In this document: piece after piece, positions 1-37,688 of the stretch
How positions within the stretch are numbered: position 1 is the first letter of the stretch
Layout: each line of letters starts with the position of its first letter
NCBI GenBank assembly: GCA_039683575.1
Contig: JBDKRC010000022.1
Span: forward strand, 1-37,688
Reading direction: 5' to 3'
From: Armatimonadia bacterium
GTDB lineage: Bacteria; Armatimonadota; Zipacnadia; Zipacnadales; UBA11051
Length of the DNA: 37,688 nt
Made by a program: the position numbers and the translations under genes
The notes under the pieces: generated by a model
Seen by the model: the letters and a program-made list of their open reading frames with translations, nothing else
Database searches by the model: none
Told to the model about the DNA's origin: nothing

Positions 1-47
1 TGTCGTACTTCGCGGATGAGATCTTCGAGATTGGGACGAAGAAATAG
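1..47 (+). CDS. 3' end of a gene entering from the left (…SYFADEIFEIGTKK*), product unknown
   Basis: Open frame from the window edge to TAG at 45-47, converging on the 70-99 hairpin. Confidence 0.45.
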   Translation, partial: SYFADEIFEIGTKK

Positions 48-69
48 GGGATAGCAGGACGCATCAGAT

Positions 70-99
70 GCCGCGCCCGGCACCCACGCCGGGCGCGGC
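70..99. terminator. Hairpin between convergent genes, possible terminator
   Basis: Perfect 12-bp stem gccgcgcccggc/gccgggcgcggc with a 6-nt loop; no strong U-tract. Confidence 0.55.
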
Positions 100-104
100 T
101 GGTT

Positions 105-992
105 CTAGCGGACGGCCGCTCGCAGCAGCGCCAGGCAGCCCAGCCCGTAGTAGGTGTACTCGACGTCAGGCTCGTGGTCTGCCGGCGAGGCCTTGAAGCC
201 CCCGTCGGGAGCCGCGGCCGCCCGGACGAAGCGGGCAAGGTTGCCGAGGTTCAGACGGTCCAGCCCGTCGAGACCAGCCAAGGTCAGCAGCGCCGTGAAG
301 CTGCTTAGCAGGTCCCCCTCCGTCGCCCACGGGTGGGCCAGGAAGCCCCCATCCGCTGCCTGCATCTTCACCAGAAAGCCCTCGGCATGTCGGGCTTGTC
401 GCTCGGTCAGCACCTCCGCCGACAGCAGGAACGCCACTGCTGCCGCCGTGGCGCTGGTCTGCTCGCCCCCCTCGCCCTGCTGCTCGCGGAAGCCCCCGTT
501 CGGCTGCTGCAGTGCAGCAATGGCCTGAGCGGCCTCCAACCGCCGTGGCATGGTCTCGTCCAGCATCTCGTAGACCAACCCCGCCAGAAAGGTCGTGTAG
601 GCGCTGCAGACGTGGCTTCCGGGACGGGCGAAGGCGCCGCTGTCCAGCGCTTGACACTGGAGGGCCTCTTGGATCGCCTGGCGCGCGGGCGTCGGCTCAT
701 CGAGCAAGCGACGGCAGTTCAGCAGCGAAAAGGCCTCCAGGACCTCATGCACGGGCACTTGATCGAGGTAGGCCACTGTGGCCTTCGGCAGCCGATCCTG
801 TCCCCCGAGCAGCGTCACCGTGCGCAGCGCAAAGTCCGTGTAATACAGGTCCGACGTGCCCTGCCGGCCCCGGAAGCCGCCGTCGGGCTGCTGCTGGGCC
901 AGCACAAAAGCAAGCTGGGCCTCGGCGAAATCCTCACCGAGGCCCTGCAGACCGTCTTTCAACAGCGCGTCCACTATTTCGAGGTAGCGCAT
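105..992 (-). CDS. Prenyltransferase/squalene oxidase repeat protein (single alpha/alpha barrel, GGTase-beta-like)
   Basis: Repeated QxxDGGF motifs (QQPDGGF, QQPNGGF, QAADGGF, APDGGF), SDLYYTDFA and DVEYTYYGLG; starts 2 nt after the upstream stop. Confidence 0.85.
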   Translation of the reverse strand: MRYLEIVDALLKDGLQGLGEDFAEAQLAFVLAQQQPDGGFRGRQGTSDLYYTDFALRTVTLLGGQDRLPKATVAYLDQVPVHEVLEAFSLLNCRRLLDEPTPARQAIQEALQCQALDSGAFARPGSHVCSAYTTFLAGLVYEMLDETMPRRLEAAQAIAALQQPNGGFREQQGEGGEQTSATAAAVAFLLSAEVLTERQARHAEGFLVKMQAADGGFLAHPWATEGDLLSSFTALLTLAGLDGLDRLNLGNLARFVRAAAAPDGGFKASPADHEPDVEYTYYGLGCLALLRAAVR

Positions 993-994
993 CG

Positions 995-2725
995 CTATCG
1001 CTTCCGCAGCACATTACGCGCCAGGAACCTCAGTAGCTCCTGCAGCGCCGGTTCGCCGAGTTGGCCTGCCATGTCCAGGGCCCTCTCGCGCAATCGCGCG
1101 TACAGCACCTCGGCCCGCTCCATCGCGCCCAGTGAGACATATAGCTCCCTGACGCGCTCCACGACCACCGCAGGCTCTTCCTGCAGCCGCGCCTCGCGCG
1201 TCAGCGCCGCGAGTTGCTGAGCCCCGCCCGCCTCCAGCGCAAACGCCCGCAGTATGGTCGGCCGCCCCGCGATGATGTCGCGGCCCAGGGCGAGTTTGTT
1301 GTTGCTCTCCTCTTCCCAGTCCTCCAGATCGTTGTAGACCTGGTAGCCCTCGCCGATGTACACCGCGAACTGGCGCAGTGTCTCGTGCGGAAGGTCAACC
1401 TCGGCCGCCCGCAGCCCTGCGTAGAGGGCCACTTCAAAGGCTGGCGCGGTCTTCAGCGCCCCGATCTGCAGCGCATGCACGGGCCGGAGGTCGTCAGCTT
1501 GATGCTGGTTCCACAGGAGTTCGGTGCCCTGTCCGCAGCATAGCTGCAGGTGAGCCGCCGAAAGACGGTTGAGGATGTCCGCGACAGCCTGCGCGCCCAG
1601 TTCCGGCCCCTGCGTGGCGATCAGGCGGTAACCGAGCCCGACCAGATAATCACCAACGTTGATTGCAGCTTCGATGCCGTGCCGCTGGTGGATCGTGGGT
1701 TGCCCGTAGCGGAAGGAGTCCTTGTCCTCGATATCGTCATGCACCAGCGACGCCTTGTGGAGGGCCTCGATAGCCACCGCGAGTCGCCGCACGGGCAGCG
1801 GCAGCAGGTCTTCCACCTGCGCCTGAGCCGACAGGGCCTCGGCACCATGCTTGCCAACCGCGTAGGCCGCAAGGGTGATGAAGGGCCTGAAGCGCTTCCC
1901 CCCGAGCCGCAGCCACTGGCGCGCAATGGCATCGGTCGCTCCCATCGCGCCTGCAGCTTCCCCGGTGTGCGAGGCATCTCCCGAAGCCGACCGGCACGAG
2001 GACTGCTCCACTATCCGGTCGAACTCGTCGGTCTCGAAAAGCTGCCGCGTGAAGCGAAGCAGCGGCAGGTAGCTGCGATGCACCCGTTCCCCGGCCACGC
2101 CGGTGAGTTCCAGGACCTCGTGGATCAGATCCACTTCCGCCGTCGTATCAACACAGCCGTCAGTCAGCAGCGGAATGGCCTGATGGGGAATGCCGAGATC
2201 GGCGATGCGCTCGAAAGACTTCTCGAGAGATTCGAGGCAGGCCACGCCGAGAATGGCGTCGGCCTCGCCCTCAAGGACTTTCACAACCACTGAAGAGGTG
2301 CCTTCTGCCACTACGACACTGTACCCCAGCGCCTCTGCGTGCTCTTTCAGGCCCTGAATCTCGCACGCGCCACAGCCGACACAGTTGAGCCCAATAGTGT
2401 CGAAGGTGCCAGGACAGTGGCCGTGCTTGCTCAGGCACTTGGGCAGTAGGAGCAGGCGGCGGTTTTGCGGCGTCGCCTGATATTCACCACGCCAGAAAGC
2501 GTTGTCCACCGCGACCATCGCGAAGCCGAGGTACTCCTGCGGCAGTTCGAGACGCCGCAATACCTCGCGCCCCGCCTCCTCCAGAGCCTCGCGGCCAGGC
2601 GGCGTCTGGTGGCTCAGGGCCGCCCCCAGAGCCGCCGCTTCCCGGCGCACAGCCAGCCGGACCTCGCAGACCTGCGGGACCTGCCTGATGTCCGGTTCGG
2701 AGTTGACGGCGTCAGCTACGGTCAT
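995..2725 (-). CDS. DUF116 domain fused to trans-polyprenyl diphosphate synthase
   Basis: N-terminal LLLLPKCL, CVGCGAC and GVACL (DUF116-like); C-terminal GGKRFRP, first Asp-rich motif LVHDDIED..RYG, GQ, KT and second motif YQVYNDLED. Confidence 0.85.
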   Translation of the reverse strand: MTVADAVNSEPDIRQVPQVCEVRLAVRREAAALGAALSHQTPPGREALEEAGREVLRRLELPQEYLGFAMVAVDNAFWRGEYQATPQNRRLLLLPKCLSKHGHCPGTFDTIGLNCVGCGACEIQGLKEHAEALGYSVVVAEGTSSVVVKVLEGEADAILGVACLESLEKSFERIADLGIPHQAIPLLTDGCVDTTAEVDLIHEVLELTGVAGERVHRSYLPLLRFTRQLFETDEFDRIVEQSSCRSASGDASHTGEAAGAMGATDAIARQWLRLGGKRFRPFITLAAYAVGKHGAEALSAQAQVEDLLPLPVRRLAVAIEALHKASLVHDDIEDKDSFRYGQPTIHQRHGIEAAINVGDYLVGLGYRLIATQGPELGAQAVADILNRLSAAHLQLCCGQGTELLWNQHQADDLRPVHALQIGALKTAPAFEVALYAGLRAAEVDLPHETLRQFAVYIGEGYQVYNDLEDWEEESNNKLALGRDIIAGRPTILRAFALEAGGAQQLAALTREARLQEEPAVVVERVRELYVSLGAMERAEVLYARLRERALDMAGQLGEPALQELLRFLARNVLRKR

Positions 2726-2762
2726 TCAGGAGTTACCATTGGGTTTGTTGCGCGACACTCCC

Positions 2763-2861
2763 TGGAGGGGCCGAATGCGCAGTCTCATCGTGCATCCGGC
2801 CCGCCGTTGCGTACGGTGGGCCGGATGCCGCCGATACGGCTGTCGGCATTCGGCCCCTCCA
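2763..2861. repeat. REP-like palindromic doublet, family D (GGAG type), copy 1
   Basis: Outer 16-bp inverted repeat tggaggggccgaatgc/gcattcggcccctcca plus an inner gcatccggccc/gggccggatgc repeat; homologous to 26269-26357. Confidence 0.85.
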
Positions 2862-2867
2862 TTTACG

Positions 2868-4226
2868 CTACTGCGTCCCCAGACACCACATCTTCGTCAG
2901 CCCACGAACATATACCCGATTACCTTCAAAGACCGGACAGGAGCGGAAAGGTTCCAGCTTGAGCCGCTTGACCTCTTCATACTGCCGGCCCGGCTTGACG
3001 ACGATGGTGACGCCCTTGTCATTGCTGACATAGAGCAGACCACCGGCGAAGGTAATGGCGGGGTAGAAGGTCGGCTTTTCGTTCAGCGCCTGCTCGTAGA
3101 TCACCTGTCCGTTAGCGGCGTCTACGGCGCTGAGAATCCCCACCTGCGTCACGCAGTAGATGATGCCCTCGTGCAGCACGGAGGCAGCATAGTAGCGGTC
3201 CTTGCGCACCTGGGTCTCCCACAGTGGCGTGAGGGGATCAGCGGCGGTCGCCGGCAGTTTCCACGCTTTGCCGCCGTTCTGGATGAAATAGACGTTGCCA
3301 TCGGCCAGGATGGGATCACCATACTCAAGGCGCGTGAGCTTCTGGGCGAGTACTTTGCCGTCGCTGGCCCGTACGAGGTCACCAGCCGGGGTGACGATGA
3401 TCTCGGTGTCACCGATCTTGCCAACCTGCGGCGTGCCCCAGCTCTCGGCCAGGCGCGTCTTCCAGATCGTGTTACCTGTCATTGGGTCAAGAGCCATCAA
3501 GTTCAGAATATGGATGATGAGTTTGCCGTCGGCCAGCACGGGCGAGCAACTGTGCCCCCACTCGATGACAGGCTTCTCGAAGTACTTGCGCCACACGAGC
3601 TTGCCTTCAAGATCATAGCAGGCGGCGATGCCGTGGTTGAACAGCACCCAGACGTGCTTGCCATCGCTGACCGGGGTCGGGGTTGAGAAGCCGTTGATCT
3701 GGTACGTTTTGGGCAGTACATACCACTTCTCAAGACCGGCAATCTGCTCGTTGAGAGTCTTCACTTCGCCCTTGAGGCCCTCGATCTTGGCCTTCAGTTC
3801 GGCGTCGTCGGGCTTGTCCTTGAGTTCAGTCTGCAGCTTGTAGATCTGCCCCTGCTTCTGGCCCGCCTGCTTGCGCAAGTCGGCAACCTGGGTGTTGGTG
3901 GCATCAATCTGCGCCGCTTCCTCGGGCGTCGCCACGTCCTTGTAGCCGTTGGCGGACTGCCAGAGCACGCTGCCGTCGGTCTTGGACAGACACATCAGCG
4001 TGTCCGGTTCGGTGCAGATGAAGATGCGGTCGCCAACGATAACGGGCGTGGCGTTGCTCCAGGAGGGAAGGGGGACCGACCAGATGACATTGCTGTCAGG
4101 GGCCCAGTCAGCGGGCGGGGTGGCTGTGGGGTATTTTCCGGTGCCGTCGGTGCGCCAGCCAACGGGGGCGGCGGTGAGACCTGAAACCAGCAGCAGCAAA
4201 GCCAGACAAGCCACGGCTACACGCAT
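2868..4226 (-). CDS. Secreted PQQ-like/BamB-type beta-propeller protein with a coiled-coil insertion
   Basis: Signal peptide; WRTDGTG, NVIWSVPLP..SNATPV, STPTPVSDG and SPVLADG propeller motifs; AAAGGAG ribosome-binding site. Confidence 0.85.
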   Translation of the reverse strand: MRVAVACLALLLLVSGLTAAPVGWRTDGTGKYPTATPPADWAPDSNVIWSVPLPSWSNATPVIVGDRIFICTEPDTLMCLSKTDGSVLWQSANGYKDVATPEEAAQIDATNTQVADLRKQAGQKQGQIYKLQTELKDKPDDAELKAKIEGLKGEVKTLNEQIAGLEKWYVLPKTYQINGFSTPTPVSDGKHVWVLFNHGIAACYDLEGKLVWRKYFEKPVIEWGHSCSPVLADGKLIIHILNLMALDPMTGNTIWKTRLAESWGTPQVGKIGDTEIIVTPAGDLVRASDGKVLAQKLTRLEYGDPILADGNVYFIQNGGKAWKLPATAADPLTPLWETQVRKDRYYAASVLHEGIIYCVTQVGILSAVDAANGQVIYEQALNEKPTFYPAITFAGGLLYVSNDKGVTIVVKPGRQYEEVKRLKLEPFRSCPVFEGNRVYVRGLTKMWCLGTQ

Positions 4227-4241
4227 GAAGCTCTCCTTTGA

Positions 4242-6095
4242 CTACCTTACTGTTTTAGCAAATAGTAGATTACTCGCTCGCCCCAGCGCCTCGACCGTCC
4301 AGACCACCGGATAGAGCACTTCACTATACCATAAACTGGCGAAGTAGAGACCAATGGGAGTGGGGCGAGTCCACGTCCCGTCTTCCACATTCCGCAATAG
4401 ACACTCGAGCCCCTGCAGCAGTGCCTCCGAGGATTCGCCCATCGCTGCCAGAGCCGCCAGTGCCAGAGCGGTTTCCTCGGCGGAAGTGTCCACTCCTGCT
4501 GCCCCGCCCCAGCCGCCGTCCGGGTTCTGCGCAGAGAGAAGATACTGCAGGCCGCGCTGGGTCATTTCGCTCTGAGGCTCAAGCTCGGCGAGCGCGAGCA
4601 GGACCCGAGCGGTGCCAAAGACCGGGTTGAGATGGCCCTCGGTGTACTGGTTGCCAAACCACAGCGGCACCCAGGAGCCGTCGGGGCGCTGGCGGCGGCG
4701 GAGGTAGGCCAGGCCTCGGATAGCGCTTCCGCTGTAGGGCGGGGGCTCGTACCCCGCCGTCTGGTCGTTCGGGCACGGCTGCGGCGGGGACTCCGCCGCT
4801 TGGTTGGTCGGTGATAACGGCTGCGGCGGGGCCGCCGCCGCTTGGTTGGTCGGTGGTAACGGCTGCGGCGGGGTACGAGCCCCCGCCCTACAGTGAGAAA
4901 GGGCCCGCAGCGCGTGGGCCGTGATGTCGTCGCAACTGGCGTCAAACGGCAGCTTGCCCCACCCACGGCAGAAGGTCGGCCATCCGCCGTCGCTGTTCTG
5001 CAGGTCTACCAGCCACTTTCGGCCTGATTGCAGTGCCTTCTCATCCAGATACCCCGCTAAGGCCAAGAGCGCGCCGGAGGTGTCGTCTGCATCAGGGACC
5101 GCGCCGGGAAGATGGCTCCAGCCCCACCCGCCGGGCGAGGCGCCGGTGAAGGGATGAACCTGCGTGTACTGCCGCTCTGCCAGCCACGCGAGGGTTCGAG
5201 CCGCCTCCGGCTCGGGAAGCCCTCCAGAGTGCGCCAGTGCATTGAAGGCGCTTGAGGTCACCCATACGGAGAGGTTGGTGTCAATCGGCCAACTGCCGTC
5301 AGCGCGCATGGACTGACGGAGAAACTGGAGGCCCTGTTTGAGCGAATGCTGATCGCCATGGCCGACAGAGAGCAATGCCATGCACACAAAGGCGGTCAGT
5401 GGGGTCGCTTCGAGGTAGCCACCCGATTGTGGCTGCAAAGCAATCAGCTTGCGGAGAGCCGCACGGGTAACCACTCGCCGAAGAGGCGAGGCGAACGCAT
5501 GGCCGATCGGACGGTGATACTCGATGGCGATGCCGATGGCGATGAGAGCGGGGAGGGCGTAGCTGACGACCTGCAGCGGGGTGTGTCGGAGGAGACTCTG
5601 GGGTACGACCGACCACTCATAGGGCAGCGGTGGCACGGCATGCCAGTCCACCAGGCCCGCCAGCGCGCAGTTCATGAGGATGGGGACAGCAAAGGTCCTG
5701 TCTGCGCCGTAGAGCCGGGTGATGGCCTGCACGCGCGCCTGGGGTGTGTCGGCGCCGTGGTCTTTGAGGTAGGCTTGGGATGCTTCGTCTGGCGTCTGTC
5801 CCGCCAGGATCAGCGCGGAACACACCAACAGCGTCGTCGCGAGGTTGCTCGGACTATCCGTCGTGTCACCCCAGCCGCCATCCTCGTTCTGCGTCTGGAT
5901 GAGCCACTCCACGCCCGCCTCGATTAGCGGACGGTCCTGTTCGAGCTTAGCGAGGCACAGGGCGCTTACCGCCGTGGCCGTTGAGAGCGCCGAGGAAGAC
6001 AGGTAGCCCTCCCAGTAGGTGCCGTCCACTCGTTGCGCCAGCAGATGCTGGCGCGTGGTCTCAAGCGCCTGCTGCAGCCGCTCGGCGTTGATCAC
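4242..6095 (-). CDS. Squalene-hopene cyclase-like class II terpene cyclase carrying an in-frame palindromic insertion
   Basis: WEGYLSSSALSTA; QW repeats (QNEDGGW, QNSDGGW, QRPDGSW, QNPDGGW); catalytic-type PDADDT at 5082-5093; GTG start overlaps the upstream TGA (GTGA). Confidence 0.88.
   Translation of the reverse strand: MINAERLQQALETTRQHLLAQRVDGTYWEGYLSSSALSTATAVSALCLAKLEQDRPLIEAGVEWLIQTQNEDGGWGDTTDSPSNLATTLLVCSALILAGQTPDEASQAYLKDHGADTPQARVQAITRLYGADRTFAVPILMNCALAGLVDWHAVPPLPYEWSVVPQSLLRHTPLQVVSYALPALIAIGIAIEYHRPIGHAFASPLRRVVTRAALRKLIALQPQSGGYLEATPLTAFVCMALLSVGHGDQHSLKQGLQFLRQSMRADGSWPIDTNLSVWVTSSAFNALAHSGGLPEPEAARTLAWLAERQYTQVHPFTGASPGGWGWSHLPGAVPDADDTSGALLALAGYLDEKALQSGRKWLVDLQNSDGGWPTFCRGWGKLPFDASCDDITAHALRALSHCRAGARTPPQPLPPTNQAAAAPPQPLSPTNQAAESPPQPCPNDQTAGYEPPPYSGSAIRGLAYLRRRQRPDGSWVPLWFGNQYTEGHLNPVFGTARVLLALAELEPQSEMTQRGLQYLLSAQNPDGGWGGAAGVDTSAEETALALAALAAMGESSEALLQGLECLLRNVEDGTWTRPTPIGLYFASLWYSEVLYPVVWTVEALGRASNLLFAKTVR
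4732..4893. repeat. REP-like doublet, family A (GTAG type), inside the cyclase CDS
   Basis: Perfect 28-bp inverted repeats at 4732-4759 and 4866-4893 (ctgtagggcgggggctcgtaccccgccg); internal 42-bp tandem repeat; total length 162 bp = 54 codons. Confidence 0.93.
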
Positions 6096-7591
6096 GGCGC
6101 CGCAGCCTTCCTGGCGCGGAGCAGCCGCCGCCACATCACGACGTTGCCCTTGCCAAGCGCCTGGATGAGCATCCGTCGTGCCGCGCTCACTCCAGCAGCC
6201 TTCTGGCCGTCAGCATACAGCCGTGGCACCCAGCGGAAGTTGAACTCGTAGGCCTCCTGCATGAGTTGCCAGTGCAGCCGGGTGAGGTTCGGCAGTGGCT
6301 CGCCTTGCACGGGAGCATAGATGACCGGGAAGATGGTCACCGGGCGGCCCTGCAGCGCTCGTACCCAGTCGAGCGTCTGCTGGATATCCTGCGGGGTCTC
6401 GCCGGGCAGCCCGACAACCAGTGACGCCATGGGGACGAAGCCGAGGCGCATCAGGCGCTCCAACTGCTCGCGGCAGAAGCCGCCCCAGTCTTCAGGCGCG
6501 GTGCGGCCCATCTTCGGCCTTCCGCCATTGGCCTGCAGAAGCTGGCCGGAGGCGGTCTCGATGCCGATATTGAACCAGGGGTAGCTGAGCGGAGTGCGGC
6601 CCGCGCCGCCAGCCAGCAGGCGACGCACCTCTGCAAGCTCGTCGTCGCTATACGCGGCGATGCTGATCACATTCACGTGATCTGCCTGCACGAGGCGCAA
6701 GCGCGGTAGGGCGGCGATGCGGCTCAGGAGCGCGATGAGTTCGGCGGGGCGGCAATTCAGGCCCTGCCCGCCGTAGCGCAGCAGGTCCTCACTGAGGATG
6801 GCGATGCTGGTCTGGCCGGCGCAGATATTGGTCTGGATGTCGGAGAGTATCCTGTCGGGCGGCAGATGCTGCATGGGGACGTTGCCGATAGTGCAAAACT
6901 CGCAGCCCAGCCCGCAACCGCGGCTGATTTCGACCACGCCCATGGTGCTGGCCCCGCGCAGCAGGGGGATGCGGTCTGCCGTAACCGGTTGGCCGTCGAT
7001 CACTGCGGGAAGCTCGCGCCCCTCGGCGAGGTCGCGCACGATCTGGGCTACGTTGCCCTCCGCATAGCCGAGCACAACATGGTCCACGCCCAGTTCCCGG
7101 CGCTTGGCGGGGTCATTGGCGAGTTGCCACGCCCCCGGCCCCCCGAGGAGTACCTTAGCCTGCGGGGCGCGCTCACTCACGATGCGCCGCACCTGCTGCA
7201 GGAGCTTGCGGAACATCGCCTGAGGGTAGATCTCGCCCCCAGCGACGCCGGTCATGGTGGAACTGCTCATTCCGAGGCCCACGGGCTCGCCGGAACTAAC
7301 CGCCACGACGCGGGTCTCGGGGCCAATGGCGTCGGCGAGATGGGCATCGTCCACCGTCACAAGCTGCTCAGGTGCAAGGCCGCCCTCCAGCAGCGCCGAT
7401 TCGACGCGACGCAGGCCAAGCGGGGCCACTGGCGCCTGTCCGTTGAAGTGTCTGGCGCGGGGGAGCAGCAACCGTTCGATGAGGGGAGCGGGAGACGAGG
7501 TGGTCTGGCTGGAGGCGAGCATACCGTCGAGCAGCACGGTGTACTGCGCCATGAGAGTCCGATCGGCGGTAAGGACTATGCGGTAGGCCAA
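6092..7591 (-). CDS. Radical SAM protein with an N-terminal B12-binding-like domain (COG1032 type), resembling the Grs/Gms family
   Basis: EISRGCGLGCEFC (CX3CX2C, 6893-6916), GGPGAWQL and IGIETAS; N-terminus IVLTADRTLM..APLGLRRVESAL. TTG start at 7591 was chosen because it follows the ferredoxin stop; the ORF track extends to 7630. Confidence 0.85.
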   Translation of the reverse strand: MAYRIVLTADRTLMAQYTVLLDGMLASSQTTSSPAPLIERLLLPRARHFNGQAPVAPLGLRRVESALLEGGLAPEQLVTVDDAHLADAIGPETRVVAVSSGEPVGLGMSSSTMTGVAGGEIYPQAMFRKLLQQVRRIVSERAPQAKVLLGGPGAWQLANDPAKRRELGVDHVVLGYAEGNVAQIVRDLAEGRELPAVIDGQPVTADRIPLLRGASTMGVVEISRGCGLGCEFCTIGNVPMQHLPPDRILSDIQTNICAGQTSIAILSEDLLRYGGQGLNCRPAELIALLSRIAALPRLRLVQADHVNVISIAAYSDDELAEVRRLLAGGAGRTPLSYPWFNIGIETASGQLLQANGGRPKMGRTAPEDWGGFCREQLERLMRLGFVPMASLVVGLPGETPQDIQQTLDWVRALQGRPVTIFPVIYAPVQGEPLPNLTRLHWQLMQEAYEFNFRWVPRLYADGQKAAGVSAARRMLIQALGKGNVVMWRRLLRARKAAAP

Positions 7592-7592
7592 T

Positions 7593-8372
7593 TCAGTTGC
7601 CCCCGCCGGTGATCTGGTCGAGACGGTCAATCAAGTCGTCAATCTCCTTCAGCATCGGCGAATCAGACGGTCTTGGGAGCTGGCGGCCACACTCGGGGCA
7701 GGTACCGTCGGGCATGACCTGCGACAGCTCGGCAGAAGGCTTCTGGCAGACGGTGCAGACCTTGCCGGTCCGCGTGTAGAACATCCGCCGCGCCTCGGCA
7801 TCGCGCTCCACTTTGCGCCCCGGCGCCCCGGCAATGGCCGGGTCCTGAGCGTACAGCGGGAACATGATCGCGCCCTGCGGGCAGACCCGCGAGCAGGCGG
7901 GGCAGCCGGCCTTGCAGCTGTCGGGATTGGTCACGCACACCTGCCCCCCCGCGTCTTGTTCGTAGACGCCGAAGAGGCAGAACTGGAGGCAATGGTGGCA
8001 GTTGGTGCACTCGGCGCGGTCAACGACTGGGTACCATCGCTCACGAGCAGGCTGCTCGACCTCAGGCCTCCGGGATTCGGGAGCCTCGGCGGCGGGCTCG
8101 ATTGTGTGGAATTCCCAACCCTCGGTACGAACGGCGTGCCGCCGCAGTAGCCACTCCGTCGCCCGTGGATACAGCGGGCCGTAGACCGTGGCAGGGCCAT
8201 CGAGGTTGCGCAGCGCCTCCCACACGGGATGATCGTCGTCCAGGTGGTAGAGGTCAGGCAGCACCATCGTCTCGCGCCCGGCGGCAGCTTCAGCAGCGGC
8301 CAAGGCCTGCGCCGCCGCGTCATATTGCGGGTCCCGGGGATGCTTGATAATCACGATTGTGAGCGGGCTCAT
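7593..8372 (-). CDS. 2x[4Fe-4S] ferredoxin-family protein with a C-terminal CxxC..CxxC
   Basis: WYPVVD..CTNCHHCLQFC and CKAGCPACSRVCP; CTVC..CPEC tail; ATG at 8372 preferred over the extension that reads through a repeat. Confidence 0.82.
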   Translation of the reverse strand: MSPLTIVIIKHPRDPQYDAAAQALAAAEAAAGRETMVLPDLYHLDDDHPVWEALRNLDGPATVYGPLYPRATEWLLRRHAVRTEGWEFHTIEPAAEAPESRRPEVEQPARERWYPVVDRAECTNCHHCLQFCLFGVYEQDAGGQVCVTNPDSCKAGCPACSRVCPQGAIMFPLYAQDPAIAGAPGRKVERDAEARRMFYTRTGKVCTVCQKPSAELSQVMPDGTCPECGRQLPRPSDSPMLKEIDDLIDRLDQITGGGN

Positions 8373-8405
8373 GTGCTTCGGAACTGCTTTCGGGTAGGTA
8401 ATGTT

Positions 8406-8411
8406 ATTGTA
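8406..8411 (-). promoter_or_regulatory. Possible -10 box (TACAAT) for the leftward operon
   Basis: TACAAT on the minus strand in an AT-rich patch about 35 nt upstream of ATG 8372; no convincing -35. Confidence 0.35.
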
Positions 8412-8448
8412 TATGTACAGGGCGGTCTGCGCCAGATGGCATTCTCGC

Positions 8449-8527
8449 CGCGTGGTAGGCATGCTCCGCATGCCGGACCCACTGAGCATGCTTTGTGTTC
8501 CGGCATGCGGAGCATGCCTTCCACGCG
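8449..8527. repeat. REP-like doublet, family B, copy 1, in the divergent promoter region
   Basis: 29-bp inverted repeats at 8449-8477 and 8499-8527 with one mismatch; each arm is GTAG-like plus the hairpin ggcatg-ctccg-catgcc. Confidence 0.9.
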
Positions 8528-8550
8528 ACCAGAGTTCAGGCGAGATTGGC

Positions 8551-8579
8551 TTGACAGTGACCCGCACCAACTCTAGTAT
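8551..8579 (+). promoter_or_regulatory. Sigma70-type promoter of the rightward operon
   Basis: TTGACA (8551-8556), 17-nt spacer, TAGTAT (8574-8579); GGAG and then ATG 8622 downstream. Confidence 0.75.
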
Positions 8580-8621
8580 GAACGCTGTCCGCCGCTATCT
8601 CACCTCCACGGAGCTTCAACA

Positions 8622-10229
8622 ATGGATAATCAGCCGGGTGTTCCGCGGGACGATGAGACCCTGAATGTTGAGCTTGAAAACAAACCGGCGCCGCAGCAGA
8701 AGCCGCTCGTCGTGAAGGGCGTGGGGGAGAAGCGGCGGTTGGGCGATTGGCTCATCGTGGCCGGCATCCCGGGCGTGGTGGCGATCGTCGGTATTGTTGC
8801 GATGGTGCTATGGCTGCGTGGGGAGCCGCAGGTGAAGGCTGGAGACCGGCGCGTGCCGGGCCAACAGGTGGCCGTAACGCCACAACAGACGCCCTCGGCA
8901 GGCCCGCAGGGCGTTACGCCCGCACAGCCGACGCCATCGGGCTCGGCAGCTACCACCGCAACGGCACCGGGCACGACGACCACCACCACCGGCGGGGGAG
9001 CCTCGACGTCAGCCCCGTCGGCTTCTTCGGGGTCACAGGTGCTGGGTGAGCAGGTCGGCTCCTCAGGCAGTTGGCCCTGTTTCCGTGGGGCGAACCGCAA
9101 CGGGATTAGCGGCGAGACGGGCCTGGCGCGAAGTTGGGGGTCTGGGCCCAAGCGGCTCTGGAGCGTCAGCCTGGGCGAGGGTCACGCGGGAGCGGCGGTC
9201 GCCAACGGCAAGGTCTACATTCTCGACTATGACGCCGGAGCGCGCAAAGACGTCCTGCGCTGTCAGAACCTCAGCAATGGCAAGACGCTGTGGACCCAGG
9301 GCTATGCGGCCGACATCAAGCGCAACCACGGCATGTCCCGCACCGTACCGGCGGTAGACGGCAAGTATGTGGTGACCCTCGGCCCGCTCGGGACAGTCAT
9401 GTGCTGCGATACGGGCAACGGCAAGGTGCTCTGGAAGAAGAACCTGGTACGTGAATACGGCACAGTCATCCCGCAATGGTACGCGGGGCAGTGCCCGCTG
9501 ATTGAAAACAACAATGCGATCATCGCACCCGGCGGCAAGGCTCTGATGATTGCCATCCACCTGCCGACTGGCAAGATCACGTGGACGACCCCGAACCCGC
9601 GCGGCTGGCAGATGACCCATGCCTCCATTACTCCCACGAGCTTCGGCGGCAAGCGGATCTACATCTATCCGGCGAGCGGCGGGGTAGTCGGAGTGAATGC
9701 CCGCGATGGCAAGATCCTGTGGGACACTCCTGAGTGGACGGTCAACACCTCAAACATCCCGGCGCCGATTGCTATCGGTGACGGGCGCGTGTTCTTCTGC
9801 GGCGGCTACAACTCCGGCGCGATGATGGTGAAGATGAACGACAGCGCCACGGCGGTAAGCAAGCTCTTCCGCGTGGCCCCGAACACCTTCCAGTCCCACC
9901 AGCAGACACCCATCCTGTACAAGGGCTACCTGTATGGTGTGAAGGTGCCAGGTGAGTTGGTCTGCATGGATCTCAACGGCAAAATCGTGTGGTCCAGCGG
10001 CAGCACCGCGCGGTTCGGGCTCGGGCCGTACCTGCTGGCCGATGGGATGCTGTATGTGCTGAGCGACAAGGGCGAGCTGGCGCTGGTGGAGGCTTCCCCG
10101 TCGGGCTACAAACAGTTGGCCCGGGCGAAAGTGCTGAAGGGCCCCGACGCATGGGCGCCAATGGCCCTGGTAGATGGCAAGCTGCTGTGCCGTGATATGA
10201 CGACGATGGTGTGTCTGGATGTGAAGTAG
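8622..10229 (+). CDS. Membrane-anchored PQQ-like/BamB-type beta-propeller protein
   Basis: One N-terminal TM helix and a Pro/Thr/Ser linker; WPCFRGANRNG, LWSVSLGEGHAG and WAPMALVDGKLLCRD. Confidence 0.87.
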   Translation: MDNQPGVPRDDETLNVELENKPAPQQKPLVVKGVGEKRRLGDWLIVAGIPGVVAIVGIVAMVLWLRGEPQVKAGDRRVPGQQVAVTPQQTPSAGPQGVTPAQPTPSGSAATTATAPGTTTTTTGGGASTSAPSASSGSQVLGEQVGSSGSWPCFRGANRNGISGETGLARSWGSGPKRLWSVSLGEGHAGAAVANGKVYILDYDAGARKDVLRCQNLSNGKTLWTQGYAADIKRNHGMSRTVPAVDGKYVVTLGPLGTVMCCDTGNGKVLWKKNLVREYGTVIPQWYAGQCPLIENNNAIIAPGGKALMIAIHLPTGKITWTTPNPRGWQMTHASITPTSFGGKRIYIYPASGGVVGVNARDGKILWDTPEWTVNTSNIPAPIAIGDGRVFFCGGYNSGAMMVKMNDSATAVSKLFRVAPNTFQSHQQTPILYKGYLYGVKVPGELVCMDLNGKIVWSSGSTARFGLGPYLLADGMLYVLSDKGELALVEASPSGYKQLARAKVLKGPDAWAPMALVDGKLLCRDMTTMVCLDVK

Positions 10230-10235
10230 CGCCTC

Positions 10236-10312
10236 CCGCGCAGTGCGGGCGTCTCGCCCGCTCGGTACGGTGGCGACGCGGGGCCTGCGGGCGAGACGCC
10301 CGCACTACGCGG
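10236..10312. repeat. REP-like doublet, family C
   Basis: 26-bp inverted repeats at 10236-10261 and 10287-10312 with one mismatch; arm = GTAG + t + gcgggcg-tct-cgcccgc. Confidence 0.88.
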
Positions 10313-10334
10313 TTGGTTTGAGAAGTCCGATCAC

Positions 10335-11312
10335 ATGAACGAAGAGCTACCCATGCCCCGAAGGCAACAGTCGTTAACGGTGATCGTGATTGTGGCGTTG
10401 CTCGCGGCAGCGGGGCTGCTGTACAACTACGTGCGCGTCGGACGCGCTGTGTCCGGCCAGGCGGACCGGGCTGTCGTGACGCAGACGCAGGGCTTCGAGC
10501 GGCTGCGGCAGGTGGATCCGGCGCTGGTGAAATGGCGCGAGGTACGCGAGATTCAGTTGGGCACTTCGGGTGCCAAATCGTTCGATGTTGATCCCAAAGG
10601 CAACTTGTACGTAGTGGATGGGACGACACTGCGCACGTGGTCGCTGCAGAAGCCGGATCAGGCGCCGTCCGTGGTGCCGGTGCAGGCCGATCTCGTGAAC
10701 TTCAGCGGTGAGTTGTGGCTGGCGACGGAAGCTTCCATGCGAGACGGTGCGGGCTCGGTCGTAACGGACGTCGAGCGCCAGGGCAAAGAGCAGTGGGTGG
10801 CGGATGCGGGGAAGCGCGTTGTGAAGCATATCGCTGCTGACGGAAGCGTCACGCTGATAGGGAAGGGGCAGTTGATACTCCCCAGCCCGCATCTGGAGCT
10901 GGCCCTGAAGCCCGATGGGAACCTGATCGTGAACAACCCCGGCAGGCTGCGGGTGGAGACCTACTCGCCACAGGGGAAGCTGCTCGGGCAATTTGGGCGG
11001 CCTGGCGTGGACATAGAGGGCTTTTCGGGGTGTTGTAACCCCATTGATGTGGCGGTGCTGCCGGACGGGCGCATCGTGACGGCAGAGAAGGGTTTGCCGC
11101 GGGTGAAGGTGTATAGTGCAGACGGGAAACTGGACAGTGTCGTGGCGACACCGGCGGACCTGTCGCGGCAGGCAGTGCCGCAGATCACTGTGACCAGGCA
11201 GGGGGAGATACTCGTATTGGATGCGAGAGCAGGGGTTGTGAAGGTGTTTGCGCCGAAGCAACCAGAGAAGATTGCCGGGCCCGCTAAGCAGTGGTATCTA
11301 AGTAGTGTGTGA
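10335..11312 (+). CDS. Membrane-anchored NHL-repeat beta-propeller protein
   Basis: N-terminal TM helix; WVADAG, NNPGRLRVETYS and FSGCCNPIDVAVLPDGRIVTAEKG; start may be ATG 10353. Confidence 0.8.
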   Translation: MNEELPMPRRQQSLTVIVIVALLAAAGLLYNYVRVGRAVSGQADRAVVTQTQGFERLRQVDPALVKWREVREIQLGTSGAKSFDVDPKGNLYVVDGTTLRTWSLQKPDQAPSVVPVQADLVNFSGELWLATEASMRDGAGSVVTDVERQGKEQWVADAGKRVVKHIAADGSVTLIGKGQLILPSPHLELALKPDGNLIVNNPGRLRVETYSPQGKLLGQFGRPGVDIEGFSGCCNPIDVAVLPDGRIVTAEKGLPRVKVYSADGKLDSVVATPADLSRQAVPQITVTRQGEILVLDARAGVVKVFAPKQPEKIAGPAKQWYLSSV

Positions 11313-11363
11313 AGTAGTTGAATAGTCGGACAAGCCGGGAATATCGACGACAGAGAACACATC

Positions 11364-11573
11364 ATGTATACGAGACGTGAATTTTTGCGGGACCTTGGCC
11401 GCGGCGCACTGGCGCTGGGGTTTGGCGGCGGGCTGGCGGCGCTCATTGGTCGGGGTGGCTCGCGCTGTTTGAAGGCTGACCTTTGCGGCGACTGCGCCGA
11501 GCTTGGTCGCTGCCGCAAGCCTCAGGCCGTGGCGGCGCGGCAGACGAGGCAGAAGGATCACCCTAATGGCTGA
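11364..11573 (+). CDS. Small Tat-signal-like protein with four Cys (CX5CX2CX5C)
   Basis: MYTRREFL followed by a hydrophobic stretch, then CLKADLCGDCAELGRC; its stop overlaps the next start. Confidence 0.65.
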   Translation: MYTRREFLRDLGRGALALGFGGGLAALIGRGGSRCLKADLCGDCAELGRCRKPQAVAARQTRQKDHPNG

Positions 11574-12150
11574 TAAGGTAATCCACCCGGACGAGAAGCG
11601 TGTGATCACGCGGCGGCAGTTCCTGGGCCATTGTCTGCGCGGCGCGGGGGTATTGGCCGTGGGCGGGCTGACCGGCGGGCTGCTCCATGCCGGGGCCGAG
11701 CGTGGCGACATGGTCTGGCAGATTGACCCGAGCCGCTGCATCGGCTGCGACAAGTGCTCCAAGTCCTGTGTCATCAACCCCTCCGCGGTCAAGTGCATCC
11801 ACGAGCAGGCCCTGTGCGGCTACTGTAACCTGTGCTTCGGTTACTTCGCCGATCAGCGCACCGCCGACACGCCGGGCGCCGAGAATGAACGCTGCCCGAC
11901 GGGAGCCATCGGCCGCAGCTTCGTAGAGGATCCCTATTACCAGTACGTCATTGACGAGCCGAAGTGCATCGGCTGCGGACTGTGCGTGAAGGGCTGCAAG
12001 ACCTTCGGCAACAGTTCACTGATCCTGCAGGTACGGCACGACCGCTGCCTGAACTGCAACGAGTGCGCCATCGCGGCGGTGTGCCCGGCGGATGCCTTTG
12101 TGCGGGTGCCGGCCAAGACGCCGTATCTGTTGCGAGTGAAGAATACCTGA
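11566..12150 (+). CDS. Tat-signal poly-[4Fe-4S] ferredoxin (NapG/MauM-like architecture)
   Basis: TRRQFL motif; CIGCDKCSKSC, CGYCNLC..CP, CIGCGLCVKGC and CLNCNEC..CP; AAGGA upstream of ATG 11566. Confidence 0.85.
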   Translation: MADKVIHPDEKRVITRRQFLGHCLRGAGVLAVGGLTGGLLHAGAERGDMVWQIDPSRCIGCDKCSKSCVINPSAVKCIHEQALCGYCNLCFGYFADQRTADTPGAENERCPTGAIGRSFVEDPYYQYVIDEPKCIGCGLCVKGCKTFGNSSLILQVRHDRCLNCNECAIAAVCPADAFVRVPAKTPYLLRVKNT

Positions 12151-13457
12151 TGCGCAGAATGCTTTTGTTGACAGTGTCGCTGATGGTTTCAGCGGCGGGC
12201 TTCGCCGCTGAAAACTTTCCGCGGCCGGAGTTCACGCAAGGCGAAGTGCTGCCTCCGACGACCACGCCACCGCCGAGGGCAGAGATATTCTCCCTGGTCG
12301 ACGTGGCTGTCCTGGGGCTCATGTTGGCGCTGGCTGCATATTTCAGCCTGCGGCAGCGTTCGCGGGCCAACCTCGTGCTGCTGGCGCTGTTGGGCCTGGT
12401 GTACTTCGGGTTCTACCGTCACGGCTGCGTGTGCGCCATCGGGGCGATTCAGAATGTTGGCTATGCGCTCGGCGGCAATGGGTACGCGCTGCCGCTGGTG
12501 GTGGGGCTATTCTTTGCCCTGCCCTTGCTCTTTGCCCTGTTCTTTGGGCGAGTGTTCTGCGCCGGGGTCTGCCCCTTGGGGGCGGCGCAGGAGGTTGTGC
12601 TGCTCAAGCGGGTGAAAGTGCCGACGTGGCTGGACAGCACGCTGAGCATGCTGCCGTTCATCTATGGCGGCGTCGCGGTGCTGTACGCTGTGACTGGCAG
12701 CGCCTTCCTGATCTGCCGCTATGACCCGTTCATCCCGTTCTTCCGTCTCGGCGGCACGGACCTGATGCTTGGGATTGGCGTGGGTGTGCTGCTGCTTTCT
12801 GTGTTTGTAGGGCGGCCATATTGCCGGTACCTATGCCCCCTGTCGGCCCTGCTACGTCTGGCCGCCCCGCTGTCCAAGTGGCGGCCGCAGATCACGCAAC
12901 ACGAATGCATCAACTGCCACCTGTGCGCGGATTCCTGCCCGTATGGCGCCATCCGCCCGCCGACGCCATCGGGTGAGAAGTACAACCGCCGGGCCGCGCG
13001 CCGGTCGCTGGGCTGGCAACTGCTGCTGATTCCCTTGTTCATCGGCATCGGCGGGGGACTGCTGCGGCTGAGCAGCCCCATGCTCGCGCGGGTGGACTAC
13101 CGGGTGCGGCTGGCCGAGACGCTTTGGCTGCAAGAGCAGGGCGGGGCATCCCAGACCACGACGGCGCCGCCGCCGATGCTCGAGGCTTACGACAACCGCG
13201 AGTTGCCGTACGCGCTCGCTTACCAGCGGGCCATCGCCATTCAGAAGTGGTTTGATACGGGGGCCTGGGCTCTTGGCGGCTGGATCGGCCTGCTGTTCGG
13301 GCTGAAACTCGTGGGCCTGATGCTCCGGCGACGGCGGGAGACGTACAGCATTGATCCGGGTGCCTGTGTGGCGTGTGGAAGGTGTTATAGCGTGTGCCCG
13401 CTGGAGCGATCTGAGGGCGACGCTGGCGAGCCGCCGGTAGTGGCTCGTACGGCCTGA
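12150..13457 (+). CDS. Polytopic membrane 4Fe-4S protein (NapH/MauN/NosR C-terminal-like)
   Basis: Multiple TM helices; CAGVCP and CRYLCP (CX3CP) motifs; CINCHLCADSCP and CVACGRCYSVCP; TGATG coupling to the upstream gene. Confidence 0.85.
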   Translation: MRRMLLLTVSLMVSAAGFAAENFPRPEFTQGEVLPPTTTPPPRAEIFSLVDVAVLGLMLALAAYFSLRQRSRANLVLLALLGLVYFGFYRHGCVCAIGAIQNVGYALGGNGYALPLVVGLFFALPLLFALFFGRVFCAGVCPLGAAQEVVLLKRVKVPTWLDSTLSMLPFIYGGVAVLYAVTGSAFLICRYDPFIPFFRLGGTDLMLGIGVGVLLLSVFVGRPYCRYLCPLSALLRLAAPLSKWRPQITQHECINCHLCADSCPYGAIRPPTPSGEKYNRRAARRSLGWQLLLIPLFIGIGGGLLRLSSPMLARVDYRVRLAETLWLQEQGGASQTTTAPPPMLEAYDNRELPYALAYQRAIAIQKWFDTGAWALGGWIGLLFGLKLVGLMLRRRRETYSIDPGACVACGRCYSVCPLERSEGDAGEPPVVARTA

Positions 13458-13525
13458 CGTTTGTAGCAAATCCGTAGCAATTGATTCACCGTGTATCGTT
13501 CGCGGCGCGCGCTTTGGGAGGCGTG

Positions 13526-15541
13526 ATGATGACTGACGAGTTTCCTGCCGTCCCGGCAGGTAGTGACCGAGCGAAGCTCTACCAGCGGGCCACGCTGATT
13601 ACAGCGGCGGTGGCCCTGGTGTTTTGCCTGGTTGTCCTGGGCCTGCTGATCAACAACACCGTGCAGGCGCGGTACTACGACCCCGTACAATCCTCGCAGA
13701 TGACGCTGCTCAAGGCCGAACTGGCCAAGCAGCCCACCAATCAGCAACTAATCGAGCAGGTCGGTACACTCGATGACTATATCCGTGATCGGTACTTCCT
13801 GACACGCTATCAGGCGGTCGTGGGCCTGTACCTGCTCTTGGGCGGGGCAGCCGTGCTGTTGCTAGCCCTGCACTTTTTCAACCGCCTCCAGTACAAAGCG
13901 CCCCTGCCGCTGTTCATTGAGCAACACCAGGCGTGGCTGCAGGCGGCCTTGGCGCGCCGGGCCATTATCATAGCGGCGGCGGTGGTGCTGGCTGGGATGC
14001 TGACTTTGGCGGTGTTGTCGCGCCATGACGCGGCGGCGGCGTATGCCAGATCCGGTCCGGCCGTACCGCTCGACCTGATGGCTCAGTCCTTCCCCAACCA
14101 ACCGCCGGACAGCGGCATGATGCCGCCGACAGGAATGCCCTCGATGCCGTCCATGCCCAGCGAAGGCATGCAGGGCCCTCCGGGGCCTGCAGGGCCCGCG
14201 GGACCTCCCGGACCTCCGGGAATGTCTGGACCTATGGGACCATCGGGTGCGCGTGGACGTCGCGGGGAGCGTGGCCCGGCCGGGCCTGCCGCCAAGGTTG
14301 CGAAAGCCCCAAAGCCCAAGCCTGAGCCGACAGGGCCGGGAGTCGCGGTCGAGGGTGGTCTGAAGCCGGAGGACCTGGTGAAGAATTGGAATGCGTTCCG
14401 GGGTCCCCTGAGCGGCGTTGCGACGGGTGACAAGTACCCTACAAGCTGGGATGCGACGGCCGGCAAGGGTGTCCTGTGGAAGGCGCCGGTGCCGCTTGAA
14501 GCGCCGAACTCTCCGATCTACTATGGCGGCAAGCTGTTCATGACTGGCGCGACTGACAAGCAGCGCGAAGTCTATGCCTACGATGCAGCCAAGGGCAAAC
14601 TCCTGTGGAAGAAGACCGTCAAGCCCAGCAGCGCTGAGCAGCCTGATGTGAGCCCCGACGCCGGCTATGCCTCGCCCACGATGGCTTGCGATGGGCAGCG
14701 CGTGTTTGCCATGTTCGCCGATGGCGATGTGGTAGCGTTCGATCTCGACGGCAAGCAGGTGTGGGACAAGCCGCTGGGCAAGCCGGACAACGTCTACGGA
14801 CACGCGTCTTCGCTTGCGGTATACAAGAACCTGCTGATCATTCAGTACGATCAGGGGCAGAGCGGCGACGATGGCCTGTCCGACGTGATCGCGCTGCAGA
14901 CCGCCACGGGCAAGAACGCCTGGCGCACGGCGCGGCCGGTGCCGGCGACGTGGAGCAGCCCCCTGGTGATCAACACGGGGCAGCGCGACGAGCTGATCCT
15001 GTGCGGCAACCCCTTTGTGATCTCCTATGAACCCGCAACGGGCAAGGAACTGTGGCGGGCAGAGTGCCTCAGCGGCGAGATCGCTCCCTCGCCCTGCTAC
15101 GCCGGTGGGCTGGTGTTCGCGGCCCAGGACGGGGCTGGCCTGTTCGCAATCCGCCCACCCGAGCCGGGCAAGGGCGACAAGGGGACTATCGCCTGGCAGG
15201 CCCAGGATGGACTTCCCGACACCGTCAGCCCCGTGAGCAATGGCGAGTACGTCTGGCTTACCACCTCCGCCGGTCTCGTGACGTGTTACGCGGTGGCCGA
15301 TGGCAAGAAGCTGTGGGAATATGACGTCAAGGAAATGGTGCAGGCCACGCCGGTTGTAGCGGGCAAGGGTCTGTACGTGACCGACGAGAAGGGCGTCACT
15401 CACATCCTCGAGGTCGGACCAACCGCAAAGGCACTGGGCTCCGGCAAAGTCGGGGACAAGGTGCGGGCGACCCCGGTGTTTGTGGACGGCAAGATCTTCA
15501 TGCGTGGTACAAAGACGCTGTTCGGTATCGGAGCGAAGTAG
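13526..15541 (+). CDS. Three-TM protein with a collagen-like stalk and a PQQ-like beta-propeller
   Basis: GGAGG ribosome-binding site; three hydrophobic segments; 14 G-X-Y triplets; [25 protein letters not shown] and WSSPLV motifs. Confidence 0.85.
14165..14290 (+). repeat. Collagen-like (G-X-Y)14 coding repeat
   Basis: [42 protein letters not shown]. Confidence 0.9.
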
Positions 15542-15563
15542 CAGTCAGAAGCGGAGACCATCT

Positions 15564-16901
15564 ATGAGTTCGACCGTTACCTTACCGCCCGTGCCAGTTG
15601 CGGGCGAGTTCGATGTCATAGTCTGCGGAGCCGGCCCTGCGGGGCTCGGCGCGGCTCTCGCCGCGGCACGACGCGGAGTGCGGACGCTGCTGCTGGAGCG
15701 CATGGGGGCGGTCGGCGGGCAGGGCAGTCACCTGCCGGTCAATACGTGGTGTGACACCCCCGGCGGCAAGCTGTTCGATGAGTTGGAAAGCAGGCTGGCG
15801 GCGCTGGGCAAAGTCCGGCGGGAGTTCTCTCCGGATAGGCATGTCTACCCACGGGGCCGCGCAGTGCTGGAGCGCGAGACGCTCAAGCTCGTAGCAATGG
15901 AGATGCTCCTGGAAGCCGGTGTGGAGGTGCGTCTGGGGACGGCCTTCGTGCAGACGCTGACTGAGGGCGAGCAAGTCACCGGCGTCGTCGTAGCCGACAA
16001 AAACGGGCTCTACGCCTTGTCAGCGAAGGTCGTGATAGACTGCACCGCCGATGCGGATGTGGCCGCGAGTGCCGGGGCTGAGTGCCGCAAGGGCGAGCCC
16101 ACCGACGGCCGCCTTATGCATGTGAATTACATGTTCGAGATACTCGGAGCTGACCGACAGCGCTACGAGGCTGAGAAGCCGGCCACCGAGGACCTGCTGG
16201 CGATGATCGCAGAGGCGCGGGAGCGTGGGGAGTTGTCCGCCCCGCCGGGCGCCTTCCGGCCGCTGGCCAAGACCTTCCCGTACGTTGCCGCTGAAGACGT
16301 GCTCGCACTCAACTCCTGGGAGATCGAGGGTGTGGATTGCTCGGACTGGGCGGCGGTCAATGAACTCTTGTGTCGGTGTCAGGCCATCGCGCTGCAGGTC
16401 GTGCGCTTTGCGCGCAAGTACCTGCCGGGGTACGAGAACTGCTCCGTGGGGCGGGTGTGGGATGTGCTGGGGACACGGGAGTCGCGTCGGCTGGTGGGCA
16501 AGTCGACACTGACCGGAGACGAGATTCTCTCAGCCCGCAAGTTCGACGACGGAATCGAGCAGGCCACGTTCTTCATTGATTTCCACGACTCGCCGCCGGG
16601 GCGCAGCATCCCCTACACGCAGGACTTTCGCGTCAGTCACGCCCCGTCGCTGGGCGACTGGTACGAGATCCGCTACGGGTGCCTTGTCCCCGAGCGCGTG
16701 ACGGGCCTGCTGGTCGCAGGCCGCTGCATCTCCGCCGAGCGCGAGGGTCTGGCCTCGATGCGCGTGATGCCCTCGTGCATGTTCACCGGCGAGGCCGCTG
16801 GTACTGCCGCGGCGCTGGCCGTGCAGCGTGGGGTACGGCCGCACGAACTGGATGGGCGCGAGTTGAAGCCGCTGGTGATGACGCCGGATAGGTTGATGTG
16901 A
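15564..16901 (+). CDS. FAD-dependent oxidoreductase (FAD_oxidored/PF12831-type)
   Basis: DVIVCGAGPAG, IDCTADAD, RESRRLVG, YEIRYGCLVP, LLVAGRCIS and RVMPSCMFTGEAAG; GGAG before ATG 15564. Confidence 0.88.
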   Translation: MSSTVTLPPVPVAGEFDVIVCGAGPAGLGAALAAARRGVRTLLLERMGAVGGQGSHLPVNTWCDTPGGKLFDELESRLAALGKVRREFSPDRHVYPRGRAVLERETLKLVAMEMLLEAGVEVRLGTAFVQTLTEGEQVTGVVVADKNGLYALSAKVVIDCTADADVAASAGAECRKGEPTDGRLMHVNYMFEILGADRQRYEAEKPATEDLLAMIAEARERGELSAPPGAFRPLAKTFPYVAAEDVLALNSWEIEGVDCSDWAAVNELLCRCQAIALQVVRFARKYLPGYENCSVGRVWDVLGTRESRRLVGKSTLTGDEILSARKFDDGIEQATFFIDFHDSPPGRSIPYTQDFRVSHAPSLGDWYEIRYGCLVPERVTGLLVAGRCISAEREGLASMRVMPSCMFTGEAAGTAAALAVQRGVRPHELDGRELKPLVMTPDRLM

Positions 16902-16907
16902 CCTTGA

Positions 16908-16991
16908 TCGCGTGGTAGGCATACTCCGTATGCCGGAACATGGACGAAGGCAGTCACGAGTCCCGGCATACGGAGTATGCCTACCACGCGA
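16908..16991. repeat. REP-like doublet, family B, copy 2
   Basis: Perfect 29-bp inverted repeats at 16908-16936 and 16963-16991 (tcgcgtggtaggcatactccgtatgccgg). Confidence 0.92.
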
Positions 16992-17035
16992 GAAGATAGA
17001 TACGCTTTCCACGTGAGACCATTAGGAACCGAAGC

Positions 17036-19426
17036 ATGAGTTTGCCCCAGCCGAATTTCCCCTGCCCCTGCCGGGAGGCCGCACCCGTGGACCTGGCCGC
17101 CGTGGATGAGATCATCCGCGAGCACGGCACGGCTCCGCAGGCCGTGGTGCCGATCCTGCAGGCGCTGCAGAAGCATTACAACTACCTGCCGCAGGAGGCG
17201 CTCCAGCGCGTCTGCGAGTTGACTGAGATCACCCCGGCCCAGATCATGGGCGTCTCCACCTTCTATCCCCGTTTTCGCCACCAGCCAGCCGGAAAGCACG
17301 TGATCAGCGTCTGCCATGGCACCGCCTGCCATGTGAAGGGCGCCGAGCGGGTGAGCGAGGCGTTGCTGCGGCATCTGAAACTGCCCGAGGGCGGGGACAC
17401 CACGGAAGATGGCGTGTTTACACTGCAGCGCGTGGACTGCCTGGGCTGCTGCACGCTGGCGCCTGTTGTGCAGATCGATGGCGTCACCTATGGCCACATC
17501 GCGCCCGATGGCGTGCCACAGATGCTGCAGGACTTCCTGGAGCTTGAGCGGCGCGGGGCACTGAGCCGTCAGGCGAGCGATGCGGAGACGGCCGAGGAAG
17601 GCCCCGAGATCCGCATCGGTGTCGGTTCGTGCTGCATCGCGGGCGGGAGCCTGGATGTGCGGGTGGCGCTGGAGGACACGGTACGGGAACTCGGCGTGGC
17701 CGCGGCGGTCAAGCCAGTGGGCTGTGTCGGCATGTGCCACCAGACGCCGCTGGTGGAAGTACACCTGCCGGGCTGCGAACCCGCGATCTATGCGCGGGTG
17801 CAGCCGGAGGACGCCGCGGACATCGTGCGGCGGCACTTCGCGCCGAAGGGGATTGTGCGCAAGGCGCGGCTGAGCCTGAACCGCGCGTTGGACTGCCTGC
17901 TGACCGACGAGGCGTGGGCGCCGGTGAGCCGCTACAGCGTGGACGTGCGCGACGGTGCGGTCGGAGAGTTCCTTGGCCCGCAGAAGCACCTGGCGACCGA
18001 GCTATACGGTACTGTAGACCCGCTGGACCTTGATGATTACCTCGCCCACGAGGGTTTCATGGCGCTGCGCAAGGCGCTGGGGGAGATGGTCCCCGAGCAG
18101 GTCGTGGGCGCGATCCGTGAGGCGGGGCTGCGCGGGCGTGGCGGTGCGGGTTTCCCGACGGCGACCAAGTGGGAGTTCGTGCGGCAAAATGAGGCGGAGA
18201 CGAAGTATGTCATCTGCAACGGCGACGAGGGCGACCCCGGCGCCTTCATGGACCGCATGCTGCTGGAGTCTTACCCCTTCCGGGTGCTGGAGGGGCTGAT
18301 CATCGCGGCGTACACCGTCGGTGCAAGCGAGGGCTTCCTGTACATCCGCCACGAGTACCCGCTGGCTGTACAACGCATCGAGGCCGCGATTGCGGCGCTG
18401 ATGGCGCGCGGTTTCCTCGGTGACAACATCCTCGGCACCGATTTCTGCCTGAAGCTCTCGATCATGCAGGGCGGGGGGGCGTTTGTATGCGGCGAGGAGA
18501 CCGGACTAATCGCCTCGCTGGAGGGACGGCGGGGCATGCCGCGGCTGCGACCGCCGTTCCCGGCGGAGCAGGGCCTGTGGGGACAGCCGACGCTGGTCAA
18601 TAACGTCGAGACCCTGGCGCTCGTGCCGTGGGTCGTGCGCCACGGGCCACACGCCTTCGCCGGGCTCGGTACGGACGCCAGCAAGGGCACCAAGGTCTTC
18701 TCGCTGACCGGCAAAACGCGCCGCGGCGGGCTGATCGAAGTGCCGATGGGTGTGACGATCCGCCGGATTGTGGAGGAGATCGGCGGCGGAGTGGGGGAGG
18801 GCAGAACCTTCAAAGCGGTACAGATCGGCGGGCCATCCGGTGGGTGCATTCCGGCGGAACTGGCCGACACGCCAATTGACTACGAGAGCCTGCAGGCGGC
18901 GGGGGCGATCATGGGCTCGGGTGGGCTCGTGGTCATGGACGACCGCGACTGCATGGTGGATGTGGCGCGGTACTTCCTCGAGTTCACGCAGCGAGAGTCA
19001 TGCGGCAAGTGCACCTTCTGCCGCATCGGGACCCGGCGGATGCTCGACATACTCGATGCCCTCTGCACGGGCCAGGCGAAGCATGGAGACCTTGAGAAGC
19101 TGGAGAGCCTGGCGCGCCAGGTCAAGCAGGGCAGCCTCTGCGGCCTCGGCCAGACCGCGCCGAATCCCGTTCTGACGACCTTGCGGTACTTCGGCGAGGA
19201 GTACGAAGCCCACCTCGAGGGCAGGTGCCCGGCGGGCAAGTGCAAGGCCCTCATAGCCTATGGCATCAACGACAAATGCATCGGCTGCACGAAATGCGCG
19301 CAGCACTGTCCCGGCGAGGCCATTGCGCTCAAGCCGTATGAGCGGCATATCATTGACCAACGCAAATGCCTGCGCTGCGGGACGTGCCGCGAAATCTGCC
19401 GCCATGACGCGGTGGTGGTAGAGTAA
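17036..19426 (+). CDS. Fused NuoE + thioredoxin-like [2Fe-2S] + NuoF diaphorase with C-terminal 2x[4Fe-4S] (HydC/HydB-like)
   Basis: CHGTAC..CLGCC (NuoE); SCCIAGG..GCVGMC; LRGRGGAGFP, CNGDEGDPGAFMDR, GAFVCGEET and ESCGKCTFCR (NuoF); terminal ferredoxin motifs. Confidence 0.92.
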   Translation: MSLPQPNFPCPCREAAPVDLAAVDEIIREHGTAPQAVVPILQALQKHYNYLPQEALQRVCELTEITPAQIMGVSTFYPRFRHQPAGKHVISVCHGTACHVKGAERVSEALLRHLKLPEGGDTTEDGVFTLQRVDCLGCCTLAPVVQIDGVTYGHIAPDGVPQMLQDFLELERRGALSRQASDAETAEEGPEIRIGVGSCCIAGGSLDVRVALEDTVRELGVAAAVKPVGCVGMCHQTPLVEVHLPGCEPAIYARVQPEDAADIVRRHFAPKGIVRKARLSLNRALDCLLTDEAWAPVSRYSVDVRDGAVGEFLGPQKHLATELYGTVDPLDLDDYLAHEGFMALRKALGEMVPEQVVGAIREAGLRGRGGAGFPTATKWEFVRQNEAETKYVICNGDEGDPGAFMDRMLLESYPFRVLEGLIIAAYTVGASEGFLYIRHEYPLAVQRIEAAIAALMARGFLGDNILGTDFCLKLSIMQGGGAFVCGEETGLIASLEGRRGMPRLRPPFPAEQGLWGQPTLVNNVETLALVPWVVRHGPHAFAGLGTDASKGTKVFSLTGKTRRGGLIEVPMGVTIRRIVEEIGGGVGEGRTFKAVQIGGPSGGCIPAELADTPIDYESLQAAGAIMGSGGLVVMDDRDCMVDVARYFLEFTQRESCGKCTFCRIGTRRMLDILDALCTGQAKHGDLEKLESLARQVKQGSLCGLGQTAPNPVLTTLRYFGEEYEAHLEGRCPAGKCKALIAYGINDKCIGCTKCAQHCPGEAIALKPYERHIIDQRKCLRCGTCREICRHDAVVVE

Positions 19427-21024
19427 TGCCAAATTTGACTATAGACGGACAGGCTGTTGCGGTGCCGGTCGGGGCGACGATCCTCGACGCGGCGCGGCTG
19501 CTTGGGATTGAGATTCCGACGCTGTGTCATCGCGCCGGTTGCCGGCCTGAGACCTCGTGCCTCGTGTGCGTGGTGAGAGTGAATGGCAGCGGTCGGCTCG
19601 TGCCGTCGTGTGCAACGCCTGCGGCGGAGGGCATGGTAGTCGAGAGCGAGACCGACGAAGTCCTCGAAGCGCGACGAACGGCGCTGGAACTGCTGTTCGG
19701 CGACCATCTCGGCGACTGTCTGGCGCCCTGCCAGATGACCTGCCCGGCTGGTCTGAACATCCCAGACATGTTGCGCCTGCTCGACGCCGGGCGTATGACC
19801 GAGGCAGTGGCGCTGGTGAAGCGGCGGATACCGCTGCCGGCGATTGTCGGGCGCATTTGCGCGGCGAATTGCGAACGGGGATGCCGCAGGGCGCAGCTTG
19901 ATAGCGCCATCCAAATCGCGTGTCTCGAGCAGCAAGTGGGGGACTATGATCTGCAGGCCGAGACACCGTACCGGCCCCTGGTGCCACCGGCTACGGGGAT
20001 GCGGATAGCCGTAGTGGGCTCGGGGCTAGTGGGCCTGACCGCGGCGTGGATGCTGCGGCGCGAAGGGCATGTGGTCACGATTATGGAGCCGGGTGAGCGT
20101 TTGGGCGGGGAACTGCTCGCGATGCCTGAAGGGCAACTGCCGGCAGCAGTGCGCGAGGCGGAGATCCAGCGCGTGCTGGACTTGGGGATAGAGGTACGGC
20201 TGCAGGCTGCGGCGGAACCGGATGCCGTGGCGCAGCAATACGACGCGGTTGTGTGGACCTCGCCTCTTGATGAGCAGGTGACGCTGGCGGAGAAGGTGTT
20301 TGCAGTCGCGACGCCCGATCATGCCGCGCGGGCCGTGGCCTCCGGGCGGGAAGTAGCCCGTGAGATCAGCGCGCACCTCCGTGGGGAAGCCAGTCCAGAG
20401 CCACATCGGCCCTTCACGGTGCACATGAGGCGGCTGGAGGCGGAAGAGTTGCAGTGCATGTCCGACTGTAGGGCGGGGGCTCGTACCCCGCCGCAGCCGT
20501 TATCTGCGACCGCCCGGACGGCGGGGTACAAGCCCCCGCCCTACAGCGGAGAGGCCGTCCGCTGCCTGGAATGCGACTGCACTGAGCCCGACACTTGCGC
20601 CCCGCCGCAACCGGACAGCGCCACTACCCCGGCGGGGTACGAGCCCCCGCCCTACAGCGGAGAGGCCGCCCGCTGCCTGAAATGCGACTGCACTGAGCCC
20701 GACACTTGCGCCTTGCGCCGATGGGCAGCGGCGTATGCCGTGCAGCCGCGGCGGTTTGCCGGGCATGAGCGGAAGTTCGAGTTGAATGAAACCCATCCGC
20801 TGATCGTCTTTGAAGCAGGGAAGTGCATAGCTTGTGGGTTGTGCGTACAGATTGCCGAGCGCTACTGCGAGCCGCTCGGGCTGGCCTTCATCGGGCGTGG
20901 CTTCACTGTACGGCCGGGCGTGCCATGGGATGAGACGCTGGCGGAGGGGCTGCAACGGGCGGCGCGGGAATGTGCGGAGGCTTGCCCCACTGCGGCGCTG
21001 AGCTTGAGGGGACCACTACAGTGA
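19426..21024 (+). CDS. NuoG/HydA N-terminal-like [2Fe-2S] + GltD-like Fe-S/FAD + C-terminal [4Fe-4S] oxidoreductase subunit
   Basis: IPTLCH..SCLVCVV..PSC; DCLAPCQMTCP..GRICAANCERGCRR; IAVVGSGLVG; RCLKCDC; CIACGLCV..CAEACP; TAATG coupling. Confidence 0.85.
   Translation: MPNLTIDGQAVAVPVGATILDAARLLGIEIPTLCHRAGCRPETSCLVCVVRVNGSGRLVPSCATPAAEGMVVESETDEVLEARRTALELLFGDHLGDCLAPCQMTCPAGLNIPDMLRLLDAGRMTEAVALVKRRIPLPAIVGRICAANCERGCRRAQLDSAIQIACLEQQVGDYDLQAETPYRPLVPPATGMRIAVVGSGLVGLTAAWMLRREGHVVTIMEPGERLGGELLAMPEGQLPAAVREAEIQRVLDLGIEVRLQAAAEPDAVAQQYDAVVWTSPLDEQVTLAEKVFAVATPDHAARAVASGREVAREISAHLRGEASPEPHRPFTVHMRRLEAEELQCMSDCRAGARTPPQPLSATARTAGYKPPPYSGEAVRCLECDCTEPDTCAPPQPDSATTPAGYEPPPYSGEAARCLKCDCTEPDTCALRRWAAAYAVQPRRFAGHERKFELNETHPLIVFEAGKCIACGLCVQIAERYCEPLGLAFIGRGFTVRPGVPWDETLAEGLQRAARECAEACPTAALSLRGPLQ
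20466..20712. repeat. Family A doublet in frame inside the oxidoreductase CDS, plus a 111-bp-period duplication
   Basis: 28-bp arms at 20466-20493 and 20519-20546 (one mismatch; 81 bp = 27 codons); direct repeat 20520-20601 vs 20631-20712. Confidence 0.92.
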
Positions 21025-21734
21025 CAGCATTGCTGACTCTCCAGAGCGTGACGCGGAGGTTCGACCTCCCCTCGGGGGCGGCGCTGACGGTGCTGGAGGA
21101 GGTCAGCGTGAGCTTCGAGGCGGGGGCTACAGCGGCGATCATCGGGCCCTCGGGCTCGGGCAAGAGCACCTTGCTGAACCTCATCGGCGCGCTTGACCAG
21201 CCCACGTCGGGGCGGATACTGCTGCGTGACATTGAGGTCACGGCACTGCGGGGCGCCGACCTCGCGGCCTATCGCGCGGCCCATGTTGGCTTTGTGTTTC
21301 AGGAGCACCACCTGCTGCCCCAGTTGTCCGCGGTCGAAAACGTACTGCTGCCGACGATGGCGGTTGGCGCTGAGGCCGAGGCGGCGGAGCGGGCGGAAGG
21401 GCTGCTCCAACAGGTGGGACTATCCGACCGCCTCGACGCCTTTCCGGCGCAGCTATCCGGTGGCGAACGCCAGCGCGTGGCGCTGGCGCGGGCGCTGGTG
21501 AATGCTCCGGAACTGCTGCTGTGCGACGAGCCGACTGGGAACCTCGACCACGACACCGGTGCGGAGGTCGTCTCGCTGCTGCTGGACCTTGCGGCACAGC
21601 AGGGCGTCACGGTGCTGATGGTGACCCATAACCTCGAACAGGCGCAGCGGTTTGGGCAGAGGTGGGAACTGCGTGAGGGCAAGCTCATCTCGTTGCCCGC
21701 CCAGGGCGGACAAGGTGGCGGTGAACCTAAGTGA
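21021..21734 (+). CDS. ABC transporter ATP-binding protein, LolD/MacB family
   Basis: GPSGSGKST, GFVFQ, LSGGERQRVA, LLLCDEPTGNLD and VTHN; GTGA overlap at the start. Confidence 0.93.
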   Translation: MTALLTLQSVTRRFDLPSGAALTVLEEVSVSFEAGATAAIIGPSGSGKSTLLNLIGALDQPTSGRILLRDIEVTALRGADLAAYRAAHVGFVFQEHHLLPQLSAVENVLLPTMAVGAEAEAAERAEGLLQQVGLSDRLDAFPAQLSGGERQRVALARALVNAPELLLCDEPTGNLDHDTGAEVVSLLLDLAAQQGVTVLMVTHNLEQAQRFGQRWELREGKLISLPAQGGQGGGEPK

Positions 21735-24700
21735 CGCTTCGTGGGGTGGCCTGGCGCGGGCTGAGGCACTATTGGCAGACCTCGCTGCTGGTGATCGTGG
21801 GTCTCGCGATCGCCGGCGCAGTCGTGACGGGCTCGCTCGTCGTCGGCGACTCGATGCGGGGCAGCCTGCGCGACACGGCGCTGGAGCGGCTGGGCAAGGT
21901 TGACTATGCTCTCGCGCCGCCGCGGGCGCTGGCGGTGGAGGGGCTCCTAGGGAAGCTGCGCAATAACCCGCGCGTGCGGCAGGTCGTGGGCGTAACCAAA
22001 CTCACTGGCAGCGCCACCAACACCACCAGTGAGGCCGCTGCCCCGGACGTTACGATCTGGCTCATCCCCGACGACTTCTGGAAGCTTATCCCCGCAGTAG
22101 ATTCGGCGGCAGTCGCCGGAAATGGTACAGGTGCGGTAGTCAACGCCGCGTTGGCTCGCGATTTGGGGCTTTCTCAAGGCGACGAGGTTCTTCTCACAGC
22201 CGCTCGACCCGCTGAGGCGGGCTCAGGGTCTCTTTTCACTCGACGGGGCCTGCAGGAGGCCGTGTCGTTCCAGCGTTGGCCGGTGACGGCCGTGCTGGGC
22301 GACCATGCTGGCGACTTCCGCATGGAAGCCCAGACCGCGCAGCCCCGCAATATCTTCATCCCCCTTTCCTCCCTGACTTCCGACGGCCCAGCCCCCGAGA
22401 ACACGATCAACACTCTCCTCGTTGAGAGCTACGGCAGCCCGCACGCCGGGGTAGAACTGCAGCAGGCGCTCGGACACGCCGTATCGCTCGACGACTACGG
22501 TCTGTCTGTCCAACGCGCCCGGGGAAGCGGGCGGTTGGTGGTTTTCAGCCAGGATGTGACCTTTTCGGAGGCACAGGTAAAGGCCGTCCGCGAGGCAGCG
22601 CAGCAGGCTGGCGCGACGGCAGCCGCCGCCTCGATCTATGTCGCCACTACGGTGCGCAATCAGTCATCCGGGCGCGTTGCGGCGTATGTGCTGCTGCTGG
22701 GCATGGAGGGCGTGCAGAAGCCACAGCTTCAGGAGTGGGCGGCGCAGGACCTGCAGGCGAAGGTCGGGCAGGCGCTGGGCATCGAATACCCGCTGCCGCA
22801 GCCAGATGGCACACTGCAGACGAAGCGCGCGAGCGTGACGATCGACAGCATTGCGGGCCTGCAGGGGCCGCTGGCGGATGACGCGCTCGTGCCGCGTATC
22901 GCGGGAGTGACCGACTCGCTGGAACTGCGCGATTGGAAGCCGCCCTTCCCCGTGGATATGAGCCGGATCACGCAACGTGACGAGGACTGGTGGCACAAAT
23001 ACCGGGCGACGCCGAAGATTCTGCTGCCCATTGACGCGCTGCGGAGCATGTGGCAGAGCGGTCCCGGCGGCACAGGGGCTGAATTCGTCACCTCGATTGA
23101 AGTGCGCTGCCCGGTGGGACGTGAAACGGCCGTGGCGGCGGCGCTGAAGCGGCTGATACCGTCACGCCTCGACCCCGTGCAGGAGGGCCTCGCATTCAGG
23201 CCGGTGCGCGAGCAGGCGCTGGCGGCGGCGCAGGGCACTTCGGACTTCGCCTCGCTGTTTCTGGGCCTGAGCATGTTCCTGGTCATGTCCGGCGCGGGCC
23301 TGTCGGGAATGCTGCTGCGGCTCGGGCTGGAGCGGCGGTCGTCGCAGCTTGGGCTGATGCTGGCTCTTGGCCTCGATGCACGGCAGGTGCGGAGGGTGCT
23401 CATGAGCGAGGGGGCGGTGTTGACGGTCGCCGGGTCGGTGCTGGGCGTGCCCGCGGGAATTGGATATGCCGGGCTGATGTTGTGGTTGCTCAATCACCAG
23501 TGGCAGGGCGCTCTGGGTGCGATGCCCCGGCTGTGGCTGCACGTGACGCCCCTGAGCGTGCTGGTGGGGCTGCTGGGCGCGGCGGTGGTGGGGATCGTCG
23601 CGGCGGCCTGGGGGCTGAAGGGGATGCTGCGGGCGACGCCGCTGGCGCTGCTTCGCGGGCAGAGCGCGGGCAGGCCCGGCTTCCCCAGCGAGACGGTGCG
23701 CAAGGCATCTGATGAGCGCTCGAAGATGGGACCGGGGCTGCCGCTGCCATCAGCAGCCACCGCGCCGTGGGTGCTGGTGGTTGTGTCGCTTCTAGTGGCT
23801 GTCCTGGTACCGGCCGCGTTGCTTTTGGGCCCAACCGCCTTCTTCTTTGCCGCCGGGGTCGCGCTGCTCGTCGGAGGGCTTCTGGGGGGCAAGCGCGTCC
23901 TGAGCCGCGCGCTACGCAGGCGATGGCGGGGCCGGAGCCTTGGGGCGCTGGCGCTGCGCAACATGGCCGCACACCCGCGTCGGAGCCTGCTGGTAGGGGG
24001 CTTGCTCGCCGGCGCGACGTTTGTCATTGTGGCGGTGGCGGCAAATGCGCGGGACGTACTGCGGGCCGATCCACAGCATAACCCCGCGACGGGCGGGTTC
24101 AGCCTCCGCGCCGTCTCAGCCGCGCCGCTGGCCTACGACCTCTCGACCCCTGCGGGCCGCGAGAACCTCGGCTTCAGCGCCGAGGACGAAGCAATCATGT
24201 CCCGGTGCGTGGTGATGCCCTTCTTCGTCAGCCCCGGCGAGGATGTGAGTTGCCTGAACCTCTCGCGCCCGCAGTCTCCGCGGCTGCTGGGCGTGACCGA
24301 CGCCATGCTCAAGCGCGACGGCTTTCGGCTCAGCGGGTCAAGGGCCTGGATTGCGCTCGCAGGCTCCTCATCGCCCATCGTGCCCGCCTTCGGCGACGCC
24401 GACACGGTCCGCTGGACGCTGCATTCGGGGCCGGGCAAGGTCTATGACACACATGACGCGCATGGGCGACCGCTGCGACTGAAGTTTGTCGGCCTGATTC
24501 ATGGCGGCTTGTTCGCCCGGGAGCTTCTGATCCACGAGACCGCCTTCAGGCGGCTTTACCCGTCCGTGAGCGGCTATTCATACTTCCTGATCCAGACCCC
24601 TGCCGGGCAGGAGCAGGCCGTGGCGGAGGTCCTGCGGCGCAATCTCGGGGACTACGGGCTGCAGGTCCGCACGACTGCGGAGGCCATCGCCGAGGTGATG

Positions 24701-25093
24701 AGCGTTCAGAACACTTACCTGTCCATCTTCCTTGCTCTGGGCGGACTCGGGCTGCTGCTGGGTACAGTGGGGTTGGTCGCCGTGATCGTGCGGGGCGCGC
24801 TTGAGCGGCGACAGGAGCTGGCGCTGCTGCTGGCGACGGGCTTTGATGAGCTGCGCGTGGCGCGGCTGCTGATGATGGAACATGCCGGCCTGCTGGTGGC
24901 TGGAGTGGCGCTGGGGACGGCCGCGGCGCTGCTGGCGGTGGCGCCCCAACTCGTGTCGGCGCAGGCCAATGTGAACTGGACGGCGCTTCTGACCGTCCTC
25001 GCGGGAGTGTTGGTAACCGGGCTAATGAGCTGCGTTTTCGGCGTAAGAATGAGTTTGCGAGGGCCGCTGTTGGCGGCGTTGCGGAGTGAGTAG
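21731..25093 (+). CDS. Large FtsX/MacB-type (type VII) ABC permease with two permease repeats
   Basis: TGSLVVGDSMRGSLR..RLG; two ERR.QL/EL.L..A.G motifs each followed by TM helices; large extracytoplasmic loops; ALRSE C-terminus. Confidence 0.88.
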   Translation: MTLRGVAWRGLRHYWQTSLLVIVGLAIAGAVVTGSLVVGDSMRGSLRDTALERLGKVDYALAPPRALAVEGLLGKLRNNPRVRQVVGVTKLTGSATNTTSEAAAPDVTIWLIPDDFWKLIPAVDSAAVAGNGTGAVVNAALARDLGLSQGDEVLLTAARPAEAGSGSLFTRRGLQEAVSFQRWPVTAVLGDHAGDFRMEAQTAQPRNIFIPLSSLTSDGPAPENTINTLLVESYGSPHAGVELQQALGHAVSLDDYGLSVQRARGSGRLVVFSQDVTFSEAQVKAVREAAQQAGATAAAASIYVATTVRNQSSGRVAAYVLLLGMEGVQKPQLQEWAAQDLQAKVGQALGIEYPLPQPDGTLQTKRASVTIDSIAGLQGPLADDALVPRIAGVTDSLELRDWKPPFPVDMSRITQRDEDWWHKYRATPKILLPIDALRSMWQSGPGGTGAEFVTSIEVRCPVGRETAVAAALKRLIPSRLDPVQEGLAFRPVREQALAAAQGTSDFASLFLGLSMFLVMSGAGLSGMLLRLGLERRSSQLGLMLALGLDARQVRRVLMSEGAVLTVAGSVLGVPAGIGYAGLMLWLLNHQWQGALGAMPRLWLHVTPLSVLVGLLGAAVVGIVAAAWGLKGMLRATPLALLRGQSAGRPGFPSETVRKASDERSKMGPGLPLPSAATAPWVLVVVSLLVAVLVPAALLLGPTAFFFAAGVALLVGGLLGGKRVLSRALRRRWRGRSLGALALRNMAAHPRRSLLVGGLLAGATFVIVAVAANARDVLRADPQHNPATGGFSLRAVSAAPLAYDLSTPAGRENLGFSAEDEAIMSRCVVMPFFVSPGEDVSCLNLSRPQSPRLLGVTDAMLKRDGFRLSGSRAWIALAGSSSPIVPAFGDADTVRWTLHSGPGKVYDTHDAHGRPLRLKFVGLIHGGLFARELLIHETAFRRLYPSVSGYSYFLIQTPAGQEQAVAEVLRRNLGDYGLQVRTTAEAIAEVMSVQNTYLSIFLALGGLGLLLGTVGLVAVIVRGALERRQELALLLATGFDELRVARLLMMEHAGLLVAGVALGTAAALLAVAPQLVSAQANVNWTALLTVLAGVLVTGLMSCVFGVRMSLRGPLLAALRSE

Positions 25094-26266
25094 ATGATCC
25101 GTAGGGATAGCCATAACCGCGTAGTGCGGGCGTCTCGCCCGTTGTGTTGGCTGGGAGACCGCAGATGGTCTCGGCTCGGCCCCTGTCTTCTGGCACTGCT
25201 GTTTGTGGCAGGCCTTGGCTGGGCGGCTGACCGCAACTGGCCATCGTTTCGCGGCAATCAGTCGCTGACCGGCTCCACCGGTGCCGCCTTCACGGATAAG
25301 CCGCGGTTGCGTTGGACCTACCGGGCCGGCGCCTCCATCGAGGCCAACGCTGCCATTGCCGGCGACACGGTCTATCTCGCGACGCGGGGCAAAACCGTCC
25401 TGGCGCTGAATCTGGCCAACGGGAAGTTGAAGTGGCGGTTTGGTGGTGGGGACTACTTCACAGCCTCGCCCTGTGTGGTCGGCGAGACCGTCTATGTGGG
25501 CGATGAGAACGGCACCTTCTGGGCGCTCAACGCTGCGACCGGACGGCCACGGTGGAAATACCGCACCAGCGATAAGATCATTTCGTCGGCGACGCCCGCG
25601 CCTGGTGCTGTGCTCTTTGGCTCGTATGACAACTATCTCTACAAGCTCAACGCCCAGACCGGCAAGAAGATCTGGAGCTTCAAGTCCGGCGCCCAGGTGC
25701 ATACCACCCCCTGCGTGTTCGGCAACAGCGTCGCCATCGCCGGGTGTGACGGTTATGTGCGCGTGATCAGCCTGCAGACCGGCAAGCAGACCGCCGCCGC
25801 GCATTTTGACACCAACTTCGGCGCCTCGCCCGCGCAGGACCGGGGCCTGCTCTTCGTCGGCAGCATGAGTGGCGACTATGCCGCCGTGCGGACCTCCGGC
25901 GCGGTCCTGTGGCAGACAGTGGTGGGGAAGAGCAGCGGCGGGGCCAGCTTCGGCTCTCCCGCAGCCTCCGGCAGCTACGTGGTCTTCCCGTCACGCAACA
26001 ACAGCGTGTTCTGCCTCGACCGCGCCACCGGTGCCACGCGCTGGCGGTTCAACGTGAAGGGCGAGGCGGACTCGTCTCCTGCCATCGCGGGCAACCGCGT
26101 GTTTTTCGGCGCGGACGATGGCAACTTCTACGGAGTGACCCTGGACGGGGGCAGACTCGTCTGGCGGTTTAGGGCGGGGCCTCGAGTGGCGGCCGGGCCG
26201 GCCATCGGGCAGGGCAAGATGGTCATCAGCGCCAGCGACGGCACGGTATACTGTTTCGGCCGCTAG
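25094..26266 (+). CDS. Secreted PQQ-like/BamB-type beta-propeller protein
   Basis: WPSFRGN..TG and regular propeller repeats (ASPCVVG, FGSYDNYLY, DSSPAIAG); exact start uncertain. Confidence 0.87.
   Translation: MIRRDSHNRVVRASRPLCWLGDRRWSRLGPCLLALLFVAGLGWAADRNWPSFRGNQSLTGSTGAAFTDKPRLRWTYRAGASIEANAAIAGDTVYLATRGKTVLALNLANGKLKWRFGGGDYFTASPCVVGETVYVGDENGTFWALNAATGRPRWKYRTSDKIISSATPAPGAVLFGSYDNYLYKLNAQTGKKIWSFKSGAQVHTTPCVFGNSVAIAGCDGYVRVISLQTGKQTAAAHFDTNFGASPAQDRGLLFVGSMSGDYAAVRTSGAVLWQTVVGKSSGGASFGSPAASGSYVVFPSRNNSVFCLDRATGATRWRFNVKGEADSSPAIAGNRVFFGADDGNFYGVTLDGGRLVWRFRAGPRVAAGPAIGQGKMVISASDGTVYCFGR
25115..25141 (+). repeat. Single family C REP-like arm
   Basis: aaccgcgtagtgcgggcgtctcgcccg is the exact reverse complement of 10288-10314. 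Confidence 0.85.
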
Positions 26267-26268
26267 GC

Positions 26269-26357
26269 GGAGGGGCCGAATGTCCGCAGCCATACCGCGG
26301 ACATCCGGCCCATGTGTGGCGCGACGGTGGGCCGGATGCTGCGCATTCGGCCCCTCC
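26269..26357. repeat. REP-like doublet, family D, copy 2
   Basis: ggaggggccgaatg/cattcggcccctcc outer and catccggccca/tgggccggatg inner inverted repeats; homologous to 2763-2861. Confidence 0.85.
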
Positions 26358-26431
26358 ATGGCATTCTGGGGCAACTTTTCTCCCGTCTCGTTTGTCAAAC
26401 GTCAACAATATCCTGAATGAGGTTACCGATT

Positions 26432-27634
26432 ATGCTGCGAGTCGCGAAAGTGATGCTGGTTGTGGCTTGTTTTTGCTGCACCATGGCGGTGGCGGCTGAT
26501 TGGCCGAACTTCCTCGGCCCGACCCGCAATGGCCTTGCCCCAGACACCGGGATCAACAAGAACTGGGCGGCCAAGCCGCCGCAGGAACTGTGGCGCGTGC
26601 CGATGCATGACGACGGATTCGCTGGGCCGTGCGTGGCCGACGGCAAGGTCTTCATCATTGATCACGAGGGGGCGCAGGACATCGTGAGAGCCTTCGGCTT
26701 TGGCGATGGCAAGCAGGTGTGGGAGTTTGCGTACCCGGATACTGATAAGCCGAACTACGGCTTTGGACGTTCGACCCCCGTATTCTCCGACGGCAAGCTT
26801 TACGTCGCAGGGCGGCTCGGGCAGTTGCTGTGCCTCGAGGCCGCAACCGGCAAGCCGGTGTGGGGTAAGAACCTCATGCGCGACTTCCAGGGCCAGAAGC
26901 CTCAGTGGGACTACTCCGGTTCGCCCCTGATCGACGGGGACAGACTGATCATCTGCTGCGGTGGTCCGGCCAGTGTCGCGTGCCTGGACAAGAACACGGG
27001 CAACCCCATCTGGACCGGTGGCAATCAGGACGCGGCAGGATATACCTCGCCGATCCCGGCCACAATCCTGGGTCAGAAGCAGTATGTGGTAACGACTGGG
27101 TCGTACGTGATCGGCGTGGACGCGGCCACCGGCAAGCTTGCGTGGGCAGTTCCATGGGAGAACAAGTGCAAGGTCAACGCCTCCCAGCCGATGGTTGAGG
27201 GCGACTATGTCTTCATCACCAGCGGCTACGGAATCGGCTGCGCGCTGTACCAGATCACAGCTAACGGTCCGGTGGAACGTTGGCGCAGCCGCGACATCTC
27301 GGCCCATTTCAGTTCGCCGATCTATTACGGCGGCTATCTCTACAGCAACAGCGATCCGGGCAACCTCGTCTGCATGAGCCCGGCCACTGGTGAGGTGGCC
27401 TGGAAACAAGGTGGGTTCGAGAAGGGTGGCCTCGTCATTGTGGACGGCGTGATCATCGCCCTGACGGGCAGGGATGGCGATCTGGTGATGGCGACGGCGC
27501 AGGCGACGGGCTATCAGGAACTGGGGCGCCTCAAGGCGCCGCTCGGAGGGCAGAGCTGGACCGCACCCATCGTTGCTGACGGCAAGCTACTCATCCGCAA
27601 CAAGTCCGCGCTGGCGTGTCTTGACCTGAAGTAG
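26432..27634 (+). CDS. Secreted PQQ-like/BamB-type beta-propeller protein
   Basis: Signal peptide ending AVA-ADWPNFLGPTRNG; RSTPV, YSGSPLI, AGYTSP and SWTAPIVADGKLLIRN; GAGGT before ATG 26432. Confidence 0.88.
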   Translation: MLRVAKVMLVVACFCCTMAVAADWPNFLGPTRNGLAPDTGINKNWAAKPPQELWRVPMHDDGFAGPCVADGKVFIIDHEGAQDIVRAFGFGDGKQVWEFAYPDTDKPNYGFGRSTPVFSDGKLYVAGRLGQLLCLEAATGKPVWGKNLMRDFQGQKPQWDYSGSPLIDGDRLIICCGGPASVACLDKNTGNPIWTGGNQDAAGYTSPIPATILGQKQYVVTTGSYVIGVDAATGKLAWAVPWENKCKVNASQPMVEGDYVFITSGYGIGCALYQITANGPVERWRSRDISAHFSSPIYYGGYLYSNSDPGNLVCMSPATGEVAWKQGGFEKGGLVIVDGVIIALTGRDGDLVMATAQATGYQELGRLKAPLGGQSWTAPIVADGKLLIRNKSALACLDLK

Positions 27635-27654
27635 CAGCACCCGAGACATGAAAC

Positions 27655-27691
27655 GCAGAGAGACCCGGCAACTGCCGGGTCTCTCTGCTTT
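27655..27691 (+). terminator. Intrinsic terminator closing the rightward operon
   Basis: 15-16-bp stem gcagagagacccggca/tgccgggtctctctgc followed by ttt. Confidence 0.75.
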
Positions 27692-27753
27692 GCGGGCGAG
27701 GACATTGCCCCGCGCGCGTGGAATTGACGCTCACTCAGTATGGGAAGGGACTG

Positions 27754-29457
27754 TTGATCTTGAGATTACCGAACATGTGGGGCGGCGGGCAGCTTTTCGC
27801 ATTTTCGGGGCTTGAAGGCCAGACAAGCTGGGCCGCGCCCTTCGTTGGCAGTCTGCTGGATGAGGGGCTGGCGGTAGATTTCCACCAGTCCCCGCCCGTG
27901 GTGCTGGAGGTCACAGGGCCCGAGGCACAGGTGCTGGAGGTCAAGCCCGAGTGGGTGATCGGGGATGCCTTTGAGGTGGCAGTAAGCTGGCCTACCGGCA
28001 GCGGGCGAGTCGTGGCGGCCTTCGCGGACTGCTGGACGTTGGTGGGGCGTGCGAGCGAGGGGTTGCAGGTGCGGCTGCGGGAGGTCGCCGACCAGCCCGA
28101 CCAGCGACACCTGCAAGCGAGTGGCAACTTCGCCCTGGTGCGTGGCGAGCAGGGCGTGTGGGTGCTGGCGCTGGACCCGGAGGGCCCCGAGGCGGCTCAC
28201 ACGCGGGCGCTGGAGGCGCTGCGTCTGGATGCGGCGGTCGTGGCCGACGAGCGGCTGGCTTTCGTCGAGGAACTCGAGGTGGGGGAGATCCTCCCGCCCG
28301 CTGACGAACGGACCTACCGCAAGGCCGCAAGCGTTTTGAAGACTAACGTTATGGCTCCTGAGGGCAGCATAGGGCGGCGCTGGACCACTCCCGACCGCTG
28401 GCCGCACCGGCACATGTGGCTGTGGGACTCGTGCTTCCATGCTCTCGGCTGGCTGTATCTCGACCCGCAACTGGCCATGGACGCGGTCGAGGCCATGGTC
28501 GAGAGCGCCTACCCCGATGGCATGATTCCGCTGTGCTCGGCGCCGACGCCCTCGCCATACAAGCTCTCCCAGCCCCCGCTGCTCGCCTGGACTGTGTGGG
28601 AACTGCACCAGGCCACCGGCGACGTGGACTTCCCGGTGCGGGTCTATGACGGTCTGGCGGGCTATGTGCGATGGTTCCTGAACGAGCGCGACCGTAACCA
28701 CAACGGCCTCCTGGACTGGTTCAAACAGGACGAAGACAAGCTGTGCCACTGCGGCGAGTCCGGCCTCGACAACTCCCCGCGCTTCGACCAGCCGGGCATT
28801 GATGACCACGTGGACCTGTCGTGCATGATTTACAACGAGATGGAGTGCCTGGCTCGAATCGCGTTCATCGGCGATAGGTTCGACGAAGCAGCCGAGTGGC
28901 GCGAGCAAGCCCAGAAGCTGGCGGCGGCCATCAACGAGCGGATGTGGGACGAAGAGACGGGGTTCTACTACGACGTGCGGGCTGACGGGGAATTGCTGAA
29001 GATGAAGACCGTGGTAGGCTTCCTGCCGATGTGGGCGGGCATCGCCTCCGAAGAGCGCCTCGGCCGCCTGATGGCGCACCTGCTGGACCCGCGCGAGTTC
29101 GCTACCGAGTTCCCGATCCCCACGGTAGCGCTGGACGAGCCGAGTTTCACTGACGACATGTGGCGTGGCCCGACGTGGATCAACATGAACTACCTGATCT
29201 TCCGGGGCCTCATGCGCAACGGTCTGATGGCGGAGGCGAACGACCTGCGTGCCGCAACGCTACGGCAGATCGCGCGGTGGTACGGCAGCGAAGGCTCCAT
29301 CTACGAGTATTACGACTGTTTCGCGAAGACCGCTCCGCGCAAGCTGCACCGCAAGGGCGGCGTAGGCGGGCAGGGCGGCTACGGCGTCGGCACCATCGCC
29401 GATTACGGCTGGTCAGCCGCGCTGTACGTGGCGCTGGCGAATGAGGGGATTGAGTAG
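27754..29457 (+). CDS. (alpha/alpha)6 glycoside hydrolase, GH63/MGH1-like
   Basis: MWLWDSCFH, SQPPLLAW, GESGLDNSPRFD, WRGPTWINMNYL and YEYY; start somewhere in 27718-27775, TTG 27754 follows GGAAGGGA. Confidence 0.8.
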   Translation: MILRLPNMWGGGQLFAFSGLEGQTSWAAPFVGSLLDEGLAVDFHQSPPVVLEVTGPEAQVLEVKPEWVIGDAFEVAVSWPTGSGRVVAAFADCWTLVGRASEGLQVRLREVADQPDQRHLQASGNFALVRGEQGVWVLALDPEGPEAAHTRALEALRLDAAVVADERLAFVEELEVGEILPPADERTYRKAASVLKTNVMAPEGSIGRRWTTPDRWPHRHMWLWDSCFHALGWLYLDPQLAMDAVEAMVESAYPDGMIPLCSAPTPSPYKLSQPPLLAWTVWELHQATGDVDFPVRVYDGLAGYVRWFLNERDRNHNGLLDWFKQDEDKLCHCGESGLDNSPRFDQPGIDDHVDLSCMIYNEMECLARIAFIGDRFDEAAEWREQAQKLAAAINERMWDEETGFYYDVRADGELLKMKTVVGFLPMWAGIASEERLGRLMAHLLDPREFATEFPIPTVALDEPSFTDDMWRGPTWINMNYLIFRGLMRNGLMAEANDLRAATLRQIARWYGSEGSIYEYYDCFAKTAPRKLHRKGGVGGQGGYGVGTIADYGWSAALYVALANEGIE

Positions 29458-29468
29458 AGACCACGGCT

Positions 29469-29547
29469 GCCTGTAGGAGCGCTCACCAGAGCGCGATCGC
29501 AAGCCAATAAGACCCGGAGTCGCGCTCTGGTGAGCGCTCCTACAGGC
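29469..29547. repeat. REP-like doublet, family E (GTAG type)
   Basis: Perfect 28-bp inverted repeats at 29469-29496 and 29520-29547 (gcctgtaggagcgctcaccagagcgcga). Confidence 0.9.
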
Positions 29548-29576
29548 GGCGTTTGAGGCGATTTCTGGAGGTTCGT

Positions 29577-32500
29577 ATGCTTAAGCTGCGCTTGTTCCTG
29601 CTCTGTCTGGTCATTCTGGTCGCCGTGCCCGCTTTCGCCCAGGACAAGGACGGCGACACCGTCCCTGATGAGGCCGAGATGGCTCTGGGCATGGACCCGG
29701 ACCAGCCCGAGACGCTGGTGATGGTCCATGATGACAAATCCATCGCCGAGGGCGACAAGCCTGCGTCCAAGTACCAGAATGCCCCCGACCTGACCAAGGT
29801 CTGGTTCGGCAATGTCGCTGGTGACCGCTACGTCTGGCGGTTGGATTTCGCCCAGGACTACAACCCGACCGGCATAGTGCTGATCGTGTACCTGGACGCC
29901 GACAATGATGTCACCACGGGCCGCCAGGATGGCGCGAAGGGCTGCGATGTGATGCTCACGTGCGTCAACGGGTCCTTCGAGTCCAGCATCCGCAATGATC
30001 AGGTCGCTGTGGCAGATCGCAAGCTGCGCGGCTTCGTCAGCGGCAAGTCGGTCTACATGAGCATGGACCTCAAGCTCAAGCAGACGGCCGGGCAGAGCGA
30101 CTGCCGGGCGTGGATACTGTGCCACCTGTCGGAGCCGAACACCGGCGACCAGGACAATACAACCCAGTTCACGATGAAGGGCCCGGGACAGAGCCAGAAA
30201 CGCAAGCCGCCGGTGGCCTGCGCCTCGGGCTTCCGCTCGGAAAACATGATCGTGCATACTCCGTGGCTGTATTGGCGGGAGGACCTGCGCAATATGAAGG
30301 CAGTGTCGCTCGACGCCGCGCAGGCTCAACTGAAGGGCATGCGGCTGTTTGACCGGGCACTGATCCCCGAGAGCACCCCCTCCAGCGCGGTGCTGAAGTC
30401 CCCGCAGGCGGGCAAGTACTACGTGGCGCTGGTGCTGCAGGACAGCGCCGCCGGGGCCGAGGAACTTGAGCTTCGCGTGCAGGGCAAGAAGATCGCGAAG
30501 GCGGTCTGCCTGCAGAATGACGGGCTGTACCACCTGTTCATAGCGAAGAATCCGGTCACATTGAGGAAGGGCGACGCCATCGAACTCGTCGCTGCGGCCC
30601 CAATGCAGGACTTCCAGATCTCGGAAGTGCTCCTCTGCCCGCAGAGGCCGGAACCGCGACCCCTGCAAATCGCGAACGTGGCGGTCTACTGCCCGCCGCA
30701 ACAGGGCGACGACGTCTACGTTGACGTGTGCTGGACGACCAACGCGCCGTGCACGGGGCTGGTGAAGTGGGGGAGAGGAAAGGCGCTGAGCGAGACGAGC
30801 GAACCGGAGACGATCCCCGGCTACAACCACCGGGTGCGCCTGGAAGGGCTCGCAAGCAAGGAGCAGTACTCGGCGCAGGTGGTGCTGACGCCGAGCTATG
30901 GGAGCGTGAGTAGCGCGCCGTTGCCCTTCACCGCCGCGCCGAACGTGACCAGAGGCGTGGCCGGGCCCAAGCGGGTGGCGCTGAAGGTGACTGATCTGCT
31001 GGATGGGGGGCGGGGCGTATGGCCTGTGAACGGCGGGATTCCACTGCCGGCGGGGGAGCTAGCCGCTGCGACCAAGTGTAGGTTGCTGGACGCGCAGGGG
31101 AGACAGGTTCCGGCACAGTTTGCGGGCCTCAGCGTGTGGCCGGATGGCAGCGTGAAATGGCTGCTCGTGAGCCTGATGCACAGCGGCGGCAGCCCGGAGT
31201 ATGTGCTGGAGTATGGAAACGCGGTGTCGGCGGCTCAGGGCGCTTCGACACTGACGGTGGAGCGCAAAGATGACGGCGTCATAGTCAGGAATGCCTCCCT
31301 GCAGTACACCCTGTCGCGACAGGCCTTCAGCCCCCCAGGGCTGGTTCAGCGCGATACCGATGGCGACGGCGGGTTCGACACTGCTCTCAACAAGCCGACG
31401 CCGGGTTTCACCCTCACCGACGCCGACGGCAACCGTTACACCTCCAGCGCCGAACCTTGCGCACTTACGGTTGAGGAGCAGGGGCCGGTGCGGACGGTGG
31501 TGCTCGCCGAGGGCAAGTTCGCAGGCGACAAGGGCAACCTGATGTCCTGGCGCTGCCGGCTGTACTTCTACGCCGGGTTCGAGGGCGTTCACACTGTCTT
31601 CACGCTCATCAGCGACGCCGGGAAGTCCGTCCAGCCGCCGACCATGACACCGATCACGAGCCTGACGCTGCCGGTTAGCGTCAACGGCGCTAACGCTGCG
31701 CGGGGTCGTTGGCTCCAGGACGATGTGGATCATCTCATCACCGAGCAGGCCGGGAAGTCTGAGACGAAGACCGGACAGGGGCAAGGCTGGGTCAAACTCG
31801 GTGGCGTTACCGTCGCCCTGAAGGACTTCTGGCAACTCTACCCGAAGGCCTTCACAGTCGAGGGCGACACCATCACGACGGAGATCTTCCCCCGGCTTCC
31901 GGCTGATGAGTACGCCCAGTACACCGACCCGAAGCTGCTGACGCAGCACTACTACTGGGCGAAGGGCGGGAAGTACCAGATCCCGACCGGCATCGCGCCC
32001 AGCTATGACCTGATGTTCTACTTTGGCGCAGAGGCTCCGGAGAAGATCGCTGCCGCGCACCAGAGCCCGGCGCTGCTCACCGCGACGCCGGAGCAATACT
32101 GCGGCTCCAAGGCCTTCATGGACCTCGCGCCCGAGAAGCCCGGAGTCTTCGAGGACTTCCAGAAGTTCGTGCGGCAGGGCCTCGAAGGCCTCGAACAGCG
32201 CCGCGTTCGTGGGCGTGAGTATTCGTGGATGGACTATGGCGACTGGTATGGCGAGCGGAGCGTGAACTGGGGTAACCAGGAGTATGACCTCCAATGGGGC
32301 CTTCTCCTGCAGTTCGTCCGCAACGGAGACCTGCGCTTCTTTGACCGTGCGGAGCAGGCCGCGCGGCATACCGCCGGCATTGACAGCGTGAACTATTCGC
32401 CGATCCCCGACCGGCTGGGGCTGCTGTACTACCACTGCCTCGGCCACACCGGCGGCTTCGGCATGCAGCGCGTTCCGGGGGCCGACTACTGGTTCGAAAC

Positions 32501-34142
32501 CACGGGCTCGAACACCGGCCACATGTGGAGCCAGGGCACAATCACGACTTACTGCCTCACCGGCGACCGGCGGTACCTGGGGCCATCTCAGAGGCTCGCT
32601 GACTGGCTCGCGGGACCCTATGCCCGCTCCTTTGAGTACTATGTTCACCGCAACTACGGCTGGTCGGTGGTAGCGCTGCTGGGCGTGTACCAGGTCGACC
32701 CGAACCCGTACTATCTCAACGCGGCGAAGCTCTTTACGGACTATGTCATCGCCAAACAGGACCCCGGCACGGGGGTACTCGCCCATCCAATCGGCGAATG
32801 CACCCACAAGCCGCTGCACATGGGCGGCAAGGTCTTCATGAGCGGTGCGGTGATGACCGGCCTGAAGATGCTCGACCAGATTGAGCCCTCGGCGGACCGC
32901 AAGAACGCCATCATCCGCAACTGCGACTGGATGTACAACCGCATGTGGCACCCGCGGGACAATAGCTTCCAGTACGCGCAGTGCACCGACTTCGACCCGA
33001 CTTCCACCCACGCCGGAACCCATGAAGCCTGCGAGGGGCTGGCGTACGCGTACGATCTCACGAACAGGGCCATCTATCGTGAGATGCTGCTGCGGTCGCT
33101 GTCTGATGTCATGCGGCGGGGGACGGGCGGGCAGGGCAAGTCGCTGGCGATGGAGATACGGATGACGCCGTATGCCTTCACCGCCATCGAGAAGTGGGGT
33201 CTCAAAGACCTGCCACCGCCGCCCGCGCCGGAACCGAAGCTCACGGTTGCGCCGCGGCTATACCTGACTCCCGACCAGCCTGCCACCATCGGCTGCACAC
33301 TTGAGAACCTCTCGGACAAGCCAGTGCAGGCGAAGGTTGAGATAGTCGACCTGCCTGCTGGCCTGCAGTCAAACGCCCATCAGGCCGTGTGGGAGATGCC
33401 CGGGCGGACCACCGTCTCGCGCGGGCTCTTCAGCCTGTCGGGAAAGGCCAAGACGGGGGAGACAGTACGGGTGCGCTACCAGATCGGTCAGGCACAAGGG
33501 GAGACGCAGGTGGCGGTGCGGCCCGCGGAAGCGCTCAAGCTGGGCAGTGGTCTGGGCTATCTCGGTGATGCGAATGACCCCGTGGGGAAGGCCCTGCGGC
33601 AGATGGGAAGCTCGCTGACTGAGCTGCGGGAGCTTTCGCCTGCGACGCTGGCGGGGTGCGGGGCGCTGATCGTGGGGACGGAGGCGCACCAGAAGGACTA
33701 TGCGGGGCTGCGGGGCAATGCGGAGCGGTTACTCGACTTCATCTACTCCGGCGGCAAGGTGGCCGTGTTCCAGCTTCAGGACAGCAGTTGGCAGCCGAAC
33801 CTGCTACCGTACCCGCTAAGTGTCAGCGACGCCGACGGGACGTGTGGGGACATCGTTGCGAAAGACCACGCGCTGTTCAATACCCCCGCCCGCGTACCTG
33901 ACCTTCACGGCCTCACGAGCTACGACACAATCATCTCCGCCGACCCGGCCTGGCGGGTGCTGGCGAAAGACAACAAGGGGCAACCGGCAATCGTGGAGGC
34001 CTCGTTCGGCAGGGGCAAAGTCTTGGTGGTGCAGCCCTCGCCTGATCGTTACATCATCGGGCAATTGCCCATACTGGGGAACGTGCCGGTGACAAGCTGC
34101 ACAGGCTTCATGCAGAACGTCTTGGCTTGGCTGGGACAATAG
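29577..34142 (+). CDS. Large secreted multidomain protein with a YetA/PcRGLX (exo-rhamnogalacturonan lyase)-like core
   Basis: GGAGG and a signal peptide; DKDGDTVPD; FN3-like WTTN..NHRVRL; GGIPLPAG..WPDGSVKW and MDYGDW..NQEYD. The family call rests on motif recall. Confidence 0.6.
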   Translation: MLKLRLFLLCLVILVAVPAFAQDKDGDTVPDEAEMALGMDPDQPETLVMVHDDKSIAEGDKPASKYQNAPDLTKVWFGNVAGDRYVWRLDFAQDYNPTGIVLIVYLDADNDVTTGRQDGAKGCDVMLTCVNGSFESSIRNDQVAVADRKLRGFVSGKSVYMSMDLKLKQTAGQSDCRAWILCHLSEPNTGDQDNTTQFTMKGPGQSQKRKPPVACASGFRSENMIVHTPWLYWREDLRNMKAVSLDAAQAQLKGMRLFDRALIPESTPSSAVLKSPQAGKYYVALVLQDSAAGAEELELRVQGKKIAKAVCLQNDGLYHLFIAKNPVTLRKGDAIELVAAAPMQDFQISEVLLCPQRPEPRPLQIANVAVYCPPQQGDDVYVDVCWTTNAPCTGLVKWGRGKALSETSEPETIPGYNHRVRLEGLASKEQYSAQVVLTPSYGSVSSAPLPFTAAPNVTRGVAGPKRVALKVTDLLDGGRGVWPVNGGIPLPAGELAAATKCRLLDAQGRQVPAQFAGLSVWPDGSVKWLLVSLMHSGGSPEYVLEYGNAVSAAQGASTLTVERKDDGVIVRNASLQYTLSRQAFSPPGLVQRDTDGDGGFDTALNKPTPGFTLTDADGNRYTSSAEPCALTVEEQGPVRTVVLAEGKFAGDKGNLMSWRCRLYFYAGFEGVHTVFTLISDAGKSVQPPTMTPITSLTLPVSVNGANAARGRWLQDDVDHLITEQAGKSETKTGQGQGWVKLGGVTVALKDFWQLYPKAFTVEGDTITTEIFPRLPADEYAQYTDPKLLTQHYYWAKGGKYQIPTGIAPSYDLMFYFGAEAPEKIAAAHQSPALLTATPEQYCGSKAFMDLAPEKPGVFEDFQKFVRQGLEGLEQRRVRGREYSWMDYGDWYGERSVNWGNQEYDLQWGLLLQFVRNGDLRFFDRAEQAARHTAGIDSVNYSPIPDRLGLLYYHCLGHTGGFGMQRVPGADYWFETTGSNTGHMWSQGTITTYCLTGDRRYLGPSQRLADWLAGPYARSFEYYVHRNYGWSVVALLGVYQVDPNPYYLNAAKLFTDYVIAKQDPGTGVLAHPIGECTHKPLHMGGKVFMSGAVMTGLKMLDQIEPSADRKNAIIRNCDWMYNRMWHPRDNSFQYAQCTDFDPTSTHAGTHEACEGLAYAYDLTNRAIYREMLLRSLSDVMRRGTGGQGKSLAMEIRMTPYAFTAIEKWGLKDLPPPPAPEPKLTVAPRLYLTPDQPATIGCTLENLSDKPVQAKVEIVDLPAGLQSNAHQAVWEMPGRTTVSRGLFSLSGKAKTGETVRVRYQIGQAQGETQVAVRPAEALKLGSGLGYLGDANDPVGKALRQMGSSLTELRELSPATLAGCGALIVGTEAHQKDYAGLRGNAERLLDFIYSGGKVAVFQLQDSSWQPNLLPYPLSVSDADGTCGDIVAKDHALFNTPARVPDLHGLTSYDTIISADPAWRVLAKDNKGQPAIVEASFGRGKVLVVQPSPDRYIIGQLPILGNVPVTSCTGFMQNVLAWLGQ

Positions 34143-34158
34143 CAGCGGGCCGCTCTTC

Positions 34159-35232
34159 CTACTCAACCTGAATCGCGTTGCCGAAGATCAGCTCCGTCTC
34201 CGACAACCCCATCGCCGAGGACCCGCTGTCATCGTGCTTGAACTCGATGGTGTTCTCGCCCACGCGCAGGTGTTCCGGCTTGATGAGCGTCGTGACCACC
34301 GCCGTCGCGCCGTCCCCAGTCGTTGGAATCTGGTATTTGCCCTGCCCGTTGACCGTGAACGTGCCCTCAGTCGGATAGTCCACATCCTGCGCGGTCGTTC
34401 GTAGTGCCACCAGCTTCGCCTGCGGCAGCGCCGCGAGGGTGAAGGTTGTCGTAAACGCCGCGCCCTTGCTCAATGACTGGGTCTTAAGCGGTACGCGTTC
34501 GATGATCTGCTCATCCACATGCCCCGCTGCGAGGAACTCCGCCAGCCACTCGGGCTTCTCGCACAGGTACGGCGGCAGGTTGCGTCCCAGATAGACCTCC
34601 ACGTCATCAAAGATCAGCCCCGGCGCATTCGGCTTCTCCACCACCAGTGACCACGCCTGAGCGTCCATGCCCGTCGGCACGGGGGCTTCGAGCTTCGTGC
34701 GCGTGTCGAAGTCGTCGGTCTTCTCCAGCGCCACTTTGCCGTCAGGCTGCACGATCTTCACCGTTGCCCCCTCGGTGGTGACGTCCGACGTCACGTAGAC
34801 CTCAACCTTCTTGGACTTGGCCGGGACCATGAAATACTGCGGAGCCATGCCGCCGCAGATCCACAGCGTAGTCTTCTCCCAGGCTACCAGGCCGAAGGGC
34901 TTTCCCACCACCCGCACTGTCGCGAGGCTCTGCCCGGTGACGGTGCCGACCACATGCAGCCCCGGCGTCTTCACCTGATAGGCGATCTCGGCTGAGGTGC
35001 CAACAGGCACGCTCTGCTCAAGCACCACCCGGCTGTCGCGGTCGATGATCTTTACCTGCAGGTCGTCCTGATATGCCCCGCGCGGAATGGAGGTGGCGGC
35101 GATCTTCACGGTCTCGCCGGCGTTCCCCACGAACACGAGGTAGTTGTCATGGCGCAGGATAGTCTGCGGGGCCTCCTGGGCCCACAGCGGCAGTACGGCG
35201 AGACTGAACAGCAATAGCGCTATATGACGCAT
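34159..35232 (-). CDS. Secreted hypothetical beta-sandwich-rich protein
   Basis: 357-aa ORF with a signal peptide (..PLWA-Q); GAGG upstream; starts 9 nt after the upstream stop. Confidence 0.7.
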   Translation of the reverse strand: MRHIALLLFSLAVLPLWAQEAPQTILRHDNYLVFVGNAGETVKIAATSIPRGAYQDDLQVKIIDRDSRVVLEQSVPVGTSAEIAYQVKTPGLHVVGTVTGQSLATVRVVGKPFGLVAWEKTTLWICGGMAPQYFMVPAKSKKVEVYVTSDVTTEGATVKIVQPDGKVALEKTDDFDTRTKLEAPVPTGMDAQAWSLVVEKPNAPGLIFDDVEVYLGRNLPPYLCEKPEWLAEFLAAGHVDEQIIERVPLKTQSLSKGAAFTTTFTLAALPQAKLVALRTTAQDVDYPTEGTFTVNGQGKYQIPTTGDGATAVVTTLIKPEHLRVGENTIEFKHDDSGSSAMGLSETELIFGNAIQVE

Positions 35233-35241
35233 GATGGACCT

Positions 35242-37311
35242 CTATCGGAGTTCGAGTTCGACGACCTGGTAGGTGCGCAGCGGCGGCAGGGACAGCGCGC
35301 CGGATTTCGGCTGCGCCAGCGCCATCGGTTCGGCCCGATCCGGGTCATAGACCCGCGCTGCCGCGATCTGCTTGCCCGCCGGGAGTGTCAGGCGCACCTG
35401 CAGGCCCGTCTTCACCGTCGGGGGCGGCGCGCCATCGCCCAGCGTGACGTCATAGTTCACCACATGCAGGTATAGCCGCGACGCATCGGGACGCATAGTG
35501 GCATTCACACAGACGCGCTCCGCGCCCTCTTGCGGCATGAGCACCAGGGACTGAAGCTGCAACTCGTCCAGTATCTTCGGCAGGTCGCTTGTGTACGGTA
35601 AGTCAGCCCGCCGCACGCACTTGCCGGGCACCGAGGCTGGCAGCGGCGACTTGTCATATGGCTGCATATGCTCATCAGCCACGGGCTCCGGCGCAATGAT
35701 CAGCACCTTGCCGCCCCGGTTGAGGTAATCGTTCAACGCCCCCACCTGCGCGCGACTCATGTACTTCACATCCGGTACAATCACCAGCGCGTACTTCCGC
35801 AGCTTCTCAGCCGTGAACTGCTCCTCCAACACGTAGTCAAACAGCACCCGGTTCGCCGTCAGCACGTTCGTCAGCGTGCGAATGTGCCGCATGTGCTGCG
35901 GGTAGCCGTACAGGTTGTGCTCGGGGAAGAACGCCACACCCACATTGGCATACGACACGTTGCCGCTATACAGGGAAGCGCGGGTCTCGTGGAACCTGCG
36001 CCATTTCTGCAGGGGCTCGGCGAAAACGCCGTACGTGGGGCGCAGCATGAACCCGCCGCCGTTGCTGAACGCCGCCATCTCCGCCATGCCCAGTTCAGCG
36101 GACGCCGGGTTCATCCGCCACTCTCGCCGCTCGGCTGGATAGCCGCCTCGGGAAAGAATGACCGGCTTGACTACCCCGCCGACGCACTGGGTCAGCTTGT
36201 CTTCATAGATGCTGTCGTTTTGGTTGATGATCTTGATGTTGGCGACGATTGGCTTGGTCGCCAGGCCCGGGTTGGTGCCGAAGTCGCCGCTTGAGTTCTC
36301 ATACATGACATAGTCGATAGGCGCAAAAGCTGCCTTCACGTGCTCTGGGCGCCCGTGGCCGCCATTGGGGAAGATGTAGAAGGGTTTGCGAACCTTCTCG
36401 CCCGCCGCCTTCAGCGCCAGCATGTGCTGCCGCACTGTGTCGCCCCAGAACCGGTAGCTCTCCACTGCGCGGAACCGCTCCTGCGGCGTCATCTCTTTGC
36501 CACTGGTCGGCATGATGAGCTGGAGTTGCTTGACGTCGCTCGTGCCGAAGTACTGCTGCCGCTCCTGTGGCGTGTAGCGGCCACTCAACCACGCCGCGAA
36601 CTTGTCCTCGCAGTAGTGGCAAAAGCAGCGCTGCGAGCCCCCGTTGTCCACAAACACGCCGTCATATCCCGCCTCGGCGGCAAGCCGCACGACCTGCTCG
36701 GACCAGTAGCGCCACCCCGGGTTGTTCATACACACCGCATACCGCAGGTTCGGCTCATACGGCGGGTACTTGCCGTCGGTGAGTGGGTAGAAGAAGAGCG
36801 GGCTGCCGTCAGGCTTGACCTGAAACCACGTCTCGGGGTCTTCGGCCGGGCGCTTGCCCAGCTTGAAGTCGGCCGCGTAGTCATCCCAGTGGTCGTAGAA
36901 GTCCCAGAACCCCGTGCGCTTGACCGGATCCCCACCAATGGTCATGGCGCAGATATAGGGCATGACCATGGGGATGCCGCCGTCGTGCAGGGCCTTGGTC
37001 ATGGCCTGCAGGTCCTTCATGCGCTGGCGCGTCTCCGCCACAGTCAGGCGCGTCACGTTGTCGCCCTTACCATAGGCCTGATTCTCGCCACCGAGGGCCT
37101 TGATGGGCCCCCAGTTGTGGGTCATGACCACATCCTTGCCCAGGTGCAGAAGCTGAGGCCCGGCGGCGATGGTCTCCTGCAGCCACTTCTCATTCCCGAG
37201 ATGGCTCCCACCATAGTCGAGAATGTAGGTCACCGGCGGGACAGTGGGGACGCTTTGCGCCATCGCCGCCACCCCAAGCAGGATGGTGATGAGAGAGAGG
37301 TATCGTTTCAA
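35242..37311 (-). CDS. Secreted putative glycoside hydrolase-like protein (TIM barrel plus GH42-type trimerisation-like domain)
   Basis: AAGGAG and a TTG start; signal peptide; CMNNPGW..GYDGVFVDN..CFCHYC and LRKYALVIVPD..YLNRGGKVL. Confidence 0.65.
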   Translation of the reverse strand: MKRYLSLITILLGVAAMAQSVPTVPPVTYILDYGGSHLGNEKWLQETIAAGPQLLHLGKDVVMTHNWGPIKALGGENQAYGKGDNVTRLTVAETRQRMKDLQAMTKALHDGGIPMVMPYICAMTIGGDPVKRTGFWDFYDHWDDYAADFKLGKRPAEDPETWFQVKPDGSPLFFYPLTDGKYPPYEPNLRYAVCMNNPGWRYWSEQVVRLAAEAGYDGVFVDNGGSQRCFCHYCEDKFAAWLSGRYTPQERQQYFGTSDVKQLQLIMPTSGKEMTPQERFRAVESYRFWGDTVRQHMLALKAAGEKVRKPFYIFPNGGHGRPEHVKAAFAPIDYVMYENSSGDFGTNPGLATKPIVANIKIINQNDSIYEDKLTQCVGGVVKPVILSRGGYPAERREWRMNPASAELGMAEMAAFSNGGGFMLRPTYGVFAEPLQKWRRFHETRASLYSGNVSYANVGVAFFPEHNLYGYPQHMRHIRTLTNVLTANRVLFDYVLEEQFTAEKLRKYALVIVPDVKYMSRAQVGALNDYLNRGGKVLIIAPEPVADEHMQPYDKSPLPASVPGKCVRRADLPYTSDLPKILDELQLQSLVLMPQEGAERVCVNATMRPDASRLYLHVVNYDVTLGDGAPPPTVKTGLQVRLTLPAGKQIAAARVYDPDRAEPMALAQPKSGALSLPPLRTYQVVELELR

Positions 37312-37342
37312 GCCAACGCTCCTTCGGGTGCTCGGTCTCCAA

Positions 37343-37452
37343 CTGTAGGGCCGGGGCTCGTACCCGGCCGTCTGGCGGTCGTAGATAACGACGCGGCGGG
37401 GTACGAGCCCCCTGCGACGCAGACGTCGCTACGCCCTACAGCCCAATGGCGT
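37343..37452. repeat. Family A doublet, intergenic copy with an interrupted right arm
   Basis: ctgtagggccggggctcgtacccggccg ... cggcggggtacgagccccc[20-nt insert]gccctacag cccaatggcgta. Confidence 0.85.
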
Positions 37453-37455
37453 ACG

Positions 37456-37688
37456 CTATTCCTGGTCCTCAAATAACCGCTCGAACTTAATAGTCCATGC
37501 CGCCTCGTCTATCCCGTCCAGCGCGCTCTGCATGGCCTCATTGGCCTTCAGCCACGCCCCCGTGTCCAGCGGCGTCTTGCTGCTCAACCCGTTTCCGGCT
37601 GTGGGGCCGGGGCTCGTACCCGGCAGTTCGGTTCGTAGATAACGACGCGGCGGGGTACTAGCCCCCGCCCTACAGCCCAATGGCGTAG
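37456..37688 (-). CDS. Possible 3' end of a gene entering from the right edge
   Basis: Frame open from the window edge to TAG at 37456; 37456-37598 looks coding (AWLKANEAMQSALDGIDEAAWTIKFERLFEDQE). Confidence 0.4.
   Translation of the reverse strand, partial: TPLGCRAGASTPPRRYLRTELPGTSPGPTAGNGLSSKTPLDTGAWLKANEAMQSALDGIDEAAWTIKFERLFEDQE
37599..37687. repeat. Family A doublet, copy at the right edge
   Basis: ctgtggggccggggctcgtacccggc ... cggcggggtactagcccccgccctacag cccaatggcgta; direct repeat of 37343-37452. Confidence 0.85.

Follow-up and report, generated by a model that had tools for sequence, protein, structure and literature searches.

Gene content and organization of the locus

The question raised by this locus is whether its two divergent arms, one rich in isoprenoid genes and the other in redox and ABC transporter genes, work as one system, and what such a system might make. 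The window (the whole stretch of DNA that was analysed, 37,688 nucleotides) is one whole contig. Pfam and NCBIfam searches, together with the translations, gave 18 tightly packed genes between positions 105 and 27634, in two divergent arms: a left arm on the minus strand (g06-g01) and a right arm on the plus strand (g07-g18). We divided these into three modules, L (g06-g01), R1 (g07-g14) and R2 (g15-g18). As the same layout was seen in G181, a complete single-contig genome, it is not an assembly artefact.

The domain set that a sequence-only reading of this DNA had listed for both arms was recovered from Pfam, NCBIfam and the translations. Its five PQQ-type propellers corresponded to five PQQ_2 matches in Pfam; there was also one NHL propeller, and the FAD_oxidored gene g12 had gone unmentioned. 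The tight coupling by overlapping stop and start codons was likewise borne out when the junction sequences were read. We found TAATG at g13/g14, TGATG at g09/g10, and GTGA at three junctions (g15/g16, g14/g15 and g05/g04), while at g16/g17 the ATG abuts the TAG and the g02/g01 spacer is 2 nt. Left-arm spacers are 2-15 nt, with two longer gaps: a stem-loop of 140 nt, and the promoter region. The genes downstream of g18 (g19-g22) are glycosidase-like and lie outside the conserved set.

The arms diverge from the following region:

8373..8621, no strand: divergent intergenic region between g06 and g07

A sigma-70-like site (TTGACA-17-TAGTAT, 8551-8579) lies ahead of g07. The region also holds a palindromic repeat (8456-8523), which we rejected as a locus-specific operator, since copies occur genome-wide and it is not conserved among the relatives.

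The left arm encodes a putative cyclic isoprenoid cassette

g01, 105..992, minus strand: Prenyltrans toroid (PF00432, 79.3 bits against a cut-off of 26.5)
g02, 995..2725, minus strand: DUF116 plus polyprenyl_synt (PF01976, 111.5 bits; PF00348, 135.1 bits)
g03, 2868..4226, minus strand: BamB-like PQQ_2 propeller (PF13360, 78.4 bits)
g04, 4242..6134, minus strand: SQHop_cyclase N and C domains (PF13243, 142.7 bits; PF13249, 85.1 bits)
4728..4894, no strand: copies of a palindromic repeat of about 90 bp, an in-frame insertion in a surface loop of g04
g05, 6092..7630, minus strand: radical SAM protein (PF04055, 34.5 bits; TIGR04013, 69.3 bits, below cut-off)
g06, 7593..8372, minus strand: cytoplasmic 2x[4Fe-4S] ferredoxin-like protein (weak Fer4 matches)

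The signature gene of this cassette is g02, whose relatives are encoded in at least 588 species genomes. It is a fusion in which a DUF116 Fe-S domain (approximately residues 56-204) precedes a synthase of the trans-isoprenyl diphosphate type (residues 267-510). Seven cysteines of DUF116 and the first Asp-rich motif, DDxxD, were present in all 48 sequences compared, and the second Asp-rich motif was NDxxD in 42 of them and DDxxD in 6. The structure model (pLDDT 89.7) had polyprenyl and GGPP synthases as its best Foldseek matches. We suggest that g02 builds a polyprenyl diphosphate, and that one or more Fe-S clusters in DUF116 may regulate the reaction or supply electrons.

Judged by its sequence, g04 is a terpene cyclase of class II (protonation-type) that resembles SHC and has beta-gamma architecture; its likely start is a GTG at 6095. 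DxDD was found in 74/74 orthologues, 155 columns were at least 93% conserved, and g02 follows the gene in 66 of the 69 loci with enough flank. Protonation at the conserved DxDD acid would cyclise the open end of the chain. The surface loop carrying the repeat is 61 residues long in the window, against mostly 15-25 in orthologues; across the genome, 107 contigs carry the repeat, at 190 places in all.

We regard g05 as a probable tailoring enzyme. It has a Rossmann-like N-terminal domain, and its only invariant cysteines across 42 sequences are C239, C243 and C246. The structure model (pLDDT 93.8) shows a class-B-like fold, with MgmA, MiaB, TsrM, AprD4, CysS, OxsB and TokK as the best Foldseek matches. 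The neighbouring g06 (likely start ATG at 8372) has eight cysteines that are at least 93% conserved in 26 orthologues and an uncharacterised N-terminal part, and every one of its ESM Atlas neighbours is a 'hypothetical' Fer4 cluster. Reduction of g05 by g06 could drive a radical tailoring of the product, most likely a C-methylation. In the Pirellulaceae variants of the cassette the radical SAM enzymes are of other kinds, HemN/HutW-like and SPASM-type; these variants also have a ferredoxin and a flavoenzyme of the geranylgeranyl-reductase family (158.1 bits, cut-off 158.8).

The 295-residue g01 is a predicted cytoplasmic alpha-alpha toroid resembling the beta subunit of protein prenyltransferases, with RabGGTase-beta and FTase-beta as its nearest solved chains. 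We did not find a DxDD motif in it; 36 columns, including R43, D48, R57, D272, D276 and E278, were at least 93% conserved in 35 orthologues. The gene immediately precedes the ABC genes in Planctomycetota loci, and g15/g16 come after it in 8 of the 80 loci of other phyla. It might act as a prenyl-binding toroid that hands the product on. The remaining gene, g03, encodes a predicted secreted protein with a hydrophobic N-terminal signal and a coiled-coil insert. The cassette of G009 has no g03; G028 has no left cassette, yet its g03 adjoins the right arm.

The right arm encodes a predicted envelope redox relay and an ABC machine

g07, 8622..10229, plus strand: PQQ_2 propeller (PF13360, 95.6 bits)
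g08, 10335..11312, plus strand: membrane-anchored NHL-repeat propeller (PF01436)
g09, 11503..12150, plus strand: NapG-like four-cluster ferredoxin, predicted to be periplasmic and Tat-exported
g10, 12150..13457, plus strand: NapH/MauN-like polytopic membrane Fe-S protein (PF12801 Fer4_5, 48.1 bits)
g11, 13481..15541, plus strand: PQQ_2 propeller (Pfam)
g12, 15564..16901, plus strand: FAD-dependent oxidoreductase, FAD_oxidored (PF12831, 312 bits)
g13, 17036..19426, plus strand: NuoE-NuoF-Fer4 fusion (PF01257, PF01512, PF10589)
g14, 19426..21024, plus strand: Fer2_4 plus GltD-like, an NfnA/StnC-like Fe-S flavoprotein
20460-20663: in-frame repeat insertion within g14
g15, 20970..21734, plus strand: LolD/MacB/YbbA-type ABC ATPase (PF00005, 125.8 bits)
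g16, 21731..25093, plus strand: duplicated FtsX permease (PF02687 twice, PF12704 weakly)
g17, 25094..26266, plus strand: PQQ_2 propeller, secreted or anchored (Pfam)
g18, 26417..27634, plus strand: secreted PQQ_2 propeller (Pfam)

The R1 propellers are membrane-tethered and rich in invariant cysteines. In g07, a predicted membrane anchor (TM segment 44-62) is followed by a Ser/Thr/Pro-rich stalk, and H333 and five cysteines are at least 95% conserved in 20 orthologues. An invariant vicinal cysteine pair marks g08, within F230-G232-C233-C234-N235-P236 (at least 95% conserved, 19 orthologues). Three TM segments and a collagen-like Gly-Pro stalk precede the propeller domain of g11, orthologues of which were present in every right arm examined.

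Two Tat-like signals had been proposed for the locus. That of g09 is convincing (TRRQFL, likely start 11566), with R37, R38 and 16 cysteines at least 95% conserved in 20 orthologues; the second did not hold, as its RR falls within an N-terminal stretch that only the longest g06 ORF includes and that the orthologues do not cover. With a likely start at 12150, g10 has six predicted hydrophobic segments, two CxxxCP and two CxxCxxCxxxCP motifs, and a score of 41.5 bits against TIGR02163 (cut-off 213). Sequence features point to g13 as the NADH/FMN entry point: it has additional 2Fe-2S and 2x[4Fe-4S] domains, scores 468.7 bits with TIGR01959 and is 64-74% identical across relatives. The FAD-dependent g12 (likely start 15564) is an accessory gene restricted to the closest relatives, a tblastn match among the relatives' contigs being found only in G002. 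The predicted topology of R1 fits a path from cytoplasm to periplasm.

In R2, g15 (likely start GTG at 21021) reached 224.9 bits with TIGR02211 (cut-off 307.75). The 1120-residue g16 has large periplasmic domains and about nine predicted hydrophobic segments, and a search for a solved relative gave none at E <= 0.001. C207, C218, C387 and H203 of g17 were conserved in 10 orthologues. The last conserved right-arm gene is g18, where the relatives' synteny stops.

Linkage and separation of the modules across genomes

The cluster is conserved in uncultured Armatimonadota and in some Planctomycetota. Failure of the arms to co-occur in other genomes had been named beforehand as the finding that would speak against a single system. 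We observed adjacent, divergent arms in 9 of the 10 Armatimonadia contigs that were informative. Of six additional contigs, all from other families, 4 show the same arrangement (G181, G182, G153 and G051), which adds four families. The Planctomycetota MAG G046 has the genes on a single strand in the order g07-g08-g09-g10-g11-g13-g14-g03-g06-g05-g04-g02-g01-g15-g16-g17, so that the left cassette is embedded within the right-arm operon. At a Brocadiaceae locus (L045) the order is g06-g05-g04-g02-g01-g15-g16-g17-g07-g08-g09-g10, in one direction. Co-occurrence of the arms was thus observed. Among 151 Armatimonadota genomes, which are phylogenetically non-independent, the NapH-like g10 was present in 15/18 synthase carriers and 9/133 non-carriers (G070, G075 and G095 being the carriers without it), and the g16 permease in 17/18 carriers and 17/133 non-carriers. 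The 41 close relatives, to which the same non-independence applies, gave g16 in 21/21 synthase carriers and g10 in 20/21.

The right arm had also been viewed as a dedicated processing and export arm for the product of the left. This did not stand. The right arm is the commoner of the two and is present in 9 to 17 of the 133 genomes that lack the left arm, which rules it out as a dedicated exporter. In G008 (with unrelated genes upstream) and G018 it is intact in the absence of the left arm, which indicates that it has a job of its own. The parts can also be dispersed. The two arms are on separate contigs in G030, g14-g18 lie 450 kb away in G024, and G067 has g02 and g01 with no g04 nearby. Most Planctomycetota loci consist of the g04 and g02 core alone, and a g10 orthologue was not found in 4 of the 5 large or complete Planctomycetota genomes tested.

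What the cassette makes and how the modules relate

The DxDD cyclase and the class-B-like g05 could suggest a divergent pathway to hopanoids or other squalene-derived triterpenoids, with g04 a true squalene-hopene cyclase and squalene supplied from elsewhere. The nearest solved chain of g04 is the SHC of A. acidocaldarius (E 1.3e-22), with the DADD of g04 aligned to the DVDD of SHC; HpnP and HpnR, the hopanoid methylases, resemble class-B-like radical SAM enzymes; and a squalene/phytoene synthase (PF00494) is present in 7 of 18 carriers. However, no PF00494 member was found in the 96% complete genome of the window itself or in 11/18 carriers, the complete G181 among them, although 84 of the 151 genomes overall have one, which argues that this is not a hopanoid pathway. 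Against the SHC model TIGR01507, g04 scored 117.6 bits (cut-off 431), and against TIGR01787 it scored 124 bits (cut-off 322.7); HpnH gave no match above cut-off, and a polyprenyl synthase accompanies the cyclase in 66 of 69 loci. We consider this route very unlikely, and the earlier statement that none of the genes of canonical hopanoid clusters was recognised agrees with these results. Least likely of all, and hardly to be expected, is that g01 prenylates a protein or a RiPP precursor matured by the radical SAM enzyme. Protein prenyltransferase beta subunits are indeed its nearest solved relatives, and RiPP clusters typically hold radical SAM enzymes and ABC exporters; but the left-arm spacers leave no room for a precursor gene, Pfam gave no alpha-subunit-like gene, and the invariant DxDD cyclase would have no role.

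The relation between the modules can be read in more than one way. L might be a stand-alone terpenoid cluster and R a stand-alone periplasmic redox/ABC system, linked by descent or joint horizontal transfer. This would account for R without L in G008 and G018, for the L core without R1 in those four Planctomycetota genomes and for the split parts in G030 and G024, and the relatedness of the sampled genomes also favours it. It is set against the union of the parts in three gene orders (divergent, embedded and tail-to-head) across two phyla, R in 83-94% of carriers versus 7-13% of non-carriers, and an R-type propeller (g03) encoded within the L operon; we consider it unlikely. Equally doubtful is that L makes a specialised membrane isoprenoid required by the NADH-to-periplasm relay and placed by the ABC module, where its part could be to order the membrane around the complex or to serve as a lipid-soluble mediator or anchor. 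Membrane quinols are the usual partners of NapH-type proteins, the synthase is fused to an Fe-S domain, the G046 cassette sits mid R operon, and among the Armatimonadia relatives L was never seen without g16 and only once without g10, while R also occurs alone. But R is without L in 9/24 g10 carriers and 17/34 g16 carriers of the 151-genome sample, Pfam found no aromatic prenyltransferase or ring-forming gene in the window, and redox chemistry is not an obvious property of a cyclised hydrocarbon.

A model for the locus and its comparison with known systems

The explanation that we prefer, and to which we give about an even chance, is that L, R1 and R2 are separable modules cooperating in the cell envelope, with L making a cyclic isoprenoid lipid from a source other than squalene. 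L, which would act in the cytoplasm, is best read as an add-on dependent on R1 and R2, which together would form an autonomous machine for redox work and extraction in the envelope. Electrons may pass from NADH through g13/g14 to the NapH-like g10, then to the Tat-exported four-cluster g09 and finally to the membrane-tethered propellers. R2 would be an ABC machine of the MacB/Lol type, equipped with periplasmic propellers, and may act on the lipid where the inner membrane faces the periplasm. The gene content, its conservation, the linkage between modules, the catalytic motifs and the lack of a squalene synthase in most carriers are observations; the product, the direction in which electrons flow, a redox modification of the lipid by NAD(H)/ferredoxin electrons, its delivery to the envelope and any contact of it with R1 or R2 are inferences. 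Transporters of the MacB type are not known to accept cytoplasmic substrates, which weighs against the explanation.

Full-text literature searches gave no description of this system or its product, in line with the claim that no characterised system has this composition. For the electron entry, g14 was compared with the solved chain 9bov_A. Residues 4-277 of g14 align to its residues 6-283, and 293-343 to 473-522; about 190 residues of 9bov_A are without counterpart, and g14 has neither the NADPH-binding domain nor the molybdopterin-like domain. The g13/g14 pair may be a descendant of Nfn/Stn without the NADPH site.

Organization of the cluster

We observed that positions 105-27634 carry 18 genes in two divergent arms, on a contig that is the entire window and comes from a metagenome-assembled genome (MAG) of 6.2 Mb that is 96% complete (hereafter, the own genome). 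Its close protein relatives carry database names that assign it to Armatimonadota/Armatimonadia. The left arm (g06-g01, also module L or the left cassette) lies on the minus strand, and the right arm (g07-g18) on the plus strand. The right arm comprises module R1 (g07-g14, putative redox relay and propellers) and module R2 (g15-g18, ABC genes and propellers).

Genes of the cluster
g01, left arm, minus strand: prenyltransferase-type toroid
g02, left arm, minus strand: DUF116 + polyprenyl synthase
g03, left arm, minus strand: PQQ_2 propeller, secreted
g04, left arm, minus strand: squalene-hopene cyclase (SHC)-like cyclase, motif DADD
g05, left arm, minus strand: radical SAM enzyme
g06, left arm, minus strand: 2x[4Fe-4S] protein
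g07, right arm, plus strand: PQQ_2 propeller, anchored
g08, 10335-11312, right arm, plus strand: NHL propeller, anchored
g09, right arm, plus strand: ferredoxin, Tat-exported
g10, right arm, plus strand: polytopic Fe-S protein, NapH-like
g11, right arm, plus strand: three TM segments, collagen-like stalk and PQQ_2 propeller
g12, right arm, plus strand: FAD oxidoreductase
g13, right arm, plus strand: NuoE-NuoF-ferredoxin fusion
g14, right arm, plus strand: 2Fe-2S + GltD-like protein
g15, right arm, plus strand: ATPase, LolD-like
g16, right arm, plus strand: permease with two FtsX domains
g17 and g18, right arm, plus strand: PQQ_2 propellers

The gene list of an earlier, sequence-only reading of this DNA was confirmed by Pfam, NCBIfam and the translations, as was the tight coupling it had described, since most gene boundaries overlap or abut. 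That reading had also claimed two Tat-like signals; the one in g09 is convincing, and the second 'RR' falls in an unsupported N-terminal extension of the g06 ORF. A hydropathy scan predicted that the left-arm enzymes are cytoplasmic and that 6/6 propellers have a signal or anchor, and it gave six hydrophobic segments for g10 and about nine for g16. The BamB model TIGR03300 (cut-off 285.2 bits) was not reached by any of the five PQQ_2 proteins (highest, g17 at 149.8 bits). PqqC had no match in the own genome, and the control likewise matched nowhere. Contigs from two RNA libraries (X3 and X4) map to parts of both arms, although transcription is not demonstrable from them as DNA was possibly present.

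Repeats and flanking genes

The own genome contains, at 190 places on 107 contigs, a repeated GC-rich palindrome of about 90 bp, predicted to form a hairpin of -73 kcal/mol.

Copies of the ~90-bp repeat in the window
4728-4894, within g04
20460-20663, within g14
37343-37412
37594-37676

The copies within g04 and g14 are in frame and leave the ORFs unbroken, similar to the in-frame Rickettsia palindromic elements. In g04 they lie in a surface loop of 61 residues (mostly 15-25 in orthologues), and in g14 they go along with the tandem duplication of some 37 residues, through which a Cys motif is repeated. A second, shorter palindromic family (arms of about 22 bp) is found at 8456-8523, in the divergent promoter region, and the same arms are present on many contigs of the own genome. 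We considered this inverted repeat as an operator shared by the two arms and rejected it, as it recurs throughout the genome and the relatives' loci lack it. A long, near-perfect inverted repeat at 2730-2860 fills the 140-nt g03/g02 spacer (the sole sizeable gap within the left operon), and may be a further repeat element or an internal attenuator.

Downstream of the cluster, 27718-37311 holds carbohydrate-related genes whose conservation is not shared with the cluster.

Genes within 27718-37311
GH63/MGH1-like glycosidase
1529-aa secreted protein with PcRGLX-like domains
357-aa secreted protein without a family match
689-aa GLMA/GH42M-like protein

Linkage and distribution of the two arms

We located the orthologue of g02, the signature gene of the left cassette, in relatives (genomes that have it are called carriers, and G-numbers denote relatives' genomes), and then fetched and compared the flanking DNA. 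Armatimonadia relatives provided 11 contigs, of which 10 were informative (that of G017 ends too early). The arms were adjacent and divergent, in the gene order of the window, in 9 of these 10 (G001, G002, G006, G009, G013, G019, G024, G034 and G038); in the tenth, G030, there is 29.8 kb of unrelated DNA upstream of the left arm, and the right arm is on a separate contig. Of six contigs that represent other families within the phylum, four also had the window layout: G181 (complete, a single contig), G182, G153 and G051. G067 has g02 and g01, with neither g04 nor the right arm nearby, and the contig of G140 was too short for a layout check.

Two other arrangements were found. In a Planctomycetota MAG (G046) every gene is on the same strand, and the left cassette separates g14 from g15 (g07-g08-g09-g10-g11-g13-g14-g03-g06-g05-g04-g02-g01-g15-g16-g17), and a Brocadiaceae locus (L045) reads g06-g05-g04-g02-g01-g15-g16-g17-g07-g08-g09-g10. 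Since three distinct gene orders retain the same parts, inheritance alone is a poor explanation. The claim that the arms are tied together thus holds as regards their co-occurrence, in 9/10 Armatimonadia contigs, 4/6 further contigs, G046 and L045.

The right arm also occurs by itself, and it is itself divisible. G008 has the complete g07-g18 series with unrelated genes upstream (histidine kinase, PrpD, MttB and others), and G018 similarly has the right arm standing alone. About 450 kb lies between g07-g13 and g14-g18 in G024, and hundreds of kb separate the left core, g07-g13 and g16 from one another in G042.

The phyletic pattern is nested: the left arm is nearly always accompanied by the right arm, and the right arm also stands alone. 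Among 41 close relatives, a full-length g02 orthologue was present in 21, g16 in 32 and g10 in 29; the carriers had g16 in 21/21 and g10 in 20/21, and the 20 non-carriers had them in 11 and 9. We also evaluated 151 evenly sampled Armatimonadota genomes (E thresholds of 1e-60, 1e-40 and 1e-60 for g02, g10 and g16), in which these genes were found in 18, 24 and 34 genomes, respectively. Here g10 was present in 15/18 carriers versus 9/133 non-carriers, and g16 in 17/18 versus 17/133. These counts are descriptive and carry no test, because related genomes are not independent.

The synthase and the cyclase of the left cassette

The synthase g02 scored 135.1 bits against PF00348 (cut-off 27). Its predicted model was confident (pLDDT 89.7), and the top Foldseek matches were polyprenyl and GGPP synthases, aligned to the C-terminal half (TMt of at most 0.85). 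All 48 g02 sequences have DDxxD as the first Asp-rich motif (D330, D331 and D334); A325 and S326, which precede it, presumably resemble the residues of long-chain synthases. The second motif is NDxxD in 42/48 (NDLED in the window) and DDxxD in 6/48. NDxxD as a family hallmark of irregular coupling, for which the comparison is chrysanthemyl diphosphate synthase (10.1101/169417), was kept as a weak lead only, since those six retain DDxxD. Seven Cys of the DUF116 domain, including CxxCxxC, are invariant in the same 48 sequences. For the DUF116 fold, a whole-protein structure search of g02 returned prenyl synthases alone. Makarova et al. (PMC5898192) predicted DUF116, without experiment, to be a flavodoxin-like metal-binding electron-transfer domain, and noted the DUF116-polyprenyl synthetase fusion in Pirellula staleyi.

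The cyclase g04 scored 117.6 bits against TIGR01507 (squalene-hopene cyclase, cut-off 431.1) and 124 bits against TIGR01787 (cut-off 322.7), and is the sole SHC-like gene of the own genome above the Pfam cut-off. Its DADD aligned with the DVDD of the A. acidocaldarius SHC (1gsz_A), DxDD was present in 74/74 cyclase orthologues, and 155 columns were at least 93% conserved. The squalene/phytoene synthase family (PF00494) had no member in the own genome, with a control that matched 8/14 reference genomes; it was also missing from 11/18 carriers, including the complete G181, and present in 84/151 of the whole sample. As the squalene source is missing, the SHC score is low and the DxDD is intact, the substrate of g04 is most likely the g02 product.

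Accessory proteins of the left cassette

The predicted model of the radical SAM enzyme g05 was confident (pLDDT 93.8). Its top Foldseek matches were cobalamin-type radical SAM enzymes (MgmA, TsrM, OxsB, TokK and CysS) and, equally, MiaB/RimO. A sequence search against solved structures gave RimO-type matches alone (E near 1e-3), and the cobalamin-domain family PF02310 scored 17.5 bits (cut-off 32.1). Because the three radical SAM Cys (CxxxCxxC) are the only invariant Cys, g05 would lack a methylthiotransferase-type auxiliary cluster. Judged from its sequence and model, its likeliest job is C-methylation or another radical C-C reaction. A tetraether synthase (GDGT-MAS/Tes)-like role found no support, with no such chain among the Foldseek matches listed. 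The g06 protein keeps eight Cys, sufficient for two clusters, and in the ESM Atlas it matched 'hypothetical' Fer4 clusters only.

The left cassette in other phyla

The DUF116-synthase fusion was found in at least 588 species genomes, including those of Planctomycetota, Sumerlaeota, Pyrinomonadaceae and the isolate Anatilimnocola sp. NA78. We surveyed the best 80 loci of the fusion with flanks of 10 kb (L-numbers denote loci around g02 relatives). In 66 of the 69 loci with enough flank, the cyclase lay on the upstream side of the synthase (60 directly adjacent, 6 with g03 between). Among these best 80 loci, g05 was present in 12/56 and a g06-like ferredoxin in 27/56, g01 was adjacent in 16/67, ABC genes were seen in 8/80, and redox genes in 6/80, a figure restricted by the 10-kb flank length. 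Among five large Planctomycetota genomes carrying the minimal core, four had no g10 orthologue, and all five had a g16-like permease (35-39% identity).

Pirellulaceae cassettes contain HemN/HutW-like and SPASM-type radical SAM enzymes, a ferredoxin, a flavoenzyme (geranylgeranyl-reductase family, 158.1 bits against a cut-off of 158.8) and a thioesterase, and then g01-g15-g16.

Pirellulaceae radical SAM/flavoenzyme genes in place of the class-B-like g05
L062:3244-4551
L062:6148-7443
L054:12407-13663

The survey therefore points to a recurrent logic of cyclase, Fe-S synthase, radical SAM tailoring and ferredoxin, often with an ABC pair. The minimal cassette is also present in the cultured Anatilimnocola sp. 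NA78 and, according to PMC5898192, in cultured Pirellula staleyi (Psta_0175).

In three Planctomycetota loci an ORF of about 180 aa without a Pfam/NCBIfam match directly follows the synthase gene; the window has no counterpart.

The ~180-aa ORF after the synthase
L062:11962-12519
L054:11837-12382
L103:11777-12316

The Anatilimnocola sp. NA78 locus also has, 1.7 kb downstream of the cassette, a 730-aa ORF (L103:13393-15585) that fuses VipA-like and VipB-like (type VI sheath) domains.

The putative relay and ABC modules of the right arm

With an E of 3.6e-76, the g14 protein aligned with NfnA/StnC over the 2Fe-2S, 4Fe-4S and FAD parts. Residues 283-473 of 9bov_A are left out of the alignment, and g14 has neither the NADPH-binding (GltD-type) domain of about 190 residues nor the molybdopterin-like domain of NfnA/StnC. 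In g09, the RR pair and 16 Cys (sufficient for four clusters) are conserved. Its polytopic neighbour g10 scored 41.5 bits against the NapH model TIGR02163 (cut-off 213). No NapA, NosZ or MauB partner was present, and the Pfam search of the window gave no molybdopterin reductase. Five Cys are conserved in g07, and g08 has an F-x-G-C-C-N-P motif, with two adjacent Cys, that is invariant in 19 orthologues of several phyla; this pair may form a redox-active vicinal disulfide where a periplasmic relay would end. From their sequences, g07-g14 fit a putative wire from NADH across the membrane to Cys-rich propellers. The ATPase g15 scored 224.9 bits against the LolD model TIGR02211 (cut-off 307.75).

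Interpretation

We propose that R1 and R2 would form an autonomous envelope machine, and that L would be an add-on making a non-squalene cyclic polyprenoid. The fate of this product may be tied to the ABC module, because g01-g15-g16 are adjacent in several phyla, and the Fe-S and radical SAM steps of L may draw on the R1 flavoprotein.

Four main rivals are to be weighed. The modules could be mere neighbours; the separations in G030 and G024 and the minimal core of Planctomycetota, which in four of five genomes is without g10, are to be set beside the three gene orders that keep the same parts. The lipid could instead serve the machine; the nested pattern, with right arms standing alone, bears on this. 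A protein or peptide prenylation system would account for g01, a toroid (PF00432, 79.3 bits, cut-off 26.5) that resembles prenyltransferase beta subunits; Pfam gave no alpha-subunit partner in the window. A divergent hopanoid pathway would account for the SHC-like cyclase with its DxDD. Of the canonical hopanoid genes, none of which the sequence-only reading recognised, HpnCDE/PF00494 had no match in the own genome, HpnH had none above the cut-off, and the window has no HpnN-type RND transporter; the HpnH result (top match 50.8 bits, cut-off 225) is weak, since no control genome passed the cut-off either. The cassette is very unlikely to be a hopanoid pathway.

Decades ago, the tricyclic terpane (cheilanthane) biomarkers found in sediments and oils were postulated to derive from bacterial lipids of the 'tricyclopolyprenol' type. 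A bolder proposal, to which we give a slim chance, is that g02 and g04 use a long polyprenyl diphosphate of the regular kind directly to make polycyclic polyprenoids, needing neither squalene nor oxygen, that the cassette (seen in Planctomycetota, Armatimonadota, Sumerlaeota and Pyrinomonadaceae) is the genetic basis of the tricyclic terpane source lipids, and that a new NADH-driven Fe-S relay across the membrane is coupled to their maturation or placement. If the main reading above holds, a large set of environmental bacteria makes cyclic isoprenoid membrane lipids missed by the standard hopanoid/sterol gene markers, which would affect the assignment of lipid biomarkers to organisms, and the prenyl synthase family gains an Fe-S-dependent member. 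Being linked to a MacB-type extractor and an NADH-to-periplasm Fe-S relay, the cassette would then offer a first functional handle on a widespread envelope machine. Anatilimnocola sp. NA78 and Pirellula staleyi, both cultured, have the minimal cassette, which makes the question testable.

Comparison with known systems

The view that no characterised system has this composition agrees with the full-text literature (subscription journals and supplements being outside its scope), where we found neither arm described, nor the two in combination; PMC8692599 and 10.1101/2025.11.21.689855 appear unrelated to the cluster.

The ABC module is like MacB/LolCDE/YbbAP in its LolD/MacB-like ATPase, FtsX domains and weak MacB periplasmic core domain. 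It differs in that the permease g16 is a single duplicated protein of 1120 aa, for which no solved relative was found, and in that the cluster has no adaptor or outer-membrane channel gene. The relay is like NapGH/NosGH/MauMN in pairing a Tat-exported four-cluster ferredoxin (g09) with a polytopic protein (g10) that has Fer4_5 and CxxxCP motifs; the partners here, however, are PQQ_2 and NHL propellers and an NADH flavoprotein. As in the NfnABC/StnABC bifurcating transhydrogenases (PDB 9bov, 9n5u and 8oh5), NuoE- and NuoF-like subunits are present, fused in g13, but, unlike that soluble enzyme, g13/g14 are encoded alongside Fe-S relay proteins of the membrane and periplasm.

The left cassette shares with hpn/SHC systems a beta-gamma class II cyclase with the aligned DxDD acid, a radical SAM enzyme, here perhaps of the B12 type, that probably tailors the product, and a membrane-lipid logic, whereas its cyclase is paired with an Fe-S-fused polyprenyl synthase. 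It also resembles the Bacillus C35 sesquarterpene pathway (heptaprenyl diphosphate synthase, YtpB and SqhC), in which an SHC homologue cyclises the product of a regular polyprenyl diphosphate and not squalene. Unlike that pathway, the window has no YtpB-like class I enzyme by Pfam search, the synthase carries a DUF116 Fe-S domain, and the partners are a radical SAM enzyme, a ferredoxin and a toroid.

Follow-up and report, generated by a model that had tools for sequence, protein, structure and literature searches.

A radical SAM protein encoded in a 37,688-nucleotide contig of an Armatimonadia bacterium (the whole stretch that was analysed, hereafter the window) is a member of the Grs superfamily and belongs to a separate bacterial clade that occurs in Armatimonadota and in Planctomycetota-labelled metagenome-assembled genomes (MAGs). 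Archaeal Grs enzymes put five-membered rings into membrane lipids. The bacterial gene is part of a cassette, also encoding a ferredoxin-like protein, a terpene cyclase, a DUF116-polyprenyl synthase and a toroid protein, which recurs in Armatimonadota genomes and metagenome contigs. The explanation that accounts best for the data as a whole is that the protein tailors the isoprenoid product of this cassette rather than cyclising tetraethers, and we consider it probable. The genes of the window to which the text refers are as follows.

105 to 992, minus strand: half-size α/α-toroid (Prenyltrans repeat) protein, in 10 of 13 genome loci.
995 to 2725, minus strand: fusion of a Cys-rich, metal-binding DUF116 domain with a polyprenyl synthase, found in 11/13 genome loci.
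2868 to 4226, minus strand: PQQ_2/BamB-like β-propeller protein, its gene flanked by those of the cyclase and the prenyl synthase and occupying this position in 6/13 genome loci.
4242 to 6095, minus strand: divergent SHC-like terpene cyclase of class II, identified by Pfam matches and containing a DxDD motif (DADDTS) as well as a Pro-rich insert.
6092 to 7591, minus strand: Grs-superfamily radical SAM protein, from its ORF, motifs, Radical_SAM match (34.5 bits), Sulfolobus acidocaldarius paralogues and structural model.
6893 to 6916, minus strand: codons of its CX3CX2C motif (CGLGCEFC, residues 226-233; C226, C230 and C233), the radical SAM [4Fe-4S] ligands.
7593 to 8372, minus strand: ferredoxin-like protein with two CxxCxxCxxxC(P) motifs and a CxxC...CxxC ribbon, its Fer4 family matches all below cut-off.
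8622 to 21024, plus strand: divergently transcribed neighbour set accompanying the cassette, with its first gene and a NuoEF-like gene conserved.

According to the ORF list and the translation, the radical SAM gene starts with TTG and its product has 499 amino acids. The surrounding ORF extends from 6092 to 7630, and homologues align from query residues 2-5, in agreement with the shorter TTG start at 7591, one base past the stop codon of the upstream ferredoxin-like gene. The latter likely starts at M67 of a 325-residue ORF reaching 8570. The initial annotation described a radical SAM gene with CX3CX2C, four further motifs and a GTGA overlap with the cyclase, all of which are borne out by the translation and coordinates: the product contains IVLTADRTLM, APLGLRRVESAL, AIGPETRVV and GGPGAWQL besides CGLGCEFC, and the stop codon TGA (6094 to 6092) overlaps a GTG of the cyclase frame (6095 to 6093) on the minus strand. 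These motifs are not due to chance, because the same blocks (IVLTADRT, APYGLRK.EA.L, VGGPGAWQL and RGCGRGC.FC in the alignment consensus) are the most conserved ones in 29 distant relatives. C226, C230 and C233 are the sole invariant cysteines in an alignment of 57 sequences.

GrsA and GrsB of S. acidocaldarius were reportedly the subject of the study of Zeng et al. 2019. They are GDGT ring synthases encoded by saci_1585 (GrsA) and saci_0240 (GrsB) (PMC13459092, PMC11214058). The Grs assignment was reached via a search of Thermoproteota genomes and then the NCBI name of one protein. At E<=1e-10, the radical SAM query has matches in 276 of the 301 Thermoproteota genomes, with the best match at E 1.3e-75 and 33-37% identity over residues 1-476. 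A reference genome (G282), tied to S. acidocaldarius by a match at 199.5 kb that is 100% identical to the NCBI-named protein, contains two strong matches with per-genome E-values of 2.1e-39 and 1.6e-38. The protein is homologous to these two over its full length (23-25% identity over 90-95%) and shares their N-terminal motifs: BLASTP gave 23% identity to the NCBI-named paralogue (residues 3-453, 90% coverage, E 7e-45) and 25% to the second Grs-type paralogue (residues 3-477, 95% coverage, E 1e-44), their labels GrsB and GrsA being presumptive, from the order of four long radical SAM ORFs on the contig. The pairwise values fall within a published working cut-off for Grs of at least 70% coverage, at least 20% identity and E<=1e-40 (bioRxiv 10.1101/2022.08.15.504015), and the per-genome E-values are borderline, slightly weaker than 1e-40.

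Related loci were sought with a nine-sequence alignment, and trees were built in fast IQ-TREE runs that gave SH-aLRT as the only measure of support, two Cgm-like sequences (L133 and L060) serving as outgroup. The Grs ingroup splits from this canonical B12 outgroup at 100 in one tree and 99 in the other, and in both trees the radical SAM protein sits in a monophyletic bacterial clade of 15 rows with support of 99-100. This clade lies outside both the GrsA-like and the GrsB-like clades, which are themselves separate, and the backbone is a polytomy; the reaction may therefore differ from that of Grs, and the protein does not group as an orthologue of GrsA or GrsB in the strict sense. A Bryobacteraceae-labelled (Acidobacterial) clade forms another branch, nested among archaeal sequences.

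The architecture described for Grs comprises an N-terminal Rossmann-like domain, a partial TIM barrel with CX3CX2C and C-terminal helices, with no auxiliary Fe-S cluster (PMC13459092, PMC11186832). The AF2 model of the bacterial protein (pLDDT 95.9) predicts the same three parts, namely a Rossmann-like N domain, a radical SAM barrel and helices at 438-466 and 470-497, and there are no cysteines for an auxiliary cluster. The earlier description as a Grs/Gms homologue thus holds for Grs, given the full-length alignment and the trees, and fails for Gms. Gms is a SPASM/twitch radical SAM protein without a B12-type domain (PMC11186832, PMC11214058), whereas no SPASM family of Pfam or NCBIfam matches the bacterial protein and it has no conserved cysteines beyond CX3CX2C, so that an identity with Gms was rejected.

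The conservation of the cassette and the co-occurrence of its genes are clear. The ferredoxin-like gene stands upstream of the radical SAM gene in 13/13 Armatimonadota genome loci and 17/19 informative metagenome loci, and the cyclase gene adjoins it in 12/13 of the genome loci. The cyclase is present in 20/20 radical SAM-bearing genomes among 201 sampled Armatimonadota and in 23/201 overall, and among the 13 metagenome loci whose downstream sequence reaches 1 kb or more, 12 have the cyclase or the prenyl synthase next to the radical SAM gene. No cyclase adjoins the radical SAM gene in one metagenome locus (L143) and in one genome (G018). In two other genomes (G021 and G026), the radical SAM slot is filled by an unrelated SPASM/NirJ-like radical SAM gene, so that the cassette can do without the Grs-type enzyme. 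Diagnostic neighbours (Gms, AttH and others) were also sought near archaeal Grs-type genes, where contexts varied and none was diagnostic, unlike the bacterial operon with ferredoxin, class II cyclase and prenyl synthase. The initial annotation placed the radical SAM gene beside a prenyl synthase and a cyclase; both are indeed in the cassette, but the gene directly upstream is ferredoxin-like and the prenyl synthase follows two genes downstream of the cyclase.

On the plus strand, the neighbour set encodes a β-propeller protein, an NHL-repeat protein, two Fer4 proteins (one NapH-like), a second β-propeller, an FAD oxidoreductase (not conserved), a NuoE/F-like fusion and a GltD-like protein. 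The gene at 8622-10229 is upstream in 11/13 genome loci and the NuoEF-like gene in 9/13, and the set may be an electron-supply module. A complex prediction of the radical SAM and ferredoxin-like proteins scored 0.00, which speaks neither for nor against their pairing.

The cassette cyclase matches SQHop_cyclase_C at 142.7 bits and SQHop_cyclase_N at 85.1 bits, and it stays below the NCBIfam hopene-cyclase cut-off (117.6 vs 431.1 bits); GTG at 6134 is an alternative start. It is the sole SHC-type cyclase of its own genome, in which no gene of the SQS_PSY family (squalene synthase) was found. The polyprenyl synthase has LVHDDIED as its first Asp-rich motif, with A/S at -5/-4, and NDLED as its second; as to chain length, no NCBIfam family attains its cut-off. 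The Grs substrate is saturated biphytanyl chains, whereas a class II cyclase requires a double bond, and the cassette has no conserved reductase, which together count against a simple sequence of cyclase and Grs-type steps. The catalytic residues are retained in the 'SHC-like' cyclases of Planctomycetes, whose gene neighbourhoods point to a precursor that is not squalene (Santana-Molina et al. 2020, PMC7306690). The cassette cyclase, with its DxDD motif and a genome lacking SQS_PSY, resembles them as described, a likeness that concerns the description and not clade membership. The main text of PMC7306690 does not contain the term 'radical SAM', and its context figure is supplementary (S10).

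The substrate is probably not a tetraether, because the host lacks Tes and the operon contains a ferredoxin, a class II cyclase and a prenyl synthase. For the Tes search, which the initial annotation had proposed, the query was a 584-residue S. acidocaldarius protein matching PDB 7TOL at E 1.2e-135; two candidates at the predicted S. acidocaldarius coordinate, one HerA-like and the other a ThDP enzyme, were discarded, the true Tes being among the PF04055 matches. No Tes homologue was found in the bacterium's own genome (96% complete), where the best match (E 8.5e-6 over 80 residues) covers the radical SAM core, nor in any of the five other cassette genomes searched. A GDGT substrate provided through Tes, as goes with GrsA and GrsB in the strict sense, is thus not indicated in this host, and the protein differs from both in this respect as well as in its separate bacterial clade.

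Several other readings of the protein were weighed. Automatic names suggest a methylthiotransferase of the MiaB/RimO/MtaB type, or another non-lipid radical SAM enzyme: the two top Atlas clusters are called 'MtaB family', sequence comparison with the PDB puts TM_1862 and RimO first (E about 1e-3), and MtaB and MiaB lead the Foldseek list for the model. Grs-type similarity is far stronger (to E 1e-75), the 48.6 bits obtained with TIGR00089 (MiaB/RimO type) fall short of its cut-off, 251, no TRAM domain is matched in Pfam, and the alignment of the 57 relatives has no conserved N-terminal cysteines (no Cys triad) for an auxiliary cluster, so that the MiaB-type identity was rejected and the whole reading is very improbable. 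The protein could instead be a cobalamin-dependent C-methyltransferase acting on a cyclised terpenoid, comparable to HpnP/HpnR for hopanoids and Gmm/Cgm for tetraethers, as its N-terminal Rossmann-like domain, weak NCBIfam matches to B12-radical SAM families and Foldseek matches to the B12 enzymes MgmA, TsrM, CysS and TokK (TM 0.48-0.55) might suggest. The non-B12 proteins MiaB, MtaB and AprD4 reach similar TM scores to MgmA, TsrM and TokK, however, and the B12-binding family PF02310 gives 17.5 bits, under its cut-off of 32.1, next to the 34.5 bits of Radical_SAM; archaeal Grs-type proteins likewise lack a Pfam B12-binding match above cut-off. NCBIfam has no model for Grs-type proteins, and the same weak matches are obtained with the bacterial protein and seven archaeal relatives. 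Kinship with HpnJ, HpnR and HpnP, a comparison also proposed at the outset, did not hold up: HpnJ (TIGR03471) scores 14.9 bits against 577.6, HpnR and HpnP are absent among the 14 NCBIfam families matching at E<=0.01, and a hopanoid Hpn identity was rejected. The Gmm, Cgm and Pgm methylases and the Ted desaturase are canonical B12-radical SAM enzymes (PMC11214058, bioRxiv 10.1101/2025.10.20.683597), which, like the protein studied here, belong to the radical SAM enzymes and, as proposed for it, tailor isoprenoid chains at unactivated carbons. The bacterial protein is only distantly related to them: its alignment with a canonical B12 enzyme encoded by S. acidocaldarius, presumed to be Cgm and scoring 78.6 bits with PF02310, extends over just 93 residues (E 2e-5). 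This enzyme represented the Gmm/MoeK5 type in the comparison. A grouping with class B methyltransferases, named earlier as a finding that would speak against Grs kinship, is not seen, and together with the outgroup split at 99-100 this makes a C-methyltransferase unlikely.

The published reading of bacterial 'GrsA homologues' is that they are ring synthases of branched or membrane-spanning tetraethers of the brGDGT type. GrsA matches in 94/684 Planctomycetota and 7/42 Cloacimonadota MAGs were taken to suggest ringed brGDGTs, and Mss homologues were reported in 7/13 Armatimonadota MAGs (PMC11868695); grs was likewise reported in Acidobacteriae MAGs (bioRxiv 10.1101/2022.08.15.504015), and a Bryobacteraceae-labelled clade does exist in the Grs superfamily. 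The Planctomycetota matches of PMC11868695 are probably of the same family as the protein described here, since two of the nine organism-named matches (among the 120 matches listed) are Planctomycetes/Planctomycetota MAGs with 53-56% identity. The Acidobacterial homologues, in contrast, are on the other branch mentioned above. Against the brGDGT reading for the present clade are the lack of Tes in 6/6 cassette genomes searched, the tie to terpenoid genes in 12/13 genome loci and 12/13 informative metagenome loci, and the invariable company of the cyclase in radical SAM-bearing genomes, and we regard it as improbable here, although the lipid could still be a fatty-acid-based spanning one. The accessible parts of the two papers, which give the brGDGT reading, make no mention of a terpene-cyclase operon.

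The enzyme, then, probably tailors a cyclic isoprenoid lipid, because its gene shares a conserved operon with the genes of an orphan terpene cyclase and of the synthase that makes the prenyl chain. It would be co-transcribed with the five genes for the ferredoxin-like protein, cyclase, β-propeller, DUF116-polyprenyl synthase and toroid, whose stops and starts overlap or abut. The prenyl synthase would make a polyprenyl chain, part of which would be cyclised by the cyclase through protonation. The Grs-type enzyme, presumably reduced by the ferredoxin, would split SAM to yield a 5'-deoxyadenosyl radical, which would remove a hydrogen at an unactivated sp3 carbon, the molecule attacked being the isoprenoid made by the cassette and not a tetraether. 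An intrachain C-C bond, giving a cyclopentane-type ring, would be the most likely outcome and another radical tailoring a less likely one; it is favoured because it is, to our knowledge, the sole activity proven in the Grs superfamily. The chemistry proposed at the outset (a new C-C bond or a methyl transfer) and the 'new lipid skeleton' are likewise hypothetical. Radical tailoring is the most likely role; which lipid is modified, by what reaction, with which electron donor and with or without cobalamin are likewise matters of inference. More tentatively, the final product might be an undescribed bacterial isoprenoid with a dedicated polyprenyl chain, part of it class II-cyclised, and Grs-made C-C bonds (cyclopentane-type rings).

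Bacterial GrsA matches now serve to nominate producers of ringed branched tetraethers, the lipids that underlie palaeoclimate proxies. In the clade described here, where the genomes searched lack Tes, the Grs-type gene is accompanied by those of an orphan cyclase and a prenyl synthase. If the proposal is true, bacterial GrsA matches of this clade would mark a different lipid class, the 'GrsA homologues' of Planctomycetota and related MAGs would not be markers of ringed brGDGT producers, and gene-based source assignments would need revision. Archaeal-style ring chemistry would then act on a bacterial terpenoid. The compact set of ferredoxin, radical SAM protein, cyclase, prenyl synthase and toroid offers a route to the product of the 'SHC-like' cyclases, and it allows one to ask if Grs chemistry operates beyond tetraethers.

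The radical SAM (rSAM) gene under study lies in an open frame spanning 6092..7630 on the minus strand in the ORF listing of the window. The gene is taken as 7591 to 6092, encoding a 499-aa protein (P0001), because a TTG is found at 7591, one base past the TGA of the upstream gene, and alignments of homologues begin at query residues 2-5. One public gene call begins at residue 14, by which the conserved first motif would be lost. The feature is real: the ORF initially annotated is present and its translation contains all the motifs quoted for it (IVLTADRTLM, APLGLRRVESAL, AIGPETRVV and GGPGAWQL), together with CGLGCEFC. The rSAM stop (6094..6092) shares bases with a GTG (6095..6093) that is in frame with the downstream cyclase, forming the GTGA overlap that had been described; the cyclase has an alternative start, GTG at 6134.

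The curated libraries leave P0001 unnamed. It is matched by the Pfam Radical_SAM profile at 34.5 bits. The Pfam B12-binding profile stays under its cut-off (17.5 vs 32.1 bits), the best NCBIfam match is TIGR04013 at 69.3 bits (cut-off 251), and HpnJ scores 14.9 bits (cut-off 577.6). A sequence search of the PDB returned only RimO and TM_1862 (E ~1e-3), the tetraether synthase Tes being absent. Among the 120 matches listed, close homologues are 53-97% identical and derive from MAGs, and nine of them are named by organism (seven Armatimonadota-type, two Planctomycetes-type). Of 1.84 billion cluster representatives searched, 810 are relatives at E<=1e-3; in this set a tight family at >=40% identity is followed by many full-length relatives at ~30% identity. 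The named members of the latter are archaeal (Bathyarchaeia, Archaeoglobaceae, Methanopyrus, Thermoprotei and Lokiarchaeota) apart from one cluster labelled Bryobacteraceae, and the motifs noted in P0001 reappear in the consensus of 29 such relatives.

P0001 is a member of the superfamily of Grs, the archaeal GDGT ring synthase. It finds matches at E<=1e-10 in 276 of 301 Thermoproteota genomes, a tally that takes in one genome flagged unpublished (G497), with the best at 1.3e-75 and 33-37% identity. Two strong matches lie in one genome (G282; 2.2 Mb, single contig), and the one at 199.5 kb encodes a protein with 100% identity to P0484, for which the NCBI name is Sulfolobus acidocaldarius. The 18 PF04055 matches of this genome equal the 18 radical SAM proteins given for S. 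acidocaldarius in PMC8941075. Four of its radical SAM ORFs exceed 500 aa, at 199.7, 561.6, 1353.8 and 1551.7 kb; the 561.6-kb ORF is Tes (PDB 7TOL, E 1.2e-135) and the 1551.7-kb ORF a canonical B12 enzyme (PF02310, 78.6 bits). This order on the contig matches that of saci_0240 (GrsB), saci_0703 (Tes), saci_1585 (GrsA) and saci_1785 (Cgm), as assigned in the literature (PMC13459092; PMC8941075; bioRxiv 10.1101/2025.10.20.683597), from which, not from the record, we infer that the 199.7-kb paralogue (P0484) is GrsB and the 1353.8-kb paralogue GrsA. In BLASTP, P0001 aligns with the former at 23% identity over residues 3-453 (E 7e-45) and with the latter at 25% over residues 3-477 (E 1e-44), the two being 32% identical to each other; the canonical B12 enzyme of the same genome aligns at 25% over 93 residues (E 2e-5). 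A published working definition of grs homologues (bioRxiv 10.1101/2022.08.15.504015) asks for >=70% coverage, >=20% identity and E<=1e-40 against both GrsA and GrsB. P0001 falls within it by pairwise E-values and is borderline by per-genome E-values (2.1e-39 and 1.6e-38). A third, short ORF of G282 (399 aa, L132:880-2079) matches P0001 weakly (E 2.8e-7).

Phylogeny was addressed by two quick IQ-TREE searches of 66 and 65 rows, one under LG+G4 and one under LG+C20 PMSF, with SH-aLRT as the only support measure. In both trees the bacterial family of P0001 (15 rows) is a single clade (99-100) and the canonical B12 outgroup is split from the ingroup (99-100), which separates P0001 from the class B methyltransferases with which it might have grouped; the Pfam B12-binding profile has no match in either S. 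acidocaldarius paralogue and a sub-cut-off one in P0001. The Grs resemblance proposed in the initial annotation is thus upheld by BLASTP and by the trees. The backbone is a polytomy in both, and the GrsA-like and GrsB-like clades form separate lineages. In the first tree the 399-aa ORF occupied a long branch next to the GrsB-like clade; the second tree was built without it. A clade labelled Bryobacteraceae and one of Fibrobacterota are nested among archaeal sequences, apart from the P0001 family; the latter comprises MAG contigs labelled Fibrobacterota or 'uncultured bacterium' (L114, L121 and L092) that carry Grs-superfamily genes (clade support 100). GrsA-type matches in Planctomycetota, Cloacimonadota and Acidobacteriae have been taken as possible brGDGT ring synthases (PMC11868695; bioRxiv 10.1101/2022.08.15.504015). 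In 4 of 80 archaeal loci (L060, L094 and L115 among them) a canonical B12-binding radical SAM gene (~630-650 aa) directly follows the Grs-type gene, and in a fifth (L119) it lies ~2 kb upstream, which recalls the published ted-grs co-localisation.

The suggested kinship with Gms, the GMGT synthase, found no support. Gms is described as a SPASM/twitch enzyme near SuiB and AhbD that lacks a B12-type domain (PMC11186832; PMC11214058), and neither the Pfam and NCBIfam matches nor the invariant cysteines of P0001 display a Gms-like trait. In a 57-sequence alignment the CX3CX2C cysteines are the only three invariant ones, so no auxiliary cluster is expected in P0001. The AF2 model (pLDDT 95.9, pTM 0.93) consists of a Rossmann-like N domain, a radical SAM barrel and a C-terminal pair of long helices, a layout like that described for GrsA models in PMC13459092 and PMC11186832. 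Foldseek found no close structure for it in the PDB (TM 0.48-0.56), its neighbours being MtaB, MiaB, RimO, MgmA, TsrM, AprD4, CysS, TokK and OxsB, a set compatible both with cobalamin use by P0001 and with its absence.

The rSAM gene belongs to a unit of six genes, all on the minus strand.

Genes of the cassette in the window
7593-8372/8570, minus strand: ferredoxin-like protein, two 4Fe-4S-type Cys motifs plus CxxC ribbon
6092-7591, minus strand: rSAM protein P0001, Radical_SAM match
4242-6095, minus strand: divergent class II cyclase (P0002), SQHop_cyclase_C 142.7 bits, DADDTS present
2868-4226, minus strand: BamB/PQQ_2-like beta-propeller
995-2725, minus strand: DUF116-polyprenyl synthase (PPS) fusion, Cys-rich DUF116 N-terminal
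105-992, minus strand: Prenyltrans-repeat toroid protein, 295 aa

A prenyl synthase had been placed beside the rSAM gene. The PPS does lie in the unit, at 995-2725, but the gene directly upstream is the ferredoxin-like one. The ferredoxin-like gene abuts the rSAM gene, the rSAM stop overlaps the cyclase start, and the prenyl synthase link is conserved. Among 201 sampled Armatimonadota genomes, the P0001 family occurs in 20, with one full-length copy each (split over contigs in two), and the cyclase in 23, including all 20. The ferredoxin-like gene is upstream of rSAM in 13/13 fetched loci, the cyclase adjacent in 12/13, DUF116-PPS present in 11/13 and the toroid in 10/13; in the locus lacking an adjacent cyclase (G018) it is on another contig. 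Among 80 metagenome loci, 22 are at >=38% identity to P0001. Of these, 13 extend 1 kb or more downstream, and 12 of the 13 have the cyclase or the PPS next to rSAM, in two gene orders, while the remaining one, L143, lacks both. Of the three genomes that hold the cyclase but not the rSAM, two (G021 and G026) carry, in order, ferredoxin, a 396-aa SPASM/NirJ-like radical SAM protein unrelated to P0001 (BLASTP E 0.88), DUF116-PPS, toroid and cyclase. This SPASM/NirJ/AhbC-like gene (L137:5254-6444 in G021, with a matching gap in L138 of G026) fills the slot between ferredoxin and DUF116-PPS. In this second version of the cassette the radical enzyme seems to have been replaced by a non-orthologous one; Gms, which cross-links chains in archaea, also belongs to the SPASM type.

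Eleven of the 13 fetched loci also have a divergent operon, opening with the beta-propeller gene at 8622 in the window, that may supply low-potential electrons. It occupies 8622-21024 (plus strand), encodes beta-propellers, an NHL protein, a NapH-like polyferredoxin and NuoE/F-like and GltD-like proteins, and accompanies the cassette in most Armatimonadota loci. NuoEF/GltD-like genes also flank rSAM in five metagenome loci (L141, L148, L158, L159 and L164). In the window the GltD-like gene is followed by a MacB/FtsX-type ABC transporter pair (21731-25093 and 20970-21734, plus strand) and further beta-propeller genes (25094-27634).

The cyclase is far under the NCBIfam hopene-cyclase cut-off (117.6 vs 431.1). 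It has a Pro-rich repeated insert at residues ~425-470 (PPQPL.PTNQAA twice), and its orthologues align as two blocks that leave the insert out. Planctomycetes 'SHC-like' cyclases with unusual context have been published (PMC7306690). Full-text searches of the literature collection available found no paper linking a Grs-type enzyme with a terpene-cyclase operon. For the PPS, no NCBIfam chain-length family attains its cut-off. Small residues (A, S) occupy positions -5 and -4 relative to its DDIED, and its second Asp-rich motif is NDLED, not DDxxD; by the usual rules of chain-length control the product may exceed C15-C20. The window cyclase is the sole SHC-type cyclase of the genome and the window PPS one of three. 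A search of this genome for SQS_PSY genes gave none, so that no Sqs/HpnCD-type squalene route was detected there. A Tes homologue was found neither in this genome (96% complete; best match E 8.5e-6 over 80 residues) nor in five further cassette genomes.

Grs uses saturated chains, whereas class II cyclases require alkene substrates, which is a difficulty for the scheme that we propose. In this scheme, the cassette ferredoxin would reduce the radical SAM cluster of P0001. The enzyme would next abstract a hydrogen at an unactivated carbon in the cassette's own isoprenoid, and either form a C-C bond in the manner of Grs or carry out another radical step.

What the first reader, a model, noticed from the sequence alone, without database searches (positions are those of the whole stretch)
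20466..20550. The same element in frame, in the same orientation and reading frame, in a second unrelated protein
Seen: an 81-bp doublet encodes CRAGARTPPQPLSATARTAGYKPPPYSG in the Fe-S oxidoreductase, matching the cyclase insert at both ends. The flanks actgtagg and ctacagcgga are also shared. Two unrelated enzymes of one cluster therefore carry homologous repeat-derived peptides. Inference: insertion is recurrent and selected for the stop-free frame, since GTAG contains a TAG stop in another frame.
Basis: seen in the sequence. Interest (0 to 1): 0.75.

Follow-up and report, generated by a model that had tools for sequence, protein, structure and literature searches.

The report
In-frame REP hairpin repeat inside genes
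A small mobile hairpin repeat (a pair of inverted GTAG-type REP units) sits in frame inside two unrelated enzyme genes of an Armatimonadota bacterium and is read as a floppy proline-rich loop, a phenomenon already described in other bacteria.

Summary
Window 20466-20546 is an 81-bp inverted doublet of a 28-nt GTAG-headed hairpin repeat. It is read in frame as CRAGARTPPQPLSATARTAGYKPPPY(SG) in a 2Fe-2S/4Fe-4S/NAD-binding oxidoreductase gene. The same arms and spacer start lie in frame in a squalene-hopene-cyclase-like gene (4732-4893, minus strand).

It is a REP dimer (REPIN-like). There are 7 core copies in the window against 0 expected. With the window, 94 distinct elements were found, 90 of them in 87 stretches from 10 assemblies, mostly Armatimonadota; most are extragenic. 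Four units carry compensatory stem changes. There is no target duplication. One related assembly holds a RAYT transposase.

Both inserts fall in low-confidence loops of otherwise confident AlphaFold models. Both are shared with the closest orthologues, so they are neither artefacts nor fresh lesions.

Selection for the stop-free frame is supported only as survivorship: 3 of 6 orientation/phase combinations are open, and other phases are used elsewhere.

New details:
- The inserts grow by in-frame duplication: 42-nt repeats in the cyclase, and a 111-bp duplication that doubles a four-cysteine motif.
- Four more cyclase orthologues at about 57-61% identity carry diverged REP-dimer peptides in the same loop, which implies repeated gain or loss.

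Intragenic REP dimers were described in 2013, so this is a new member of a known kind.

The parts
20466..20546 (+). 81-bp REP dimer (GTAG ends outward) in frame in the oxidoreductase gene. Left unit 20466-20493, spacer 20494-20518, right unit 20519-20546. Encodes residues 348-374.
   Evidence: (I16). Folds as one long DNA hairpin at -40.9 kcal/mol, z = -8.0, with 0 of 200 shuffles as stable.
20598..20657 (+). Second, partial copy: the tail of a left arm (CCCCGCCGCA), a variant spacer and a complete right unit (20630-20657). Encodes PPQPDSATTPAGYEPPPYS.
   Evidence: (I14).
20519..20712 (+). 111-bp in-frame tandem duplication (two 83-nt copies, 96% identical). It comprises the right REP unit plus 55 nt of host sequence and duplicates the motif RCL(E/K)CDCTEPDTC.
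   Evidence: D5; 2 differences in the host part, both non-synonymous. It is absent from orthologue P0003. AlphaFold places only the second motif copy in the confident fold.
19426..21024 (+). Host gene 1: 532-aa iron-sulfur/NAD(P)-binding oxidoreductase (Fer2_4, Fer4_20, NAD_binding_8).
   Evidence: All invariant cysteines of 118 relatives are retained.
4732..4893 (-). 162-bp REP dimer in frame in the cyclase gene, with the spacer expanded by 42-nt tandem repeats (4775-4873, 2.4 copies). Encodes residues 415-468.
   Evidence: (I13, D8).
4242..6134 (-). Host gene 2: 630-aa squalene-hopene-cyclase-like protein (SQHop_cyclase_N and _C).
   Evidence: 1gsz_A, E = 1.3e-22.
37343..37412 (+). Copy of the same family in which the left unit has a compensated stem (GGCCGGGG/CCCGGCC) and the right unit is truncated. 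It lies outside the long minus-strand ORF 35242-37311.
   Evidence: (D1, D4).
37598..37676 (+). Dimer of the same family with a GTGG head on the left unit, near the window end.
   Evidence: (I12, I15).

Best explanation
The element is a dimer of a GTAG-type repetitive extragenic palindrome (a REPIN-like element). Each unit is YTGTAG followed by a 7-bp G+C stem (GGCGGGG/CCCCGCC) and a 7-nt loop. Two units face each other across a 17-26-nt spacer.

Such repeats are thought to be spread by a REP-associated tyrosine transposase (RAYT) acting on single-stranded hairpins, without target duplication; this step is inferred. One copy lies in the linker-coding part of the oxidoreductase gene and another in a loop-coding part of the cyclase gene.

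Both copies have lengths that are multiples of three. The host codon phase reads x-TGT-AGG and so avoids the TAG. They are therefore translated into Pro/Ala/Gly-rich segments that AlphaFold leaves unstructured between well-folded parts.

They persist because these sites tolerate insertions; this is a survivorship argument and is inferred. The G+C-rich internal repeats then promote slippage or illegitimate recombination, giving in-frame expansions: 42-nt units in the cyclase and a 111-bp duplication in the oxidoreductase.
For: Repeat identity and copy number:
- 7 window copies against 0 expected.
Of these, 62 are single units and 25 are outward-GTAG dimers, mostly 75-80 nt.
- G, T, A and G are present at the four head positions in 124-125 of 126 units. 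This is partly forced by the search pattern.
- 4 units carry double compensatory stem changes.
- The dimer hairpin folds at -40.9 kcal/mol, z = -8.
- No direct repeats flank either insert.

Mostly extragenic: of 73 elements with enough flank, a codon-usage test plus reading supports in-frame intragenic placement for 5. These are the 2 window genes and L022, L076 and L079. L076 lies inside a Pfam GH20b match.

RAYT: L011:299-868 scores 85.2 bits against NCBIfam NF047646 (cutoff 80) and matches Y1_Tnp. A dimer of this family lies about 615 nt away.

Tolerated loops:
- Oxidoreductase model: mean pLDDT 86.7, but 71/54/45/50/47/54 for residues 351-410.
- Cyclase model: mean pLDDT 89.5, but 78/52/46/38/41/63 for residues 411-470, between helices 402-417 and 468-481.

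Not an artefact or a fresh lesion: the nearest orthologues from other records carry the insert at the same place. P0003 is 91% identical and P0123 is 94% identical, with one 14-aa repeat fewer. Catalytic and cysteine motifs are intact.
Against: - The RAYT that was found is directly flanked by a 63-nt inverted repeat of a different GTAG repeat. The cognate enzyme of this family is therefore not identified, and no RAYT is present in the window. Pfam on the 22 long ORFs shows none, and a motif regex found none.
- Both arms of the window inserts match the family core at 0-1 mismatch, although the inserts predate the split from P0003 and P0123. Simple neutral decay would predict some erosion.
- In the oxidoreductase the element replaces a native linker rather than adding to it, which a plain insertion does not explain.
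- Expression of either protein was not tested.
- The codon-usage model was trained on window genes and may misjudge the flanks of distant assemblies.
Confidence: 0.85

Rival explanations
1. Domesticated linker. The REP-derived peptide has been recruited and is kept by selection as a flexible proline-rich loop or interaction motif. That would explain its retention across species, its in-frame expansion and its recurrence in one cyclase loop.
For: - Six cyclase sequences (P0002, P0123, P0127, P0129, P0131, P0132) carry REP-dimer-like peptides in the same loop and the same phase.
- The inserts are kept open in the P0003 and P0123 orthologues.
- The expansions are all in frame.
- The oxidoreductase linker length is roughly preserved: 36 aa against a modal 33.
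Against: - The segments are predicted to be disordered.
- Close relatives within the same clade lack the insert (P0137, P0133, P0125, P0126).
- The spacers differ completely between lineages.
- No other protein with the peptide turned up. One search gave 1 hit (P0003) among 2 candidates, and one search gave 0 hits in 1.84 billion representatives.
- Di Nocera et al. argue against functional constraint for such inserts (passages read in PMC3733652).
Confidence: 0.1
2. The host genes are decaying pseudogenes or are not expressed, and the open frame across the element is incidental.
For: - The oxidoreductase lineage (P0001, P0003, P0004) lacks about 30 residues of the nucleotide-binding domain that relatives have.
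- A duplicated cysteine motif could be disruptive.
Against: - Both ORFs are full length, and the family's invariant residues are kept.
- Codon usage is gene-like on both sides in the same frame.
- Orthologues at 91-94% identity also keep the frame open across the insert.
- The AlphaFold models are confident outside the insert.
Confidence: 0.05
3. Assembly artefact. The in-gene copies, or at least the 111-bp duplication, were created by mis-joining repeat-containing reads or strain variants in a metagenome assembly.
For: - The repeat breaks assemblies. 21 of 94 elements lie too close to the end of the fetched sequence to evaluate, and at least 15 loci have the unit within about 100 nt of a contig end.
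- The partial proteins P0004 and P0124 end exactly in CRAGAR(TPP).
- The two duplicate units differ in spacer and by 2 host bases, as two strain alleles would.
Against: - The insert itself is present in independent records (P0003, P0123).
- The duplication junction (host ...TGCGCC joined to CCGCCGCA...) is a novel sequence that the assembler must have found in reads.
- The duplication is exactly 37 codons long and keeps the frame.
Confidence: 0.07
4. A question within the main reading, so its weight is not additive with the other rivals. The cyclase-loop inserts stem from one ancient insertion that was later homogenised against each genome's own REP consensus and lost several times, rather than from repeated independent insertions.
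For: - All six carriers fall in one well-supported 16-row clade (SH-aLRT 99).
- All six use the same reading phase.
- The window arms are at consensus despite the age of the insert.
Against: - The carriers are interleaved with insert-free orthologues. At least 4 changes are needed, 3 of them forced by starred branches.
- A tree holding the six together is rejected: delta lnL 112.6, p-AU 0.0016. The group was named after the tree had been seen.
- The insert starts 2, 4, 8, 10 or 15 residues after the conserved ...RAL/RAV, and the spacers are unrelated.
- P0131 and P0132 carry the compensated stem variant in both arms. That variant exists as free DNA copies elsewhere (L021, L063).
Confidence: 0.3

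Closest known systems
Intragenic GTAG/CGTC REPs (Di Nocera, De Gregorio & Rocco 2013, PMC3733652; abstract and passages read)
   Same: - A GTAG tag at one end of a short stem-loop.
- Outward-GTAG ('HH') dimers with 20-100-bp spacers.
- Mostly intergenic, but some copies lie inside known genes. More than half of those inserts are dimers encoding 20-30 aa, and clusters encode 43-82 aa.
- Some genes are hit twice or in several species.
- The authors propose neutrality in flexible linkers or loops.
   Different: - That survey lists GTAG repeats in Proteobacteria, Cyanobacteria, Chloroflexi and the PVC group. The term 'Armatimonad' does not occur in its text.
- The host genes here are a cyclase and an iron-sulfur oxidoreductase, not the DNA-repair genes that paper emphasises.
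- In-frame growth of the insert and a REP-bounded duplication of host codons did not appear in the passages I read.
Rickettsia palindromic elements (RPE; first report recalled as Ogata et al. 2000, seen here only through review passages in PMC10969869)
   Same: Palindromic repeats inserted in frame into many unrelated genes, adding a peptide segment without destroying the host protein.
   Different: RPEs are about 100-150 bp and each family carries its own conserved ORF. Di Nocera et al. assign RPE-4 and RPE-6 to the CGTC class. They have no sequence relation to this GTAG family, and the host is an obligate intracellular alphaproteobacterium.
REPIN/RAYT systems of Pseudomonas and enterobacteria (Bertels & Rainey 2011 and Nunvar et al. 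2010; both recalled, not read here)
   Same: Two inverted REP units forming one long hairpin, a GTAG head, many dispersed copies, and a single-copy RAYT gene flanked by REPs.
   Different: The cognate RAYT for this family is not identified. The described REPINs are treated as extragenic.
Intragenic MITEs such as ERIC elements (review PMC10969869, passages read)
   Same: Small non-autonomous repeats that can create in-frame fusions with host ORFs.
   Different: MITEs have terminal inverted repeats derived from an IS element and target-site duplications. No duplication flanks these inserts.

Membership tests
GTAG-type REP / REPIN | Short imperfect palindrome (stem 5-13 bp, loop 2-20 nt) | tested here: met
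   A 7-bp stem GGCGGGG/CCCCGCC with the 7-nt loop GCTYGTA. Four of 126 units have both sides of a stem pair changed.
GTAG-type REP / REPIN | Unpaired GTAG (or GTGG) tetranucleotide at one end | tested here: met
   GTAG in all 7 window copies except one with GTGG. Present in 124-125 of 126 units, but the collection scan required GTRG, so the loci are not an independent test.
GTAG-type REP / REPIN | Many dispersed copies, mostly outside genes | tested here: met
By the codon-usage test plus reading, 5 of 73 evaluable elements are in frame inside genes.
GTAG-type REP / REPIN | Inverted dimers able to fold as one hairpin | tested here: met
   25 outward-GTAG dimers among 94 elements, mostly 75-80 nt. 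The window dimer folds at -40.9 kcal/mol, z = -8.
GTAG-type REP / REPIN | Cognate RAYT gene flanked by units of the same family | tested here: inconclusive
   A RAYT (NF047646, 85.2 bits against a cutoff of 80) is present in a related assembly, about 615 nt from a dimer of this family. Its immediate 63-nt inverted flanks belong to another GTAG repeat. None is present in the window.
GTAG-type REP / REPIN | No target-site duplication | tested here: met
   The flanks of both in-gene copies share no direct repeat.
Rickettsia palindromic elements | Sequence membership in one of the RPE families (100-150 bp, own conserved ORF) | not tested
   No RPE sequence was compared. The size (81 bp) and the GTAG rather than CGTC tag argue against membership (passages in PMC3733652). 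The resemblance is in behaviour only.
MITE | Terminal inverted repeats of a parent IS element plus target-site duplication | tested here: not met
   There is no target duplication. The whole element is a hairpin built from two REP units rather than TIRs around an unrelated core.
Known structured RNA family | Match to an Rfam model at its gathering score | tested here: not met
   0 matches in the whole window.

The most novel reading that the evidence does not exclude
One loop of the cyclase is a hotspot that has captured REP dimers independently at least three times in Armatimonadota, always in the same reading phase. Each lineage uses its own REP variant, and sister lineages use at least one other palindromic repeat. 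That would imply either targeted integration into this gene segment or selection for a REP-encoded proline-rich loop, meaning that a selfish hairpin repeat is being turned into protein sequence repeatedly.
Probability: 0.25. Interest if true: 0.65.

Novelty: new member of a known kind. Interest (0 to 1): 0.38.

Why it matters
It documents REP-dimer repeats, and their translation inside enzymes, in a phylum that the 2013 survey of these repeats did not list. It also shows two ways such an insert keeps changing a protein afterwards: in-frame tandem growth of the insert, and a repeat-bounded duplication that doubles a metal-binding motif.

For annotators it has practical value. The repeat breaks assemblies in the middle of genes, which produces truncated 'partial' proteins. 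It also creates long spurious ORFs in this G+C-rich DNA.

The recurrent occupation of one cyclase loop would be worth a proper test of targeted insertion against tolerance. Otherwise the phenomenon is ordinary.

Tried and rejected
- Stop-to-stop ORFs spanning the element overcall intragenic copies. 31 of 94 passed a length filter. Of the 29 locus ORFs among them that were sent to Pfam, 7 had any family, and in most of those the domain lay on one side only, so the repeat sits upstream of the real start. I replaced this with a codon-usage test of both flanks.
- That test flagged L015 and L018 as in frame. Reading shows the repeat about 25 codons into the open frame and, in L018, directly before an evident start and signal peptide (L015 by position only), so I count both as 5' leader copies.
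- L021 looked like a cyclase by position (419 open codons upstream) but is a membrane-protein gene ending before the repeat.
- Peptide searches for further carriers gave almost nothing. Region 342-381 of P0001 gave 1 hit (P0003) among 2 candidates in the 292-931-aa length range. A 30-aa query against 1.84 billion representatives gave 0 hits. Short length, composition filters and 50% clustering make this weak evidence of absence.
- The window does not overlap any fetched locus at 150 bp or more, so the source genome's own census could not be made.
- A protein-domain explanation (an old shared peptide module) is rejected. The identity is at DNA level, on both strands, and includes untranslated copies.
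- A frame-bias test is underpowered. There are 2 window events with 3 of 6 combinations open. If the cyclase lineages are independent, there are 5 events all in one of two open phases (about 1 in 32), but independence is unproven.
Full report
**What is there**

Window 20466-20546 is an 81-bp inverted doublet. The arms are CTGTAGGGCGGGGGCTCGTACCCCGCCG and its near-perfect reverse complement: 28 nt, 96% complementary, 25 nt apart.

It lies inside ORF 19426-21024(+). This is a 532-aa protein with Fer2_4, Fer4_20 and NAD_binding_8 domains. The doublet is read as CRAGARTPPQPLSATARTAGYKPPPY, followed by SG.

The same arms, 100% complementary to each other, bracket 4732-4893. This segment lies inside the squalene-hopene-cyclase-like ORF 4242-6134(-), which reads CRAGARTPPQPL...AGYEPPPYSG.

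The 25-nt core occurs 7 times in the window at up to 3 mismatches, against 0.00 expected from 100 shuffles. Two further copies, at 37343-37412 and 37598-37676, lie beyond the last long ORF.

- The arms are palindromic, so 'same orientation' has meaning only for the asymmetric spacer. Its start, CAGCCGTTA(T/C)C, is on the coding strand in both genes.
- The 'shared flanks' belong to the element. T at -1 and C/T at -2 before GTAG are near-invariant, in 123 and 125 of 126 units.
- TCCG and CGGA pair as an outer extension of the hairpin in the oxidoreductase copy.
- Further out the flanks are unrelated: 16 of 45 and 22 of 45 nt identical.

**What kind of element it is**

Each unit has a GTAG head, a 7-bp G+C stem (GGCGGGG/CCCCGCC) and a 7-nt loop. 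Two units face each other with the GTAG ends outward. The whole dimer folds as one DNA hairpin of -40.9 kcal/mol, against a shuffle mean of -20.5 (z = -8.0, 0 of 200 shuffles as stable).

With the window these hold 94 distinct elements:

| Source | Elements |
|---|---|
| One Armatimonadia assembly | 33 |
| One Armatimonadota assembly | 32 |
| Two 'candidate division WS1' assemblies | 17 |
| The window | 4 |
| Six other assemblies | 8 |

By architecture, 62 are single units and 25 are outward-GTAG dimers, mostly 75-80 nt long.

Four of 126 units carry changes on both sides of a stem pair: GGCGCGG/CCGCGCC twice and GGCCGGGG/CCCGGCC twice. This points to a constraint on the hairpin. Because the scan demanded a near-exact core, the variation seen is limited by design.

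Neither in-gene copy is flanked by a direct repeat.

A motif search of the fetched loci found one RAYT gene, L011:299-868. It scores 85.2 bits against NCBIfam NF047646 'REP-associated tyrosine transposase' (cutoff 80) and also matches Pfam Y1_Tnp. A dimer of this family lies about 615 nt from it. Its immediate 63-nt inverted flanks, however, are a different GTAG repeat. The lineage therefore has the enzyme class, but the cognate enzyme is not identified.

No Rfam family matches anywhere in the window.

These features fit GTAG-type REPs and their 'HH' dimers as defined by Di Nocera et al. 2013 (PMC3733652, abstract and passages read). They also fit what Bertels and Rainey call REPINs (recalled, not read here).

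**Are the in-gene copies real and tolerated?**

The closest orthologues come from other records and carry the insert at the same position.

- P0003 (494 aa, 91% identical) reads CRAGACSPPQPLSATAQTAGYEPPPYSG.
- P0123 (603 aa, 94% identical) has the cyclase insert with one 14-aa repeat fewer.
- Two partial proteins, P0004 and P0124, end exactly in CRAGAR(TPP). This is what a contig break in a repeat looks like.

Orthologues at 45-63% identity lack the peptide in the oxidoreductase family, and most of those in the cyclase family lack it too.

Family-invariant residues are kept. These include all the cysteines of the oxidoreductase and the DxDD region of the cyclase.

Codon usage is gene-like in the same frame on both sides of both inserts.

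AlphaFold models built on 118- and 117-row alignments are confident overall, with mean pLDDT 86.7 and 89.5. Confidence drops only over the inserts:

- Oxidoreductase residues 351-410: 71/54/45/50/47/54 per block of ten.
- Cyclase residues 411-470: 78/52/46/38/41/63, between helices 402-417 and 468-481.

The inserts therefore sit in a linker and in a loop between two helices, and are predicted to be unstructured.

**How common is in-frame placement, and is there a frame bias?**

A first pass with stop-to-stop ORFs overcalled badly: 31 of 94 elements passed, with little Pfam support.

A codon-usage test of both flanks could evaluate 73 of the 94 elements; the other 21 lie too near the end of the fetched sequence. 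It flagged 7 as in frame. Reading removes two of them, L015 and L018, which sit in 5' leaders. That leaves 5 of 73:

- the two window genes;
- L022, a GH20-family protein, reading VGRGLVPRP;
- L076, inside a GH20b domain match, reading GGVRAPALQ;
- L079, reading GGVQAPALQ.

Other open phases are thus in use. For the 81-bp element itself, 3 of the 6 orientation/phase combinations are stop-free. Only 3 of the 21 short dimers have a length divisible by three.

Two window copies sharing one combination is therefore not significant. The 'selection for the stop-free frame' is the ordinary filter that removes disrupted genes.

1. *The inserts keep growing in frame.*
   - The cyclase spacer holds 2.4 copies of a 42-nt unit with 94% matches. 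Each unit starts at CCCCGCCGCAGCCG, the inner end of the left arm.
   - In the oxidoreductase gene a 111-bp tandem duplication (83 nt compared, 96% identical) repeats the right unit plus 55 host bases. This doubles the conserved RCLxCDC...C motif.
   - The second copy begins with the same CCCCGCCGCA motif.
   - The host parts of the two copies differ at 2 of 55 bases, both non-synonymous, whereas the two spacers differ strongly.
- This fits recombination between two alleles, or conversion from another copy, better than slow divergence.
   - P0003 lacks the duplication. AlphaFold folds only the second motif copy with confidence.

2. *In the oxidoreductase the element stands in for the native linker.* Across the 118-row alignment the modal length of this segment is 33 aa (54 rows). 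It is 36 aa in P0003 and 73 aa in the window protein with its duplication.

3. *The same cyclase loop holds related inserts in more distant orthologues at about 57-61% identity*.
   - P0127 reads CGARARTPP...AGYQPPPY.
   - P0131 reads CRARARTAP...ARYKPAPY.
   - P0132 is a decayed version of P0131.
   - P0129 reads CSAGACT...PPPYSG.
   - The G-to-R and P-to-A changes in both arms of P0131 are exactly what the compensated stem variant GGCGCGG/CCGCGCC would encode. That variant exists as free DNA copies in L021 and L063.
   - P0134, P0128 and P0130 carry a different palindrome-like insert (GAPASSR...LPAGSRRS). P0147 possibly carries a single unit in another phase.
   - On a tree built without the insert columns, all six CRAG-type carriers fall in one 16-row clade (SH-aLRT 99). 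They are interleaved with insert-free proteins. At least 4 changes of state are needed, 3 of them forced by well-supported branches.
   - A tree holding the six carriers together is rejected: delta lnL 112.6, p-AU 0.0016. The group was defined after the tree had been seen.
   - The insert starts 2 to 15 residues after the conserved RAL/RAV, and the spacers are unrelated between lineages.
   - Repeated capture in a permissive loop is the simplest reading. One old insertion with homogenisation and repeated loss is not excluded. The orthologues' DNA, which I could not fetch, would decide between them.

**Comparison with what is known**

Di Nocera et al. (2013) already report the following in the passages I read:

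- GTAG and CGTC REPs occur inside known genes in several species.
- More than half of these inserts are dimers or groups encoding 20-30 aa.
- Clusters encode 43-82 aa.
- Some genes are hit twice.
- The inserts are probably neutral because they fall in linkers or loops.

Rickettsia palindromic elements are the classic case of in-frame palindromic inserts (review passages in PMC10969869).

The present case matches this behaviour and meets the structural criteria of a GTAG REP dimer. Only the RAYT link is unresolved. What is new is limited:

- the phylum, which is not among those listed in the 2013 survey, and for which 'Armatimonad' gave no occurrence in that paper;
- the host genes;
- the in-frame growth and the REP-bounded host duplication;
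- the recurrent occupation of one cyclase loop.

Two literature searches for REPIN together with 'protein-coding' or 'intragenic' returned only the 2013 paper as relevant.

**Verdict**

This is a new member of a known kind and of modest interest. The cyclase-loop recurrence is the one thread worth following.

Noticed in passing
window 8443-8533 and 16905-16991: A second repeat family: inverted dimers with arms GTGGTAGGCATGCTCCGCATGCCGGA (35 and 32 nt, 91-97% complementary, 20-21 nt apart). One lies just after ORF 15480-16901. The other overlaps the annotated start of ORF 7593-8570(-) (I7-I9, I21).
   Followed up: no
window 29466-29550: A third GTAG-headed dimer family (CTGTAGGAGCGCTCACCAGAGCGCGA; 31-nt arms, 97% complementary), lying between ORFs 27718-29457 and 29553-34142 (I10).
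   Followed up: no
window 10236-10312 and 25115-25141; L059:161-303: A fourth palindromic family (GCGCAGTGCGGGCGTCTCGCCCGC): one dimer in a gene gap, and a single unit at the very start of ORF 25094-26266 (I18, I23). In L059 a dimer of this family is nested inside the spacer of a dimer of the studied family.
   Followed up: partly
L046:3150-3825 (same contig as L011): A RAYT gene (3214-3714) bracketed by a 63-nt inverted repeat, 95% complementary, built from another GTAG repeat (GTAGGGGCGCGTTTTGCGGAGCG...). This is a compact 'REPtron'-like unit.
   Followed up: partly
loci L003, L004, L023, L024, L031, L039, L045, L049, L052, L053, L064, L013, L050, L069 and others; proteins P0004, P0124: Many contigs start or end within about 100 nt of a repeat unit, and two orthologue proteins are truncated exactly inside the in-gene repeat. 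The repeat fragments metagenome assemblies even within genes.
   Followed up: partly
P0001/P0003/P0004 against relatives, alignment A1 columns about 285-324: This lineage's oxidoreductase lacks about 30 residues of the nucleotide-binding domain that all nine more distant relatives in the alignment have. The consequence for function is unknown.
   Followed up: no
proteins P0134, P0128, P0130 (cyclase loop): A different, palindrome-like peptide (GAPASSR...LPAGSRRS), present in one or two copies in the same loop. It is probably another repeat family translated in frame. No DNA was available.
   Followed up: partly
window 105-7630, minus strand: A terpenoid-type gene group: a prenyltransferase-repeat protein, a polyprenyl synthetase fused to DUF116, the cyclase-like gene and a radical SAM protein. 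Downstream, many PQQ-like beta-propeller proteins are scattered through the window, one of them (13481-15541) with a collagen-like repeat.
   Followed up: no
Genome-contig loci L025 and L064: The same repeat core appears once each in contigs binned as Planctomycetota and Coriobacteriia, both at contig ends. Mis-binned Armatimonadota contigs are a likely cause. This was not checked.
   Followed up: no
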